Positions 1-64,000 of a stretch of 64,000 nt of DNA are shown one piece after another. The notes under the pieces are model-generated. The model made no database searches. It saw only the letters and a program-made list of their open reading frames with translations, and had not been told where the DNA came from. The translations under genes were made by a program, and so were the position numbers. This stretch comes from Auanema rhodensis (taxonomy: Eukaryota; Animalia; Nematoda), in contig OZ059896.1 in NCBI GenBank assembly GCA_964057225.1, positions 16,244,001 to 16,308,000 of the forward strand. The letters run 5' to 3'. How positions within the stretch are numbered: the first letter of the stretch is position 1; the number at the start of each line of letters is the position of its first letter.

Positions 1-910
1 TGGAGGCAAAATCAATCAGCACAGAGATACTTGTAGATAAGAAAAATGACTTTTCTATAAATAATCTTCAAATAAATATAAGTTTAATGAATCTATGACT
101 CAATGATTGTAAAAGTTTGATGTTGAATTGTTAAGAATATGAGTGTTGAAGGTCAATTTATAAACTGAAAAAGCATTTGAACTCATTTTTTTAACTATAT
201 GCATTTAATATCTTTTTAACTATGCGTATAACTAACGAGGAATAACATTCAAATCATTCATACATACGTACACTAGGTAGACACGAAAATACACGAATAA
301 TTACCTACATTACAATGCTAAATCACAGTTGTTTTTATGTTTTTTCTTTTCTATTTTGTTAATTTCATTTATTGGAATCTTCATAGCCCCCTCCTTTACT
401 TCTTCCTCTTCTTTTCATATTTCTGGCCCCAAACCTCTTACCCCTACACACACATGTACACTCTCTTACTCATTGAATTCAATTGATGTATCGTTGACAA
501 GTTCTCACTGCAGCACAATCAGACCAGAAAACTGTTGTTTTTCATTGAGACACATTTGAAAATTGAGCAGAAAATGTTTGAAAAATGGGTCAAAATGATG
601 AAAAAGATGACATAAAACGATAATGTTTCTATTTTTTAATAAAAAGATGAAGAAAACTATATCTTATATATATATTTGATGTAAAATAAACTATTTAATA
701 TAATCTATTTCATATAATTTATTTAATTTAATATTATAAACAAAGAAATAGATTATTAAGTATTTTATATTATAATTAATAAGAAACACTTTATAACTCT
801 TCAAGTTTTTAACCTATTAGTTAATTGATATTAATTATTTTTTTTTAAAAACATTTTAATTTTTTGAAGATTTTTTATCAAAATAATTCTATGTCGATTT
901 TCAACGAGAA

Positions 911-920
911 CGAGAGAGAG

Positions 921-960
<40 letters not shown>
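911..960. repeat. (AG)n microsatellite; others at ~2182-2236, 5738-5788, 7830-7900, 10713-10950
   Basis: Visible dinucleotide runs. Confidence 0.95.
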
Positions 961-964
<4 letters not shown>

Positions 965-2175
965 ATGTACGGGTGCTATTGAGAATACACATAACTATTA
1001 AAAACTAAAATAATCTAAATATACTATTATATTATTTAAAAATAGATAATTTACTGAAAATTGATAGTTTTTTAAAATAATTTTTCAATTTTCATTTATT
1101 TTCAATAACTTATAATTATATATATATATATAATATATATATATATATGTATTACTACATACACTATGTATATAAGTATATTATAAAGAGAAATTGTTGA
1201 TTATTAAATTCAAGAAGAAGGGATCAATCAAATAATTTGTTTTCTCAGAAACTAAGAACAATTTAAATTCTTTTTAGATTTAACTATGCTTTTTGGTGTT
1301 TTATAATTTATAAATTATTACCAAATAGTACGAAAATTTAAAAAAAAACATTTAATCAATTGTAGTATTGAAGAGATGTACTAGATTATGATTAACTAGA
1401 TAATAAAAACTCTTTATATAGAGTAATGACTTGAAGAAAAACAAATTTTTAATGAAACTTTTTTTTTATCGCAAATAATTAATTGAACATTTCTCTTTTT
1501 ATGAAAATTAAATAAAAAATATAATGGCAATAAAAAGGGATTTCTGAAGTTTGAAGAAGAATATACATACATGTACATATATTAAATAATAATAAATAAA
1601 TTTTAATGAAAAAAGTATAAAAATAATTGTTCGAATAGTTTTCATTTTTATGTTCAAAAAAGTTCGAATCACGCAATTTCTGAATCTACACTCCTGTATT
1701 CTTGTATCTATAACTTATAATCAAAATCTTAATCAAGCCAAGTTCAAGTTCGTTATCGTTTGAAACAAACTACAGAAAAAAATATTACGAGTATTCAAAA
1801 AGTCCATAGCATAGCATAAATTTTTTCGATTTTTTTTGTAGTTTCAAGGGGGGTTATCTGGGCTCTCTCAAGAGGTTTATAATAAAATATAAACATGTTT
1901 GAATAGTTTATTTTATTTTTTCTAATAATTACCAAATATTTTTATTTCAAATTAAAAAAAAATATGATTTAATTATTTTTATAAACTTAAGGTAACCATT
2001 CCAATTCCAAAGTCTTAACAATTTCATAATCATTAGCTTATAATACTACGAAATAATTCATTTAATAGCTTTTTTCAATTTAAAAAGAATATAATCTAAA
2101 ATTTTTTATTATTTATAAATAAAATCTTATTATTATCATTAACTAAAACGATGACATTGCAGTTGAAGATCACAC

Positions 2176-2239
<64 letters not shown>

Positions 2240-3244
2240 TCCTCTCAAAGAATGAATGACATAACTATAAGAATCCCATCATAAAATAATGAATAAAAAT
2301 TTTGTTGTTAATGCTTAGTTCTTATTTGATTTCTTGTACTTTTCATTTTTGACATTAAATTTCATCTAATGTTACGAAAACATTTTAACTTTTAAGTTTT
2401 ATTAAGTTTTGAATACTTTAAGTTTAAAACCTTATTACATGTGACACAATTGTTATTAAATCAATAGGGAAATGAGGAATAATATCTTTATAGTTTGAGA
2501 GGTATTGTTCTAATAACGAAGTTGAAACATCTAAAATTGCGCGCAATTGTTTACAGGTTTGAATGAAAAACATTTTTTTCAACTTGACTTTTTAACCTCC
2601 CTTTCTTTTTTTGTTCAAAAAATTAACAAATGATACCAAAATTTTATTTTATTTTTTGTTATATTGTTTATAAAGTTTTGTTGTTGTTATTGTTGATTAT
2701 AATGATGTTTTTTTTTATAAAATATTTAACATAAAAATAACATTAAAAACAAAAACATTTGAAATATATTTATATAAACGTTTCAAATAATTATTTATAA
2801 TATATATTATTATAAATAATTATAAGAATTAATTTTTCAGGATTTTCATATTTACTTTCGAAAAATAGAAATATCATAGCATTTCCATATCGAAATATTC
2901 ATCTATTGAAAGTGCAAACATTCAAGTTGTTTCATTCAGCTTCAGATGTTTGAAAATCAGAATATTTATGAAAATACTGAAGCTGAATATGCAATAAGAT
3001 AGTGTGCCAGGTGGATAAATTGATAAAAAAGGTCAACGGCTATGGCAGAAGGGAGATGGTAAGAGGTGACACAAAGTAAACATTTAAAAAAACTATATTA
3101 CTTTTGAATTTTTAATATAAAAATTTTTTCTTGAATTACAAAGTTATTTTTTCTCGTCATATAGAACTTTATCTGAACATTCTGATAAACCTGATCAAAT
3201 TGATAAACTTCATTCTTCAAGTTTTAATAATTTTTAAATATTTA

Positions 3245-5286
3245 TTAAATAATATGCATTGGTATTATAGAAGAAGATCTAACATGAATACTACTAACTG
3301 TATTCTTACGATATATGGTTGATGGATTCCATTTTTCACGAAAAACTTGTCTAACCTAAACAAATGTTAAATTAAATTATAATTTTATATAAATAAACCT
3401 CGTCATTATAAAAAATATAAATTATTCCATTAATAGAACAGTTTAATGCTAAAGAAATTGGACATAATATTAACCATGATATACTAAAGTTATTTCCAAT
3501 TATAATTGATGGTAAAATTCGGAAAAATATCCATACAAACATATAAAACATACTTTGTATAGCAAATTGAAAAGCATGTCTTAAATAATTAAGATTTATA
3601 GATTTGTATTATATATGCTTAAGATAAGTTATAACTTTCTTACTTAATTTCTTTGCGTCTTTTACGATTTTCTTCTAAATCATTTAAAGTTGAAGCATTT
3701 GACGGTCCTTTTATACTCAGTGTAATCTTAAAATTATAATTTTTTGTTTTTTTTTAATTATATGATATAGTTACCGATGCATAACATGTAATACATATAG
3801 TTGAAGCAAATAACCCTGTAGGAAAATCAACATATATATCTGAATAATTCTTTGAAATTGTTTCATCAAATATATAAGTATATGAATAAAATCGATAATC
3901 AATTATAAATCTAAAACAAAATATTATTGTTATTAAACTAAATTTAAACTATATGTATATATAAGTTATTATACTATATTGTCTGAAATATTTGGAAAAT
4001 ACCCAGTTTTCTCCAAATTATTTCAGAAATATCGGAAAATTTGTAAGACTACCCATTCCTATTACGTATATGTATATATATACTTACTTGCAACATGTAA
4101 ACATATGTTGACTTATTATAGTTAATATAATATCTATTATAATTAATATAATAAATAATAGTTTAACACATCGAAATGAAAAAATATTATATTGTGGAAA
4201 ACATACTACGACAAATCTGAAATGAATAATATGTTATATTATACAATATAAATTATATATGTATATTAATTATTAACATAATTCAAATTTTATAACTATA
4301 ATTATATTTAAACATGCATAGTTAGTAACTTTAAGAACTTTCATTTTTTAGTTCTTATAATAACATCTGTTATTTCAATTCAAAAAACATCTGACGTTAA
4401 TATTCAGATGAATAATTGAAGTTAATTTGAGATGATATGTTATAGTTAAATATATATATATAATATACAGTTTTATAAGTTTGTATAACAATATATAAGA
4501 TTAATACAAATATTTTCTATTTGTTTTTATAAAAAATAAATTGTATTTATATGTATTAGATACAACATATTTTAAATATTATTTCAAATTATTAGCACAA
4601 AAAGAAAATAAAAAAAAAACTTTAACTTAAGTTGAAATAGTTTTTAAAAATATTGGATGATCATCAAATGGAATTTTTTTATAAATAATTTATATTTTGA
4701 GAATATTATATTTAAACTAAATAATAGTGAATATATTCATTAATGGAGATTTATGTTCAGAAATAAAAATTTGAATTTAAAAAGAATTTTTGTGAAATTA
4801 GAAATGAGATGATTCAATACGTCAGTGATGATGGTAACAGTTTTAATCAATTTTACCTGTTTATTGCTATAACAACTTGATAAGTAGCTGAAGAATACCA
4901 AAGAAAAATTACAATATCTGATAATAATCGAAAAGTTGAATCATTTTTTCCATCTGGAAACATCCAATCCTAAAAATAAATTGAAAAAACAAGATGATCT
5001 ATATCTATCTATCTAAATATACTTGAAAATGAAAAGCTGGAATAGTATATCCAATCATAATAATAAGTTGCATAATATCTATGGTTAAGTTAGCAAGAAC
5101 AATAAAATATATGGAAGACGATTTTTTTCTTCAAAAATAAAATTTCAAAATGAAAAGAAAAACTTCAAAAACTTACTTGAGAGCTAAATAAGCAACTGGA
5201 TAATAAACTAATAATGTTATAATTATACCAAATATTGTTATAACAGTTAATATTGTCATGAAAATATTTGATAGATAATCCAGCAT
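3245..5286 (-). CDS. Multi-exon serpentine (srx-like) 7TM chemoreceptor
   Basis: Exons read manually on the minus strand: MLDYLSNIFMTILTVITIFGIIITLLVYYPVAYLAL / KSSSIYFIVLANLTIDIMQL..YTIP / HAFQFAIQSMFYMFVWIFFRILP..LNCSINGIIY..NDE / VRQVF..HII*. Short GT-AG introns. Paralogous to the gene at 8864. Confidence 0.75.
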
Positions 5287-5731
5287 CGTATCAAATCTGG
5301 CGACGACTGCTACTGCTACTGCTACTGCTGCGGCTGTTATGCCACAATTTTGATGTTGCTGATTTTGCTCGAACGTTTTCTAAATACAAAATACGAAAAA
5401 ATCTTCTCTATCATACAGCTTGTAAAATTGAAAAAAAAATATTTTTAGCATCTATTTCCTGTTATTTCTTGTAATAGACGGTTTTCTTTGAATACTTTTG
5501 TATGCTCTTGTTTATGTGAAGCAAAACAATTCTGATAAATTTTTGCAACTTTAGAAGTTTTCAAAAGCAAATGTAATAACAATTATAGGCCAACTATTCC
5601 AATAAATCTACACTACAATCCTTGAAAATTGTAGAAAATTATATATTTTTTAAAAGATTACGTTGAATTCTTGAGATAATAATCAACTTCATTTTAAATT
5701 AAACAAGAGAAGGAAAGAGATTGATAGATAG

Positions 5732-5791
<60 letters not shown>

Positions 5792-7651
5792 GCTGAACTA
5801 CATAGATATATGATATATCATTCATGGTTATAGAATCATTATTACTGGTGACTGTTTATACTTATATGAAGTCAAACAGTTTCAATGAGCTTTGAAGCTT
5901 AAGCTTTAAACTTTCAAAGTTTTCATAGAATTTTGACAACATATCATACTATGTGTAGATGTATGAATATATTTTTGATATTTTTATCATTTATGAACAA
6001 ATTTTGTATTTGAATTGAATCTTACTTGTATTATACTCAATGTATACAAGTTATTTTTTCAGGTTGAATACCATTATACCAAAATATATTGAGGGAATAG
6101 AAGAATAATTCTGTTTGTTTCAACTTTTAGTTTTTTTCAAGTTGCATAAAGTTTCATCAATGTTGATCAGTATAGAGTATTAAGGTTTATTTCTAATAAT
6201 ATCTGTGATATTGATTTGAAATGATATATGTAAGTAAGTATTGTTGTTTAGAAATTATCCTTAAGATTCATAGATCTCTTTCAAATTCATACATCGCATT
6301 CATTTTCTATAATGATTCATTATAGTTTTGATTATACTAATTATTATAAATTGAAAGGAACAAATAATCAAATTCCAAAGAATAATATGAAATATAGTAA
6401 AATTGATATATTCACATCATATTTATTTCAAAATAACTTTTATAATTAAACTAATTATTTCAATAAATCACGTTCAATTATATGAAATTATTTAATTTAC
6501 CGTATTCGATGGTTAACTTTAAGAAATTGCACGGTTTATCACGAATTTAATTAAATTTCTGAAAAACTATGACTCGTGTTTGAGTTTCTTTCCCTCAACC
6601 TTGTTTTTCAGAATGTTCAGTCTGATGAAGTCTCGAAGCTCTCAAGGTGTGTGTCTGTCCAACTTCACTTTCCCAAAGTATGATTTTTAATTCAAGTATG
6701 AGTTAGAATAAGTTTACCCAGCTCTAGTAGAAGCTGCTAATAGAATTGAAAGATACATAATGAAATTGATAATTTGAACTAAGACTTGTAGACAAAGCAA
6801 AGTTGTAGTTGTACATGTTCTACAGACAGTATTCAGATATATAAATATGGTTGAATACATTTTAATTTTGATCAGGTATCAAACGTAATGAAATTTGGAC
6901 AATTACACATCATAGACATAATTTAACTATTTATAAGTATATAATGTACATTTTATTCAAGCATATACATATATATAAAAGAAATATAATTATTTATTAT
7001 TATAATACTTCCAAAAAAAATAGAAGATGATGATGATGATCAAGCTGGAAAGACAACAAATAAAACAAAAGTTTTAAACATGACGTCAATATACAAAACA
7101 ATATGATAAAAACAAAGGAATTCTTCATTAATAATGTAAATTTTTTATAAACTGTTTGTGAAACATTGCAAAACTATAAGTTCAATATATTAATTAAATC
7201 AAATTATTTTATATATATTACATATGTCTTCAACACTAATATTTAAATAAATAGATACATATACATACATATGTTCTGTTACTATTGCTTTCAATTTTTC
7301 TCTTTCGCTTTCTCTTTTAACTCAACATCTGGATAATTTCTAGAATCTAAGATTTTCATTGTTTAAGTGACTAAGAAGTTTCAATTAAAATTATATTTCA
7401 TGGAGAAATCTCCTCGTGGACACATGTCATAAGACAGGTACATGTGTTCAACTAATTTGAAACAATTTTCAAATATAATTTAGAATTCAAAAATTATTTT
7501 CTGAATGATTTTGTGTGTCGGAAGATATTCAAATACACCTTTTCAGAAACTTTCTGTCTGTAATTTGAAGATAGTTCTTCTGTGAATAACTTTTACTTTT
7601 GCAACTTGTATAACAGCAGCTGAAATATATGTAATTATTCAATTATTTAAA

Positions 7652-7823
7652 AAGATAAAGTGTATGATAACTTTGAGATCGATAATCAAATTATCTTAGA
7701 AACTATTATTTTACATTTTATTTTTGATCAAAGAAACATATCTTTAGAAGACTCTTTAAACAATTTCAATGGATTTAACTATCTTAAGAAAATACAAGAG
7801 GCTGAGATATAAAAAGAGAAAAA

Positions 7824-7900
<77 letters not shown>
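7652..7900 (+). repeat. ~180-bp sequence plus (AG)n tail, direct repeat copy 1
   Basis: tgtatgataactttgagatcg...gaaaaagaacaag(AG)n recurs essentially identically at 10536. Confidence 0.9.
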
Positions 7901-7903
<3 letters not shown>

Positions 7904-8863
7904 CTCTCTTTATATGAACACATGATTCTTTTCATATATAAATGTACCATAGTAACAGAAACATGGCATCAGAAACATTATTACTTTCCTATGTTGTTTC
8001 GGAAATTTAATGAGCTTTTTCTCATCTTTTATAACTTTAGTTGTTGATATTCAAAATAGTATAAAACTAGAAGATAATAATATTTTTATAATAATCATTA
8101 CAAATTCTAAATATTGAGCTTTCTTTTTGCACAATAACTAAAACAGTAAAAGACTCATGAATAAGACGTCAATTATCCCAAAGGATTCTGTTTTCTATTA
8201 TTTTTGTTTGTTTGTTTTTTAATTTAAAAATAAAATATTATAAAATATTGTTTATATAAATTAATTCTTATAAATATTTTTGATTTTAGTGATATATAGC
8301 TATAGATCTTGTTATTTAGATATTCATACTATACACCTGTTACATAGAACACTATACATCATGTTCCATTTAAATATCTTATTCTATATGCTATTTCATA
8401 TAGTTATATATATTTTTTTTAAAAATCAGATCTGATAATGTATTCTTAACGTTAGAAGCATAAGCTTTAAGCTTTAAACATTTATAATATCATTTTATGT
8501 TAATTTGAACTTACTCATTTGTACAAATAATAATATAATAGATAATGATATCAAATACAATTTGTGATAAAACATCCAATATTAATTAAAGTACAAACAT
8601 TTATTTAGTATTTAAAATTGTTTTATTTTAAAAAATAATTTTAAAATATTCTATATTTAAGTTTTAAAATTGTGTTTATCTTTGTTAGTACTTGATTAGT
8701 TTCAATTAGTTGTTTCACATGAAGTCTTATGAAACTTCATAAGATATAACTCCCTCCCTCTATCTCCCTCTCTCTCAAATATTCTCTCAAATTTGCAACC
8801 TACTTCTTACACCTTTCAGCTTTTGCTATAAAATTGCTATATATTTATCTGAGACGTTCAACA

Positions 8864-10165
8864 ATGCTAAAAGCAATTCTACTGTTCATACTGACTGTTT
8901 TGACCGTAATCGGGCTATTGCTCATTCTGCTTGTTGGATATCCAGTTGGATATCTAGCTTTTAAGTAAGTTATAAGTATCAACATTTATTTAATCATAAA
9001 TTTATTAAGAAAAAAAGTATCTTCGATATATGTAATAGCATTTGCTAACATGTCATTTGATCTTATTATCATCTCAATAACACTCTTCTATACAATACCA
9101 TCTGTATATCTTGAAGTATAGCATATACATACATCTTAAATATATATTATATATACTATACCTATTCAGGATTGGCTTTTTCCACTCAAAAACAATGATC
9201 CAGGTCTACGACTACTTTGTGACTTTTTCATGTTTGCATGGTATAGTACTTCTGGCTCACAGATCACAATGTCTGTCAACAGGTTTGCATGCTTCATCAA
9301 ATCGTCTGAAGTTTTAATTTGCATATATAACATGCTTTAAGATTTGTTGTTGTTTGTTTTCCACATTATAATATATTCAATTATCGTCTTGTCTATAAGT
9401 TTGTAATCATTCAAGTCATACTTAGCTTATTTTTGACAATTCTAACTCAACGTATATTTCCATGTTGTGGGTAAGTATTTCAACCTTTTATTTCAAATGT
9501 TTTCTTGAATATTTATAATTCAGATTTATTATAAATAATGATATTTATTCATATTCTTATAATATAGTTGAAAATGCCACTAACTATACGGAATATGTGG
9601 ATTTACCTAACTGTATACTTACTACAAGTATATGTGCATTTTGCTATACTTCTGTATGTTTTATGTTTCTCTCTCTCTTTTAAATATCCATTATTGCAGA
9701 TTATAATCTTTGTTCGAAACAATTCAAGTAAGATCATATTGACAAATCATGAACGCCATAAACGCCGAGTTAAAGAATACATGTAAGTTCACAAACTTTT
9801 CAACTTTTACTTGATCTTGATTGTCTTCTTATAGCTATGCTCTCCAATTTTGTATAATATCCATATTCTATATGTTCAGTTGGATTTGTTTTCATACGTT
9901 TGCACTTTTCATTATCAGTGTCAAGGGCGATTTAGCGTGGCTAATTATCAGTTCAATATGCTTAACTATAAATAGTAGCGCTAATGCTTTTGTATATCTT
10001 TTAGCTAATCATGAGGTTTTTGATAATACTTATAATATTTTGCTATAACTATAATATGTATTATAGATTCAGCATATATTGAGATTACGATTCAGGATTA
10101 AACCACAAACTGAATACTGTGGACAAACTAGTTTACAAGTAAGTCACGCTTTTCATTCATTATAA
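8864..10165 (+). CDS. Multi-exon serpentine (srx-like) 7TM chemoreceptor
   Basis: Exons MLKAILLFILTVLTVIGLLLILLVGYPVGYLAF / SSIYVIAFANMSFDLII..YTIP / ..FPCCG / YALQFCIISIFYMFSWICF..INSSANAFVYLLANHE / IQHILRLRF..HSL*. The PCC, YALQF and N..VY motifs resemble Srx receptors. Intactness not verified. Confidence 0.75.
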
Positions 10166-10535
10166 ACGGATAATTATAAAAGTTTAATATTCTTTTCTGT
10201 ACAATTTTATTTTAATTATATAGTTTAACTGACTTACTTACTTCGTAAACATGGCTAATGATTAAAGATTAAGTTAAACTTGATTTTCAGTCATGAGCCT
10301 TGCTTCCAAATTCAAATTTAGTATCAATGCCAAAGGAAGTTCTTCCATACATGACGTAAACTAAACATATCAGCAAATATTGTTCGAAATAGATGCATTT
10401 CAAATTAAATGAAACCACATATATTACTTGTTCAATAATTTCAGACAAATATTACAACAAATAAAGAGAATTGAAATAAATTCTATTCACGATCGCACGG
10501 TACTTTATCCTACCTATTACTACGAGCCAACGGAG

Positions 10536-10820
<285 letters not shown>

Positions 10821-11581
10821 GAAAGAGAAAGAGAGAAAGAAAGTAAGAGAAAGTGAGAGAGAGAGAGAAAGAGAGAGAGAAAGGGAGAGAGAGAAAGAGA
10901 AAGAGAAAGAGAAAGAGAAAGAGAAAGAGAAAGAAAAAGAGAGAGAGGAAGATGTTGTGAAATTTTCTTTTTTCTTTTTTTTTCTTCTTCTAAAACTTTG
11001 AAATTTACGTGAACTTTAATTTATGCTAATTAAATAAACACGTGATGTGCACTTGGTATGTAACTCGCTTCACGTGAAAGATAAAGAGATGCGGTTTTCA
11101 AATTTAGATTCCCCATGTCCATATTAGTCTAAAAACAATGATAATCAGCCTCTTCCTCTATTTATCCTCATTTTCCCTCATCCTCAAGCCTTCATGAAAC
11201 AGTATTTATTTTTTTAAATAATGAATTGTATTTTATATGAATATATAAAGGTAAAATTTGCCTTTTTTGTTAGTATTAACTGTAAAAATATAATTATCTC
11301 AATATTACAACAAATTGATTGCATAACTACATGAAATCACAACTTTATAAGAATTATTTTGAATAAGAATTTTGAGTAAAAAACTAACGGTTTTCATATG
11401 GAATTCCTAAGGAAGCAGAGATATTGTAATGTATCAGATCGCTCAACCTTCTGTTCAATTGAGTGCGTTATGCTCTCGCATTTAACCTATAGACCAATAT
11501 AGTCTACAAGATGAGCGTTATTATATTCCAGATATTGCGGTAAAGATAGAACATAAGGATAAACATAAAACTCATATAAGA

Positions 11582-11957
11582 CCCTTTTGCCGTTAGTCCT
11601 ATACTTTTATTAAAATGTGATACCTATATGAGATACGGTGGTATCCAGATATCCACAAATGTTCCATTTTTTTTAGAATTTCCCTTCTACAGTCTTTTAT
11701 GGTACATCTCCACTTATTTCGAGCAAAAGAAAGACTCATTTGTCGTTTACATCGGTCACATTCGTCAGTCTCAAGGTTTATACCTTTCTCTTGCAAAAAT
11801 TGAATGGCATCAGCTTCAGTACAAAGTCGTTTTTTTTGGAGCAAACATTTAGACGAAAAATGGTTGATAATGTAGATGCAATAACCAATAATGATTAATT
11901 TTTTTTATCATAATATATTCAAGTTTTATTATATTTATTATAGCTACCCCCATAGAG
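11582..11957 (-). mobile_element. Merlin/IS1595-like transposase N-terminal Zn-ribbon fragment, copy 1 (copy 2 at ~13085-13460)
   Basis: AIQFLQEKG..ECDRC..M....KWRC....CR motif. The ~375-bp segment is duplicated with scattered differences. Confidence 0.5.
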
Positions 11958-12098
11958 GGGGGGGGAACCCCCCAAACCCCCTCGTTTCAGAAGGAGTAAA
12001 ATATAATAACGCATGTGAGAAAGCAGCAAACAAAACAAATATATAAGTTTTTGGGATGAAAAGTATATTTTCAAAAGTATGTTTTTGTTTTGTTTGTG

Positions 12099-12167
12099 TT
12101 TGGGGGCGTGGTTAGTTCAACTGTTTGGGGGCGTGGTTAGTTCAACTGTTTGGGGGCGTGGTTAGTA
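12099..12167. repeat. 25-bp tandem repeat (tttgggggcgtggttagttcaactg), ~2.7 copies
   Basis: Visible tandem repeat. Confidence 0.9.
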
Positions 12168-12195
12168 AATTAGGCATGGATCTCTACTAAATGCT

Positions 12196-13077
12196 TTGGA
12201 GGCATATAATCATTCAATGTCTACACCCTATTGTCATTTACTGATAGACAACCATACTTTAACAAATGATAAACAGCGTATACTATCAGATATAACAGCG
12301 GAGTACCCTATTGTTTATGTAGCCAGATTGGTCTTCTCAAAAAAAGTATTTAGTCAAATTACAACTTTTTATCTTCTGAATTGAAGCTTTTACGAGAGAA
12401 TAAATCTATACCCTATTATAAAAAGGATGAACTATACGAAGACTTGATTGGTCGTCTCAAAAACTATAGAGAAAGCATAGATGCGCCTATATCAGTACAA
12501 GTGGAAAACGCTCATCCACCTTTATTGCCAGAATTCAAGCTGCCAAGAAAGTATTACGATCTGTGGGAAAGATTTCCAGAGGTGCGTACAAACAAAAATA
12601 ACCAACTTGTGATTCATAATAAGCCCGTACCAAACACAAATATTACAAAATTTTGGATTTTGTACTGGATAAACAAAAACGGAGCCCAATGGATTCTCCG
12701 TATTAACCAAATTCCTAGCCAGTAATGGGGTTTCTAGCCCTAACAAGAAGGCAAAAAGTGTAGAGCCTGTCGTCAGGAACAAGGGTTCAGTTGATCCCGT
12801 GCCTACATCCATATCGGCTGTCACAGACTTGGATGCTACTATTAATATAATACCAAGAACACCACGTCATCGTAAGGCTGTTATTCGATATTCACCATCA
12901 CCGCGTCGTACGTTTAAATCCAAAGCTATAAATAAAAAGGCGAAACCCTCTGACACTGGTGAATCATATTACACACCTCAGGCGGGAGAAACTTGGAATG
13001 ACCAAGACTGTAAACGATTGTACATTAGATTATGGAAATTATGGGCGCTTTTTCCGTTTCTATACCCTCCGTTTTAA
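12196..13077 (+). mobile_element. Probable Polinton/Maverick gene fragments (packaging-ATPase C-terminus-like and adjacent ORF)
   Basis: PYCHLLID..T....RI and NNQLVIHNKPVPNTNI resemble Polinton proteins; adjacent to a c-integrase. Confidence 0.4.
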
Positions 13078-13517
13078 GCCCCGCCCCTTTTGCCGTTAGG
13101 CACATACTTTTATTAAAATGTGATACCTATATGAGATACGGTGGTATCCAGATATCCACAAATGTTCCATTTTTCTTAGAATTTCCCTTCTACAGTCTTT
13201 TATGGTACATCTCCACTTATTTCGAGCAAAAGAAAGACTCAGTTTTTGTCAACATCGCTCACATTCGTCAGTCTCAAGGTTTATACCTTTCTCTTGCAAG
13301 AATTGAATGGCATCAGCTTCAGAACGAAGCCGTTCTTTTGGAGCAAACATTTAGACGAAAAATGGTTGATAATGTAGAACGAATAACCAATAATGATTCA
13401 GCTTTTATATCATAATATATTCAAGGTTTATTATACTTATTATAGCTATCCCCATAGGAGGGGAAGTAAAATCTAAAATCGGGGAGTATAGAAACGGAAA
13501 AAGAACCAAATTATGTC

Positions 13518-14446
13518 TTGGAGAACATTTATTATAACATTAAGCATCCAACTTCTTATACGTCAGCCAAAAAATCTATTATTGGAAGCCGGAAAACATG
13601 GCATGTGCAAAGACATAAGTTGAAAATTGTTTGCAAGACACTGAAACATTTACACGTCATAAACCAACCAGACTGCGTATATGAAGACAGAGGCTGTGGT
13701 CGATTTCTAACAATGCAAGCAGAGTTGGTTCAAGTGCAAAAATATAAAAAATCAAACAACGGCTATGCCTACATGTTCACCATGATTGATGCTTATACAC
13801 GCATGTTATATGTTAGGCCTTTAAAAACTTATTTGAAAATTTATTCAAGGATTTTATACCAATCCAACTAATAACGGATAACGGATCAGAGTTTTATAAT
13901 AGTTATTGTGAAAAACTATTCAAAAAGTTTACCATACTGCATGGATCAACAAGTTCACCACAAAAGGCGGCAATGGTGGAGCGAGCCAATAGAACTTTAA
14001 AAACGCGCATGATGAAATATCTCTATTACAAGAATAATGATCGACGGATTGATTTGGTTGAAGGAATAAACAAATCTTATAATCGGTCAATTAAAATGTG
14101 CCCCGTAGATGTTACAGCAAATATATTCGTTGACGAATATGCACCAGCTGTTCGAAACCGATTCAAAATTGGTGATAATGTTCGCATAAGCAAAAACAGG
14201 CGTACTTTTGAAAAAAGTTACGAGTCTGGATATACAATGGAACTATTCACAATTGATGAGATTATAGCAGGGAACCCAACCTGAAAGCCTGAACTAGTGC
14301 TGGGTACTAATAAAAGCAACAAGTACTATATTGAGAAAGTATTGAAAGAGCGTACACGAAACGGTAAACGCCAAGTATTTGTAAAATGGAGCGGATATCC
14401 CAAAAACTTTAATGAATGGATAGATGTAAAAAATTCAAATGTATAA
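13518..14446 (+). pseudogene. Polinton/Maverick-type c-integrase with C-terminal chromodomain, frameshifted
   Basis: ENIYYN..HP.SY; NNGYAYMFTMIDAYTR; TDNGSEFYN; MVERANRTLK; chromodomain YYIEKVLKER..VFVKWSGYPKNFNEWI (14324-14446). Confidence 0.8.
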
Positions 14447-15424
14447 TTTTTCACTGTTGTTGTAAACAATTGTAATAATAATAAATGTTTTAAAAAACTA
14501 AACTGCTTAATATTTAAATTTTCAATGCTTACCAGTTGGTTAGAGAGTCGGCTGCTGATGGATAATTTCAAACTTCAAGAGCTGGAAAAAAATGTTACAG
14601 CTGAGAAAATTTAAATATAACATAACAAAATCAACCAACTTCATTAAACAGTTTGTGCTTGTTGTAGTCAAAACGATAGATCAAAAGGGATAAGCATGTT
14701 TAAGTTGAGCGCATGTTGACTTAGTTTAAAGTAGAACACATTCTGCCTATAACCAAAAGACTTGACAGTTCACTCATCAGTATATATGGCTATGTAACCC
14801 ATATTATTCAACAATGGTTTTGATGACATGCTAAAATAGGGACGCATCTGTAAGAAAAAATATATAACTAGAATTAATAATTTTATAATCTTACATTGAT
14901 TGTTGAATTTTCAGGTTTATAATGACGGAAAACTTTTAAAAGCCCTAAGGCACCATTCCTTGCTCTACACTTGATAAAATAGTTTATATTCAGTAAAAAT
15001 ATATGTTAATATAACTAAAACTTAATTTAATATTATTTTCTAAATTTATAAGGAAAAATAGTGTTTTTTGACTATTTTGAATAATTCATCTTAATATAAC
15101 AAAATTTGAGATTAGGAAAAAAGTTAATTCATTAGAAATATTTTAAAATGATTCTAAGCACAAAGCTCGATCAATAACTAAGTTTCCTATGGTATAGCTT
15201 CAAACAAATGAGCTTCAGCATCTGAATCTTACTGAATATCTATGAAGAGAACTTGGTTAACGTACAATCAAATTCTCCCGTTTAAAATAAAAATAGACGT
15301 TTAGTGTACTCCTAACATTCTATCAAAAGATTATTTCTGAAATCTTGATGAAACTTCTGAAATTCATGAAAGAAGACTTCAAGCAGTTTATGAAAATTTC
15401 GGAGACTTCAGAAAATACTCTTAA

Positions 15425-16342
15425 ATGCCAAGAATTTCTCCACACCGTAGTGCTATTGCTTGTCTGGTTGATGAAGGTCTTTCTGCTGCAGAGATATCAA
15501 GAAGGCTGAACATTCCATCGCCCACGTGCCGTAAGATTTCAAAACTTTATAGGGATACAGGTTGCATTGAGGAGAACCCAAAGACTAGGAGAATCCGTTC
15601 GGTCAACGTTCCACGTACGAGGAACATCATTACTCTTCGGATACAACGCGACTCAACGGTTAGTATGAGAAAAATGGCCAAAGATCTAGGTATTTCAACG
15701 GAACGAGTCCGTTACATCGTCAAAAAGGAACTCAAAATGCGAAGTTATCATCTCGGAAGAGGACAGCAACTGACGGATCGACAGAAAAAAAAGACTGGAA
15801 AAAGCAAAGAAAATTACTAGTTTTCTTAAGCAAGACGTACATTTTACAGATGAAAAAACTTTTACTCTTCAGCCTTCCCGAACAGACAGAATTATCGACA
15901 ACTGATAAAGATAGATGGAAGAAGAAATCAAAGCAGAATCATTGCTGAGAGATCTCTCTTCACCAAATCTTTGATGGTTTGTGGGGGAATCACAGCAAAA
16001 CTGAAGACACCGCTCGTTTTCATTGAAAGGAGCGTAAAAATCAATGCAGCCGTGTATCAAAAAACGATATTAGAGGACGTTTTCGGACCATGGATGAGAA
16101 GCAACTTCCATAATCAGGAAATAATTCTTCAACAGGATTGGGCACCAGCTCATAGTGCCAAAACTACGATGGACTACTGTAAAACCTATTTTTCAGGGTT
16201 CTGGGGCAAAGATGTATGGCCTTCCTGTTCACCTGACCTAAACCCGATGAACTATTCAGTATGGGGACTTCTTCAATCCAAAATAGAGAAGCAACATTTC
16301 ACTAGTTTGGATTCGTTGAACCTAGCTTTGATCACGATATAG
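15425..16342 (+). mobile_element. Tc1/mariner DD37D (maT-like) transposase pseudogene
   Basis: HTH N-terminus; FTDEK; QQDWAPAH, then 37 residues to the third catalytic position in SPDLNPMN(D)Y; frameshifted. Confidence 0.85.
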
Positions 16343-16685
16343 ATAAAGATTACCTGCGGTCAACCGTGAACAATTTCAAAACCACTATTGAACAAGCATG
16401 GATAGAGCTAGAAAATCTTCGTGAAGGTCTTCGGCCTATCAATTGCATGCAACCTGACTTGGGACCAATTATAACTCTACAAACGAGCGAATTGGAGAAG
16501 AAAAACGCAACACATCCATGATGGAACTATTGGAAGTTAGTACTTGGATTGGAGACGGCTTGGGAATCCCGGGTGCCGTAAGCTTTTTCTTTTTCTCACT
16601 TTCTCATATAGTGTGTAATCAGTAGTTACCTATATGGTATACGGTTATCTGGAAATGTTTTCATTTTCCGAGACAATTCTTAGAC

Positions 16686-16826
16686 AGCTTTGCGCATTGG
16701 CGATAACGTGGCCAATGAGGCTTTGCCGAGGTGCGTTTATTGCTGGTTGAAAACTTTTCCCAATTACCCACGATATTCCCTGAAACATGGGTGATATACG
16801 AAATTTTTGAATGCCTGATAAGGCTG
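16686..16826 (+). ncRNA. U4: U4 snRNA, diverged edge copy
   Basis: Several substitutions relative to the array consensus. Confidence 0.8.
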
Positions 16827-16866
16827 ATTTGCATATTATGGAAGAATGTTCCACGTGAAAAGACGT

Positions 16867-19800
16867 TGTCGCGGTTAGCGACTATTTTTTATCTTTTTTC
16901 TATGTTTTATTCCATTTCAGTTTTGTTTTCATCGTTTTTCTTTTACTTTGTCTATTTCAGATTGTACTTTTCGGCCCGCCTTCATATATCTTCATCTATA
17001 GGATCGAAAAGACAATATACCTCAACCGACTTCAACAGAGTATAGACAATCTATCTTGTGTTGATATTGTTAACTTTCTGTTTAATAAAGCATTCTACCA
17101 CTGATTATTTGTTATTCGATTCTCAGCGGAAATCTATCACACGGAATACCTTCGCCGAAGCGACATTGGTGCATCGACCATTACGACTCAGGTATCTGCT
17201 TCAACAGGTATTTTTACATATAACTTGGTGGCAAATCTTAAGTCTATCAACTCAGACGTGAAATTGTCTGCAGTAACCGAAATATTTCGAAGCATAATAA
17301 CGCTTCAATATACGACAGGTCGTATATTTTTCATTTTACATCTCGTTCATCATTATCAGCTATAGAAGCTTACCGATAACGCCTCATACAGCGTTGGAAA
17401 TTGCATCTTCCTTTGTTAGCTAAATCCGGCAATTATACAATTTCTTATCCGCTCTGCTGAAACGCAAATTTACTCGACAATGAACCCGCTGGGGTTCCTG
17501 ATTCTGAAATTACATACGATAGAATCATTCTGCTTCAATCTACATTACGCAATCACGGATCCGTACTGAAAGATCTCTACAACTCTCGAATCATTGAACA
17601 AAGCCATTCAAAAATTCAAAAATGTTTTTAAAGATTCTGATAAGGAACTACAAGATGAACTGCGAGCATTATGCGCAGAATCGATGAAAATTCAAATAAT
17701 CGTCAAGCTTACGATATTGCTGACGAACAAAGACTATTACTGATTGACCGTATTAATCATATTAAAACAGCAATTGCATTCGTGGAATCACTACTTCCCG
17801 AGAAAAAGAACGAAAAAGTAATCGAAAGCACTGGTACCGAAAGATCACAAATTTATTGCAATTTATTACAATTCTTACAAACAAGCAATCACATTCAACG
17901 TCCGGTAACACAAATACCGACTTTCGATGGTACACCCGAAAATTTCAAACTTTATTGGTCTCGTTTTAATAACATGATACATCAAAATTCACAATATTCC
18001 ATACTTGATAAAGTGAATATTTTACTCGAAGGCTTATCCGATAAAGCTTTAGTCGTTATAAGAGGAATTGAACCTAATGAAAACAACTATCTTAACCACA
18101 AATTTTTTTACAAAGGCTACTTTGCCTAAACTAACCGTTGATTTTCGATGTGCTCATATGGGATCTTGTGATCAAACTTGTGAAACTATGAATCATCGCT
18201 CTCGTATTCCTGAATTCGAACCATATAATTATCCAACACAATCCAAATGTGTCCGGTCTTCAGCACATATATGGCGTTGTTTAACATTTTGGGAAAACCC
18301 TTGTCTTTTCTACAAATTAGAACATGTACCTACTTCGAACAACATATTTGGAATATTTAAATGTGAAGATTGGACAACATCTTCAACTTTTGAAATTATA
18401 ACACATATTGTTAAAGATAAAAATATTTATAATATCACAATACCACCATATTTGAAAATGAATTACTCTTTTTTCAATATGACGATCAATACACAAGACA
18501 AACCTCCTACTCCACTTCATAATTATTATTTTGTTGCTTCAAACAATCAAATCTTTGCTGTTGAACCATATTTTCCATTTATGATACAATGTACTTCGAA
18601 AGCAGACACTTCTTACAATTTTTCAAGATGTACAACGGTTATCGATTGTACTTGTAACAAAATCAATAATGATGTTGTTGGCTGTATATGTCCACAACAT
18701 AATTTCACACATTTTTCTCATATTTTACCTCCGTATATGGCAAATACGGAAACAATCTATAAACCCAATACATCCTTAACTTTTCGAGCCCAGTCTGATG
18801 AAACTACAGTTTCAATTGATTCTGAACTTTTATATGACAGTAATACATTTTCCTATGATATACCTTGTCGTCCCTTATTGATCAGTCTCTCCGGATGTTA
18901 TTCCTGTGGGCAGGGTGCATCTGCATTGTTTTCTTGCATGTCATCTTAAGAAACATGGCTACCTATTGAGTGCTTAAAAGATGTATTTATGATTAAATGT
19001 TCACCTTTCAATGAAATTGCAAATATCAATATTAAAAGAGATAATTCAATTATAAATGAAGTTTGTCATACTAAATGTAATTATGAAAAAATTGATATAA
19101 TTGTAACGGGACAATTATATTTTAATTCATCTGCAAACGAACCATATGAAACTCATTCGAATCAGAATTCAGTAATAATACTTGTGTAGTGACTTGTCAC
19201 TAAGTTAAAATATTACAATTTCAATGAAACTACTTAAAACGCATGAATCATAAAGAACTATATTATTCTTATTCATATCATCTTTCTCACGCTTTAAATA
19301 TTCTTTACAACACAACTAGTATATAAGCTAAAATTGTTATAATGATAACCACAATAAATCTAATCCTATCTTTCTGTGTTAGCTCTTAGTTCACACACTT
19401 GACATAATTCCTTTTTTGAAACTTTTTAAAGAACACCGGATGATGTTTTCAATCTGCATTATTTTTCTGATCCTGATATGTTTTTTGGGGTACCTAGGTT
19501 GTACTCCAGCCATTTCTTTTTTTCTTGATCGCAGTTTTCCGCACTATTAAAATGATAATAGAGATTGCAGCCAAGCTATTCTTCATCCTTAGAAATTTTT
19601 GTTTTGATAGAAGATTCTAATTTGAACTACTTCTGTACTATTCTTAGAAATCACACTATATAAGCATTGTTATCCTCATTTTTCGAAATATTTTGTTGTC
19701 ATGGATTCTGATTCTATTCCAGTTCATAATGAACCATCTTTTGAGGAAGAATTGGAAGATCCTTCCTATTCTAACCTTCCTACCTCTATTCGAACTCTTG

Positions 19801-20482
19801 TTCTCGTTGAAAATCGTTTAAATCGAAAGTTCCAATACATGAGTGAGTATTTGGACAATCACTTCAGAATTATTTCTGAAGCTATGAAAATTCTGAATGA
19901 AACTCAGAATTTAATTCGATTACAAACGCAGCCAACGAAAACTTGCCTATTTTGCGATCAAGTGACTACTGATGGTCACCGCACAGGCAACTGTCCTATC
20001 TATTCATCTGTTATGGAGCGCGGAATCCGCGCTCATCAATTTAAATTATGTTTACGATGTTCATCAGCTCTACACGAGCATCCTTGTAGCACTAACTGCT
20101 ACAAATGCAACTCTGATAAGCATCATGGGTCATTATACGACGGACAACGTCGCAAAAGGCCAATGGCTTAGCTGCGGCGGCAGTGTCGCGGTTAGCGATT
20201 ATTTTTTATCTTTTTTCTATGTTTTGTTCCATTTCAGTTTTGTTTTTATCGTTTTTCTTTTACTTTGTCTATTTCAGATTGTACTTTTCGGCTCGCCTTC
20301 ATATATCTTCATCTATAGGATCGAAAAGACAATATACCTCAACCGACTTCAACGGAGTATAGACAATCTATCTTGTGTTGATATTGTTAACTTTCTGTTT
20401 AATAAAGCATTCTACCACTGATTATTTGTTATTCGATTCTCAGCGGAAATCTACCGCACGGAATACCTTCGCCGAAGCGACA
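16867..20482 (+). mobile_element. Internally deleted BEL/Pao LTR retrotransposon
   Basis: 299-bp LTRs 16867-17165 and 20184-20482 (TG..CA); TSD gacgt/gatgt; PBS TGGTGCATCGACC (tRNA-Gly type); gag fragment 17671-18090 joined to a Gc-like env fragment 18090-19189; zinc-finger ORF 19701-20171. Confidence 0.92.
19701..20171 (+). CDS. BEL 3' accessory ORF: helical region, three Cys/His knuckles, basic C-terminus
   Basis: CLFC..DGHRTGNCP..CLRC..C..CYKC..HHGSL..RRKRP; homologous to 61802-62314. Confidence 0.75.
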   Translation: MDSDSIPVHNEPSFEEELEDPSYSNLPTSIRTLVLVENRLNRKFQYMSEYLDNHFRIISEAMKILNETQNLIRLQTQPTKTCLFCDQVTTDGHRTGNCPIYSSVMERGIRAHQFKLCLRCSSALHEHPCSTNCYKCNSDKHHGSLYDGQRRKRPMA

Positions 20483-20557
20483 GATGTCAATTTTCAAAAT
20501 CAAACTAGAAGGAACGGTTGCACTGCATACATATTCCGAAAAGAAAGGTAAGCATTC

Positions 20558-20668
20558 GCTTACGACGTTGAAAGTACGCCATCCCGTTGGATCTGGCAAG
20601 TCAAGCAACATTTGGCCCGGTTAGTACTTGGATCAGAGACGGTTTGGGAATCTCAGGTGCCGTAAGCT
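20558..20668 (+). pseudogene. 5S rRNA pseudogene
   Basis: 8-nt deletion near the 5' end and multiple substitutions. Confidence 0.85.
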
Positions 20669-20768
20669 TTTTCTTTTCTCATTTTCTCATATAGTTTGTA
20701 ATCAGTAGTTACTTATAGGGTATACGGTTAACTAGAAATGTTTTGATTTTCCGAGACAATTTTTAGAC

Positions 20769-20909
20769 AGCTTTGCGCAGTGGCGATAACGTGACCAATG
20801 AGGCTTTGCCGAGGTGCGTTTATTGCTGGTTGAAAACTTTTCCCAATTACCCGCAATATTCCCTGAAACATGGGTGATATACGCAATTTTTGAATGCCTG
20901 ATAAGGCTG
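20769..20909 (+). ncRNA. U4: U4 snRNA
   Basis: AGCTTTGCGCAGTGGCGATAACG...Sm site AATTTTTG...3' hairpin. Confidence 0.9.
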
Positions 20910-21019
20910 ATTTGCATATTATGGAAGAATGTTCCACGTGAAAAGACGTCAATTTTCAAAATCAAACTAGAAGGAACGGTTGCACTGCATACATATTCCG
21001 AAAAGAAAGGTAAGCATTC

Positions 21020-21139
21020 GCTTACGACCATACCACGTTGAAAGTACGCCAACCCCGTTCGATCTGGCAAGTCAAGCAACGTTGGGACCGGTTAGTACTT
21101 GGATCGGAGACGGCTTGGGAATCCCGGGTGCCGTAAGCT
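21020..21139 (+). rRNA. 5S rRNA, variant copy
   Basis: Full length with a few substitutions, followed by a T-run terminator. Confidence 0.8.
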
Positions 21140-21240
21140 TTTTCTTTTTCTCATTTTCTCATATAGTTTGTAATCAGTAGTTACCTATAGGGTATACGGT
21201 TAACTAGAAATGTTTTCATTTTCCGAGACAATTCTTAGAC

Positions 21241-21349
21241 AGCTTTGCGCAGTGGCGATAACGTGACCAATGAGGCTTTGCCGAGGTGCGTTTATTGCTG
21301 GTTGAAAACTTCTCCCAATTACCCGCGATATTCCCTGAAACATGGGTGA
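21241..21349 (+). pseudogene. U4 snRNA truncated by transposon insertion
   Basis: U4 match stops before the Sm site. Confidence 0.85.
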
Positions 21350-23844
21350 CGGGATGCTATTAAAGCTATAAATCTATAGAAGTCAGATATAAGTCGTTAC
21401 ATACCTTGAAGTGCCATCAAAAATATAAATTAAAAAAGCAGAAATTAAAATAAACATACAGTTCTATCAACCAGGCTATCATCGAACAATTTCAAGTCAA
21501 CAGTTACGTGAGTTCATAGTAATAGTTGTTTGTTTATCTTTTTTTTCGATAAATTTGCTTATTCATATTTTCTCATCTTTTATCGTTTTTCCTTCTACTT
21601 TCTGTCCATTTTCTCTGATGATTAACGCTCGGGGTAAATTTGTTCTTGTTTCTCAGCCTTTTGATAATGTTCCTTCGGAGAACATAACTATCTTTTTAAT
21701 AATTCTTCGGTAAATACTCAGAATCTTGAAGTTTATTCAAATGATGTAACTTCACTCTCATTTTTGAATTTCACTCTCCCATCTTTCAATATCCCTCCAT
21801 TGAGGCAGCAAAATGTTAATTTTGCTTCTGCTCTTTCTCTAGCAAATTCATCTGCCGCTTCTTCTTCAGTTGAATCTGTTGCTACAGTTACTGTCCCTAC
21901 TGTCAACAGCGTTTCACTGTTCTCTTCTTCTACTTCACATTTTTCTGTTCAGCCTTCTTCTTCTTCTTCTGCTGTTCATTCTTCACCGTCATCTTCTGTT
22001 TCTTCTTCTCCTTCTTCTGTTTCCTCTCCTTCTTTTCCTGTTCCCTCTCCTTCTTCTTCTGTTCCCTCTCCGTCTTCTTCATTTTCTTCGCAATCTGCAA
22101 ATCCTAACTCTTACGCCGCTCTCATTGCGCCTTCTAAGCAGGGTGTACACCCCTGTTTAGAATATAAATTTGAAAACTTGCTGTATCGCTACCAATTCAG
22201 TAGTAAAAGTTCTCAAAAAGCTTATTCTATTTATCGTTGCACGGGTTGTAAACAGTTGGGTAAATACACTTCTATCAAAGTAGAAAATAATGTATTTCTC
22301 GAAAATCCTTTTGCTCAAAACCATCATTGTGATCCATTTTTGTTTTCTATTAACAAATGCAAAAATATCACATACTCTCTAACTCAGAATATTAAACGTT
22401 CAGACTCATGTTTTGAGATGAAAGCATATTCCTTATTTGTCAATGAAATAAAAAAAATATATCATAAATCTGAGTTAGAAGAGCATGAAAAGCAAGAAGT
22501 TTCCTCTGCCTGGTTCCATGGTGGCTATGATAGTAGACGTAGAGCTATTACAAGGGCTTTAAGTTCTCGTAAAGACTTAAGAATATCCATGACCAATGTT
22601 CCTCTGTCTTTGTCTAAAACTATCAATGGTTGTACGTTCTTGCATTTTCATGACAGCGAGTTTCATTTGTATTTTGATACATTTTGTTTGGAACTAGCTG
22701 TTCAGAATGGTTTAACTCATTTGCTTGGGGACGGTTGTTTCAAATATCAGCCTTTGGATATGGAACAAACATATACCATCATTGGGCGGTTGCAGAAATG
22801 GAACAACTGTACCTCTTTTCTATTCCATTTTAAAAAATAAAAGTAGGTTCACTTATAGAAGGCTTCTTCAACATGTTGTTCTAGCTCTCTCCAACGTTGG
22901 TTGCATAGTTGAAAACCTTATTTTTATCTGTGATTTTCAGATCACTGTAATAAGGGAAGCTGAAACTATTTTTAATTCTGTTCAAGGATGTGCATTTCAT
23001 TATGCTCAAGGCTTGAACAGACGGTTCCTTCAACTGGGTTTGACACAAGCAGAGAAGCAATCCATTGATATCAAACAATCGCATGGTCGGCTGCTGGGCT
23101 TGCTCTTCCTTCAAACTGATCTTATCTCACGGTCCGGGTTACTTAATTCTCCCGTTTCTTCTGATCATCCATCATATTCTTCTTGTCTTCAAATGATCAG
23201 TTATGTGAATGAAACATGGATTGAAGGACCTTTGCGACATTATTGGAGCAAATGGGACATAAAACAGTTTCGTACATCTAATAATGTTGAATCTTTTCAC
23301 CTTAAAATGAAGACTATTTTATCTAGCTCTCATCCTCCTCTTTCTGAATTAATTACTTTTTTTCATGGTGAAAATTTGATGGCTAATCATGTCCTGATCG
23401 CTTTGTCATCGAATGTTGAGCCTGCCAGGAAAAAAAGAAACAGCGTAACTGAGAGGCAACAACGGATTGAGGTTAAGTTTGAAAACTTCAGGAACATCTC
23501 CAATAACCGACTGCCTAATCAGGAGGAAATAATAGCATAAGTCCAGGAGATGGCGAAGTTTAACACCAGAAAATCTTATTTTTAAATCATTTAACTTGAA
23601 AAACTAAACTCTAATAAATTTTTTGAACCATATCTTTTTTAACACAAAAACCTCCTGGCCGTTTAGATTAAGAACCTTGATTTTTTATGAACTGTTTAAG
23701 TTTTTGGGTAATTTTTAGAAGTCTAAACGACCAAAAACTGAGAGTACAACACGTGTGGTATAATTTACGACCGTTAGGCTTGCTGGGGAGAGGTTGTAAA
23801 AATAGGAGACGACGAAACGTCTCAGACCCAGTCAAGGGGTTGTT
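21350..23844 (+). mobile_element. MULE/Mutator-like transposon with frameshifted transposase (ORFs 21764-22840 and 22725-23540)
   Basis: YRCTGC..HHC Zn module; LGDGCFK; FICDF; GCAFHYAQ; TSNNVESFH. Replaces the U4 3' end through the 5S 5' half. Confidence 0.8.
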
Positions 23845-24004
23845 GTTGGGCCCGGTTAGTACTTGGATCCGAGACGGCTTGGGAATCCCGGGTGCCGTAA
23901 GCTTTTCCCTTTTCTCATATTTTCATATAGTTTATCATCTTTAGTTACCTATATGGTATACGGTTAACTAGAAATGTTTTCATTTTCCGAGACAATTCTT
24001 AGAC

Positions 24005-24145
24005 AGCTTTGCGCAGTGGCGATAACGTGACCAATGAGGCTTTGCCGAGGTGCGTTTATTGCTGGTTGAAAACTTTTCCCAATTACCCGCGATATTCTCT
24101 GAAACATGGGTGATATACGCAATTTTTGAATGCCTGATAAGGCTG
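24005..24145 (+). ncRNA. U4: U4 snRNA
   Basis: Matches the array consensus. Confidence 0.9.
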
Positions 24146-24323
24146 ATTTGCATATTATGGAAAAATGTTCCACGTGAAAAGACGTCAATTTTCAAAATCA
24201 AACTAGAAGGAACGGTTGCACTGCATACATATTCCGAAAAGAAAGGTAAGCATTCGCTCACGACCATACCACGTTGAAAGTACGCCATCCCGTCCGATCT
24301 GGCAAGTCAAGCAACGTTGGGCC

Positions 24324-24812
24324 TGTCGCTTGACAACTGGACTTTTACCTCCAAGTATCAGTCCAAGTGTGGAGTTGGTTCGTATGAGTGCGGTATTATG
24401 CGTTAAGACAGGTAAAATGAAGAATGGTTTATTCAACAAATGCAACAACAGTAAAGAGAATTACAGCAAGTGGATTGATTTTAGAATTTCCTAGAAAATC
24501 CTAAAATCAATTCAAAATTGGTGAGACATGAGTTTTAACCATCTGGTTCTCCCTTTTATAGGGAGGCACCAGATGGAGGAGAATGTTCTTGCAAAACAAA
24601 GTAAGAATGAGTGAAAATCAGTATAAAACTTACATATTCTTTCACGTGGACCGTGACAGTCCGCGCCTAAAGTCTTCGTTTTTTGTTTGCTGAGCAGAGA
24701 GCAGAATGATGATCTGTTCCTTGACAGCGACTGCAGGTTATCTTGCAGTCGTCCATGTGTGCGGGGGCCAAGCATTTCACACAGATTCTTAGATGGTTAC
24801 ATCTAAGTGATC
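24324..24812 (-). mobile_element. Diverged 3' LTR (24324-24658) and 3' zinc-finger ORF end of the 5S-inserting BEL family
   Basis: Follows 5S nt 1-68 (24256-24323, ending gggcc). LTR homologous to 34102-34445 with many substitutions and indels. Confidence 0.88.
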
Positions 24813-25470
24813 GTATATCTTTTACGTTTGACGTCTCCACAGACCACTCCATGGTAAGTATCGGCCTAGCACTTATAGCAGGATATTTCGCACATTGCTG
24901 GATGTTTTGGGTTTAAACATTTTATGCATAGCCCCAATTCGTGTAGGCGTATGGTACGCTCTGGGGACGAGGGGTAAATTGGACAACCTGCTGTGCGATG
25001 GCCATCAGCTGTAGGCTTGTTGCAGAATACGCAGGAGGCTTTAGGAGCCGTCTGAATAGCTAAATTATCAAGCTCCAGATTCAGTGTACTGTTGATGTTG
25101 TCCAGGCGCGCGGAAATGTGGTTAACAGCGCTGGCGAGGTTATCATAGAACCTTTTCTCTAGAACCATTAGCTGCTTTAGGTTGGCAGTGGTGTTGGGCA
25201 GATGAGAATATTTTTTGAGATCTTCCTCAAAGGAAGTGTTCTCACTTGAATTGGACGTTATTTCATCCATTAACACTGAATTGAGAAAAACAATGGTGAT
25301 AATTACATCATTAATGAGAAAAAAGCTCAGAAATCCTAGACATGGAGCTGAGTCTAGCACAAATAAAAATTGAAACACTAATCTTACTGTAGTAAAGTAT
25401 ATGCGCTAATCTTACTATAGTGGTACTGTAAAAAATTTTTTTTTGAATCTAAAGAAAACAATAGAAAAAT
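24813..25470 (-). mobile_element. 3' fragment of a BEL element (accessory zinc-finger ORF 24866-25378)
   Basis: SFEEDLKKYSHLPNT..CVFCNKPTADGHRT, highly similar to 61802-62314. Confidence 0.85.
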
Positions 25471-25553
25471 TCAAGGGGGAGGTACCAAAAATATAGTATA
25501 AATAGAGATAAATTTTACACTCCCGTGTACACGGTTAACTGGAAATGACAGAC

Positions 25554-25694
25554 AGCTTTGCGCAGTGGCGATAACGTGACCAATGAGGCTTTGCCGAGGT
25601 GCGTTTATTACTGGTTGAAAACTTTTCCCAATTACCCGCGATATTCCCTGAAACACGGGTGATATACGCAATTTTTGAATGCCTGATAAGGCTG
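25554..25694 (+). ncRNA. U4: U4 snRNA, isolated copy with deleted upstream spacer
   Basis: U4 match with about 2 substitutions; upstream flank shortened. Confidence 0.8.
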
Positions 25695-25789
25695 ATTTGC
25701 ATATTATGGAAGAATGTTCCACGTGAAAAGACGTCAATTTTCAAAATCAAATGTTCCATACGTGTCCTATAAGTAGAGCGATTGACAAA

Positions 25790-26535
25790 CTTGGCTAGAC
25801 CTCTATTGAAGTCTTTGTGCTCAGGTTTTGCAAAATGATAATTAATTGTACTGATGTGACACCAGTGCTTGTTGTAGAGTGGTGTTTTCCTCCTCACTAT
25901 AACTCATCAATTTGAAAAGTTGTTTCGCAGTATATTTCGGTTGAATATAATGCTTACTGACTCTGTGCCCAGCAAAGTCTAGTTCATTATTAAAGACATG
26001 ATACTCTTTTAGAATACAGACAAGAGTTTCAGTTGCTTTTATATATTTGTTGACATCATCGCTATTCCAACCATCGATCATTATTGCAACATCATCACCT
26101 AAGGCGTAGATTGGACATAATTTTATGTTTGCTCTTTTTGAAGCAATCATATGATACATTAGTTGCAGATGGGTATTGGTAGAGATGATATTAACACTTC
26201 CCGATTTTACAATACCTCCAATGGTTTGTTCATATCGACTGCCATCAGACAGTTGGAGTGTTGCTCCAGGGTGATTATTTCTCCTGAAAACTCTTTTTGC
26301 AAGAGTTTTCCACTTCGCTCGTTGACTTTCTGAATCTTCGTTCATCAACTCTCGGAATTCAAGATCGAGGTCCAATGCCTACTGTGGTACGGTCCAATCC
26401 CAACTGGATTTGTCCAGGCATAAAAATTTTCTGCTTAGATCGAAGTGTTTATAACCTCCTCGGCAGAAATGCATACCAGGACGAAAAGGTCCTTTGTACC
26501 AATTTTCAACTTCTTTGTCATTTTGTCTTATGGGT
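25790..26535 (-). pseudogene. Endogenous viral element: sobemo-like (+)ssRNA virus RdRp
   Basis: One frame: QNDKEVENWYKGPFRPGM; motif A CLDKSSWDWTVPQ*; motif B GIVKSGSVNIISTNT; motif C ALGDD; motif E LDFAGH. One premature stop at ~26380. Confidence 0.85.
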
Positions 26536-26809
26536 CAGTTCTTTGTCTTCCAAGTTTTTAACACGATCTTTCAACGTAGTGCATTCGTTTGTAAGGAATT
26601 CCAACTGCACCACAGTCTTCTTTTGCATTCGTTCGGAGGATTCAAGAGCTTTACTGGCAGCCTCATATTTTATCTGTAAATCATTATTGTCCGCTTCTAG
26701 GGATGCAATCCTATCGGTCAATTCCTGATTTCTTTTCATGAGTGCTTCCATACTTGCTATTGCTTCCTCCATCATCGGATTTATTCGTTCTTATACTTAA
26801 ATTGAAGAA

Positions 26810-28140
26810 ATTTGAAATCAACACGCACAGGAACATGTTAAGTCAAATACATTCAATATTTGATCCATTAGGTATGGCAAGCCCATTGATTTTACCATTA
26901 AAATTACTACTAAGAGAATCAAGTGATCAATTCAAGGGTTGGGATGTTGAATTACCCAAAGAAATAACACATAAATGGAATTTAGCCATAAATGAATTAT
27001 TAAATGAAAAGGAATTGAGACTTGAAAGAAAGTTAAACCTGGATGACTCTATATTATGGGTATTTACTGATGCTAGTAAACTAGCTATTGCTGCCTGCAC
27101 ATACATTGAAACACATGGTAAAATAAGCCAACTTGTAAGCGGAAAGTCGAAAAGTGCAAAAAAGGGAAATCTGACTATCCCAAGACTAGAACTCATTGCC
27201 ATACTATTATGTATTATGTTAGCTGATAATGTCACATCTACAACCAATCATCTTAAAACTGTACACGTAGCCAGTGAAAGTAAGGTAGCCTTACATTGGA
27301 TAGTTAACCATCAGAAAACTTTACCACCATATGTAGGCTGTCGCGTCGACAATGTAAGGAAGTATATAGATAAATTGAAGGAAAATAACATTAAAATCAA
27401 ACTTTTTCATGTGAATGGTGATTATAACCCAGCCGATATTGGTTCTCGAGGAGCTTGTCTCCAAGAACTAAGTGATTCTATGTGGATTAAAGGACCACAA
27501 TGGTTAACCCAAACAAAATCACACATTGAAGAAATTGAATATGAGCCTATTTGGAATATAACAACCTTGATCGATACCGTTGAACAACAACAAGCAACAC
27601 AAATACCAGTTGAAGATATATTTAAATTACGTAGCAACAACTATACCTTACTGAAAACTATAGTTAAATTAAGTAAATTCTTGAGACATTGGATCATAAA
27701 AGTACATCCCACAGCTACAACAAGGTTAAATAAGGTAATGCAATTAGATACAAACTGGCAAACTACAGCTAATGATATTGAGATTATAACCAAATTATTA
27801 ATAAGTAAAGCACAACAGCATGTGACAATTGATCTCCTCACGAAAAAACATGAAGGTTTTGTATTTTTTCTCGACGAAGAAATAATCAGAGTTCGTAGTA
27901 GATTGAACAACTCGGAATTACCGTTTGAAACTCAAAATCCCATATATCTTCCAAGGGATTCTCCGTACACAGAACACATAATTATGCATTTACACAGAGA
28001 ATGCATGCACCAAAGGCGAGATTTTGTTCTAACACTCTTGCGTCAAAAATACTTCTTAAGTAGACCATCAAGCATAGTCAGATCAGTTCTCAAAACATGC
28101 ACAATCTGCAATAGATACAACGCTTTGCCGTTTGGAACCA
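26810..28140 (+). mobile_element. BEL/Pao pol fragment (RT end, RNase H, integrase Zn finger)
   Basis: SIFDPLG; FTDAS; TIPRLEL; NPADIGSRG; H..H..CTIC. Confidence 0.9.
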
Positions 28141-28440
28141 TCGAGAACCAATATCGGCTGGGTTCATACTTGTCTAGCCGCTGTCATGAAGAACCTTGTC
28201 ACAAAGAGGTACAGTAATTGGCTAACTCCGGCATGACCATTCGTCCTGTGTAGGAACATAAGAATGAGTTTACCTAAAGTAGATTTTTTGGGAAGAAGAT
28301 ATGGAAACTTAGTTTTTGTGGGAAGTGATGAATTGGTGAACCGAGTCTTTATACAGATTAGTCCAGTCCCATCCTGTTTTAATCGAAATTGTTTTTTATA
28401 TGAATTTGAAAGATGAGTCTGAGCTTCTTTTATGAGCAGT
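28140..28440 (-). mobile_element. Inverted BEL/Pao pol fragment (pre-integrase)
   Basis: AE..LIKEAQ..TRFTNSSLP..KFPYLLPK..LHRTNGHAG. Confidence 0.75.
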
Positions 28441-29600
28441 ATCTCAGCGGTTGTGTTAATCAACTGGGATACTTGCCATTCTGTTGTTGCTGCTTTTAAT
28501 AAATATGATGTTGGCGTTCTGTTGCGTTTGCCTAAAAAATACAGTGCGGCTTTTAAAACTAATCCAGCGATTCTGCGTAACTTGAAGTATGAGACATTTA
28601 TAATGCTTTTTCTTGCCTCTGTGGATGACAGTTCGCTGCAATGTTGCAGGCTCTATTCTTGATAGACCGAATGGGTCTCGGCAAAAATCCTTTCTTTTTC
28701 TGGGGCGGTTGGCGATGGTATTGGCTCCTAGCTGTTTCAATTCTCTTACTAATAGTTGAATTGAAAGCCATCTCTTTTTGGCCATCATGAGGGGGATTTC
28801 GACAGCTTCAAGAAGTTGGGTGAACATTGTTATCTTTGTTACTGTTTTCTGTCCTTTTATGCTTTTAAAACTAGGTCGGTCCGTTCCTTCCTTTTTGTAG
28901 CCTTCTTTTTGACCAGTTAGGTGAAAAAGTGATGAAGATTTTTAATTAAAAACTTTGCAGTGATTTTTGAAAGATTCCAAGTATGATGTATAATTTTATT
29001 TTGAAATTTTTTTGTGATTAATACAATATTTTTATGAGAGTGAAAATGAAAATGTACAATAATTTGTGTAGAAATTTATGTATTAAATGAGAAAACAAAT
29101 ATATATAGGTTCAAGTTTAGATGAAAGTTATGAAAATTATGAAAATGATATTATACTTTTTGTGATTTTTATAGAAATTATGGATTTTTACTATTGTTCT
29201 AGCTTCTTACTTGTAGTCCCAATAACTGTTGACGGTCTTTCCTTACCACGAAGTTTGGGTCCGGGATCTGACTCTTCAAAACTCTCTTCTTCGGCTCTGT
29301 TACTGGTATGGTGCTGTGATACCTTATCGGCACATGATAAGGTTTTGCTGGCGTTGTAGGAGAATTATCTTCTAATCCCAATGCCAACTTAAGTGCTGAA
29401 CTTTTTCTTAACTGTGGGTGGCTTCTTCTTCCGTTTCTCATACAATTCGTTTCTTGCGTTTTCTTCTCATTCCTCTGATAGTTTGGAGAATTTCGAGAAA
29501 GAGGAGAAGAAAGAATAGCAGTACTTGGGTATGAAGATGATATTTGAGAATAATCTTTACGAGGGGAAGTATTTGTGCTAACATTACTAGAGTATTGCAA
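28440..29600 (-). mobile_element. 3' fragment of a relative of the inverted-repeat Gypsy element
   Basis: SSALKLALGLED.SP.TP.KPYHVPIRY.S.IP..SQIPD matches the polyprotein C-terminus at 45130-45290. ORF 28456-28827 (E.P..M.K..W..I..L..EL.QL) matches accessory ORF 45578. Confidence 0.8.
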
Positions 29601-29602
29601 TA

Positions 29603-30724
29603 TTGCAAATATTGCAAGTCTGGAAAGACAATGGAGAACTCTTTGGTCATTGTATTCGACTGAATAGTAAGGGTATCGATTATATAGTTGGTCCCGGACA
29701 TGTCTTAAAGAACGACAATGTTTTGGTTTGTAGTCAACACCGAGTGAAATATGGAGCCTTCCCTCTTGAAGCAACCGCCAAACGTCTGATTCTCAAAGAG
29801 AACGAAGATCTATTAGCCATCCAGATTGACCAAAATCTTGCTGGAAAGATAGGTTCAGTTGTCCGAAGTGGAGTCATGAGACACTCGGCGTTTGAAGGAA
29901 GTCTCTATTTCAGCGATCCAAACCATCCTGAGAATCTTATTCTCAGTTATGGTACGCTTGAACCTCAAATGAATGGAAAACTTTATTTCAGAGGTAAAAG
30001 TAGAACTGGATCAAGCGGAGCACCATACTTCGATGGAGCTGGAGCAATGTTTGGTGTTCACTGTGGAAAAGAGAACGGAGTCCCATTTGGTTATAATCTC
30101 AGTTATGTCAATTCACTATTGGTAATGGCGCAAGCCAGTAATGGACCAGAAGCCGTAGGCAATAATGTCACGTGGATGGGTTCAGGATCCTTTGGAGAAG
30201 ACAAGCGAGTTAAGAAATTCTTTCTACACGAACATGGTAAGCATGAAATGATTATCATTAGGGATGAGTATATGAATTATATACACTTTGATGACATCCC
30301 TGATGACCTACTCATTGAAGATCACGATGATTGGGAAGATTATGTAAATAATCTTAGTAAATTCGAGAAAAGAAGAATGCGAGTAGAGGACGACGAAATA
30401 ATGAACGATTATCGAGTACGTTCCAGAAGCTCATCGCCACACCCTGAGTATGCGTGGAATGAAGGTGAAAATAGTTTGGCACCTCCCCTGAAATACATCA
30501 TACCAGAGGCTTTCGAGTTAGGATTTAATGAAGAAGATGAAGACACGCTGGATGAATCTAACGGCGATGATGACGATGGATCACTTAGATGTAACCATCT
30601 AAGAATCTGTGTGAAATGCTTGGCCCCCGCACACATGGATGACTGCAAGATAACCTGCAGTCGCTGTCAAGGAACAGATCATCATTCTGCTCTCTGCTCA
30701 GCAAACAAAAAACGAAGACTTTAA
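29603..30724 (+). CDS. Chimeric ORF: sobemo-like viral serine protease plus acidic VPg-like region (29603-30578), fused in frame to a BEL zinc-finger tail
   Basis: Catalytic triad GHVL / EDLLAI / GSSGAP; GVHCG; acidic DDWEDY; no introns. The last ~47 aa are identical to the end of ORF 24667-24852. Confidence 0.75.
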   Translation: MQILQVWKDNGELFGHCIRLNSKGIDYIVGPGHVLKNDNVLVCSQHRVKYGAFPLEATAKRLILKENEDLLAIQIDQNLAGKIGSVVRSGVMRHSAFEGSLYFSDPNHPENLILSYGTLEPQMNGKLYFRGKSRTGSSGAPYFDGAGAMFGVHCGKENGVPFGYNLSYVNSLLVMAQASNGPEAVGNNVTWMGSGSFGEDKRVKKFFLHEHGKHEMIIIRDEYMNYIHFDDIPDDLLIEDHDDWEDYVNNLSKFEKRRMRVEDDEIMNDYRVRSRSSSPHPEYAWNEGENSLAPPLKYIIPEAFELGFNEEDEDTLDESNGDDDDGSLRCNHLRICVKCLAPAHMDDCKITCSRCQGTDHHSALCSANKKRRL

Positions 30725-33645
30725 TATTTAGGAATCTTTGGAAAATTTTGTGCCCGCTAAACAGAGAATCCTGCCCTCTGTCAGCATGGAAGTTAAAAAT
30801 GTTCTGGAAAACAAAAATATGGAAATTAGCTCCAGTCAGGTATGGATCTCATTTAATTCTGCATATCAGCACAAATTGCTTGCTATTTTTCTACATTTTT
30901 TTATTTTAGCTGACTAGTCTTGCCCGAAGTGTCAGCACCCACATCAAGTCGGGTACTGGTAAAAGATCGCCAAGCGATGTCAATAAACTCGTTGATAGAT
31001 TCGCGAATGCGAGTATGAAAGTGGAGCACATGGAACCAATCAAAGTGGAAAGAACAGGTTAAATTAAGTTTTTATCAATTTAATAGTAATGATTTTTTAG
31101 ATCGTGGTATTGCCTTCTGCCAGATTGTCGGATACCCGACGGCTTTCAAGCATTTTGTGCTTGCTTGCCAACGGTTGAAGATATGAACGACCATCTTCGC
31201 TTTGTGGACAATCTCCAATACATGCCTAAACAGGAGGCAAAGGAAGCATTTGGTGAGTATTTTGTAATTGAGGCATTGAAACTTTTTTAATCTTCCAGTG
31301 CGAATTTTGAATCAAGGGAATGCTTCCGGAGCTCTACCAACAATAGGAAGTATCATAATGATTGATACTACATTTTCAATCAGTAGTGGCGAATACGTCA
31401 CTCTAGCCCTCGGAGTTTCGGATATGTTCACGTAAGTATAGATTATATTAGTTACATCTTTTTTTATAATGTTAATTTAGGTCAAAAAAATCTGGTAAAA
31501 ACGCTGGCATATTGCTTGCATGTATGGTACATAGTACCAAAAACGCTGGCAATCATGAAGCATTCTCGGCATATTTGAACAAGATGCTATCTCAATATGG
31601 AAGGAACAAAAAAGTAGCTGGTTTGTGCCATGATGGTGAAGATGCTTTTAAAGCATACAACACTGTAAGAAATTTTTTTACATAAGGTTTAATTGTTCTT
31701 TATTTTAGGGATCATTTTTAAAAAATGCTATGCCGCTAAGATGTTCCGTGCACCGAATGGAGAATATAAAAAGCACATTCGGCAAAGACGATGATGCTGA
31801 GAGAAAGAAAGATATCCTGCATAAAATATTCGGGAGAAAAAAAGAGGTATACTTGATATTGTTTTTGAACACTATTTTTATGTTTTAAGACTGAATATGG
31901 AACAATCATGAGGAAAGGGGCTTTATCGTCCCTAACTCGTGACGAATATGAGAAGAAAATGCAGGATATTATTATGAATTGTGGAGAGAAAACTCGACAA
32001 TGGTTTGTTTTATCAAAATTTTAACTAATGTTTTTTGGATTTAGGCTCATTGTTAATAAAGAAGATTTGTATCAAACAAATAGTTTGATTCAAAAATTAA
32101 GAGCTGGGCAAAGCCAGCAATTTTTTTCCACTAACTTGCTAGAGTCGGGAAACGCTCAGTTAAAAGCAAGAATGCCTCATCCAATTCCTGCTCACCAGGT
32201 TTTAGAAAAAATGCTGCAATTACATGAAGGTAACTAAACTATTAAAAAAAAAGAAAAAATTAATTTCATTATAGAAGAAATAAAAGATCGAATTGGAGCC
32301 ATTCATCAGAAATCGGAAAAACTGGCCACTCACTTTCATGTTGAGAACCATGAGTGGTTAGTAATGACACGTATTGAGAAAATGAATAAACTCAAACTTT
32401 TTAGTTTGAATGACTTCATTTTTGAAAATACGTTGTCGAACTATCCCTCATGGATGAGTGAGCCAGTAGGAACTAATAATGCTGACGTGTTTTTCGAAAC
32501 TGTTCAGCGTTTGGAGGTATTTCCTGCTGCAAAAGCGGGTATATATTTTACCAAAGACAGTACTGGAGCGTAAGCTGAGAAAATTCGTAATAAAGTTTAT
32601 TATTAATTTTTCAGATTGGTATGCGTCAATGAAGTTAATAATGAGCTTGTATGCTCAAGCCCAGGATGTTCTCAGCGAAATTGTCCGAAACACGCTCTAT
32701 GTCATCACAGGTTTCTTAAATTTATAGTACAATTAAGTATATTTTTGTTTCAGACTAGCTGTTTTCATATCATTGGAGAATGAAAATAAAACAAATGCAA
32801 TTGTTGAAAACCTGGAACGGAAAAGGAACGAGAGAACAGCAAGAGAAGTGCAATCCGAGCAATTGAGACCAGCTGACGGGTCTAAATTCGATCAGAGACG
32901 ATTTGGTTCGCAATTCTCCAAAACGAACCGTAAAAGAAACTACTATGACATGGAGTAGGCTTAACACTACTGATCCCGAAATAATTTTTTATTACAGTAC
33001 GACAGCCGATTCAGATGAAGAGATATTGATTCCAGGCCCATCAGGCCAACAGGATCGCTACTACTCACTTTCATAAAGTGCCGTAGCTACAAAAATCGGA
33101 TACTAATAAATTTGAATAAGGTGAGTGAACTAACATATTTCAAACTATATATTTAATTTTATTTACAATATTGATCCATCACACACTCTCACCAAATTGA
33201 GAATCATTATTAAAAGGTCAGTTAGAACGATTGCTTAACATCTTTAATGAAAACTTTTCATGTATGCAACTGCTCCACAAAAAGAAAACATGCGAAACGG
33301 AAAGTTTTTTAAGAATTAAATTTCGATTCTTTTAACACTTCATGTTCAACTAATGTAAAAATTTTTTTACTGATAGTATAATCTCTAATTTGAAAAAAAC
33401 ATAAAATTTCAAACTACAACTTTTGTATTTTGGTATACTTAGTATAAAGATATTTTTTTTGTAAACTTGGTATACTTGATAAATTTGGTAAACTTGGTAA
33501 CCTTGTAAAGTGTTCATAAATTAATATTAGGTATAATTTGGTAAACCTGGTAAACCTGGTATGCCATATAACTATGGTAAACTTGTCTATTGCGTGGTAA
33601 ACCTAGTTTGGTAAACCTAAAGTTTGGTAAACTTGTCAGTTTGCT
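30724..33645 (+). mobile_element. Intron-containing MULE-like transposase gene with subterminal repeats
   Basis: Exon motifs IMIDTTF, LCHDGEDA, LRCSVH, TNLLESGN; ~45-nt introns; repeated (t)tggtaaac at 33460-33635. Confidence 0.65.
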
Positions 33646-33794
33646 TTAGTACTTGGATCGGAGACGGCTTGGGAATCCCGGGTGCCGTAAGCTTTTTCTT
33701 TTTCTCACTTTCTCATCTAGTTTGTAATCAGTAGTTACCTATATGGTATACGGTTATCTGGAAATGTTTTCATTTTCCGAGACAATTCTTAGAC

Positions 33795-33935
33795 AGCTTT
33801 GCGCAGTGGCGATAACGTGACCAATGAGGCTTTGCCGAGGTGCGTTTATTGCTGGTTGAAAACTTTTCCCAATTACCCGCGATATTCCCTGAAACATGGG
33901 TGATATACGCAATTTTTGAATGCCTGATAAGGCTG
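33795..33935 (+). ncRNA. U4: U4 snRNA
   Basis: 5' AGCTTTGCGCAGTGGC; kink-turn stem-loop; TGAAAACTTTTCCCAAT; Sm site AATTTTTG; 3' hairpin GCCT-GATA-AGGC. Confidence 0.95.
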
Positions 33936-34045
33936 ATTTGCATATTATGGAAAAATGTTCCACGTGAAAAGACGTCAATTTTCAAAATCAAACTAAAACG
34001 AACGGTTGCACTGCATACATATTCTGAAAAGAAAGGTAAGCATTC

Positions 34046-34501
34046 GCTTACGACCATACCACGTTGAAAGTCCGATCTGGCAAGTCAAGCAACGTTGGGC
34101 CTGTCGCTTGACAACTGGACTTTTACCTCCAAGTATCAGTCCAAGTATGGAGTCGGTTCGTATGAGTGCTGTGTTATGCGTTAAAACAAGTAAAATGAAG
34201 AACGATTTATTCAACGAAATACAACAAAACAGTAAAGTGAAAATAGCAAGTAGATTGATTTTAGAATTTCCTAGAAAATCCTAAAATCAATTCAAAATTG
34301 GTGAGACATGAGTTTTAACCATCTGGTTCTCCCTTTTATAGGGAGGCACCAGATGGATCAAGGGAGGAGAATGTTTTTGCAAAACAAAGTAAGAATGAGT
34401 GAAATCAGTATGAAACTTACATATTCTTTCACGTCGACCGTGACAGGGCCCGGTTAGTACTTGGATCGGAGACGGCTTGGGAATCCCGGGTGCCGTAAGC
34501 T
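34046..34501 (+). pseudogene. 5S rRNA interrupted by a solo LTR (also carries a 12-nt deletion)
   Basis: 5S halves flank 34102-34445. Confidence 0.92.
34102..34445 (-). mobile_element. BEL/Pao solo LTR, 344 bp
   Basis: TGTC..GACA termini; GGGCC TSD; same as the LTR at 51246-51589, which abuts a PBS. Confidence 0.93.
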
Positions 34502-34602
34502 TTTTCTTTTTCTCACTTTCTCATCTAGTTTGTAATCAGTAGTTACCTATATGGTATACGGTTATCTGGAAATGTTTTCATTTTCCGAGACAATTCTTAG
34601 AC

Positions 34603-34743
34603 AGCTTTGCGCAGTGGCGATAACGTGACCAATGAGGCTTTGCCGAGGTGCGTTTATTGCTGGTTGAAAACTTTTCCCAATTACCCGCGATATTCCCTGA
34701 AACATGGGTGATATACGCAATTTTTGAATGCCTGATAAGGCTG
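34603..34743 (+). ncRNA. U4: U4 snRNA
   Basis: Consensus copy. Confidence 0.95.
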
Positions 34744-34853
34744 ATTTGCATATTATGGAAAAATGTTCCACGTGAAAAGACGTCAATTTTCAAAATCAAA
34801 CTAGAACGAACGGTTGCACTGCATACATATTCTGAAAAGAAAGGTAAGCATTC

Positions 34854-34972
34854 GCTTACGACCATACCACGTTGAAAATACGCCATCCCGTCCGATCTGG
34901 CAAGTCAAGCAACGTTGGGCCCGGTTAGTACTTGGATCGGAGACGGCTTGGGAATCCCGGGTGCCGTAAGCA
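34854..34972 (+). rRNA. 5S rRNA
   Basis: GCTTACGACCATACC..CCGATCT..AGTCAAGC..TTAGTACTTGGATCGGAGAC..GCCGTAAGC followed by a T run. Confidence 0.95.
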
Positions 34973-35073
34973 TTTTCTTTTTCTCACTTTCTCATCTAGT
35001 TTGTAATCAGTAGCTACCTATAGGGTATACGGTTATCTGGAAATGTTTTCATTTTCCGAGACAATTCTTAGAC

Positions 35074-35214
35074 AGCTTTGCGCAGTGGCGATAACGTGAC
35101 CAATGAGGCTTTGCCGAGGTGCGTTTATTGCTGGTTGAAAACTTTTCCCAATTACCCGCGATATTCCCTGAAACATGGGTGATATACGCAATTTTTGAAT
35201 GCCTGATAAGGCTG
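35074..35214 (+). ncRNA. U4: U4 snRNA
   Basis: Consensus copy. Confidence 0.95.
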
Positions 35215-35267
35215 ATTTGCATATTATGGAAAAATGTTTCACGTGAAAAGACGTCAATTTTCAATAT

Positions 35268-35816
35268 CGTTCCATATTGGTTCCTAGGGTTCCGGCTAGG
35301 TAACCATATGGACTTTAATAGTGTGAATGCCATTGTAAAAGTAACAGAGAGTAGAGGAAAAGAAGTTTATTCAGAATATGGAAATACAATTATAAGAGCA
35401 AAATACAATAATCAAATAAATGAAACTACATGTTATGAGAAAGCCAACCTAGTTGCTTTCTCAGGGGTTTATATAGCAAAATATTAATTACAAATATAAT
35501 TGAATTTATACAAAAAGTAGTTCAGGTCTAGTTTCTTATTGAATTCTATTAACCAAAAGTCGGTTGACGTTGTCAACCGCCTTCTTTATAAGACACGTAT
35601 GGAACATGCCTTATATTGAAAAAGTAGCTGACCTCAGCTATAAGAAATTAGACCTTTTAAGGAAAAGAAACAAAAGAGAAAAATATATATATAAATGAAT
35701 TAGAATTAGAATACTAGAATAGGAATAATAGTGTAATAGGAATAATATTAAAAAAATGAAAACAATATAAAAAGAAAAAGAAAAGAAAAGAAAAGAGAAG
35801 AAAAACTATGAATTCA
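35268..35816. repeat. Left terminal inverted repeat (~550 bp)
   Basis: cgttccatattggttcc...ctatgaattca. Confidence 0.93.
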
Positions 35817-36514
35817 TGAAATATCTTAAAGACATTTATTCATATTGCAACACTTACCCATAAGTCATCTTGAAAACATCTTATCACAAGCTAATTTTGA
35901 AAATCTATTCATAAATCATTCTGAAAACATTGATTCATAAACAAAACCACTATTCTTGATATCTAACGCATTTTTATGAGAAAGCCCCGTAAGAAACAAT
36001 ACCAGACATTCTCGGGACATCGCGCGGAGGCGTACACTTTTTGATATAAGACGCGCAATCATTTGAAATTAACCCTTTTTGGTCCCATATGAGAATTAAA
36101 GAATATTTTGAAGTTGAGTGGTCCCACCTAGCAAGACCCAGGGGAACAGAAGTAAGGTTAAAAGGGAACGTCTTTTGGGGGTTTGCTTAGGTAAGAGAAG
36201 TCTGGAAAAGTGAGTATGAGAAGCCTGTGTACCTGATCTTGTCCATGACTGAAAAGGAGCAATACACAGACCACTGTCTCATATCTCATGCCTCTTCGAG
36301 AGATAAGAACTTGGTCCTTTGCTAAAGGTCACACGTAGTTGCGGACTCGTGTATGAACCTGACCAGGCTATTCTCCGACTAGAGACCCGCTGCAGGCTGG
36401 CCCCCTGACAGGAACAGGAGTCGCGCATACCAACCCCATATTGTCTCTTACGTTTTGTATAATATAAGCTCAGTCTTCGTTGGTTAATAATTTCCTTCCA
36501 GGAAACCAACAAAG

Positions 36515-39500
36515 ATGGCTGACGCAGCGAATCAAAACCCTCCGCCGGGAAATATTGCCCAAAATGCTACGAATAGCGCAGAGAAAACTCAGACAGTGGA
36601 AGCAGCACTGCATAGAAACCAAAGAAAAAGAGGACCACCGGATGCATTCCGACCAGATGCGAAATATCCGAAAACGAACGCGAAATCAAAGAAATTACCC
36701 CCTATTCCGGGTACACCGCTAACTGCTAAGAAACTTTATACTACTGCTATTAAAACTACTAGGCATGCAATTAGCTTGAATAAGAATAAAACATCATCCA
36801 GTAAATCTACGCCCAAACGCTCTTCTCACTCTCCAAAAACAGTTGTTAATACCGGCACTAACACTTGTCCTCCAAATCACACTTCTCCTCAACGCCTTGT
36901 TCAAACCGCAAATGCGGAAATCCTCACCTCTCCTATTCCTAGAAACTCTCCCTCTTCCACTGATCAATCTTTGCACGGGCACTCTCTGTCTCCTGTCTCT
37001 TCTTCGTCAGACAATAACGTAAATTTGACTTCGAATGTTACAGAGCAGAGAAGTCGCCCTCAAATGGCAGAGCAGATGGAGCAAGACAACTCTCCTATTG
37101 CAAGAGCCCACAACGTTTCTATTCGCCATCACAAACCTACGCTTTATGATGGATCGGTTCCATTCAACCTCTACATGCAAAGACTAGAAGGATATTTCGA
37201 TGCCCTTCAAGTCCCTATTGCCGAGAGACTTTCCCATCTCTATCTACTTCTCGGAACGGATAGAGCCGCTGAAGCTCTTCGAACTATACCAGCAGAAGAC
37301 TTACGCCAGGGATGGAACCATGTCAAACGCATACTATCGGAGAAATTACAACCTCCAGAAAAGAGAGATGCAGCATTCACAAAACTCACTCATTTGAAAC
37401 AAGGAGAGCACGAAACGGTACAAAATTTCGCTCAACGCTGCAGAAACCTTGCCTACGAATCATGCAACATGGACTCGACAGCCGATGAAAGAATACTACG
37501 AGCTTCATTCTTAGGAGGACTACGAAAGACTTTAAGAACACATGTCAATAACCGCAGCCCTATCACCTTTGATGCAGCCGTGACTATTGCCGAAACTGTG
37601 GAAGCTGACGAGGATCCTTCGCTCTTGGTCAACAACTTGATTAAAGACGTGGAACAACTAGAGATTAATAACGGTCTCATAAACCACATGAGAGCATCAC
37701 AACAGGAGAAAATCTATGACGGATCACAAACACACCAATCAAGAACATTCTATGGAAATCAATCAAGACCACAACACCCACAAGAGCAATGGAATCAAAG
37801 AAGAGGAGGATACCGCTCACCAAGATACCAAGAGGATCGACAAAATAACCGTCACAACTTCAGACAGGATAACAGAAACAATGGATATCAACGAGGATAC
37901 AACAATTATCGTAGCCCCCAACGGTACGATAGATACAATGATCGATACAACAGCAGAGGAAACGATCGATATGATAGCAGAAGGAATGATCGACAGGAGC
38001 ACAGAGGAAACGACCGATACAACCGCGGAAACTGTCCTGATCGCGGATTTCAACAACGAAATCGCAGCACTTCATATGGACCACATAACAGGCACAGAGA
38101 TCGCACAAGAAGCCCCAGCGTCCGTTTTCACGTTAACAAAGTAGAAAAGGAAACAGTCAAAACAAAGAAGACACTTCCGTTCATACCGCTATTCTTATCC
38201 GTCATCGCCCTATCTATGATACCTTGCCAGGCAGACAACACCTATCAACTCTGCATTGGCAAACGAGGAGGTATTTTCCTCGAACCACCTCGCCCAACCA
38301 CCTGCTCAGACTATGCACACAAGGACGGAGTCGAGATAAAAACAGTGGAACTATTCGCAGAAAATATGAATTACAAGGAATGGGAAGCATGGAAATGCGC
38401 CAAGGAAATCTATGAAACGTGCGCCCACGACTTATTCTTCATCAGGGAAAATAACGTTACATTACTCCGAATAGAACCAGCCACTCCACAAGAATGCCAA
38501 ACAGCCATTCAAGAAAGACGACACATGGATAACGACCTCAATCGCGAAGCACCAGGACTATTCAAAGCCCCTATGCCATCTAATACACAATCAAAATCGC
38601 TTTGGGCATCCTCTTGCACAACCAAGTCAAGATTTACCTTAGAAAGAGGAATGATGACTAGCCTACACGATGACACTATAATCTCCGCCTTATTCATCAA
38701 CACTGAAGGATGCATTAAGCAACAAGGAGTATGCAACACCACCAACGCAGTTATCACATGGATCCCACCCAATGATCATCGAAATTGCGACTCCACGACA
38801 TTAGGGAAATTCGAAGCACTAATCAACAATGATACTGTATTAATCTCGGAAATACAAGGAGCATTCATTCTCAAAAACAACACGCCAGACCCTACAGCTA
38901 CAAGATGTATGAATACAAGCATCTACTCAACTGATAGTGGTACGTACATTTCCATCAAGGATTTAAAAACACACCGACGTCAAAAGAGGATGGCACCCCA
39001 AGAATACCCTACGAGATTCTTCAATATCACTATCTACAAATCACTTCGCCTCACAGACAGTTCTACAGGTATACTACCTATGTACCAGACATATCGAAAT
39101 AGGAAAAGACTGGACAACGCTTATAACCTTATGGAATACCTCAAGACATCTAGCGTACACATAGGTTTCATCAAATTCCTACAACTAGATTCATCAAAAC
39201 TGAAGAACCGACTCTTATGGCACAACTACACTGACATCAACATGGTTATCCTGCACACACTTGCAGAAGCCGAGATTCGACTTTCTACGAAAATTGCCAT
39301 CGAACACCTACTACCATCAGAGATCACGGCAAAACTCAGCAAGCAAATCACTATCAGCGACTTTGCCACACGTCTACTCAACTACGAAGGCGATTATCTC
39401 GACCGAGCAAGACAAATAGCAACTGAAATAGCTCACACACCTACCACTCTGGCAACAGGAGAGACTATTCCATCAATGGAGGACTATCTGTACCAACTGT

Positions 39501-42500
39501 ACCCACCCAGGATGACAAAACTGCCTAGATCACGCACTGACACACAGTTCTACACCCAGATGGATCAAATACAGGAGTTTCTTGATTATCTAGAGCAAAA
39601 CAATCGTCTAACTCGGATATCAAAAGAACAAAGAGAGACAGAAAATAAGAAATGGGCAGATCTCACAAAACAGGCAAATTCGTCAGCAATCGTCTTTCCC
39701 AACTATACCCTCATCTTCAACGGACACGCACAAAATTATGGGTTGCCCAAAAATCAACCTACAATCAGACCTATCACGGATGAAGACAGCAAATTATTTC
39801 AACAAGCATATCTTCAGCTCATTGAGTCACCTGGTGCTAGCCCCACAACCACCACTACTACAACCACCACAACCACTACATCGACTACCACAACAACTGC
39901 CCCGACAACTACTACTCATCGGACGTCTCCACCTCAACCTACAACTACACCAAGGAGATATTATTATTACCAGAGTACAACAACTCCAGTAACTCCACCA
40001 CCACGTCCTCTCACCACCACATCCCGCAGGGAATCTACTAGGACACTTCCAACAACTCGGACTACTACAAAGCGAGCAACAACGACCCAACCGATTGAGG
40101 AAATCAAATCTCACACTGGATCACAAGCACACCTCAATTTCCTACGAACACGAGCAGATATCATTCAAAAATACGACGATCAACTACGCCAACAAGATAC
40201 AAGGTCCCACCTCCAATACTCTACGTCAAAACTAGAGGAGGAAATCTTACAATCTTTCCAAATAACAAAGAAAAACGTATGCAGAATGCAAAATAAGCAG
40301 CTACTTACCTGGTGGGCAATCCTGCAGATTAATCCGACTATAGGAATTCGCACTATGCTTCGTCGACAGGATATTTCAGCAAAGTTTGTTGGAGAACATC
40401 TTATTTACGTCATGCCATGCACCCCTGTACAAGTAACACGTGTATACTCGGATCACAAACGAGACGATAAATGTTACCTGGAGACACCGGTAGACACGGA
40501 ACATCACGGAAAACTCTTCATCACACCAGGATCAAGAGATTTAACACCATTTGCCCACATCATAGCATGCGATATGGCTACATCAGATCCCTACAGAGAA
40601 AACAATCAATGGATGAAAGATAATTCAACATTGAATGTGACTAACTTCTCATTTTCGGATGAACTCACATCTGTAAAAATTGATCACATTAAGTTTAACA
40701 ATTCCAACATATTTTCAAACCTCACGGAGTCAACATTTCCAATGGCACTGGCTATTTCCTACGGCTCTAGCCTAGCATCTTTACAAGCAACTATGCCAGG
40801 AAAATTGAAACCAGTCTTCAAACATTCTGGACTATCCAATCTGAATCCAATAGGAATTATAGGAGGAACAGTTGGAACGACATTAATGATAGCAGATAAC
40901 ATATCAAACAACGCGGAGAAACAAATCACAAATTTCTTTGGATACATAGGAGAATCAATTACAGCATGGATACTAAGGACACTAGCTATTATTGGAGCAA
41001 TCATCGTCACAATAGGACTCATAACTGTTACTATTTGGGCATTAAAAATATATGCATGTACCACAAGGATACCAATCAATCAAATCACATTCAACGAACA
41101 AGACGAAGAACCAAGAGGAGAGGACAAACAATTCGAATTAAAACCACTAGTCACTTCTCAGCAAGAGAAATTATATACAAGAACCTCTCGATATGATCCT
41201 GACGCCCCACTATCAGATAATGACTTTTTCGCCTATCTACCACGGTACGCTATGAAAGAATCAAGGATTAACTACATCGGAGGATCACGACTACCTTTCG
41301 TACCTCTCTCCATTCACAATCAGATCTTTACTGCTTTATGGGACACAGGAGCTTCTATATCATACATGAAGGAAAGTACATTTCAACAACTACCGGCAGC
41401 AACAATGGTTATGGAAAAGACAACAGCCATTGTAGCAAACAAATCACGATTTTCTTTCCTGGGCTACACAAGAATCCCAATTATTATCGGGAAGACAGAA
41501 ATCGAGCACAAAGTACTGATTTCTGCCAACAACCACTGCCCAGCACCAATATTATTAGGAATAGACTTCATAGAAGCTCTCAACAAAATAGGAATAAATA
41601 CATCTTTACGACCACTACAAAATTCACTACTAATTGGAGACACAATAGTACCTTTAGCACAAGACTACGCGCCATGGACTGAGAACCACACGATAGCACA
41701 CGTCGTAAGCCTGGAAACTAAACAGTTCTACCCAGGAGAAACCAGATCGCTTACATTGGAAGTAGACGATCCCGCCTCTTACGAACAAGCTTTCATTAGA
41801 AGCTCACAGCGGACAGGAAAAATGAGTTTCGCCCCTACTACTTTCACCCCAACGGGATATGGAGTTCAGATATTTGCTACAAATATCTCTCCAGACACAA
41901 TTGTAGTACAGACAAATCAAGGCATTGGAACAGCTTACGCTATCCCGAAAAACACGGAGGAGCAAAAAGGACAATATGTGCCACCAGAAGCAAGATGGGA
42001 AGATCAACTACCATACTTCCCAGAGGACTTTATAAAAGACCTCGATGTAACAAACACCATCTTTACTCAGCTAGAGAGACAACAGTTAAAGAAAATAGTG
42101 CTCAGAAACAAGGAAGCTTTCTTAAACGAGGATCGCAATATTGGACTTTTCAAAGGACCAGTGGAACATAGCATCCCGATCATCGAAGGAAAAGTTCCAT
42201 CTTTCAAGATCACGTACAGAATACCTCTATCACAACAAGAAGAAGTAGAAAAACAAGTGGAGGAAATGTTAGAACAAGGAATAATTGAGCCATCTTTTTC
42301 TATGACTACCAGTCCCGTAATATTGGTCAAGAAAAAGGATAAAACGTACAGATTTGTGACTGATTTTCGAGCACTCAACGCAATAACGCAAAAACAAATC
42401 TACGTTATATCTAACATTCAAGACATCTTGGACCTAGCAGCCGGAGCGCGTATCTTCAGTAACTTTGATCTAGTATCTGGATTCTTTCAAATCCCTCTTA

Positions 42501-45355
42501 GATCAGAAGATAGACACCTCACCGCATTCACTACTACGAGCGGAACTTATCAATACTGCAGAATGCCGATGGGACTCTGCGGAGCTCCACACACATTCCA
42601 AAATGCTGTACGATATTTACAACAACACGTACGATGCAAGCTCTTCGTCTATCTCGACGATCTACTTCTCATATCGGAATCAACGACGAAACATTTACAA
42701 GATATCGACGAAGTACTGAACGCATCAGCAGAGCTAGGATTAAAAATCAAGCTTAAGAAATGTACCTTTGGACAACAAGAAGTCAAATTCCTAGGATTCA
42801 TTGTTGGACACGAAGGAATAAAACCAGACCCTCAGAAAGTAAAAGCAATCCAAGATTATCCAAGACCGAAATCAATAACAGGAGTTCGAGCATTTATGGG
42901 AGTTGTGAACTACTTTCGCAGATTTATTAGAAATGCCGCAGGCATTGCGTCACCACTTTATGAGCTCACGAAAAAGGATACAGCTTTCAAATGGGGAGAT
43001 GCAGAAGAACAAGCATTTCAACAACTTAAACAGATACTCTGTCAAGCTCCTGTACTACAAGCACCTATAGCAAAACGACCTTACGTCATTGAAAGCGATG
43101 AAAGTATAATTGCAGTTGGCGCAGTACTATTACAGGCTAAAGACGACAAGGAACCACTTCACCCAATTGCATTTGTCAGCCGAAAACTGAACAAAGCCGA
43201 ACGGAATTACCCGCCAATTGAAATCGAAGCCCTAGCACTCACTTTCGCAGTGCATCAATTTCGGACTTACATACTAGGCACACCAATAAGAATCATTACC
43301 GATCACAGGCCTCTTACTAGCCTCATGACAAGAAAAGATCTCATTGGCAGGCTAGCAAAATTTCAAATCGTATTACAAGAATACGACATCGAGATAGTGT
43401 ATCGCCCAGGACGTCTTAACAGCGTCTGTGATGCACTTTCACGATATTTTGAAGACGAAGTCAACGAAGCCAAGGAAAGAAAGAAGAAACCAAAAGAAAC
43501 TCCTACACACAAAATCTCGACTATTTCAACTATTACGGACCTTCGGACCATTCAAGGCAATACAGAATGGATCATGGAAACAAAAGAAAAGATTCGGAAC
43601 AAAACAGCAGGAAGGCAACTAATGGATCGATATATCGTTGTGAACGACGCTCTGTATGCAAAACCCAAAACAGCTTTACAAACTCCGCGAGCCATTCTAC
43701 CAAACGATCCAGCAATCACAATACCAATTATAGAAAAATTTCATAAAGACCCAATTCTCGGAGCACATCTTGGAATCAATAAGACTCAAGACTCCATTTT
43801 GCGACGGTACACTTGGACAGGAATACAGGATGATATCACAAGATATGTGAACAGATGTCTCGACTGTGCAAAGAGGAAAAATAACCCACATGAAGCCACA
43901 GTTGAACCAATGAGAAACTTCCCAACAGTGACACATCCATGGGAACGAGTTCACATGGACATACTAGGACCATTACCTAGAACTGCAAAGGATAATAGAT
44001 ACATTTTATCTATACAGGACGCATTTTCCAAATGGATTATAGCGATACCATTAATTCGTCAGACATCAGAAGAAATAGTATCAGCTATTATGACACACTT
44101 ATTCTATGTCTTCGGACCCCCAAAGAAAATCATCACAGACAATGGATCAAACTTTGTCTCACACGAATTCAAAAGCATGTGCGATAATCTTGGATCGGAA
44201 CATCACACAACTATGCCATACTACAAAAACGCAAATGGTCAAGTGGAACGACTACACAGAACACTGGAAGAAGCATTAACTTCCTACGTTAATGACGACC
44301 AAGACAATTGGGATATTATTCTACCAAAAATTGTTTTTACGATGAATCGACTACCAAACGCTACTACTCGCACACCACCCTACGACTGTCTGTTTGGACA
44401 AACAGCTCGGTTACCAATAGATAAGGACTTAGAAACTCCAGGAGCCACAATCAAGAACGCCCCGGACTTACACGAGAAGATTCATGAAAGGATAGAGTTG
44501 AATAATGAAAGAATGAAGAAGAAATACGACGAAAATCACAGGACGCAGGAAAGAGAGATCTTCGTGGAAAATAGAGCACTCGTCAAGCGAGCAAAGCCAG
44601 CAAATAAATTACAAACAACAAGCGATGGACCATATATAATCAAGGAAATAAAAGGAAATAACGTAATATTAGCAGATAGCGAAGGGAATACGATTATAGC
44701 TCACAAGAATAATATAAGATACTTTCCACCCGACGATAACAACGTCGAAGAAAGCGAGCACAACAGAAACGACTCCGCACCCGCCATTTATAGCGACGGC
44801 TCACAGCAGGATACGGAAAATACGCGCGCTAAAAATAGCACGCCCACCGCAACATCAATCTCTGATTCAGAAAGCGACAACGAGGACGAATTCTACGAAC
44901 AAAGCCGACCTTCAATAACACCACAAGAAACAATAGCACCACAGGAAATTACGCGGGAAACACAACAGGACAATTATCAACCAGAAACCGGACCGAATAC
45001 GGCAGACAAGTCAGCTACGGACAAGGACGAAAACAACTTATTTCAACAACTTGTCGATAAAATTGGAGAAGAAACAAGGCAAGAGCTCTATGAAGAAAGA
45101 CGTAAAGAGATACCCACAACCAAAAGATGGAGCTCAGCCCTCAAGTTGGCACTTGGAATAGAAGACAAAAATCCTATAACCGCTCCAAAACCATTCCACG
45201 TACCAATAAGGTACAACAGCGTGATACCCACCTTAGAGTCTAAAAACAGGCTCACACGCTCTCAGATACCTGATGCTCATTTCAATTCTCCAAAAACACC
45301 GGTTGTACGAAAGAAACGACCTTCAACAGTGATTGGAGCAACAACAACCATTTAA
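36515..45355 (+). CDS. Gag-Env(gB/class III-like)-PR-RT-RNaseH-IN polyprotein, 2946 aa
   Basis: Gag (PTLYDGS, LKQG..ETV..F..R); signal peptide at ~38174; Cys-rich ectodomain; RRQKR; Thr-rich tract; INP...ISAKFVGE..PC.PV..CY; TM at ~40960-41050; PR LWDTGAS; RT YLDD; RNase H; IN HHCC plus D/D/E. Confidence 0.93.
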   Translation: MADAANQNPPPGNIAQNATNSAEKTQTVEAALHRNQRKRGPPDAFRPDAKYPKTNAKSKKLPPIPGTPLTAKKLYTTAIKTTRHAISLNKNKTSSSKSTPKRSSHSPKTVVNTGTNTCPPNHTSPQRLVQTANAEILTSPIPRNSPSSTDQSLHGHSLSPVSSSSDNNVNLTSNVTEQRSRPQMAEQMEQDNSPIARAHNVSIRHHKPTLYDGSVPFNLYMQRLEGYFDALQVPIAERLSHLYLLLGTDRAAEALRTIPAEDLRQGWNHVKRILSEKLQPPEKRDAAFTKLTHLKQGEHETVQNFAQRCRNLAYESCNMDSTADERILRASFLGGLRKTLRTHVNNRSPITFDAAVTIAETVEADEDPSLLVNNLIKDVEQLEINNGLINHMRASQQEKIYDGSQTHQSRTFYGNQSRPQHPQEQWNQRRGGYRSPRYQEDRQNNRHNFRQDNRNNGYQRGYNNYRSPQRYDRYNDRYNSRGNDRYDSRRNDRQEHRGNDRYNRGNCPDRGFQQRNRSTSYGPHNRHRDRTRSPSVRFHVNKVEKETVKTKKTLPFIPLFLSVIALSMIPCQADNTYQLCIGKRGGIFLEPPRPTTCSDYAHKDGVEIKTVELFAENMNYKEWEAWKCAKEIYETCAHDLFFIRENNVTLLRIEPATPQECQTAIQERRHMDNDLNREAPGLFKAPMPSNTQSKSLWASSCTTKSRFTLERGMMTSLHDDTIISALFINTEGCIKQQGVCNTTNAVITWIPPNDHRNCDSTTLGKFEALINNDTVLISEIQGAFILKNNTPDPTATRCMNTSIYSTDSGTYISIKDLKTHRRQKRMAPQEYPTRFFNITIYKSLRLTDSSTGILPMYQTYRNRKRLDNAYNLMEYLKTSSVHIGFIKFLQLDSSKLKNRLLWHNYTDINMVILHTLAEAEIRLSTKIAIEHLLPSEITAKLSKQITISDFATRLLNYEGDYLDRARQIATEIAHTPTTLATGETIPSMEDYLYQLYPPRMTKLPRSRTDTQFYTQMDQIQEFLDYLEQNNRLTRISKEQRETENKKWADLTKQANSSAIVFPNYTLIFNGHAQNYGLPKNQPTIRPITDEDSKLFQQAYLQLIESPGASPTTTTTTTTTTTTSTTTTTAPTTTTHRTSPPQPTTTPRRYYYYQSTTTPVTPPPRPLTTTSRRESTRTLPTTRTTTKRATTTQPIEEIKSHTGSQAHLNFLRTRADIIQKYDDQLRQQDTRSHLQYSTSKLEEEILQSFQITKKNVCRMQNKQLLTWWAILQINPTIGIRTMLRRQDISAKFVGEHLIYVMPCTPVQVTRVYSDHKRDDKCYLETPVDTEHHGKLFITPGSRDLTPFAHIIACDMATSDPYRENNQWMKDNSTLNVTNFSFSDELTSVKIDHIKFNNSNIFSNLTESTFPMALAISYGSSLASLQATMPGKLKPVFKHSGLSNLNPIGIIGGTVGTTLMIADNISNNAEKQITNFFGYIGESITAWILRTLAIIGAIIVTIGLITVTIWALKIYACTTRIPINQITFNEQDEEPRGEDKQFELKPLVTSQQEKLYTRTSRYDPDAPLSDNDFFAYLPRYAMKESRINYIGGSRLPFVPLSIHNQIFTALWDTGASISYMKESTFQQLPAATMVMEKTTAIVANKSRFSFLGYTRIPIIIGKTEIEHKVLISANNHCPAPILLGIDFIEALNKIGINTSLRPLQNSLLIGDTIVPLAQDYAPWTENHTIAHVVSLETKQFYPGETRSLTLEVDDPASYEQAFIRSSQRTGKMSFAPTTFTPTGYGVQIFATNISPDTIVVQTNQGIGTAYAIPKNTEEQKGQYVPPEARWEDQLPYFPEDFIKDLDVTNTIFTQLERQQLKKIVLRNKEAFLNEDRNIGLFKGPVEHSIPIIEGKVPSFKITYRIPLSQQEEVEKQVEEMLEQGIIEPSFSMTTSPVILVKKKDKTYRFVTDFRALNAITQKQIYVISNIQDILDLAAGARIFSNFDLVSGFFQIPLRSEDRHLTAFTTTSGTYQYCRMPMGLCGAPHTFQNAVRYLQQHVRCKLFVYLDDLLLISESTTKHLQDIDEVLNASAELGLKIKLKKCTFGQQEVKFLGFIVGHEGIKPDPQKVKAIQDYPRPKSITGVRAFMGVVNYFRRFIRNAAGIASPLYELTKKDTAFKWGDAEEQAFQQLKQILCQAPVLQAPIAKRPYVIESDESIIAVGAVLLQAKDDKEPLHPIAFVSRKLNKAERNYPPIEIEALALTFAVHQFRTYILGTPIRIITDHRPLTSLMTRKDLIGRLAKFQIVLQEYDIEIVYRPGRLNSVCDALSRYFEDEVNEAKERKKKPKETPTHKISTISTITDLRTIQGNTEWIMETKEKIRNKTAGRQLMDRYIVVNDALYAKPKTALQTPRAILPNDPAITIPIIEKFHKDPILGAHLGINKTQDSILRRYTWTGIQDDITRYVNRCLDCAKRKNNPHEATVEPMRNFPTVTHPWERVHMDILGPLPRTAKDNRYILSIQDAFSKWIIAIPLIRQTSEEIVSAIMTHLFYVFGPPKKIITDNGSNFVSHEFKSMCDNLGSEHHTTMPYYKNANGQVERLHRTLEEALTSYVNDDQDNWDIILPKIVFTMNRLPNATTRTPPYDCLFGQTARLPIDKDLETPGATIKNAPDLHEKIHERIELNNERMKKKYDENHRTQEREIFVENRALVKRAKPANKLQTTSDGPYIIKEIKGNNVILADSEGNTIIAHKNNIRYFPPDDNNVEESEHNRNDSAPAIYSDGSQQDTENTRAKNSTPTATSISDSESDNEDEFYEQSRPSITPQETIAPQEITRETQQDNYQPETGPNTADKSATDKDENNLFQQLVDKIGEETRQELYEERRKEIPTTKRWSSALKLALGIEDKNPITAPKPFHVPIRYNSVIPTLESKNRLTRSQIPDAHFNSPKTPVVRKKRPSTVIGATTTI

Positions 45356-45577
45356 TCAAAAATAGAAACTTTTTTGGGAAAATAACTTTATTAATTAATT
45401 TTTTTTTATTAATTTACAATAATTCATTCTATCTGCTACCCAAACAACAAAAACAATGTTTTCCCCAATCATCAATCTTAATATCTATGTATCACAAAAT
45501 ATATACTTACCTATTTTTTTTCACCCTATATAAGCTCAAAATTCACCTCAAGCAGAAAAACTCCCAGCACCACAAGA

Positions 45578-45817
45578 ATGGCACTCGTCTTCCCTCCACC
45601 AGCCTGCGAGACACCTATCGCGATGATCAAGGAAAAGTGGATCAAGATACATTCGCTCCAGATAGAACTACAACAACTGGAGACAACAAACAACAGGACT
45701 AAAAAGATAAGAATCCTCCAATCATTTTCGGAGAATTTAGCCAGAGTTACTCTATTAATAGAGACTCTGGAAAGGTTACAATGTTCATGTAACAATGATG
45801 AAGAAGAGATGGCCTAA
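45578..45817 (+). CDS. Accessory ORF A (helical, coiled-coil-like)
   Basis: ATG ORF inside the element; homolog at 28456-28827(-). Confidence 0.55.
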   Translation: MALVFPPPACETPIAMIKEKWIKIHSLQIELQQLETTNNRTKKIRILQSFSENLARVTLLIETLERLQCSCNNDEEEMA

Positions 45818-46213
45818 ATGGCGCAAAACTGGTCCGAGGCCACTGCCCGCACCAAGGCCACCATCAACAAACTACGCGAAGATCTAGGCTATCCAGCCTC
45901 CGAAAATGTAGCTAGCGCGGATCTCATCCCAAGATGGGCCGCGGAAGAGATCCACAAGAGCTGGACAGAAGAAAGTATGATGGAATCGACTAACCAGTCG
46001 ATTAGGAAGGCGGGAGACCTGATCAGCCAGGCCTTAAGGATACTAATGGCGACGCGCGCCACCACTCCGGACCAGAAAAGAAAGAAAATGATGATAGCAG
46101 GCCAGGCGACGGAACTGCTGACAGACGTCAGCCTGTTCCACATATGGACGGTCGCCGACCGGCAACCCGCGACCGACTTCCAGCTGGGACAAATCGAGGA
46201 GGAAGAAGGATAA
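45818..46213 (+). CDS. Accessory ORF B, unknown function
   Basis: Abuts ORF A (TAA-ATG), GC-richer coding-like composition, ends just before the right TIR. Confidence 0.55.
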   Translation: MAQNWSEATARTKATINKLREDLGYPASENVASADLIPRWAAEEIHKSWTEESMMESTNQSIRKAGDLISQALRILMATRATTPDQKRKKMMIAGQATELLTDVSLFHIWTVADRQPATDFQLGQIEEEEG

Positions 46214-46226
46214 CAGCTGCACGAGG

Positions 46227-46773
46227 TGAATTCATAGTTTTTCTTTTCTTCTCTTTTCTTTTCTTTTTCTTTTTATATTGTTTTCATTTTTTTATATTCC
46301 TTATTCCTATTACACTATTATTCCTATTCTAGTATTCTAATTCTAATTCATTTATATTTTTCTCTTTTGTTTCTTTTCCTTAAAACGTCTAATTTCTTAT
46401 AGCTGAGGTCAGCTACTTTTTCAATATAAGGCATGTTCCATACGTGTCTTATAAAGAAGGCGGTTGACAACGTCAACCGACTTTTGGTTAATGGAATTCA
46501 ATAAGAAACTAGACCTGAACTACTTTTTGTATAAATTCAATTATATTTGTAATTAATATTTTTCTATATAAACCCCTGAGAAAGCAACTAGGTTGGCTTT
46601 CTCATAACATGTAGTTTCATTTATTTGATTATTGTATTTTGCTTTTATAATTGTATTTTCATATTCTGAATAAACTTCTTTTTTCTCTACTCTCTGTTAC
46701 TTTTACAATGGCATTCACACTATTAAAGTCCATATGGTTACCTAGCCGGAACCCTAGGAACCAATATGGAACG
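46227..46773. repeat. Right terminal inverted repeat (~550 bp)
   Basis: tgaattcatag...ggaaccaatatggaacg; a handful of substitutions and indels relative to the left arm. Confidence 0.93.
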
Positions 46774-46834
46774 ATATCAAACTAGAACGAACGGTTGCAC
46801 TGCATACATATTCTGAAAAGAAAGGTAAGCATTC

Positions 46835-46953
46835 GCTTACGACCATACCACGTTGAAAATACGCCATCCCGTCCGATCTGGCAAGTCAAGCAACGTTGGG
46901 CCCGGTTAGTACTTGGATCGGAGACGGCTTGGGAATCCCGGGTGCCGTAAGCT
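46835..46953 (+). rRNA. 5S rRNA
   Basis: Full-length copy. Confidence 0.95.
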
Positions 46954-47054
46954 TTTTCTTTTTCTCACTTTCTCATCTAGTTTGTAATCAGTAGTTACCT
47001 ATATGGTATACGGTTATCTGGAAATGTTTTCATTTTCCGAGACAATTCTTAGAC

Positions 47055-47195
47055 AGCTTTGCGCAGTGGCGATAACGTGACCAATGAGGCTTTGCCGAGG
47101 TGCGTTTATTGCTGGTTGAAAACTTTTCCCAATTACCCGCGATATTCCCTGAAACATGGGTGATATACGCAATTTTTGAATGCCTGATAAGGCTG
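47055..47195 (+). ncRNA. U4: U4 snRNA
   Basis: Consensus copy. Confidence 0.95.
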
Positions 47196-47373
47196 ATTTG
47201 CATATTATGGAAGAATGTTCCACGTGAAAAGACGTCAATTTTCAAAATCAAACTAAAACGAACGGTTGCACTGCATACATATTCTGAAAAGAAAGGTAAG
47301 CATTCGCTTACGACCATACCACGTTGAAAGTACGCCATCCCGTCCGATCTGGCAAGTCAAGCAACGTTGGGCC

Positions 47374-47717
47374 TGTCGCTTGACAACTGGACTTTTACCT
47401 CCAAGTATCAGTCCAAGTATGGAGTCGGTTCGTATGAGTGCTGTGTTATGCGTTAAAACAAGTAAAATGAAGAACGATTTATTCAACGAAATACAACAAA
47501 ACAGTAAAGTGAAAATAGCAAGTAGATTGATTTTAGAATTTCCTAGAAAATCCTAAAATCAATTCAAAATTGGTGAGACATGAGTTTTAACCATCTGGTT
47601 CTCCCTTTTATAGGGAAGCACCAGATGGATCAAGGGAGGAGAATGTTTTTGCAAAACAAAGTAAGAATGAGTGAAATCAGTATGAAACTTACATATTCTT
47701 TCACGTCGACCGTGACA
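47374..47717 (-). mobile_element. BEL/Pao solo LTR inside 5S (5S halves span 47306-47773)
   Basis: 344 bp; GGGCC TSD. Confidence 0.93.
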
Positions 47718-47874
47718 GGGCCCGGTTAGTACTTGGATCGGAGACGGCTTGGGAATCCCGGGTGCCGTAAGCTTTTTCTTTTTCTCACTTTCTCATCTAG
47801 TTTGTAATCAGTAGTTACCTATATGGTATACGGTTATCTGGAAATGTTTTCATTTTCCGAGACAATTCTTAGAC

Positions 47875-48015
47875 AGCTTTGCGCAGTGGCGATAACGTGA
47901 CCAATGAGGCTTTGCCGAGGTGCGTTTATTGCTGGTTGAAAACTTTTCCCAATTACCCGCGATATTCCCTGAAACATGGGTGATATACGCAATTTTTGAA
48001 TGCCTGATAAGGCTG
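47875..48015 (+). ncRNA. U4: U4 snRNA
   Basis: Consensus copy. Confidence 0.95.
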
Positions 48016-48125
48016 AATGGAATATTATGGAAGAATGTTCCACGTGAAAAGACGTCAATTTTCAAAATCAAACTAGAACGAACGGTTGCACTGCATACAT
48101 ATTCTGAAAAGAAAGGTAAGCATTC

Positions 48126-48244
48126 GCTTACGACCATACCACGTTGAAAGTACGCCATCCCGTCCGATCTGGCAAGTCAAGCAACGTTGGGCCCGGTTAG
48201 TACTTGGATCGGAGACGGCTTGGGAATCCCGGGTGCCGTAAGCT
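48126..48244 (+). rRNA. 5S rRNA
   Basis: Full-length copy. Confidence 0.95.
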
Positions 48245-48345
48245 TTTTCTTTTTCTCACTTTCTCATCTAGTTTGTAATCAGTAGTTACCTATATGGTAT
48301 ACGGTTATCTGGAAATGTTTTCATTTTCCGAGAGAATTCTTAGAC

Positions 48346-48486
48346 AGCTTTGCGCAGTGGCGATAACGTGACCAATGAGGCTTTGCCGAGGTGCGTTTAT
48401 TGCTGGTTGAAAACTTTTCCCAATTACCCGCGATATTCCCTGAAACATGGGTGATATACGCAATTTTTGAATGCCTGATAAGGCTG
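48346..48486 (+). ncRNA. U4: U4 snRNA
   Basis: Consensus copy. Confidence 0.95.
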
Positions 48487-48664
48487 ATTTGCATATTATG
48501 GAAAAATGTTCCACGTGAAAAGACGTCAATTTTCAAAATCAAACTAAAACGAACGGTTGCACTGCATACATATTCTGAAAAGAAAGGTAAGCATTCGCTT
48601 ACGACCATACCACGTTGAAAGTACGCCATCCCGTCCGATCTGGCAAGTCAAGCAACGTTGGGCC

Positions 48665-51589
48665 TGTCGCTTGACAACTGGACTTTTACCTCCAAGTATC
48701 AGTCCAAGTATGGAGTCGGTTCGTATGAGTGCTGTGTTATGCGTTAAAACAAGTAAAATGAAGAACGATTTATTCAACGAAATACAACAAAACAGTAAAG
48801 TGAAAATAGCAAGTAGATTGATTTTAGAATTTCCTAGAAAATCCTAAAATCAATTCAAAATTGGTGAGACATGAGTTTTAACCATCTGGTTCTCCCTTTT
48901 ATAGGGAGGCACCAGATGGATCAAGGGAGGAGAATGAAAAAATCAGCGACTGCAGGTTATGTTGCAGTCGTCCATGTGTGCGGGGGCCAAGCATTTCACA
49001 CAGATTCTTAGATGGTTACATCTAAGTGATCTGTGGTGGGCAGTTGTATATACTGGACAGTTGAACGAGCTATGGCCGTCGGCAGGAGTTGTTTCACAGA
49101 ATACGCATGAGTTAGGGTTCTTTAGGTTGGCTAATATAATATTGTTTTCTTTAATGAAACTCAAATCCTTTCTTGAAAGATAAGGACTATATATGTGGGA
49201 ACTGATTTTTGGTTTAGTGAGCATTTCAGTTACAATTAAATTTTTCTCTTTAGTATAGAATATTGTGTTAACTATACTTGAAACATGAGAATGTTTCATT
49301 CCTCCAATACCATGAAATGTTTTTCTTTGTTTGGATTTAACTGGTAGTTTCATCCTTTTTGCTAGATCTTCTCTGATAAAAGATCGTTGAGAACAATCAT
49401 CAAAAATAATGTTAACTTTCTCATAACTATCGCTATTGTAATTGAACAAATTTGCTTTTGCTGTTCGTAAAATTATTTGGCCTTTTTCTACGTCATGATT
49501 ACCAACAATTGTGGTTAAACTTGTGGGTTCTTCATGTGCTTTCTTGGGAACGATTGTTTGATTATTTCTAGTCTTTTCTTCATCATTACCCCTTTGTAAA
49601 GAAATGTTGGTGATGACTCCATTTCTATTCTGATTTCTTTTATTTTGGTAACAAACTGAAATGTTGTGATCATCATGACAGCTGTTGCATTTAAACTTTG
49701 GCCATGTGCAGTTTTTGCTTTGATGATTGTCTGCAAAGCATACATAACATAGCCTTTTTTCTCTTAAAATTTTCCTTTTTTCCGTTGTTTCAACAGGACA
49801 CATATGGCTATTGTGTGAATTGTTCGCGCAAAAAACGCAATTCCTTCTTTGTTTCAAATCTTTAACTTCATTCAATCGAAATTGTTTTTTAGTTTGATCA
49901 CCATCTGGATTTATAATTTTTTCATTGTTACTGAGATACAGTGATTCAGTGTTTTCAGTCATCTGTAGTAGTTTTACTTGCGCCGAAATATGTTCAATGA
50001 TTTTCTCGTGGGACCATTCAAAATTTTGTTTGATGTGAATATCTTTGATTATTTCAAATGGGAATTTATTGAGTACGGTAGCAACATAAAGCTCTTTGGT
50101 TAAAGATCCTCCCGCCGCTTGAATTTGTCGCAGCAGAGCTTTTATCTCTCTTAGCGTTTGAGCACAACTATCAGCTTGTCTTGAAGCTTTTGGCACCTTA
50201 TTCAACTTGTTGATTAGCGTTGCTGTATCAACAGCGTATGAGGAATATTCTTCCTTCAAACAATTTTTCATAAACTCATAGTTTTCTTCGGTACCAGGAA
50301 TTCCCCTAAGAAGATATTCGGCTTCACCTGATAAGGACTCACATAGGAAGTTCACTTTTTCACTTATAGAGAAAGATTCATTGTTATCAATCATTCTCAT
50401 GAATCTATCCCAGAATAAAGGGAATTTTTCCGGAGTACCGTCAAAGGTTGGAGTTTTTAATACGGGTCTTTGCAGTATTTGGTTAATCAGTCTTACTTCA
50501 TTAACATGCTGATCATGTACTACCTGATCGGGTAAACTGTTTTGTTTTTCTTGTACCTCGTTTGTACAATTTTCATATTCTTTTTCTTCTGTATATTCAA
50601 CTCTTTCCCGAAGTTGTTGTAATTCAAGTTGTATTTCCATATCTTTGATTTTTTCTTTGTTTTTATCAATGAGGTTTTTTAAGAATATCAACTTGTCATT
50701 TAATTCCAGAATTATTAACGTGGCATTGCCACGGATGTCTCCTTTTTCACCTTCTTCGATTTTTGTAAATTTTTTGTTTAATTCTTTTTGGAGCTCTTCT
50801 TCTAAAAGCTCACAAACTCTTTGAAAATTTATTTCAATGGTTTCAATTGATTGGAGTTTATTCTCCAAAATATTCAAGTAATTTTTAACTCTTGCACATT
50901 CATTCTCTTGCGCAATAATTTGATTTACCGGCTCAGACAATTCTGAGTAATCGGTCATTTTCTTATAGTTTTCAACTTTAGAATTCAGTTTATTCAAAAA
51001 TTCTTATTCTCTCCCCATTTGGAGAATATATCTTTGAGCGGAGGACATTATTTAAGCCTTCCTCAATGGATATTTCAGATTCAGCGATATTTTTATCGTC
51101 TTATTGTTTCTTGACAAGTGATTTCTTGTCAACTCGGATTTTCTACGAGTTCTTCGGAATTTATTTCTCCGGCAGTTCTATATAACCTTTGTTTTAAACT
51201 TTCCTTGTCAGTAATCAACTGAAGTATCCTGCCGTGGTCGCCAAATGTCGCTTGACAACTGGACTTTTACCTCCAAGTATCAGTCCAAGTATGGAGTCGG
51301 TTCGTATGAGTGCTGTGTTATGCGTTAAAACAAGTAAAATGAAGAACGATTTATTCAACGAAATACAACAAAACAGTAAAGTGAAAATAGCAAGTAGATT
51401 GATTTTAGAATTTCCTAGAAAATCCTAAAATCAATTCAAAATTGGTGAGACATGAGTTTTAACCATCTGGTTCTCCCTTTTATAGGGAGGCACCAGATGG
51501 ATCAAGGGAGGAGAATGTTTTTGCAAAACAAAGTAAGAATGAGTGAAATCAGTATGAAACTTACATATTCTTTCACGTCGACCGTGACA
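48665..51589 (-). mobile_element. Internally deleted BEL/Pao element inserted in 5S
   Basis: 5' LTR 51246-51589; PBS TGGCGACCACGGCAGGAT (tRNA-Arg type) 51226-51243; gag-PR ORF 48943-50997 fused to the 3' zinc-finger ORF; truncated 3' LTR 48665-48936; GGGCC TSD. Confidence 0.92.
48943..50997 (-). CDS. BEL Gag (three Cys knuckles) plus partial protease, fused to a zinc-finger fragment
   Basis: PTFDGTPEKF; CVFC..H....C; CYVC; CNSC; IIFDDCSQRSFI. Confidence 0.85.
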   Translation of the reverse strand: MNKLNSKVENYKKMTDYSELSEPVNQIIAQENECARVKNYLNILENKLQSIETIEINFQRVCELLEEELQKELNKKFTKIEEGEKGDIRGNATLIILELNDKLIFLKNLIDKNKEKIKDMEIQLELQQLRERVEYTEEKEYENCTNEVQEKQNSLPDQVVHDQHVNEVRLINQILQRPVLKTPTFDGTPEKFPLFWDRFMRMIDNNESFSISEKVNFLCESLSGEAEYLLRGIPGTEENYEFMKNCLKEEYSSYAVDTATLINKLNKVPKASRQADSCAQTLREIKALLRQIQAAGGSLTKELYVATVLNKFPFEIIKDIHIKQNFEWSHEKIIEHISAQVKLLQMTENTESLYLSNNEKIINPDGDQTKKQFRLNEVKDLKQRRNCVFCANNSHNSHMCPVETTEKRKILREKRLCYVCFADNHQSKNCTWPKFKCNSCHDDHNISVCYQNKRNQNRNGVITNISLQRGNDEEKTRNNQTIVPKKAHEEPTSLTTIVGNHDVEKGQIILRTAKANLFNYNSDSYEKVNIIFDDCSQRSFIREDLAKRMKLPVKSKQRKTFHGIGGMKHSHVSSIVNTIFYTKEKNLIVTEMLTKPKISSHIYSPYLSRKDLSFIKENNIILANLKNPNSCVFCETTPADGHSSFNCPVYTTAHHRSLRCNHLRICVKCLAPAHMDDCNITCSR

Positions 51590-51746
51590 GGGCCCGGTTA
51601 GTACTTGGATCGGAGACGGCTTGGGAATCCCGGGTGCCGTAAGCTTTTTCTTTTTCTCACTTTCTCATCTAGTTTGTAATCAGTAGTTACCTATATGGTA
51701 TACGGTTATCTGGAAATGTTTTCATTTTCCGAGACAATTCTTAGAC

Positions 51747-51887
51747 AGCTTTGCGCAGTGACGATAACGTGACCAATGAGGCTTTGCCGAGGTGCGTTTA
51801 TTGCTGGTTGAAAACTTTTCCCAATTACCCGCGATATTCCCTGAAACATGGGTGATATACGCAATTTTTGAATGCCTGATAAGGCTG
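51747..51887 (+). ncRNA. U4: U4 snRNA
   Basis: One substitution relative to consensus. Confidence 0.92.
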
Positions 51888-51997
51888 ATTTGCATATTAT
51901 GGAAAAATGTTCCACGTGAAAAGACGTCAATTTTCAAAATCAAACTAGAACGAACGGTTGCACTGCATACATATTCTGAAAAGAAAGGTAGGCATTC

Positions 51998-52116
51998 GCT
52001 TACGACCATACCACGTTGAAAATACGCCATCCCGTCCGATCTGGCAAGTCAAGCAACGTTGGGCCCGGTTAGTACTTGGATCGGAGACGGCTTGGGAATC
52101 CCGGGTGCCGTAAGCT
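51998..52116 (+). rRNA. 5S rRNA
   Basis: Full-length copy. Confidence 0.95.
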
Positions 52117-52217
52117 TTTTCTTTTTCTCACTTTCTCATCTAGTTTGTAATCAGTAGCTACCTATAGGGTATACGGTTATCTGGAAATGTTTTCATTTTC
52201 CGAGACAATTCTTAGAC

Positions 52218-52358
52218 AGCTTTGCGCAGTGGCGATAACGTGACCAATGAGGCTTTGCCGAGGTGCGTTTATTGCTGGTTGAAAACTTTTCCCAATTACC
52301 CGCGATATTCCCTGAAACATGGGTGATATACGCAATTTTTGAATGCCTGATAAGGCTG
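52218..52358 (+). ncRNA. U4: U4 snRNA
   Basis: Consensus copy. Confidence 0.95.
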
Positions 52359-52468
52359 ATTTGCATATTATGGAAGAATGTTCCACGTGAAAAGACGTCA
52401 ATTTTCAAAATCAAACTAAAACGAACGGTTGCACTGCATACATATTCTGAAAAGAAAGGTAAGCATTC

Positions 52469-52587
52469 GCTTACGACCATACCACGTTGAAAGTACGCCA
52501 TCCCGTCCGATCTGGCAAGTCAAGCAACGTTGAGCCCGGTTAGTACTTGGATCGGAGACGGCTTGGGAATCCCGGGTGCCGTAAGCT
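52469..52587 (+). rRNA. 5S rRNA
   Basis: Full length (gagcc variant). Confidence 0.92.
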
Positions 52588-52688
52588 TTTTCTTTTTCTC
52601 ACTTTCTCATCTAGTTTGTAATCAGTAGCTACCTATAGGGTATACGGTTATCTGGAAATGTTTTCATTTTCCGAGACAATTCTTAGAC

Positions 52689-52829
52689 AGCTTTGCGCAG
52701 TGGCGATAACGTGACCAATGAGGCTTTGCCGAGGTGCGTTTATTGCTGGTTGAAAACTTTTCCCAATTACCCGCGATATTCCCTGAAACATGGGTGATAT
52801 ACGCAATTTTTGAATGCCTGATAAGGCTG
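52689..52829 (+). ncRNA. U4: U4 snRNA
   Basis: Consensus copy. Confidence 0.95.
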
Positions 52830-52984
52830 ATTTGCATATTATGGAAAAATGTTTCACGTGAAAAGACGTCAATTTTCAATATCAAACTAGAACGAACGGT
52901 TGCACTGCATACATATTCTTGTCGCGATAAGCGAGTGAGTTTGTATAAATTTTATCTTCAACAATTGTTTTATTTGTTTCTCCT

Positions 52985-53052
<68 letters not shown>

Positions 53053-53579
53053 TTCTTCTTTCTTCTAACTTCCTAAGTAATTTTTATCCATACCACATGT
53101 TGTGTTATACATGTGGCATGACTAATTCTTTGTTTCAGGCTGACGACCGCCCACGAGAAGAGATCAGTCTTACATTTTTCAACGTTCGCAGTCAGTGATT
53201 TTATTCCGTGCTTGTCTTGTTAATTCATCAATAAACCCTTTTCTACATATTCGCTTTGTGTTTTACTTCCAACCATACTATACACTTGTGGTATAACGCC
53301 ACAAATTGGTGCATCGGCTAGTTCAGATCTTAGCCGCTTCAAGTCCCGCGTGGCAGGTGAGATACAGCTCAAATCAAGCGTGTTTGAGCAAAAACATACT
53401 TAATAGAAATCGTGGCAACCATTAGTCCACGTCAAGTCACACCAAAAAGACTTGAACCATAAGCAAACTCTGCAGACAGAAACAGAGATTCACTATCACA
53501 TATACTGTGATCACCAAACAAAAAAAAAAAAAGAGAAAGTAAAAGGAATATAAGCGTTATTCCTACATCTACGACAAAA

Positions 53580-56500
53580 ATGTCACTCCTTTTTGTCAAT
53601 CATATCAAACAGTCTAACCAGTTTCTCGGAGAATTACTTACACGATACGAGATGGAAGTGAAGGACCTTCCTGGTATTCTGGTAGATTGCGACTTCCACA
53701 CTGAGGAAGAAGAGGAAACCCTCTCTTGCCTTATCATTCGCTGGACAAAAGTCCAACACCAATTCAAAGAATCGTTGAAAAATCATCAAGATAACGAGAA
53801 AAAATTCCAAAAATTTTACGAAGCATCAGACAAAACGCTTCGTAAAGCATTAGACGAACAGTACATCGCCTTCACATCCGATGAAGACTTTGAACCCAAC
53901 ATTAAAAAGGTTCAAAACGCCATTATTGAGCTTGACGAACACATCATGAAAGCCGAACGCATACTTAGAAAGCTGAGAAAAACGCTTCATAAGAATGAAT
54001 CTGAGCACAACAGCAATCGCTCAACAGAAAACAATGAAACAGAAAACAAATCGAATGATCAATTTCTGGAAATTATCAAGTCATTCCTACACATCCAACA
54101 AACTAGTATCCAAAAACCAGCGATGTCGCTACCTACATTTGATGGCAAACCAGAGAACTTCAAATCATTCTGGGGCCGTTTTGATAGACTTGTTCATGAT
54201 AATGAACAGTTTACAACCTTAGAAAAGGTAAACCTACTCTGTGAAAGCCTCAAAGGCGATTCACAAATAGCAATCAGAGGAATAGAACCCTCTGCTCAAA
54301 ATTATGAGCTTATGCGTGAAGCATTAGTTTCTGAATTTGGAGACTATTCGTCGGATATCAACTCTCTTTTGACACAACTACGTAATTTGAAATTTGCAAG
54401 CAATAATGCAAAAGCATGCAAAGAAACATTTGGAGAAACCAAGGCACTTATCAGGCAAATTGAAGCAGCCGGAGCTACAGTATCCCGCGAAATGTGTACC
54501 GCGATGATTCTCAACAAATTCCCATACCACATCGTGGAAGACATTCTAATTCATCCAAACAACTACCATTCTACTAAAGAAATGCTGACAGCTGTAGACC
54601 ACAAAATCTATTCCTTTTTTCTAAAAGAACAAACAAGAAATAGTCATGAACAAAAGTTTCGAAATCACAAAGACAATGTCACATCTGTTTCACATAAAGA
54701 CAGCACTGCAGAACAACGGAAAACCCAAACTTGGCCATGTGTCTTTTGCGACTCATCCGAGCATCGTTTTTATCAATGCACCACATTTGAAACACCAGAG
54801 AAAAGAAGGTACCGCATTCGCGGAAAGGCCATCTGTTGGATTTGCTTTTCCGATAAACACAAAAGTTCGGAATGCAGAAAACAAAAATGTCGCAATTGCC
54901 AAGGAGATCATAATTCCGCCTTGTGCTCACAAGGAAGAAAAAGTGTACAAAATATCCAAAAAGATAAAGAAACTCCCACATTTAAAAAAGATCAGGCTTT
55001 ACTGATCACCACAGAAGAATTATTGAATAAAAAAACAACAAAATATAAACAAGAATCTGACACTAATAATCGAATCCCTACTGAGGCACTTAATGCACCA
55101 GTATCGCTTAATCACATTGCTGACACACATAATATTGAAGAAAGTCAAGTAATATTACGAACAGCAATGGCGAACATATACAACCACAATAGTAAAAAAT
55201 ATGAGCAAGTACGCATGCTCATAGATGAAGGATCCATGAGATCTTTTATATCCAAGGACCTATCTACAAGATTAGGACTGCCCATTCTTGGTTCTCAGAA
55301 GAGAACCTTTTACGGCATTGGAGCATTATCAGAAACACATGAAGTTGAAGATGTTAAGGTAATTATTGGAACCTCAACTGGATCCCTTATCGTAACAAAA
55401 CTGTTCACAAAACCCATGTTAACCACACCTATACGGTGTCCTAAACTATCTAATGAAGACTTAAAATTCATACAAAGAAGAAAAATTAAATTAGCCAATC
55501 CAAAAACAAACGGAGAATCATTTACTCCGGATATACTGATAGGTATGGATAGATACAAACTATTCATGCACTTAAACGAAGAAACCGAACTCCCCTCACG
55601 TATGAGATTGAAAAACTCGGTATTCGGCCACATGATACATGGGGAAGCTCCTCTTCCCGATGATAATACACAACAAGAAGTAATATTATGCTCTACATTA
55701 GAAGAGATAACAAAAGAAACCTCTCATAAAGAACTCCTCACTAATCTGTTTGAACTGGATTCTATCGGCATCAATACAGAAAATGCCAACGCAGACCGCA
55801 CTATTGATTACTATGAAGAATACTCAAAAGATATAAAAATTGAGAACAACCGTATTATTGCACCGTTCCCGTTAAAAAATAACTTCAAAAATCTCAAAAA
55901 CAACAAAATGCCCGCGTACCATAGATTCGTATCCCTATGGCGAAAGTTACTGCACAATCCAGAAATGCTCTCACACTATACTACAACCATTGAAAGTTAC
56001 CTCAAAGATAACATTGTCGAACAAATTCCCAACAATCACCAGGAGCCTTTAGAGTTTTATATGCCCCACCATGGGGTTTGGAAGCCCAGCAAGGCTAACC
56101 CTCTCAGAATCGTTTTTGACGCCTCCGCTAAACAGAAGGATAGCCCATCGTTGAATGAGATAATACACACAGGACGATCATTTATCACATATATACACGA
56201 CATCATGATCTCCTGCAGAACAAGACCAATAATAATAACATGCGATATTAAAGCCGCATTTCTACAAGTACAATTGACAGAAAATCACAAGAATTTATGC
56301 AAATTCTTTTGGATAAAAAACAAAGAATACCCAATATCACACAATAATATCATAACCCTTCGATTCAACAGATTACCATTCGGTATCACTGCATCCCCCA
56401 GCGTATTGAACATGGGCATAAAATGGTTCTTAGAATCAAAAGTAGACAACCCATTAGCTATGGAAATCCTGCACAACTTATACGTCGACAATATCATTCT

Positions 56501-59500
56501 TACAGCAAATACAACCGAAGAAGCTATAAAGAAATGTAAAGAAACCCAAACACTATTCTCAGAAATAAACATGCATGTTCGCGAATTCTTGTCAAACGAT
56601 GAACAAGTAATACAGAACCTTCCTGAAGAAGACAGATATCCGAACATGACAACCAAAATACTTGGCATATCTTTTAATAAAGAACACGACTCCTTCATTA
56701 TCCCAATAAAAATAACAACGACTCACACAAGTTACACCAAGAGAATTCTACTCAGTCAGTTACATTCAATATTTGATCCCATTGGATTATCAGCACCAAT
56801 ACTGTTACCCCTCAAACTTATCTTGCGAGAAATCATTAGCACAAAATTATCATGGGACCAACCCATTGACTCAAACAGTATCAAGCAATGGGAACAACAT
56901 ATTACTCAGATTAACAATAAGCAATTAACCATGAACAGATATTTTAAGTTTTCTGAACATGAAACACAGTTATGGGTCTTCGCTGACGCAAGCAACCAAG
57001 CAATGGCCGCTTGTTCATATTTCCAAACAAATGGGAAGATTAGTTCTCTGCTAAACGGGAAATCACGCATAGCACCCAAAAATAAAACTACAATTCCACG
57101 ATTAGAGTTACTAGCCATTCGTTTAGCTGTACGAATGGCATTATCTATCGTCACCATATGTCCGAAAATAGCGAAAGTTAACATTGTGAGCGATAGCAAC
57201 ATCGCACTATCATGGATTGTCTCACAAAAATCTCTCCCACTGTTCATTAATAATCAAACAAATACTATAAAGAAACAGCTCAAGCAAATCGAACAAATAT
57301 GTTGCAATATAGAACTATATCACGTACAAACCTCGTTCAACACAGCAGACATCGGATCTCGAGGTGCAGACATGGAAAAACTACAAGTTTCCGACTGGAT
57401 TGAAGGCCCACATTGGTTAACTAAACTTTCCGTGCATAACCCTCTGACATCACTCGGCTCACCTAACAACTCGAGCAGGAATAACGCAGAATTAAAATCG
57501 GAGCATCACAATGTTGTCCACATAATCATAGACAATCCTCCAACCCATGATATTTGGAACATTCGTGAAAACTATGATGACGTGATCAAAACAATGACAA
57601 CCGTAGGGAAATTATTCAAGAAATGGTTTTTCACAGTCCATCCTAACGACGCCAACAAGTTGCAAAAAATAAAACATCTCACATCAACAGACACGCACAC
57701 TGTTGAAGACATCAACATTATTGAAAAAATTTTGATCAGTAACAGTCAATCTAATATGAGCCTTGATGACTTACAGCAAAGACATATAAATCTAAAATTC
57801 TTCAAAGATACATGGGATATTTATCGCGTAAGAAGCCGTTTACAAAATACTCTTCTTCCCGAAGAGACAAAAAACCCTATATTCCTTCTCAAAACAAACC
57901 CCATAGTTAAAAAACTGATCAACAAAATACACAAAGATAATAATCATCAAGGCAAAAATTTCACGCTTATTCAACTCAGACAAAAGTTCTATATACCAAA
58001 AATAACCGGAGTCATTAAGCAAACATTGAAAAACTGTGTGACATGTAAAAGATTTCAATCACACCCTTATGAATTACCAGATATGCCATCGCTACCAAAA
58101 GATAGAACGATTCTTACAAGAGCATTCTTTTCAACAGGGTGTGATCTTATGGGCCCCTTCACCCTTCGAAATGGGTCTAAAGTCCATATCTGTCTGTTTA
58201 CATGCATGACAACTAGAGCAATTCACTTAGAGGTAGTCACCAATCAATCCACAGTTGCTTTTATGAATGCATTCACTAGATTTATATCACGCAGAGGTAC
58301 TCCAGAAATTATACGTAGTGACTGCGCAGGAAACTTTATATTGAGCTCAAAAATATTAGAAACCCTTGAAAAAACATCGGATTACAACGAAAGAAGCTTA
58401 CTAAACACACTAGCACAACAAAAAATTAAATGGATATACAACACTCCATTATCACCCTGGAAAGGTGGATGTTGGGAACGTTTAGTAGGTGTAACCAAAG
58501 CTTCACTCAAAAAATGTTTCATTCCTAGTCGAATGTCCCTGGATGACTTACACACAGCCATTGTAAAAATAGAAGCTATAATTAATACACGCCCACTCAC
58601 CCATCCACACCCAGATAATTTAGATACTCTACCCATAAGGCCAATTGACTTTTTAACATCAGCCATAAAGTTTTCATTACCTGAAAACAACGCGGATACT
58701 CATATATTTGATATCCATAGCGATATTCAAACGATTCAATCAACAGAGCAAGCGCTAGAAGCGCTTCAATTATCAGAAGACTCAGCATCTAAATTTTGGA
58801 AACGATTTCAAGAAGAATATCTAACAAGCTTAAAAGATATATTTAAGCATAAACACCATAGAAAGAATCACACAAACATCTTCCCCCAACCAGATGAAAT
58901 AGTATTGATACAAAACGACATGTTGCCACGAGGAACATGGAAACTAGGTCGCATCATTGAAACAATCACTAGTTCAGATGGCAACATACGTTCAGCAAAA
59001 GTTGCAACAAGCAACGGAAACATAATTATTCGATCCATCAATCAGCTCTATCCACTAGAGATAAGATGCAACACTAACAGCAACAAAATCATAGAAGACA
59101 ACTCACACATAGTTCAAGAAAATAATAGCTCAACAGATAGAACCCCACATACTGATATTGTATTAGACAATATACTTTTCGATCATCCTATAGAACATAC
59201 AGATCAAACAATACATGAGAATAAAGACATAAATGATGTTAGCCATAATTACGATATTGCATATGACTCAGATAACTCTCAACATGATAATACATACACT
59301 CCAGAAACAGAGAATAATGAGGATGCAACAAATGATCGACCTCAAAATAAGACAAAACAATCATCAGTAAAAACAGCAAAACATACAGAACAAGATGATG
59401 TCACTGAGAAGGAAATTATAAAAGCCTTCCCACTAAAAATGTCCTATGCTACACACCAAAGAAAAAATAAAATAAACCCAAAAGTAGCAGCTGACATAAT

Positions 59501-61511
59501 GAAAGCGCTTTCCTTACCGATTATAATTACTTCGACATATGCCGAAGAAATCAATAGTTGCAAGGACTCTAACATGTTCACCACAAAACTTATAGCGAAT
59601 CCTCATTGCTCCCCAGAAATGGCAACATGGACAGTGCTAATAACCATTATGGCAGTTACCCTCATAGTCTCTTGTCTATGCCGCATGGGCTACAGCCAAT
59701 ATAGATATAAGACATGGTCCAAAAACACTCAAACCATGCTCAACATCATGAAATTAAAACATAAAACAATCTCCGAACAAGAAGATCATGAAACTGATCA
59801 AAAAATAACAGAAGACCACAATGATACGTTGCAATTAAAACAAACGAACACACAAGACGCTAATATTGTGGATCATGAAACCTTTCAAAAGCATATTTAC
59901 CCTATTTTAAACCATACGAGAAAGCCACCAAAATTCTCTCTCTTTACTAGAGGGTCGCAAACATCTTTACCATCGTTACTGGCAATCATCTTGGCTTTAT
60001 GTATTGGAAGCTGCAGTTCATGTTCCGATGTTCATGTTCAACACTTCGTTAACATACGATGCGATGACAACTTAGCTTGTTATCACGAATACAGTCAAGA
60101 TATCATATTTTCTCCCGGAACAAAACAATTATGCATTACCATAACGCATTCTAATCATGAAATTGGTCAATTTAAAATAACTAAACTATATACTGAACAT
60201 GTCTGCCAAAAGAATACTAGATACTTCACTAGACAGACAACCGTCAACACATTGAGCATATTACGATGCCGTCACCGGGGCTCGTGTGACGGAACATGTG
60301 AAACTAACTCGCTCCATAATAAAATCGAGGAACTACAACCATATACGTTCCCTTCACAATCAGGTTGCTTCACATCGTCAGCGAGATTTTACACATGTCC
60401 TATGATTTGGACAGATCCTTGTCTTTTCTACAAAATAGAGCATATACCCGTCACTGAGGAAGTATACGAAGTCTATACTTGTGATAGTTGGTCCACCCAA
60501 ACCGTATTTAATATAGAAACAACATTACTCCAGCAGAAAAATAATTACAATATCACTCTACAACCTTACACGAAAAATCGTGAACAACTTTTCAATATAA
60601 CAACGTTATCACAATCACAACCTCCTCCAGAAATGTACACAAAATTATTTTTTTCCTCCAAAGAAAACACGTACATTACGGATATACACACAAAGGGAAT
60701 AATTCAATGTGCAACAGAGGAAGCCGCATTAAAACATTTTAATAACTGTACAGTATCCTCATTCTGCCCTTGCACATTCAATAGATTTGATGAAATAAAA
60801 TGTAGGTGTGATACCCCTACTTTTGAAAAAATGTCCAATACATCAGACATAAAATCTCCTAACCAAAACTTTAAAACTAAAGATAACACGTTATCATTCT
60901 CTACGAATTTAGACGAAAATTTAGTTACGGTCGATTCATCCCTATTCTTAAACTCAGTGATTTTCTCCAACAATTTGCCTTGCGCACCTGCCCTGACAAA
61001 ACTATCAGGTTGCTACTCCTGCGGGCAGGGTGCATTCGCAGAATTCCAATGCCTTACGGCAGAAGAAACATGGATTTCTATCGAATGTCAAAAAGAAGTA
61101 TTCATGATAAAATGCTCTCCAAAAGTAGCAATCACAAAAGTAACAATGAAAAGAGAAAATTCTCAGATTGATGAATTATGCTATACCACATGCGACAATA
61201 AAAAAATTAAGATCATTATTAAAGGAATATTACATCACATAGCAAGCATAGATGAAATAAACGAAAGTGACTCAAGTAAGGGTACAGAATCCAAATCCAT
61301 TGACTTCGCTCCAATCTTCAAGTTAATTTTATCAAAGTTGGGAATCATATTGATAGGCGTTGCAATAACCGCCACCATAGGATATGTGGCATGTACACCC
61401 ATCATGTACTGTGTAGTTTTGAATACAGTCTTAACCACACAATGGATAGCTACCAGGATATTCACACTGTGGATAAAATCAAAAGCCTTATTTCGGGATC
61501 AAAGATTTTAA
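53580..61511 (+). CDS. BEL Gag-PR-RT-RNaseH-IN-Env (phlebovirus Gc-like) polyprotein, 2643 aa
   Basis: Three Cys knuckles; LIDEGS; RIVFDAS; YVDN; FADAS; IN DLMGP/SDCA/GCWER; Cys-rich env CLFY..LSGCYSCGQGA with C-terminal TM. Confidence 0.94.
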   Translation: MSLLFVNHIKQSNQFLGELLTRYEMEVKDLPGILVDCDFHTEEEEETLSCLIIRWTKVQHQFKESLKNHQDNEKKFQKFYEASDKTLRKALDEQYIAFTSDEDFEPNIKKVQNAIIELDEHIMKAERILRKLRKTLHKNESEHNSNRSTENNETENKSNDQFLEIIKSFLHIQQTSIQKPAMSLPTFDGKPENFKSFWGRFDRLVHDNEQFTTLEKVNLLCESLKGDSQIAIRGIEPSAQNYELMREALVSEFGDYSSDINSLLTQLRNLKFASNNAKACKETFGETKALIRQIEAAGATVSREMCTAMILNKFPYHIVEDILIHPNNYHSTKEMLTAVDHKIYSFFLKEQTRNSHEQKFRNHKDNVTSVSHKDSTAEQRKTQTWPCVFCDSSEHRFYQCTTFETPEKRRYRIRGKAICWICFSDKHKSSECRKQKCRNCQGDHNSALCSQGRKSVQNIQKDKETPTFKKDQALLITTEELLNKKTTKYKQESDTNNRIPTEALNAPVSLNHIADTHNIEESQVILRTAMANIYNHNSKKYEQVRMLIDEGSMRSFISKDLSTRLGLPILGSQKRTFYGIGALSETHEVEDVKVIIGTSTGSLIVTKLFTKPMLTTPIRCPKLSNEDLKFIQRRKIKLANPKTNGESFTPDILIGMDRYKLFMHLNEETELPSRMRLKNSVFGHMIHGEAPLPDDNTQQEVILCSTLEEITKETSHKELLTNLFELDSIGINTENANADRTIDYYEEYSKDIKIENNRIIAPFPLKNNFKNLKNNKMPAYHRFVSLWRKLLHNPEMLSHYTTTIESYLKDNIVEQIPNNHQEPLEFYMPHHGVWKPSKANPLRIVFDASAKQKDSPSLNEIIHTGRSFITYIHDIMISCRTRPIIITCDIKAAFLQVQLTENHKNLCKFFWIKNKEYPISHNNIITLRFNRLPFGITASPSVLNMGIKWFLESKVDNPLAMEILHNLYVDNIILTANTTEEAIKKCKETQTLFSEINMHVREFLSNDEQVIQNLPEEDRYPNMTTKILGISFNKEHDSFIIPIKITTTHTSYTKRILLSQLHSIFDPIGLSAPILLPLKLILREIISTKLSWDQPIDSNSIKQWEQHITQINNKQLTMNRYFKFSEHETQLWVFADASNQAMAACSYFQTNGKISSLLNGKSRIAPKNKTTIPRLELLAIRLAVRMALSIVTICPKIAKVNIVSDSNIALSWIVSQKSLPLFINNQTNTIKKQLKQIEQICCNIELYHVQTSFNTADIGSRGADMEKLQVSDWIEGPHWLTKLSVHNPLTSLGSPNNSSRNNAELKSEHHNVVHIIIDNPPTHDIWNIRENYDDVIKTMTTVGKLFKKWFFTVHPNDANKLQKIKHLTSTDTHTVEDINIIEKILISNSQSNMSLDDLQQRHINLKFFKDTWDIYRVRSRLQNTLLPEETKNPIFLLKTNPIVKKLINKIHKDNNHQGKNFTLIQLRQKFYIPKITGVIKQTLKNCVTCKRFQSHPYELPDMPSLPKDRTILTRAFFSTGCDLMGPFTLRNGSKVHICLFTCMTTRAIHLEVVTNQSTVAFMNAFTRFISRRGTPEIIRSDCAGNFILSSKILETLEKTSDYNERSLLNTLAQQKIKWIYNTPLSPWKGGCWERLVGVTKASLKKCFIPSRMSLDDLHTAIVKIEAIINTRPLTHPHPDNLDTLPIRPIDFLTSAIKFSLPENNADTHIFDIHSDIQTIQSTEQALEALQLSEDSASKFWKRFQEEYLTSLKDIFKHKHHRKNHTNIFPQPDEIVLIQNDMLPRGTWKLGRIIETITSSDGNIRSAKVATSNGNIIIRSINQLYPLEIRCNTNSNKIIEDNSHIVQENNSSTDRTPHTDIVLDNILFDHPIEHTDQTIHENKDINDVSHNYDIAYDSDNSQHDNTYTPETENNEDATNDRPQNKTKQSSVKTAKHTEQDDVTEKEIIKAFPLKMSYATHQRKNKINPKVAADIMKALSLPIIITSTYAEEINSCKDSNMFTTKLIANPHCSPEMATWTVLITIMAVTLIVSCLCRMGYSQYRYKTWSKNTQTMLNIMKLKHKTISEQEDHETDQKITEDHNDTLQLKQTNTQDANIVDHETFQKHIYPILNHTRKPPKFSLFTRGSQTSLPSLLAIILALCIGSCSSCSDVHVQHFVNIRCDDNLACYHEYSQDIIFSPGTKQLCITITHSNHEIGQFKITKLYTEHVCQKNTRYFTRQTTVNTLSILRCRHRGSCDGTCETNSLHNKIEELQPYTFPSQSGCFTSSARFYTCPMIWTDPCLFYKIEHIPVTEEVYEVYTCDSWSTQTVFNIETTLLQQKNNYNITLQPYTKNREQLFNITTLSQSQPPPEMYTKLFFSSKENTYITDIHTKGIIQCATEEAALKHFNNCTVSSFCPCTFNRFDEIKCRCDTPTFEKMSNTSDIKSPNQNFKTKDNTLSFSTNLDENLVTVDSSLFLNSVIFSNNLPCAPALTKLSGCYSCGQGAFAEFQCLTAEETWISIECQKEVFMIKCSPKVAITKVTMKRENSQIDELCYTTCDNKKIKIIIKGILHHIASIDEINESDSSKGTESKSIDFAPIFKLILSKLGIILIGVAITATIGYVACTPIMYCVVLNTVLTTQWIATRIFTLWIKSKALFRDQRF

Positions 61512-61801
61512 AAGCATAAGAGAAGAATTTCTTGTGGAGATAAAATTTAAAACTAAAAATTGAAATAATAATGAAACAAAAGAAAAAGAAAGCATTATGT
61601 ACGAATATAACCATTGTAATAAAACAATATCATTGTTTTTCTTTCTTTTCAATTTATGGTAGTATCAAGTTTCTTTTATCAGTTACATAACACATAACCT
61701 TTTGTACAGGCTCTAAAATTCATTGTATCTGTAACAAGATAACCTAAACACACCATTGTACAATAAACTAATAGATGTTAATCAGCGTTTAAAGTCCAGA
61801 T

Positions 61802-62314
61802 GTGAACATGTATATAAGGATGCAGCTCATGTCTTTCCTATATTCCATGAAAATGGAAGATATTGTCTCGAATATAATTGAGAATGCTTCCTTTGAGGAA
61901 GAGCTCAAAAAATATTCCCATCTACCTAACACTGCTGCCAATCTGAGGCAACTAATTGTGCTTGAAAAGAGGCTCTACGAGCACCTAGCTAGCGCGGTGA
62001 ACCATCTATCCGAACGACTGGACAATATTCAACATTCGTTAAATCTGAAACTAGACAATTTGACCATTCAGACTGCTCCTAAAGCTTCATGTGTATTCTG
62101 CAATAAACCGACAGCTGATGGGCACCGTACTGCGGCCTGTCCGATTTATCCTTCCTCACCGGAACGCACTCTCCGTCTTCATGAACTGGGGTTATGCATC
62201 AGATGTTTGAATCAAAAACATCCAGCGATTTGCGAGGTATCCTGCTATAGATGTAAGGCGGATACGCATCATGGAGTGGTTTGTGGTGATATAAAACGTA
62301 AAAGACCTTTGTAG
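61802..62314 (+). CDS. BEL 3' accessory zinc-finger ORF (start possibly a downstream ATG near 61850)
   Basis: CVFC..DGHRT..CP..LCIRC..C...CYRC...HH..VC..KRKRP; conserved in other BEL copies in this window. Confidence 0.78.
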   Translation: MNMYIRMQLMSFLYSMKMEDIVSNIIENASFEEELKKYSHLPNTAANLRQLIVLEKRLYEHLASAVNHLSERLDNIQHSLNLKLDNLTIQTAPKASCVFCNKPTADGHRTAACPIYPSSPERTLRLHELGLCIRCLNQKHPAICEVSCYRCKADTHHGVVCGDIKRKRPL

Positions 62315-62409
62315 GCCTTCTTCTCATTCCCGCATTGCCGGGAGTGTCGCGATAAGCGAGTGAGTTTGTATAAATTTTATCTTCAACAATTGTTTTATTT
62401 GTTTCTCCT

Positions 62410-62465
<56 letters not shown>

Positions 62466-62741
62466 TTCTTCTTTCTTCTAACTTCCTAAGTAATTTTTAT
62501 CCATACCACATGTTGTGTTATACATGTGGCATGACTAATTCTTTGTTTCAGGCTGACGACCGCCCACGAGAAGAGATCAGTCTTACATTTTTCAACGTTC
62601 GCAGTCAGTGATTTTATTCCGTGCTTGTCTTGTTAATTCATCAATAAACCCTTTTCTACATATTCGCTTTGTGTTTTACTTCCAACCATACTATACACTT
62701 GTGGTATAACGCCACAATTCTGAAAAGAAAGGTAAGCATTC

Positions 62742-62860
62742 GCTTACGACCATACCACGTTGAAAATACGCCATCCCGTCCGATCTGGCAAGTCAAGCAA
62801 CGTTGGGCCCGGTTAGTACTTGGATCGGAGACGGCTTGGGAATCCCGGGTGCCGTAAGCT
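62742..62860 (+). rRNA. 5S rRNA
   Basis: Full-length copy. Confidence 0.95.
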
Positions 62861-62961
62861 TTTTCTTTTTCTCACTTTCTCATCTAGTTTGTAATCAGTA
62901 GTTACCTATATGGTATACGGTTATCTGGAAATGTTTTCATTTTCCGAGACAATTCTTAGAC

Positions 62962-63102
62962 AGCTTTGCGCAGTGGCGATAACGTGACCAATGAGGCTTT
63001 GCCGAGGTGCGTTTATTGCTGGTTGAAAACTTTTCCCAATTACCCGCGATATTCCCTGAAACATGGGTGATATACGCAATTTTTGAATGCCTGATAAGGC
63101 TG
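62962..63102 (+). ncRNA. U4: U4 snRNA
   Basis: Consensus copy. Confidence 0.95.
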
Positions 63103-63212
63103 AATGGCATATTATGGAAGAATGTTCCACGTGAAAAGACGTCAATTTTCAAAATCAAACTAAAACGAACGGTTGCACTGCATACATATTCTGAAAAGAA
63201 AGGTAAGCATTC

Positions 63213-63331
63213 GCTTACGACCATACCACGTTGAAAGTACGCCATCCCGTCCGATCTGGCAAGTCAAGCAACGTTGGGCCCGGTTAGTACTTGGATCGGA
63301 GACGGCTTGGGAATCCCGGGTGCCGTAAGCT
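63213..63331 (+). rRNA. 5S rRNA
   Basis: Full-length copy. Confidence 0.95.
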
Positions 63332-63432
63332 TTTTCTTTTTCTCACTTTCTCATCTAGTTTGTAATCAGTAGTTACCTATATGGTATACGGTTATCTGGA
63401 AATGTTTTCATTTTCCGAGACAATTCTTAGAC

Positions 63433-63573
63433 AGCTTTGCGCAGTGGCGATAACGTGACCAATGAGGCTTTGCCGAGGTGCGTTAATTGCTGGTTGAAAA
63501 CTTTTCCCAATTACCCGCGATATTCCCTGAAACATGGGTGATATACGCAATTTTTGAATGCCTGATAAGGCTG
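63433..63573 (+). ncRNA. U4: U4 snRNA
   Basis: One substitution relative to consensus. Confidence 0.92.
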
Positions 63574-63683
63574 AATGGCATATTATGGAAGAATGTTCCA
63601 CGTGAAAAGACGTCAATTTTCAAAATCAAACTAGAACGAACGGTTGCACTGCATACATATTCTGAAAAGAAAGGTAAGCATTC

Positions 63684-63802
63684 GCTTACGACCATACCAC
63701 GTTGAAAGTACGCCATCCCGTCCGATCTGGCAAGTCAAGCAACGTTGGGCCCGGTTAGTACTTGGATCGGAGACGGCTTGGGAATCCCGGGTGCCGTAAG
63801 CT
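63684..63802 (+). rRNA. 5S rRNA
   Basis: Full-length copy. Confidence 0.95.
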
Positions 63803-63903
63803 TTTTCTTTTTCTCACTTTCTCATCTAGTTTGTAATCAGTAGTTACCTATATGGTATACGGTTATCTGGAAATGTTTTCATTTTCCGAGGCAATTCTTA
63901 GAC

Positions 63904-64000
63904 AGCTTTGCGCAGTGGCGATAACGTGACCAATGAGGCTTTGCCGAGGTGCGTTTATTGCTGGTTGAAAACTTTTCCCAATTACCCGCGATATTCCCTG
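63904..64000 (+). ncRNA. U4: U4 snRNA (cut by window end)
   Basis: 5' 97 nt of U4. Confidence 0.9.

What the first reader, a model, noticed from the sequence alone, without database searches (positions are those of the whole stretch)
16536..64000. 5S rRNA and U4 snRNA co-amplified in a 471-bp tandem unit
Seen: every unit has a 119-nt 5S gene followed ~100 bp later by a complete 141-nt U4 (U6-pairing 5' end, kink-turn stem-loop, Sm site, 3' hairpin) on the same strand. There are at least 17 U4 copies in the window and no SL1 leader. Established: many nematodes link 5S with SL1, other animals link it with U1/U2/U5 or histone genes, and U4 is usually low copy. Inference: a lineage-specific Pol III/Pol II linkage that gives a very high U4 dosage under concerted evolution. 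I do not know of a described 5S-U4 array in nematodes.
Basis: partly seen in the sequence, partly recalled or inferred. Interest (0 to 1): 0.78.

Follow-up and report, generated by a model that had tools for sequence, protein, structure and literature searches.

The report
5S rRNA–U4 snRNA repeat, transposon-riddled
A nematode genome carries a 471-bp repeat in which each unit holds one 5S ribosomal RNA gene and one U4 spliceosomal RNA gene; this is a new passenger in a known kind of 5S-linked repeat, and in this window most of the array is broken up by retrovirus-like transposons.

Summary
The core observation holds. Rfam covariance models find 17 U4 hits (85–118 bits, threshold 46) and 13 5S hits, all on the + strand. 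The unit is 471 bp: 5S of 119 nt, a 101-bp spacer, U4 of 139 nt, a 112-bp spacer. No SL1 leader is present.

The stated span is not a continuous array. Only about 7.3 kb (15%) of 16536–64000 is array, in ten blocks. The rest is LTR retroelements and other transposons. Four of 14 5S copies are split by the same LTR.

U4 looks functional in type. It has a full-length model match, compensatory stem changes against other nematode U4s, and a PSE-like bipartite motif at −60 to −42. It has no TATA box and carries a 3'-box-like motif. It is the least variable part of the unit.

The linkage is not unique. Other nematode-type contigs carry 5S with U6+U5+U4, with U4 alone, with U2, with U6+U2, or with U1–U6 plus U3, besides the classic 5S–SL1 unit. 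In Caenorhabditis nigoni and Gnathostoma, U4 is solitary.

I found no published 5S–U4 array. Verdict: real, a new variant of a known kind, of moderate interest. Expression and total copy number are untested.

The parts
62742..63212 (+). Reference 471-bp unit: 5S gene, spacer 1, U4 gene, spacer 2
   Evidence: Other young units are 98–100% identical to it.
62742..62860 (+). 5S rRNA gene (119 nt), followed by a T-run that fits a Pol III terminator. Other intact copies start at 21020, 34854, 46835, 48126, 51998, 52469, 63213 and 63684. A degenerate copy lies at 20552–20668.
   Evidence: RF00001, 92–108 bits against a threshold of 38.
62962..63100 (+). U4 snRNA gene (139 nt). Other full copies start at 16686, 20769, 24005, 25554, 33795, 34603, 35074, 47055, 47875, 48346, 51747, 52218, 52689 and 63433. 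The copy at 21241 is disrupted after 21349. The copy at 63904 is cut by the window end.
   Evidence: RF00015, 109–118 bits against a threshold of 46. Nine of 15 intact full-length copies are identical. Stems covary with other nematode U4s.
62902..62920 (+). PSE-like bipartite motif upstream of U4 (TTACCT, 5 nt, GTATACGG) at −60 to −42. There is no TATA box at −30.
   Evidence: An ACC core sits at the same distance (−57 to −60) upstream of U4, U5, U3 and U2 in C. nigoni, Gnathostoma, L003, L005 and L018. The comparison was made post hoc and is an inference.
63127..63139 (+). 3'-box-like motif (GTGAAAAGACG) about 30 nt downstream of U4, in a low-variation block of spacer 2
   Evidence: C. nigoni has TTGAAAAGATC at a similar distance. 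This is an inference.
16536..16866 (+). Leftmost array remnant. It starts at 5S position 71/72, next to a Tc1/mariner-like element.
16867..20482 (.). Element A: an LTR element with 299-bp LTRs (16867–17165 and 20184–20482, TGTCGCGG…GCGACA). The target-site duplication is GACGT/GATGT at unit position 397–401. It carries Bel/Pao gag and phlebovirus-G2-like fragments.
21350..23844 (.). Foreign insert B. It joins U4 position 109 to 5S position 61 with no target-site duplication. Its ORFs give only weak CCHC and MULE hits.
24324..24659 (.). Older solo LTR of family G at 5S position 64–68, about 92% identical to the young copies. Unassigned DNA follows at 24660–25549.
25752..33645 (.). Composite insert D. 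It holds degenerate Bel/Pao pol (26742–28217 +) and an RdRp-like fragment (25842–26375 −). It joins unit position 418 to 5S position 72.
34102..34445 (.). Solo LTR of family G (344 bp, TGTCGC…GTGACA) inside a 5S gene, with target-site duplication GGGCC (5S 64–68). A second solo copy lies at 47374–47717.
35269..46773 (+). Element E. A 2946-aa ORF (36515–45355) encodes gag, a gB-like stretch, PR, RT, RNase H and IN. It is flanked by about 550-bp inverted repeats (35269–35816 and 46227–46773). The target-site duplication is ATATC at unit position 411–415.
48665..51589 (-). Family G element with both LTRs (48665–48936, truncated, and 51246–51589). Its internal region holds only gag-PR (ORF 48943–50997 −) and pol is deleted. 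It sits at the same 5S 64–68 site.
52920..62716 (+). Element H: an apparently intact Bel/Pao (Atlas-like) endogenous retrovirus. Its LTRs are 52920–53304 and 62345–62716 (97% identical). One 2643-aa ORF (53580–61511) encodes gag-PR-RT-IN and a phlebovirus Gc-like env. The target-site duplication is ATTCT at unit position 447–451, 21–25 bp upstream of the next 5S.

Best explanation
The window shows a stretch of a nematode 5S rDNA array whose repeat unit (471 bp) carries a second, independently transcribed gene: U4 snRNA, on the same strand. This stretch is probably the edge of the array.

Shown: the two genes, their order and spacing, the head-to-tail repetition, and the near-identity of young units.

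Inferred mechanism for 5S: Pol III transcribes it from its internal control region and stops at the T-run right after the gene.

Inferred mechanism for U4: Pol II transcribes it from a SNAPc-type proximal element about 60–42 bp upstream, inside the 101-bp spacer. Its 3' end would be made at a 3'-box-like motif about 30 bp downstream. Read-through from 5S, or Pol III transcription of U4, is unlikely. The T-run after 5S and the T5 run in the Sm site (AATTTTTGA) of U4 would both stop Pol III.

Inferred evolution: because U4 sits inside the 5S unit, it is copied and homogenised with it by unequal crossing-over and gene conversion. That multiplies U4 far above the single-locus state seen in Caenorhabditis nigoni and Gnathostoma. 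The arrangement parallels the classic nematode 5S–SL1 unit, with U4 as the SNAPc-dependent passenger in place of SL1.

In this window the array has been invaded repeatedly by LTR retroelements, with older, more diverged units on the left and near-identical units on the right. This pattern fits an array margin where homogenisation is weak and insertions persist.
For: - **Gene identity:** covariance-model hits for 17 U4 and 13 5S copies, all on the + strand.
- **Repeat structure:** 471-bp period and ten array blocks.
- **Unit content:** nothing else in the unit and no SL1.
- **U4 structure:** 11 of 34 U4 base pairs show compensatory change across nematode-type U4s, including this one.
- **U4 conservation:** it is the least variable segment. 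Per-site difference is 0.13% in young units, against 0.7–3.0% in spacers. In old units it is 1.35%, against 4.7–6.9%. Variable sites number 11 of 139, all singletons, against 31 of 213 in spacers.
- **Promoter:** a bipartite ACC…GTA motif lies at the same distance upstream as in 12 other nematode-type Pol II snRNA or SL genes. There is no TATA box, whereas the U6 genes of L003, L005 and L018 have one at −30.
- **Published promoter form:** the C. elegans PSE is 21 bp, made of two sub-motifs 5 bp apart, and is TATA-less for Pol II (PMC2527325).
- **3' end:** a TGAAAAGA motif is shared downstream with C. nigoni U4.
- **Age gradient:** units left of 30 kb are 94–97% identical to the reference, and those to the right are 98–100%.
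- **Real genomic insertions:** target-site duplications flank elements A, E, G and H.
- **Solitary U4 elsewhere:** L004 (C. nigoni, 20 kb) and L002 (Gnathostoma, 7.7 kb).
Against: - No expression data exist. Neither transcription nor a TMG cap can be tested here.
- Counted as distinct variable sites, the lower variability of U4 is only suggestive (Fisher p = 0.066).
- The PSE-like match is AT-rich and differs from the AACCCG core. It was recognised post hoc.
- Only 15% of the span is array, and 4 of 14 5S genes are broken, so this stretch could be a decaying side-array.
- The source genome was not available. I could not check whether other U4 loci, or the main 5S array, look the same.
Confidence: 0.68

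Rival explanations
1. The window holds a relic or side-array. It would be a silenced, transposon-ridden remnant of a 5S–U4 array lying in heterochromatin. Both gene types would be intact in sequence only because they are still homogenised against a main array, or because decay is recent. Functional 5S and U4 would come from elsewhere.
For: 85% of the span is transposons. Four 5S genes are split by an LTR. The left units are diverged and include a degenerate 5S and a disrupted U4. The flank is full of transposon fragments.
Against: The right-hand units are 99–100% identical to one another and run off the window end as clean tandem copies. Fifteen U4 copies remain intact, nine of them identical. 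U4 varies less than the spacers.
Confidence: 0.2
2. U4 is a hitch-hiking pseudogene. A U4 copy landed in a 5S spacer and is amplified passively, and the working U4 genes are dispersed single copies as in Caenorhabditis.
For: Passive amplification of anything inside an rDNA unit is expected. Expression is untested.
Against: The match is full length at 118 bits, with an intact Sm site, 5' stem-loop and 3' hairpin. Compensatory changes keep the stems. There is no poly(A) tail or retroposition mark at the U4 ends. Promoter-like and 3'-box-like motifs sit in the right places. U4 is the least variable part of the unit. Other nematode-type units also carry U4 with intact promoters.
Confidence: 0.1
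3. The pattern is an assembly artefact, from mis-joined or mis-collapsed repeats.
For: Tandem arrays and nested transposons are hard to assemble.
Against: Every well-defined insertion has matching target-site duplications in array sequence. Units differ by private substitutions. There are no N runs.
Confidence: 0.03

Closest known systems
Caenorhabditis-type 5S rRNA–SL1 RNA tandem unit (about 1 kb, about 110 copies in C. elegans)
   Same: It is a 5S gene (Pol III) sharing one tandem unit with a SNAPc-dependent, Sm-class Pol II small RNA gene, homogenised as a block. The copy number and arrangement are stated in PMC1657053. Five such units were recovered here (L011, L012, L014, L016, L017).
   Different: The passenger is U4, not SL1. 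The unit is half the size (471 bp). The two genes lie on the same strand rather than divergently. No SL1 sequence is present in the window.
5S-linked snRNA units in other nematode-type contigs found here
   Same: The contigs are L005 (5S/U6/U5/U4), L007 (5S/U4), L003 (5S, U2, U1, U5, U6, U4, U3), L015 (5S/U2) and L018 (5S/U6/U2). In each, 5S shares a short contig or unit with spliceosomal snRNA genes. Three include U4, and each snRNA gene has its own PSE-like motif. L005 has an exact 107-bp prefix–suffix overlap, implying a 1306-bp tandem or circular unit.
   Different: These units carry several snRNA genes or a different one. U4 is on the opposite strand to 5S in L005 and L007. None shows the minimal same-strand 5S–U4 pair. 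Their organisms are unknown, since they come from metagenomes or contaminants.
5S rDNA linked to U1, U2 or U5 snRNA or histone genes in crustaceans, molluscs and fishes
   Same: It is the same general phenomenon: a second multigene family embedded in the 5S repeat and evolving in concert with it. This comparison rests on my own knowledge. Vierna et al. 2013 (Heredity 111:410), as I recall its abstract, reports 5S linked to various ncRNA genes in several clades. That paper could not be read here.
   Different: The phylum and the passenger differ. I know of no U4 case, and ten full-text searches found none.
Perkinsus marinus SL RNA–U2–U4 clusters
   Same: U4 is amplified as part of a small-RNA gene cluster (PMC3101222).
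   Different: It is a protist, the partner is SL RNA rather than 5S, and it is unrelated by descent.
Atlas virus and other nematode Bel/Pao endogenous retroviruses with phlebovirus-like Gc (for element H)
   Same: H has LTRs, a single gag-pol-env reading frame and Peptidase_A17/DUF1759/DUF5641 domains. Its Gc-like env matches PDB 7A4A at E = 5e-21 (PMC9094657).
   Different: H is only about 40% identical in pol to the nearest database relatives. Here it sits inside the 5S–U4 array.

Membership tests
U4 spliceosomal snRNA (Rfam RF00015) | Covariance-model score above the curated threshold over the full model | tested here: met
   Fifteen full-length copies score 109.5–117.9 bits against a threshold of 46, covering model positions 1–138.
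U4 spliceosomal snRNA (Rfam RF00015) | U6-pairing 5' region, 5' stem-loop, Sm site and 3' hairpin, with base pairs kept by compensatory change | tested here: met
   The model alignment shows all four elements, including AAUUUUUGA. Eleven of 34 pairs have double changes across 8 U4s, including the central stem of the window copy.
U4 spliceosomal snRNA (Rfam RF00015) | Expressed, TMG-capped and assembled with U6 | not testable with these tools
   No RNA data are available, and no U6 gene lies in the window.
SNAPc-dependent Pol II snRNA gene (nematode type) | Bipartite PSE about 65–40 bp upstream and no TATA box at −30 | tested here: inconclusive
   The window has TTACCT-N5-GTATACGG at −60 to −42. 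The ACC core sits at the same offset as in 12 comparison genes, and there is no TATA box. The sequence departs from the AACCCG core, and the comparison was post hoc. The PSE form is taken from PMC2527325.
SNAPc-dependent Pol II snRNA gene (nematode type) | 3' box downstream of the coding region | tested here: inconclusive
   GTGAAAAGACG lies about 30 nt downstream. C. nigoni U4 has TTGAAAAGATC. Only two sequences share the motif.
5S rRNA gene (Rfam RF00001), Pol III type 1 | Model score above threshold and a T-run terminator directly downstream | tested here: met
   Nine copies score 92–108 bits against a threshold of 38. TTTTTCTTTTTC follows the gene.
Composite 5S rDNA tandem repeat carrying a second small-RNA gene (5S–SL1 kind) | Head-to-tail repetition of a unit that holds both genes | tested here: met
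   TRF finds a 471-bp period at 98–99% match in three blocks. blastn maps all blocks in register.
Composite 5S rDNA tandem repeat carrying a second small-RNA gene (5S–SL1 kind) | Concerted evolution, with spacers as well as genes near-identical among units | tested here: met
   Young units are 98–100% identical, spacers included.
Composite 5S rDNA tandem repeat carrying a second small-RNA gene (5S–SL1 kind) | It is the main, high-copy 5S locus of the genome | not testable with these tools
   Only 64 kb is available. The array runs off the window at 64000.
Bel/Pao (Belpaoviridae, Atlas-like) endogenous retrovirus (element H) | LTRs with TG…CA ends and a 5-bp target duplication, gag-PR(A17)-RT-IN, and a class II Gc-like env | tested here: met

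The most novel reading that the evidence does not exclude
In nematodes the 5S rDNA repeat may be a general amplification platform for SNAPc-dependent small-RNA genes, with passengers swapped between lineages. The passengers seen here are SL1, U4, U2, U6+U2, U6+U5+U4, and the full U1–U6 plus U3 set. On this reading the recurrence reflects a functional benefit of sharing one Pol II/Pol III transcription compartment, not chance hitch-hiking. The 471-bp 5S–U4 unit would be its minimal form. It would be the sole or main source of U4 in this species.
Probability: 0.3. Interest if true: 0.65.

Novelty: new variant of a known kind. Interest (0 to 1): 0.45.

Why it matters
5S–SL1 linkage is a textbook feature of nematode genomes. 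Recent C. elegans work treats that cluster as a model for how Pol II and Pol III share one nuclear compartment (PMC11822377 and bioRxiv 10.64898/2026.01.07.698080, listed).

A natural unit in which U4 replaces SL1, together with units carrying other snRNA sets, gives a comparative test. It can show whether the partner of 5S must be a SNAPc-dependent gene, and whether copy number of a core spliceosomal RNA can be set by rDNA dynamics.

There are two practical points. Such arrays collapse in short-read assemblies. They also generate spurious 'hypothetical proteins' that are antisense to U4.

The finding does not change any established mechanism. It adds a new passenger and a wider pattern.

Tried and rejected
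- **Species identification failed.** No exact-protein record exists for the 2643-aa ORF or for the antisense ORFs. The best retroelement relatives are only about 40% identical.
- **Word search with the 684-aa gag-PR protein** returned nothing at E ≤ 1e-10.
- **DNA scans with a U4 26-mer.** The metagenome scan gave one solitary, non-nematode-like U4 (L001). The viral scan gave none and the prokaryote-genome scan gave none. The metagenome scan missed L003, although that contig holds the 26-mer, so these collections are incomplete.
- **Viral-contig scan with element H pol** found nothing.
- **Papers not held.** Vierna et al. 2013 and Liu, Blaxter & Shi 1996 are the two papers most likely to mention such units, and neither is held. 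'Not described' therefore rests on ten full-text searches plus my own knowledge.
- **A site-specific non-LTR element at 5S position 72** was considered and rejected. The sequences left of 16536, 23845 and 33646 share nothing.
- **Retroposed U4** was rejected: there is no poly(A) tail or target duplication at the U4 ends.
- A script with typed upstream sequences came back unrun. I repeated the step by reading the files by reference.

Full report
**What is in the sequence**

Rfam covariance models find 17 U4 matches and 13 5S matches between 16536 and 64000, all on the + strand. Fifteen U4 copies are full length at 109.5–117.9 bits, against a curated threshold of 46. One more, at 21241–21378, scores 89 bits because foreign DNA replaces its 3' part after 21349. 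The last is cut by the window end.

TRF and blastn give a 471-bp unit. In the reference unit (62742–63212) the 5S gene is 119 nt and is followed at once by a T-run. A 101-bp spacer follows, then U4 (139 nt by the model), then a 112-bp spacer. A permissive Rfam scan of two units finds nothing else. The SL1 22-mer is absent from the whole window even with three mismatches.

Unit-homologous DNA occupies only ten blocks, totalling about 7.3 kb, or 15% of the stated span. The rest is mobile DNA:

- **Element H (52920–62716)** has 385-bp LTRs, a 5-bp target duplication (ATTCT) and one 2643-aa frame with Bel/Pao gag, protease, RT and integrase. Its phlebovirus Gc-like envelope matches the Atlas virus Gc structure 7A4A (PMC9094657).
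- **Element E (35269–46773)** has a 2946-aa gag–PR–RT–RNase H–integrase frame with a weak herpesvirus gB-like stretch. Unexpectedly, it is bounded by about 550-bp inverted repeats rather than direct ones, with a 5-bp duplication.
- **Element A (16867–20482)** is a deleted Bel/Pao-like element with 299-bp LTRs.
- **Family G** is a 344-bp LTR (TGTCGC…GTGACA) that sits in four 5S genes at exactly position 64–68, with duplication GGGCC. Three are solo LTRs. The fourth is a 2.9-kb element that keeps only gag-PR.

As a result, 4 of 14 5S copies are broken, while 15 U4 copies are intact.

Units left of 30 kb are 94–97% identical to the reference, and those on the right are 98–100% identical. DNA to the left of 16536 is AT-rich with transposon fragments. 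The picture fits the margin of an array that continues beyond 64000, but this cannot be checked.

**Is U4 a working gene?**

The model alignment shows the U6-pairing 5' end, the 5' stem-loop, the Sm site and the 3' hairpin. I aligned the window U4 with U4 from Caenorhabditis nigoni, Gnathostoma spinigerum and five environmental contigs. Eleven of 34 predicted pairs keep pairing through double changes, including the central stem of the window copy.

Nine of the 15 intact full-length copies are identical. Per-site difference from the reference is lowest in U4, at 0.13% in young units and 1.35% in old units. Spacers show 0.7–3.0% and 4.7–6.9% respectively. Counted as distinct variable sites, the contrast is 11 of 139 (all singletons) against 31 of 213. 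That gives p = 0.066, which is suggestive and not decisive.

**Promoter and 3' end signals**

Upstream of U4 the window has TTACCT, five bases, then GTATACGG at −60 to −42. An ACC-centred box followed about 11 nt later by a GTA-type box sits at the same distance before other genes:

- U4 of C. nigoni, Gnathostoma, L003 and L005
- U5, U3, U2 and U1 of L003
- U2 of L018
- SL1 of the Caenorhabditis-type units

This matches the published description of the C. elegans PSE as two sub-motifs 5 bp apart, TATA-less for Pol II (PMC2527325). The window U4 has no TATA box at −30, while the U6 genes of L003, L005 and L018 do. The window motif is an AT-rich departure from the AACCCG core, and I recognised it after seeing the others, so I rate it as supportive only.

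Downstream, GTGAAAAGACG lies about 30 nt past the gene, in a low-variation block. C. nigoni has TTGAAAAGATC at a similar distance. The T5 run inside the Sm site and the T-run after 5S argue against Pol III transcription of U4 and against a 5S–U4 co-transcript. That argument rests on established Pol III termination rules.

**Relatives elsewhere**

No eukaryote genome collection was available, so I used two indirect routes.

First route. A spurious 102-aa ORF runs antisense through 5S(1–33), spacer 2 and U4. Used as a protein query, it retrieved 14 equally spurious ORFs antisense to U4 in other organisms. Their contigs gave the following results:

| Contig | Source | Content |
|---|---|---|
| L004 | C. 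nigoni, 20 kb | solitary U4 among protein-coding genes |
| L002 | Gnathostoma, 7.7 kb | solitary U4 |
| L005 | metagenome, 1413 bp | 5S(+), U6(−), U5(−), U4(−), 5S(+); 1306-bp tandem or circular unit |
| L007 | metagenome | 5S and U4, convergent |
| L003 | metagenome, 2.6 kb | 5S, U2, U1, U5, U6, U4, U3, all on one strand |
| L006, L008–L010 | metagenome, short | U4 only |

The 1306-bp unit of L005 is inferred from an exact 107-bp overlap between its two ends.

Second route. I scanned prokaryote genome assemblies with a nematode 5S 23-mer. This returned nine contaminant contigs:

- five Caenorhabditis-type 5S–SL1 units
- L015, with 5S+U2; its 5S is 95% identical to the window's, the closest found
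- L018, with 5S+U6+U2
- two 5S-only units with a 461-bp period

The U4 and 5S sequences of these contigs are of nematode type. U4 is 82–94% identical among them and 70% identical to the outgroup L001.

Linking 5S to snRNA genes, U4 included, is therefore recurrent in nematode-type genomes. The minimal same-strand 5S–U4 unit was seen only in this window.

**Literature**

Ten full-text searches found no 5S–U4 unit in nematodes or in any other taxon. The nearest items are SL–U2–U4 clusters in Perkinsus (PMC3101222) and fish cytogenetic maps of U4. Two relevant papers could not be read: Vierna et al. 2013, and Liu, Blaxter & Shi 1996.

**Verdict**

The finding is real. It is best read as a composite 5S–U4 repeat that works like the 5S–SL1 unit with a different SNAPc-dependent passenger, seen here in a transposon-invaded stretch. 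It is a new variant of a known kind. High U4 dosage, expression and the status of this stretch as the main locus remain untested.

Noticed in passing
window 24324–24659, 34102–34445, 47374–47717, 48665–51589: The same Bel/Pao-type LTR (344 bp) sits at exactly 5S position 64–68 (duplication GGGCC, inside the internal control region) in four 5S genes. Three are solo LTRs and one is an element with both LTRs but only gag-PR. The young copies are near-identical, and their flanking units are duplicated too. One insertion spread by unit duplication therefore seems more likely than site-specific integration, but the latter is not excluded.
   Followed up: partly
window junctions at unit positions 397–401 (16866/16867), 411–415 (35268/35269), 418 (25751/25752), 447–451 (52919/52920): Three of the four insertions with verified target duplications (A, E, H), plus the left end of insert D, lie in the 112-bp spacer 20–75 bp upstream of a 5S gene. 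None lies in the 5S-to-U4 spacer. The chance of 3 or more of 4 falling there is about 0.04. This hints at integration aimed upstream of Pol III genes, as in yeast Ty1/Ty3 or Dictyostelium TRE elements (comparison from my own knowledge), or at selection. The sample is too small to decide.
   Followed up: partly
window 16536, 23845, 33646 and the G sites: Four kinds of breakpoint with unrelated partner sequences fall within 5S positions 61–72. They are the Tc1/mariner-like flank, insert B, insert D and the G LTR. Either this is a local hotspot or the other three are remnants of rearrangements at the G site. It is unexplained.
   Followed up: partly
window 35269–46773: An 11.5-kb retroelement has an uninterrupted 2946-aa gag/gB-like/PR/RT/RNase H/DDE-integrase frame and a 5-bp target duplication. 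Its termini are about 550-bp inverted repeats (GTTCCATATTGG… / …CCAATATGGAAC). It has no direct LTRs and no obvious primer-binding site. Inverted termini are known for DIRS elements, which use a tyrosine recombinase. I know of no such case for an element with a DDE integrase.
   Followed up: partly
window 52920–62716: An apparently intact Atlas-like endogenous retrovirus has a single 2643-aa gag-pol-env frame, LTRs 97% identical, and an env matching PDB 7A4A at E = 5e-21. It is only about 40% identical in pol to the nearest database relatives (Ancylostoma, Haemonchus, Necator).
   Followed up: partly
window 25842–26375 (− strand); 29603–30724 (+ strand): A 176-aa ORF matches Pfam RdRP_4 (23.3 bits, threshold 22) and shows the SG..T..N and GDD polymerase motifs. 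It may be a fragment of an endogenous RNA-virus element. An ORF 3 kb away on the other strand has a weak Peptidase_S39 hit (E = 0.004). No further pieces were found.
   Followed up: partly
L003 1–2602 (JGI metagenome 3300051518, Ga0503115_025643): 5S, U2, U1, U5, U6, U4 and U3 all lie on one strand within 2.6 kb of a nematode-type contig, each with its own PSE-like box. It is a near-complete small-RNA 'supercluster'. No SL1 is present.
   Followed up: partly
L005 (1306-bp unit), L015, L018, L019/L013: Other nematode-type 5S units carry U6+U5+U4, U2, U6+U2, or nothing (461-bp period). Several were found as contaminant contigs inside bacterial genome assemblies and MAGs.
   Followed up: partly
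window 52193–52501 (− strand) and equivalents; proteins P0121, P0131, P0134: A 102-aa ORF runs antisense through U4 and the start of 5S. Database 'hypothetical proteins' of Caenorhabditis nigoni, Gnathostoma spinigerum and Heterorhabditis bacteriophora align to it only over the U4-antisense part. They are therefore probably mis-called genes lying over U4.
   Followed up: yes
window 1–16535: The flank has 23–33% G+C, with long (AG)n/(GA)n runs, a perfect 25-bp × 2.8 tandem repeat at 12097–12166, integrase fragments (13518–14284), a Tc1/mariner-like transposase (15425–16342) abutting the array, and a short ORF (9821–10048) that looks like a membrane-receptor exon. No host gene was identified.
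   Followed up: partly

Follow-up and report, generated by a model that had tools for sequence, protein, structure and literature searches.

The closest described relatives of the element analysed here are the nematode GAG-ENV-POL Ty3/Gypsy elements with an HSV/gB-type Env (Chary and Hayashi, eLife 2026, PMC13524379); nematode elements with a gB Env were first reported by Sacco et al. 2022, as cited in that paper. In its table, LTRs measure 173-424 bp, LTRs together with a Gln primer-binding site (PBS) are given in 8 of the 11 Caenorhabditis rows (a tRNA-Gln 12-mer is listed for Clat_4 and Ctro_1), and 20 of the 36 nematode rows have no LTR or PBS call. Inverted ends are described in other groups. 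Members of the DIRS-1 group encode RT and have non-identical inverted terminal repeats, as does the present element, but they are described with a tyrosine recombinase and an internal complementary region (ICR), where the element has a DDE integrase, a protease and a target-site duplication (TSD) (Malicki et al. 2020, PMC7192593). Ginger1 and Ginger2 share with it a Gypsy-type integrase with a GPY motif, terminal inverted repeats (TIRs) and a 4-bp TSD; their TIRs, however, are given as 40-297 bp long and begin with TGTNR, the gene between them is a transposase lacking RT, and most belong to multi-copy families; that Ginger1 arose from a Gypsy element is one scenario raised (Bao et al. 2010, PMC2836005). 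Complex LTR-retrotransposon insertions, in which an abnormal RT switch fuses two parents and the product is inserted, are also on record (Sabot and Schulman 2007, PMC1950507); the cases presented there are from plants and consist of two elements sharing one LTR, whereas the product described below is inverted and has two U5 ends. Among the titles and abstract openings searched, no integrase-bearing Gypsy family with inverted ends is described.

The window, a 64,000-nucleotide stretch of the Auanema rhodensis genome (contig OZ059896.1, positions 16,244,001 to 16,308,000), carries the element within a tandem array of U4 and 5S units (Table 1).

Table 1. Features of the element and its insertion site (window coordinates)
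Feature	Position	Strand	Evidence or remark
U3 start of sister-family LTR, joined directly to array spacer	25752..25788	+	score reached by 2/300 shuffles
U4 snRNA gene, left flank	35074..35212	+	Rfam RF00015, 117.9 bits
Left ATAT copy, 4-bp target duplication in U4-5S spacer	35264..35267	.	empty site 52879-52882
Inverted LTR copy, 340 bp	35268..35607	-	U5 end is left terminus of element
Inverted copy of final ~207 bp of 3' UTR	35608..35816	-	arm alignment
Inner junction, 8-bp palindrome TGAATTCA (contains GAATTC)	35809..35816	.	partner 46227-46234
5' leader without tRNA-Gln PBS or sense LTR	35817..36514	+	
Single ORF Gag-Env(gB)-PR-RT-RH-IN, 2946 aa from first ATG	36515..45355	+	
Retrotrans_gag domain	37256..37525	+	PF03732, E 2e-5
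Predicted gB-type envelope	38168..41062	+	Pfam, PDB match, hydropathy, BLAST
Protease	41300-41581	+	Pfam, motifs
RT	42326-42805	+	RVT_1, E 7e-34
RNase H	42992-43384	+	Pfam
Integrase zinc finger	43724-43882	+	Integrase_H2C2
Integrase core	43931-44224	+	rve, D-D-E motif
Small ORF, 79 aa, no family	45578..45817	+	no Pfam
Small ORF, 131 aa, no family, stops just 5' of right arm	45818..46213	+	no Pfam
3' UTR portion of right arm	46227..46433	+	
3' LTR, 340 bp, TG...CG	46434..46773	+	TATATAA 46565, AATAAA 46669
Right ATAT copy, 58-61 bp upstream of 5S gene	46774..46777	.	
5S rRNA gene, right flank	46835..46953	+	Rfam RF00001, 108.2 bits

A sequence-only reading had described an uninterrupted ORF of 2946 aa with protease, RT, RNase H and DDE integrase, and this was borne out by the Pfam matches (Retrotrans_gag, aspartyl protease, RVT_1, RT_RNaseH, Integrase_H2C2, and rve) and by the DTG, YLDD and D-D-E motifs. 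Between Gag and the protease, as in the nematode GAG-ENV-POL elements, lies a predicted gB-type Env. It contains a signal-like hydrophobic stretch (aa 552-574), an RQKR site and a Thr-rich insert; a PF00606 match (aa 1231-1311, E 2e-6, below the curated cut-off of this family), a stretch with transmembrane-like hydropathy (aa 1480-1516) and a match to the PDB gB structure 8y48_A (E 2e-4) are also present, and BLAST matches to the env region were found in 11 of 26 relatives. The two small 3' ORFs belong to no Pfam family, and their Atlas matches are nameless, with recognition below threshold. The Env, these post-pol ORFs, the LTR inside the arms and the identity of the U4-5S array had been missed in the sequence-only reading.

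An RT phylogeny, proposed earlier as a check, was reconstructed from 27 RT-RH rows exclusive of named reference elements. The window protein forms a five-row clade (100/100) with four Caenorhabditis proteins (P0001-P0004), nested in an 11-row clade (100/99). Its RT-RH is 61-65% identical to the Caenorhabditis members of the GAG-ENV-POL elements, the order Gag-gB-PR-RT-RH-IN is the same, the LTR of 340 bp compares with the published range, and a tRNA-Gln primer site occurs both in the published relatives and in the family of the window element. The element is thus, as far as its sequence indicates, a member of the nematode GAG-ENV-POL Ty3/Gypsy group with gB-type Env. In its family, the U5 end is CG rather than CA and the LTR is not preceded by a purine tract. 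Unlike the published elements, the window copy has neither a sense 5' LTR nor a primer site and carries an inverted 3' end instead; rather than an intact member of the group, it is a derivative that has become defective.

The inverted arms, noted earlier as ~550 bp long, measure 549 bp (left, 35268-35816) and 547 bp (right, 46227-46773). The left arm and the reverse complement of the right are 96.6% identical, in an alignment of 557 columns including ATAT, with nine mismatches and four gap events, which upholds the earlier argument against a simple assembly mirror. The termini of the element read CGTTCCATA...TATGGAACG. The right arm consists of 207 bp of 3' UTR followed by the 340-bp LTR. This unit recurs in reverse complement as the left arm, so that a U5 end forms both termini. 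A composite transposon of two MITEs and a Gypsy element nested in a DNA transposon were both rejected, as both arms derive from the LTR and UTR of the element itself. The LTR signals are confined to the + sense of the right arm, where the AATAAA lies 104 bp from the end. The start of the LTR matches the sister-family end that adjoins the spacer at 25752, an ordinary U3 insertion end a few bp nearer the 5S gene. The last 33 bp of the 3' UTR (46401-46433) are common to the sister family and occupy the position expected of a plus-strand primer; loose contig ends occur at 35586 and 35640, around the UTR part that the sister family shares.

The earlier statement that no direct repeat, clear PBS or PPT is present holds: within 35201-46850 no direct repeat exceeds 21 bp (every one with E of at least 1.7), the tRNA-Gln 12-mer has no match in the element with up to two mismatches allowed, and no purine run of at least 10 nt stands immediately 5' of the LTR. 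The leader contains no TATA motif. A degenerate PBS or ICR in the leader was rejected, as neither the likeness to the U5 hairpin nor the two TGGTCCC sites (36080 and 36119) rose above shuffles. The score of the leader against the inverted LTR was reached by 3 of 300 shuffles, in one of seven tests and in AT-rich DNA.

Copies of the family were compared in four public sequencing runs (X1, X4, X5, and X8), the first three of which represent three studies; the results rest on contigs, from a listing that covers 24 of the 59 loose ends and 32 of the 669 pieces. One of the four runs may be the source of the window itself. In X1, X4, and X5, the U5 outer end (35268) continues into the tRNA-Gln primer site: the loose end at this position ends in the exact 12-mer published for Clat_4 and Ctro_1, although the join spans 22 letters only and is seen in contigs rather than reads. 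No PBS join is present among the matches listed for X8. In X1, the PBS-joined contig has a depth of 749, the LTR body 823 and diverged side contigs 49-73, values that do not represent copy number. The join indicates that the parent family has ordinary LTR-PBS ends, which is supported further because the closest relatives carry LTRs and a tRNA-Gln primer site. The family contigs break at the LTR. Ordinary LTRs in the family were what the sequence-only reading had named as speaking against its proposal of a retroelement with a different replication route; given the U5-PBS join and the LTRs and Gln PBS of the relatives, this proposal of a new retroelement type is not supported by the sequences compared. 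Searches of viral_contigs by protein, alignment and LTR pattern yielded no related loci; 80 loci from a metagenome scan, all generic Gypsy pol, were dropped as family members, since none of them matched the env region or the arms.

The window copy is probably a single rearranged copy of an ordinary LTR-bearing, tRNA-Gln-primed GAG-ENV(gB)-POL Ty3/Gypsy family, produced by two-template reverse transcription and inserted by its own integrase with duplication of ATAT. While a minus strand was being extended into the leader, synthesis would have jumped at TGAATTCA to the minus strand of another family copy that differed slightly in sequence; as an alternative first step, two U5-ended cDNAs might have been captured in one intasome and their free ends joined at the same palindrome. 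Both termini would be valid integrase ends, hence the precise insertion. Lacking the 5' LTR promoter and the primer site, the copy has probably reached a dead end; that its ORF is open may reflect a fairly young age.

A precisely integrated fold-back cDNA had been suggested earlier. An aberrant cDNA is indeed the best reading, but a fold-back of one molecule, in which the minus strand at the leader copied its own 5' part and identical arms diverged after insertion, fits less well than two templates and is distinctly improbable. It would yield the exact layout and a true TSD, and slight decay is possible, with 13 of 209 well-conserved columns altered in the window protein (7-13 in closer relatives). 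Two templates are nevertheless favoured, since one substitution and one indel that distinguish the arms are also variable between copies of the family in other samples. In X5, two alternative contigs over 35447-35506 (depths 1002 and 269) follow a contig that stops at 35476; this stop points to a variant at 35477, where the arms differ. The extra base of the right arm near 35357 is a minor form in X8. At 35381 and 35547 the main contigs carry the left-arm form, and at 35357 and 35396 they depart from it. X1 and X4 have no cover beyond 35640, which was given no weight. A single molecule would moreover require later gene conversion and an ORF left open through 0.5-0.6% neutral change per arm; the no-stop probability is 0.07-0.15 if all five to seven arm substitutions are post-insertion.

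The ATAT duplication reported earlier was recovered on both sides and matches an empty array unit; the empty allele itself also exists, 6 bp from the position first given (~52873). In the 14 other array units with a full spacer anchor, the site reads ATAT in one and AAAT in 13, including both neighbours. The left flank equals the empty ATAT unit over 295/295 bp; the right flank does so for its initial 423 bp, spanning a later BEL/Pao insertion. A 4-bp ATAT agrees with the 4-5 bp TSD expected of Ty3/Gypsy; parses of 0 bp, 2 bp (the TA proposed earlier as equally valid) and 5 bp are formally equal, since ATAT reads alike on both strands. Within a tandem array, finding ATAT at either end is no proof of a single integration. 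Two normal copies in opposite orientations could have entered the same ATAT site, in neighbouring units or homologues, after which deletion or recombination fused the antisense copy, at its 3' end, with the leader of the sense one; the apparent duplication would follow from the repeated target. This route, which we regard as unlikely, accords with arms that look like different templates, with the palindromic ATAT, and with the many LTR insertions in the array, including that of the sister family a few bp away. Near-identical head-to-head copies are prone to deletion. However, it requires that the same 4 bp, in a rare variant that both neighbouring units lack, was hit twice independently, and the flanks together represent the haplotype of a single ATAT unit. 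This match of both flanks to the one empty ATAT unit, along with the sister-family U3 start at the spacer, supports the reading of a single rearranged copy.

The palindrome at the inner junction is not accounted for by ordinary microhomology, which needs none. The chance of such a junction is ~0.6-0.75% per position; in the 3' non-coding region, a GAATTC-containing palindrome is available at 8 of the 1070 positions. Its presence would suit a chimera or mis-join of antisense and sense copies, e.g., at a GAATTC restriction site, but such an artefact is very unlikely: an assembler join on 8 bp is not expected, each arm has another GAATTC at which no break occurred, and the right junction (U5-ATAT-spacer) is also present in two contigs of X8. 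A single fold-back chimera should enter the inverted right flank, whereas the left flank is U4-spacer in forward orientation; a fold-back of the MDA type was rejected on this ground. The outer left junction is not bridged by any contig among those listed. In X4 and X5, the ATAT-unit contigs stop at 35268, which could mark either the left junction or a neighbouring variant, and they were not used as evidence.

The inverted form might also be a replicating sub-lineage that needs no primer site and either restores its ends from the arms or moves as DNA; of the readings considered, this is the least probable. An open ORF with catalytic motifs and a clean TSD would be expected of it, and the many published nematode elements without an LTR call are compatible with it. 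Three of the four substitutions private to one arm are A to G on the + strand, like paired-RNA editing (a weak, post hoc observation), but all four are plain transitions. The main continuation of U5 is the PBS in three of the four runs, and neither a U5 end at a new site nor a second inverted copy appears among the 24 of 59 loose ends listed. The leader, as stated, lacks a TATA motif, and no ICR was found (the score of the leader against the last 60 bp of the element was reached by 86 of 300 shuffles); no internal match of at least 14 bp to the termini exists. Pfam detects no recombinase family of the DIRS kind in the element, with rve and H2C2 instead. In contrast to the Ginger and Polinton elements, which have TIRs and no RT, it encodes an RVT_1 domain; compared with Ginger, its arms stem from an LTR that was duplicated recently and enclose a full Gag-Env-Pol, and one such copy was seen.

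As a one-off copy, the element is clean natural evidence that DNA with two U5 ends can probably be inserted precisely by a Gypsy integrase. It shows a possible route from an LTR element to a TIR-flanked integrase gene, one of the scenarios raised for Ginger1. Its family is also an addition to the GAG-ENV-POL group in which the U5 end is CG, the purine tract is missing and insertions lie a short way upstream of 5S genes. The Ty3/Gypsy replication model is unchanged, and the finding would gain much greater weight only if several such copies exist. If a two-U5 form did propagate, the 5' LTR and primer site would have been replaced by an inverted 3' end in a Gag-Env-Pol Gypsy lineage that is still spreading; such a lineage would stand, still active, midway between LTR retrotransposons and TIR integrase elements of the Ginger kind, and the 20 published nematode elements that have no LTR call could include some with two U5 ends.

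The inverted ~550-bp arms noticed in the sequence-only reading of the element (35268-46773) are borne out, as are its uninterrupted ORF and its ATAT duplication with an empty allele. Positions 35268-35816 are 96.6% identical to the reverse complement of 46227-46773 (self-BLAST and pairwise alignment). The arms differ by 9 mismatches and 4 gap events, of which 5 substitutions and 1 indel fall in the outer 340 bp. The ORF (36515-45355, 2946 aa) is open throughout. ATAT is present at both outer ends, and the insertion site is a spacer of a tandem array, with a 5S gene starting 58-61 bp downstream. One of the 14 other array units with the full anchor carries ATAT; this empty unit shows 0 differences from the left flank over 295 bp and 0 from the right flank in its first 423 bp. 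The element contains no direct repeat longer than 21 bp, and the tRNA-Gln primer motif (a 12-mer) is absent from it with up to 2 mismatches allowed. The sequence thus confirms the inverted-arm structure, which is an unusual one.

Two pieces make up the right arm: 3' untranslated sequence of 207 bp, and a 340-bp unit (46434-46773) beginning TGTTCCATA and terminating in TATGGAACG. In plus sense this unit is laid out U3-R-U5 like an LTR, with TATATAA at 46565 and AATAAA at 46669; no TATA motif occurs in the left arm in plus sense. In a related Ty3/Gypsy family of the same array (the sister family), the copy of the unit's start adjoins the spacer at 25752 (a score reached by 2 of 300 shuffles), so this start is a normal insertion end. 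Together with the LTR signals, the join indicates a normal 3' LTR. In the place of a 5' LTR and primer site, the element has its own 3' end in inverted form, and it terminates in U5 on both sides. The left arm's inner junction coincides with the palindrome TGAATTCA (chance about 0.6-0.75%). The terminal ~45 bp of the LTR (35270-35312, 46729-46771) are predicted to form a candidate strong hairpin. The 33 bp preceding the LTR (46401-46433) also occur in the sister family, although the interior of its LTR is diverged; they include a T run and a short hairpin, without a purine tract, and constitute a candidate non-canonical plus-strand primer signal.

Of the words sampled from 35268-45200, 57-87% are present in each of eleven public DNA runs from three studies. 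Four of the 14 listed runs (X1, X4 and X5, one per study, and X8) were compared as contigs rather than reads over 35150-35655, a stretch that takes in the spacer and the inverted LTR and ends 48 bp past it, short of the inner left junction; the comparison holds among the 24 of 59 loose ends and 32 of 669 pieces listed, and one of these runs may be the window's own source. In X1, X4 and X5, a contig on the arm's outer end continues for 22 letters, the last of which are the exact tRNA-Gln 12-mer of the published nematode elements Clat_4 and Ctro_1; read in LTR sense, the U5 end runs straight into the primer site. This join is not a rare side branch: in X1 the primer-site contig reaches a depth of 749, where the LTR body has 823 and diverged side contigs have 49-73 (depth giving no copy number). 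In X8, two contigs carry the right end's U5-ATAT-spacer join, and no primer-site join is found among the rows listed. The family of the element has a normal LTR-PBS join, which speaks against the proposal of a retroelement type with a different replication route; a lineage replicating with inverted ends is very improbable.

At 35381 and 35547 the main contigs agree with the left arm; at 35357 and 35396 they depart from it, the right arm's base being the prevailing one. A two-way split in X5 is placed at 35477, a position differing between the arms (the variant letter itself not being given). In X8, the additional base that the right arm has near 35357 occurs as a minor form. From this mixed agreement, the arms seem to derive from different family copies. 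If all 5-7 clear arm substitutions post-dated insertion, the probability of a stop-free ORF would be 0.07-0.15; gene conversion may have followed insertion. The earlier suggestion of a fold-back cDNA with precise insertion survives in part: an aberrant DNA was probably inserted with a 4-bp duplication, but folding back of one molecule is distinctly unlikely, as the arms seem to come from two copies.

Probably, reverse transcription switched strands from one template to another and yielded DNA with a U5 end on both sides, or two U5-ended DNAs were captured and joined later; the resulting substrate would have two valid integrase ends and be inserted with a 4-bp duplication. What is observed is the layout, the absence of a primer site, the LTR-PBS join of the family and the match of the flanks; the mechanism itself is inferred. 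In plant LTR elements, products of an abnormal template switch are known to have been inserted (PMC1950507). Insertion of two copies in opposite orientation at one repeated site, followed by deletion, would make the duplication automatic; this route is unlikely. An artefact is very unlikely. With switch or capture, double insertion and fold-back taken together, a one-off rearranged copy is very probable.

DIRS elements are characterized by a tyrosine recombinase and an internal complementary region (passages of PMC7192593); neither is found here, and this identity was rejected. Ginger was likewise rejected, as its TIRs measure 40-297 bp and it lacks RT (passages of PMC2836005), whereas the element has ~550-bp arms and encodes RT. 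The literature searched, which leaves out most subscription journals, yielded no account of a Gypsy family that has both an integrase and inverted ends. In a metagenome scan, an unrelated Gypsy locus without a gB match (L009) has an inverted pair (445 bp, 88%, at 894-1337 and 7860-8303) flanking pol, which may be a nested solo LTR or similar by-product.

The surrounding array (16536-64000; 471-bp unit) alternates U4 snRNA with 5S rRNA (17 U4 and 13 5S matches); among the 12 of 62 papers listed, no title concerns U4-5S linkage in nematodes. A BEL/Pao element, with direct LTRs of ~380 bp and a 5-bp duplication, sits in the same spacer, ~20 bp upstream of 5S. A spacer-inserted mosaic looks like captured RNA-virus sequence fused to retrotransposon pieces. 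A 344-bp insert has multiplied together with the array, forming a higher-order repeat; a BEL/Pao gag fragment splits one of its copies.

Insertions neighbouring the element in the U4-5S array
Feature	Coordinates	Strand	Details
BEL/Pao element	52920-62716		ORF 53511-61511, 2666 aa, open; C-terminal phlebovirus G2-type envelope
Decayed relative of the BEL/Pao element	16867-20482		
Spacer-inserted mosaic	25752-33645		opens with sister-family LTR start; includes BEL/Pao pieces
RNA-virus RdRp fragment in mosaic	25845-26378	-	PF02123
Sister-family polyprotein end in mosaic	29408-29209	-	
S39-like protease ORF in mosaic	29591-30724	+	
344-bp TG...CA insert	34102-34446, 47374-47718, 24324-24659, 48665-51590		interrupts 5S gene

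The polyprotein contains Gag, protease, RT, RNase H and integrase (Pfam) in Gypsy order. The Gag-protease interval matches a herpesvirus gB chain in PDB (E 2e-4) and includes a signal-like stretch, a transmembrane-like stretch and an RQKR site; the Pfam Glycoprotein_B match (aa 1231-1311, E 2e-6) is weak and below cut-off. A protein search gave 26 relatives among 6124 candidates, 7 of the 26 with PF00606; the best named ones are from Caenorhabditis, Oesophagostomum, Ancylostoma, Aphelenchus and Panagrolaimus. In the RT-RH tree of all 27 rows, the protein groups with four Caenorhabditis proteins (support 100/100). A nematode host is suggested by these relatives and by the phlebovirus-type envelopes of the BEL/Pao elements nearby. 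After pol (45578-46213), two adjacent small ORFs of 79 and 131 aa, with no family assignment, are possible accessory genes.

Nematode env-bearing Ty3/Gypsy elements, for which Chary and Hayashi (PMC13524379) cite Sacco et al. 2022, have only gB-type Env and the order GAG-ENV-POL, according to passages of that article. Its main text lacks the word 'inverted'. Among the 36 nematode rows of its Supplementary file 1, LTR and primer-site coordinates are given for 16 and none for 20; 8 of the 11 Caenorhabditis rows in its table have a tRNA-Gln primer site. The LTRs of these elements are presumed direct, their orientation being unstated in passages of the article. The element is a defective derivative of this known nematode GAG-ENV-POL group, and the evidence favours an accident of copying within a family of that group.
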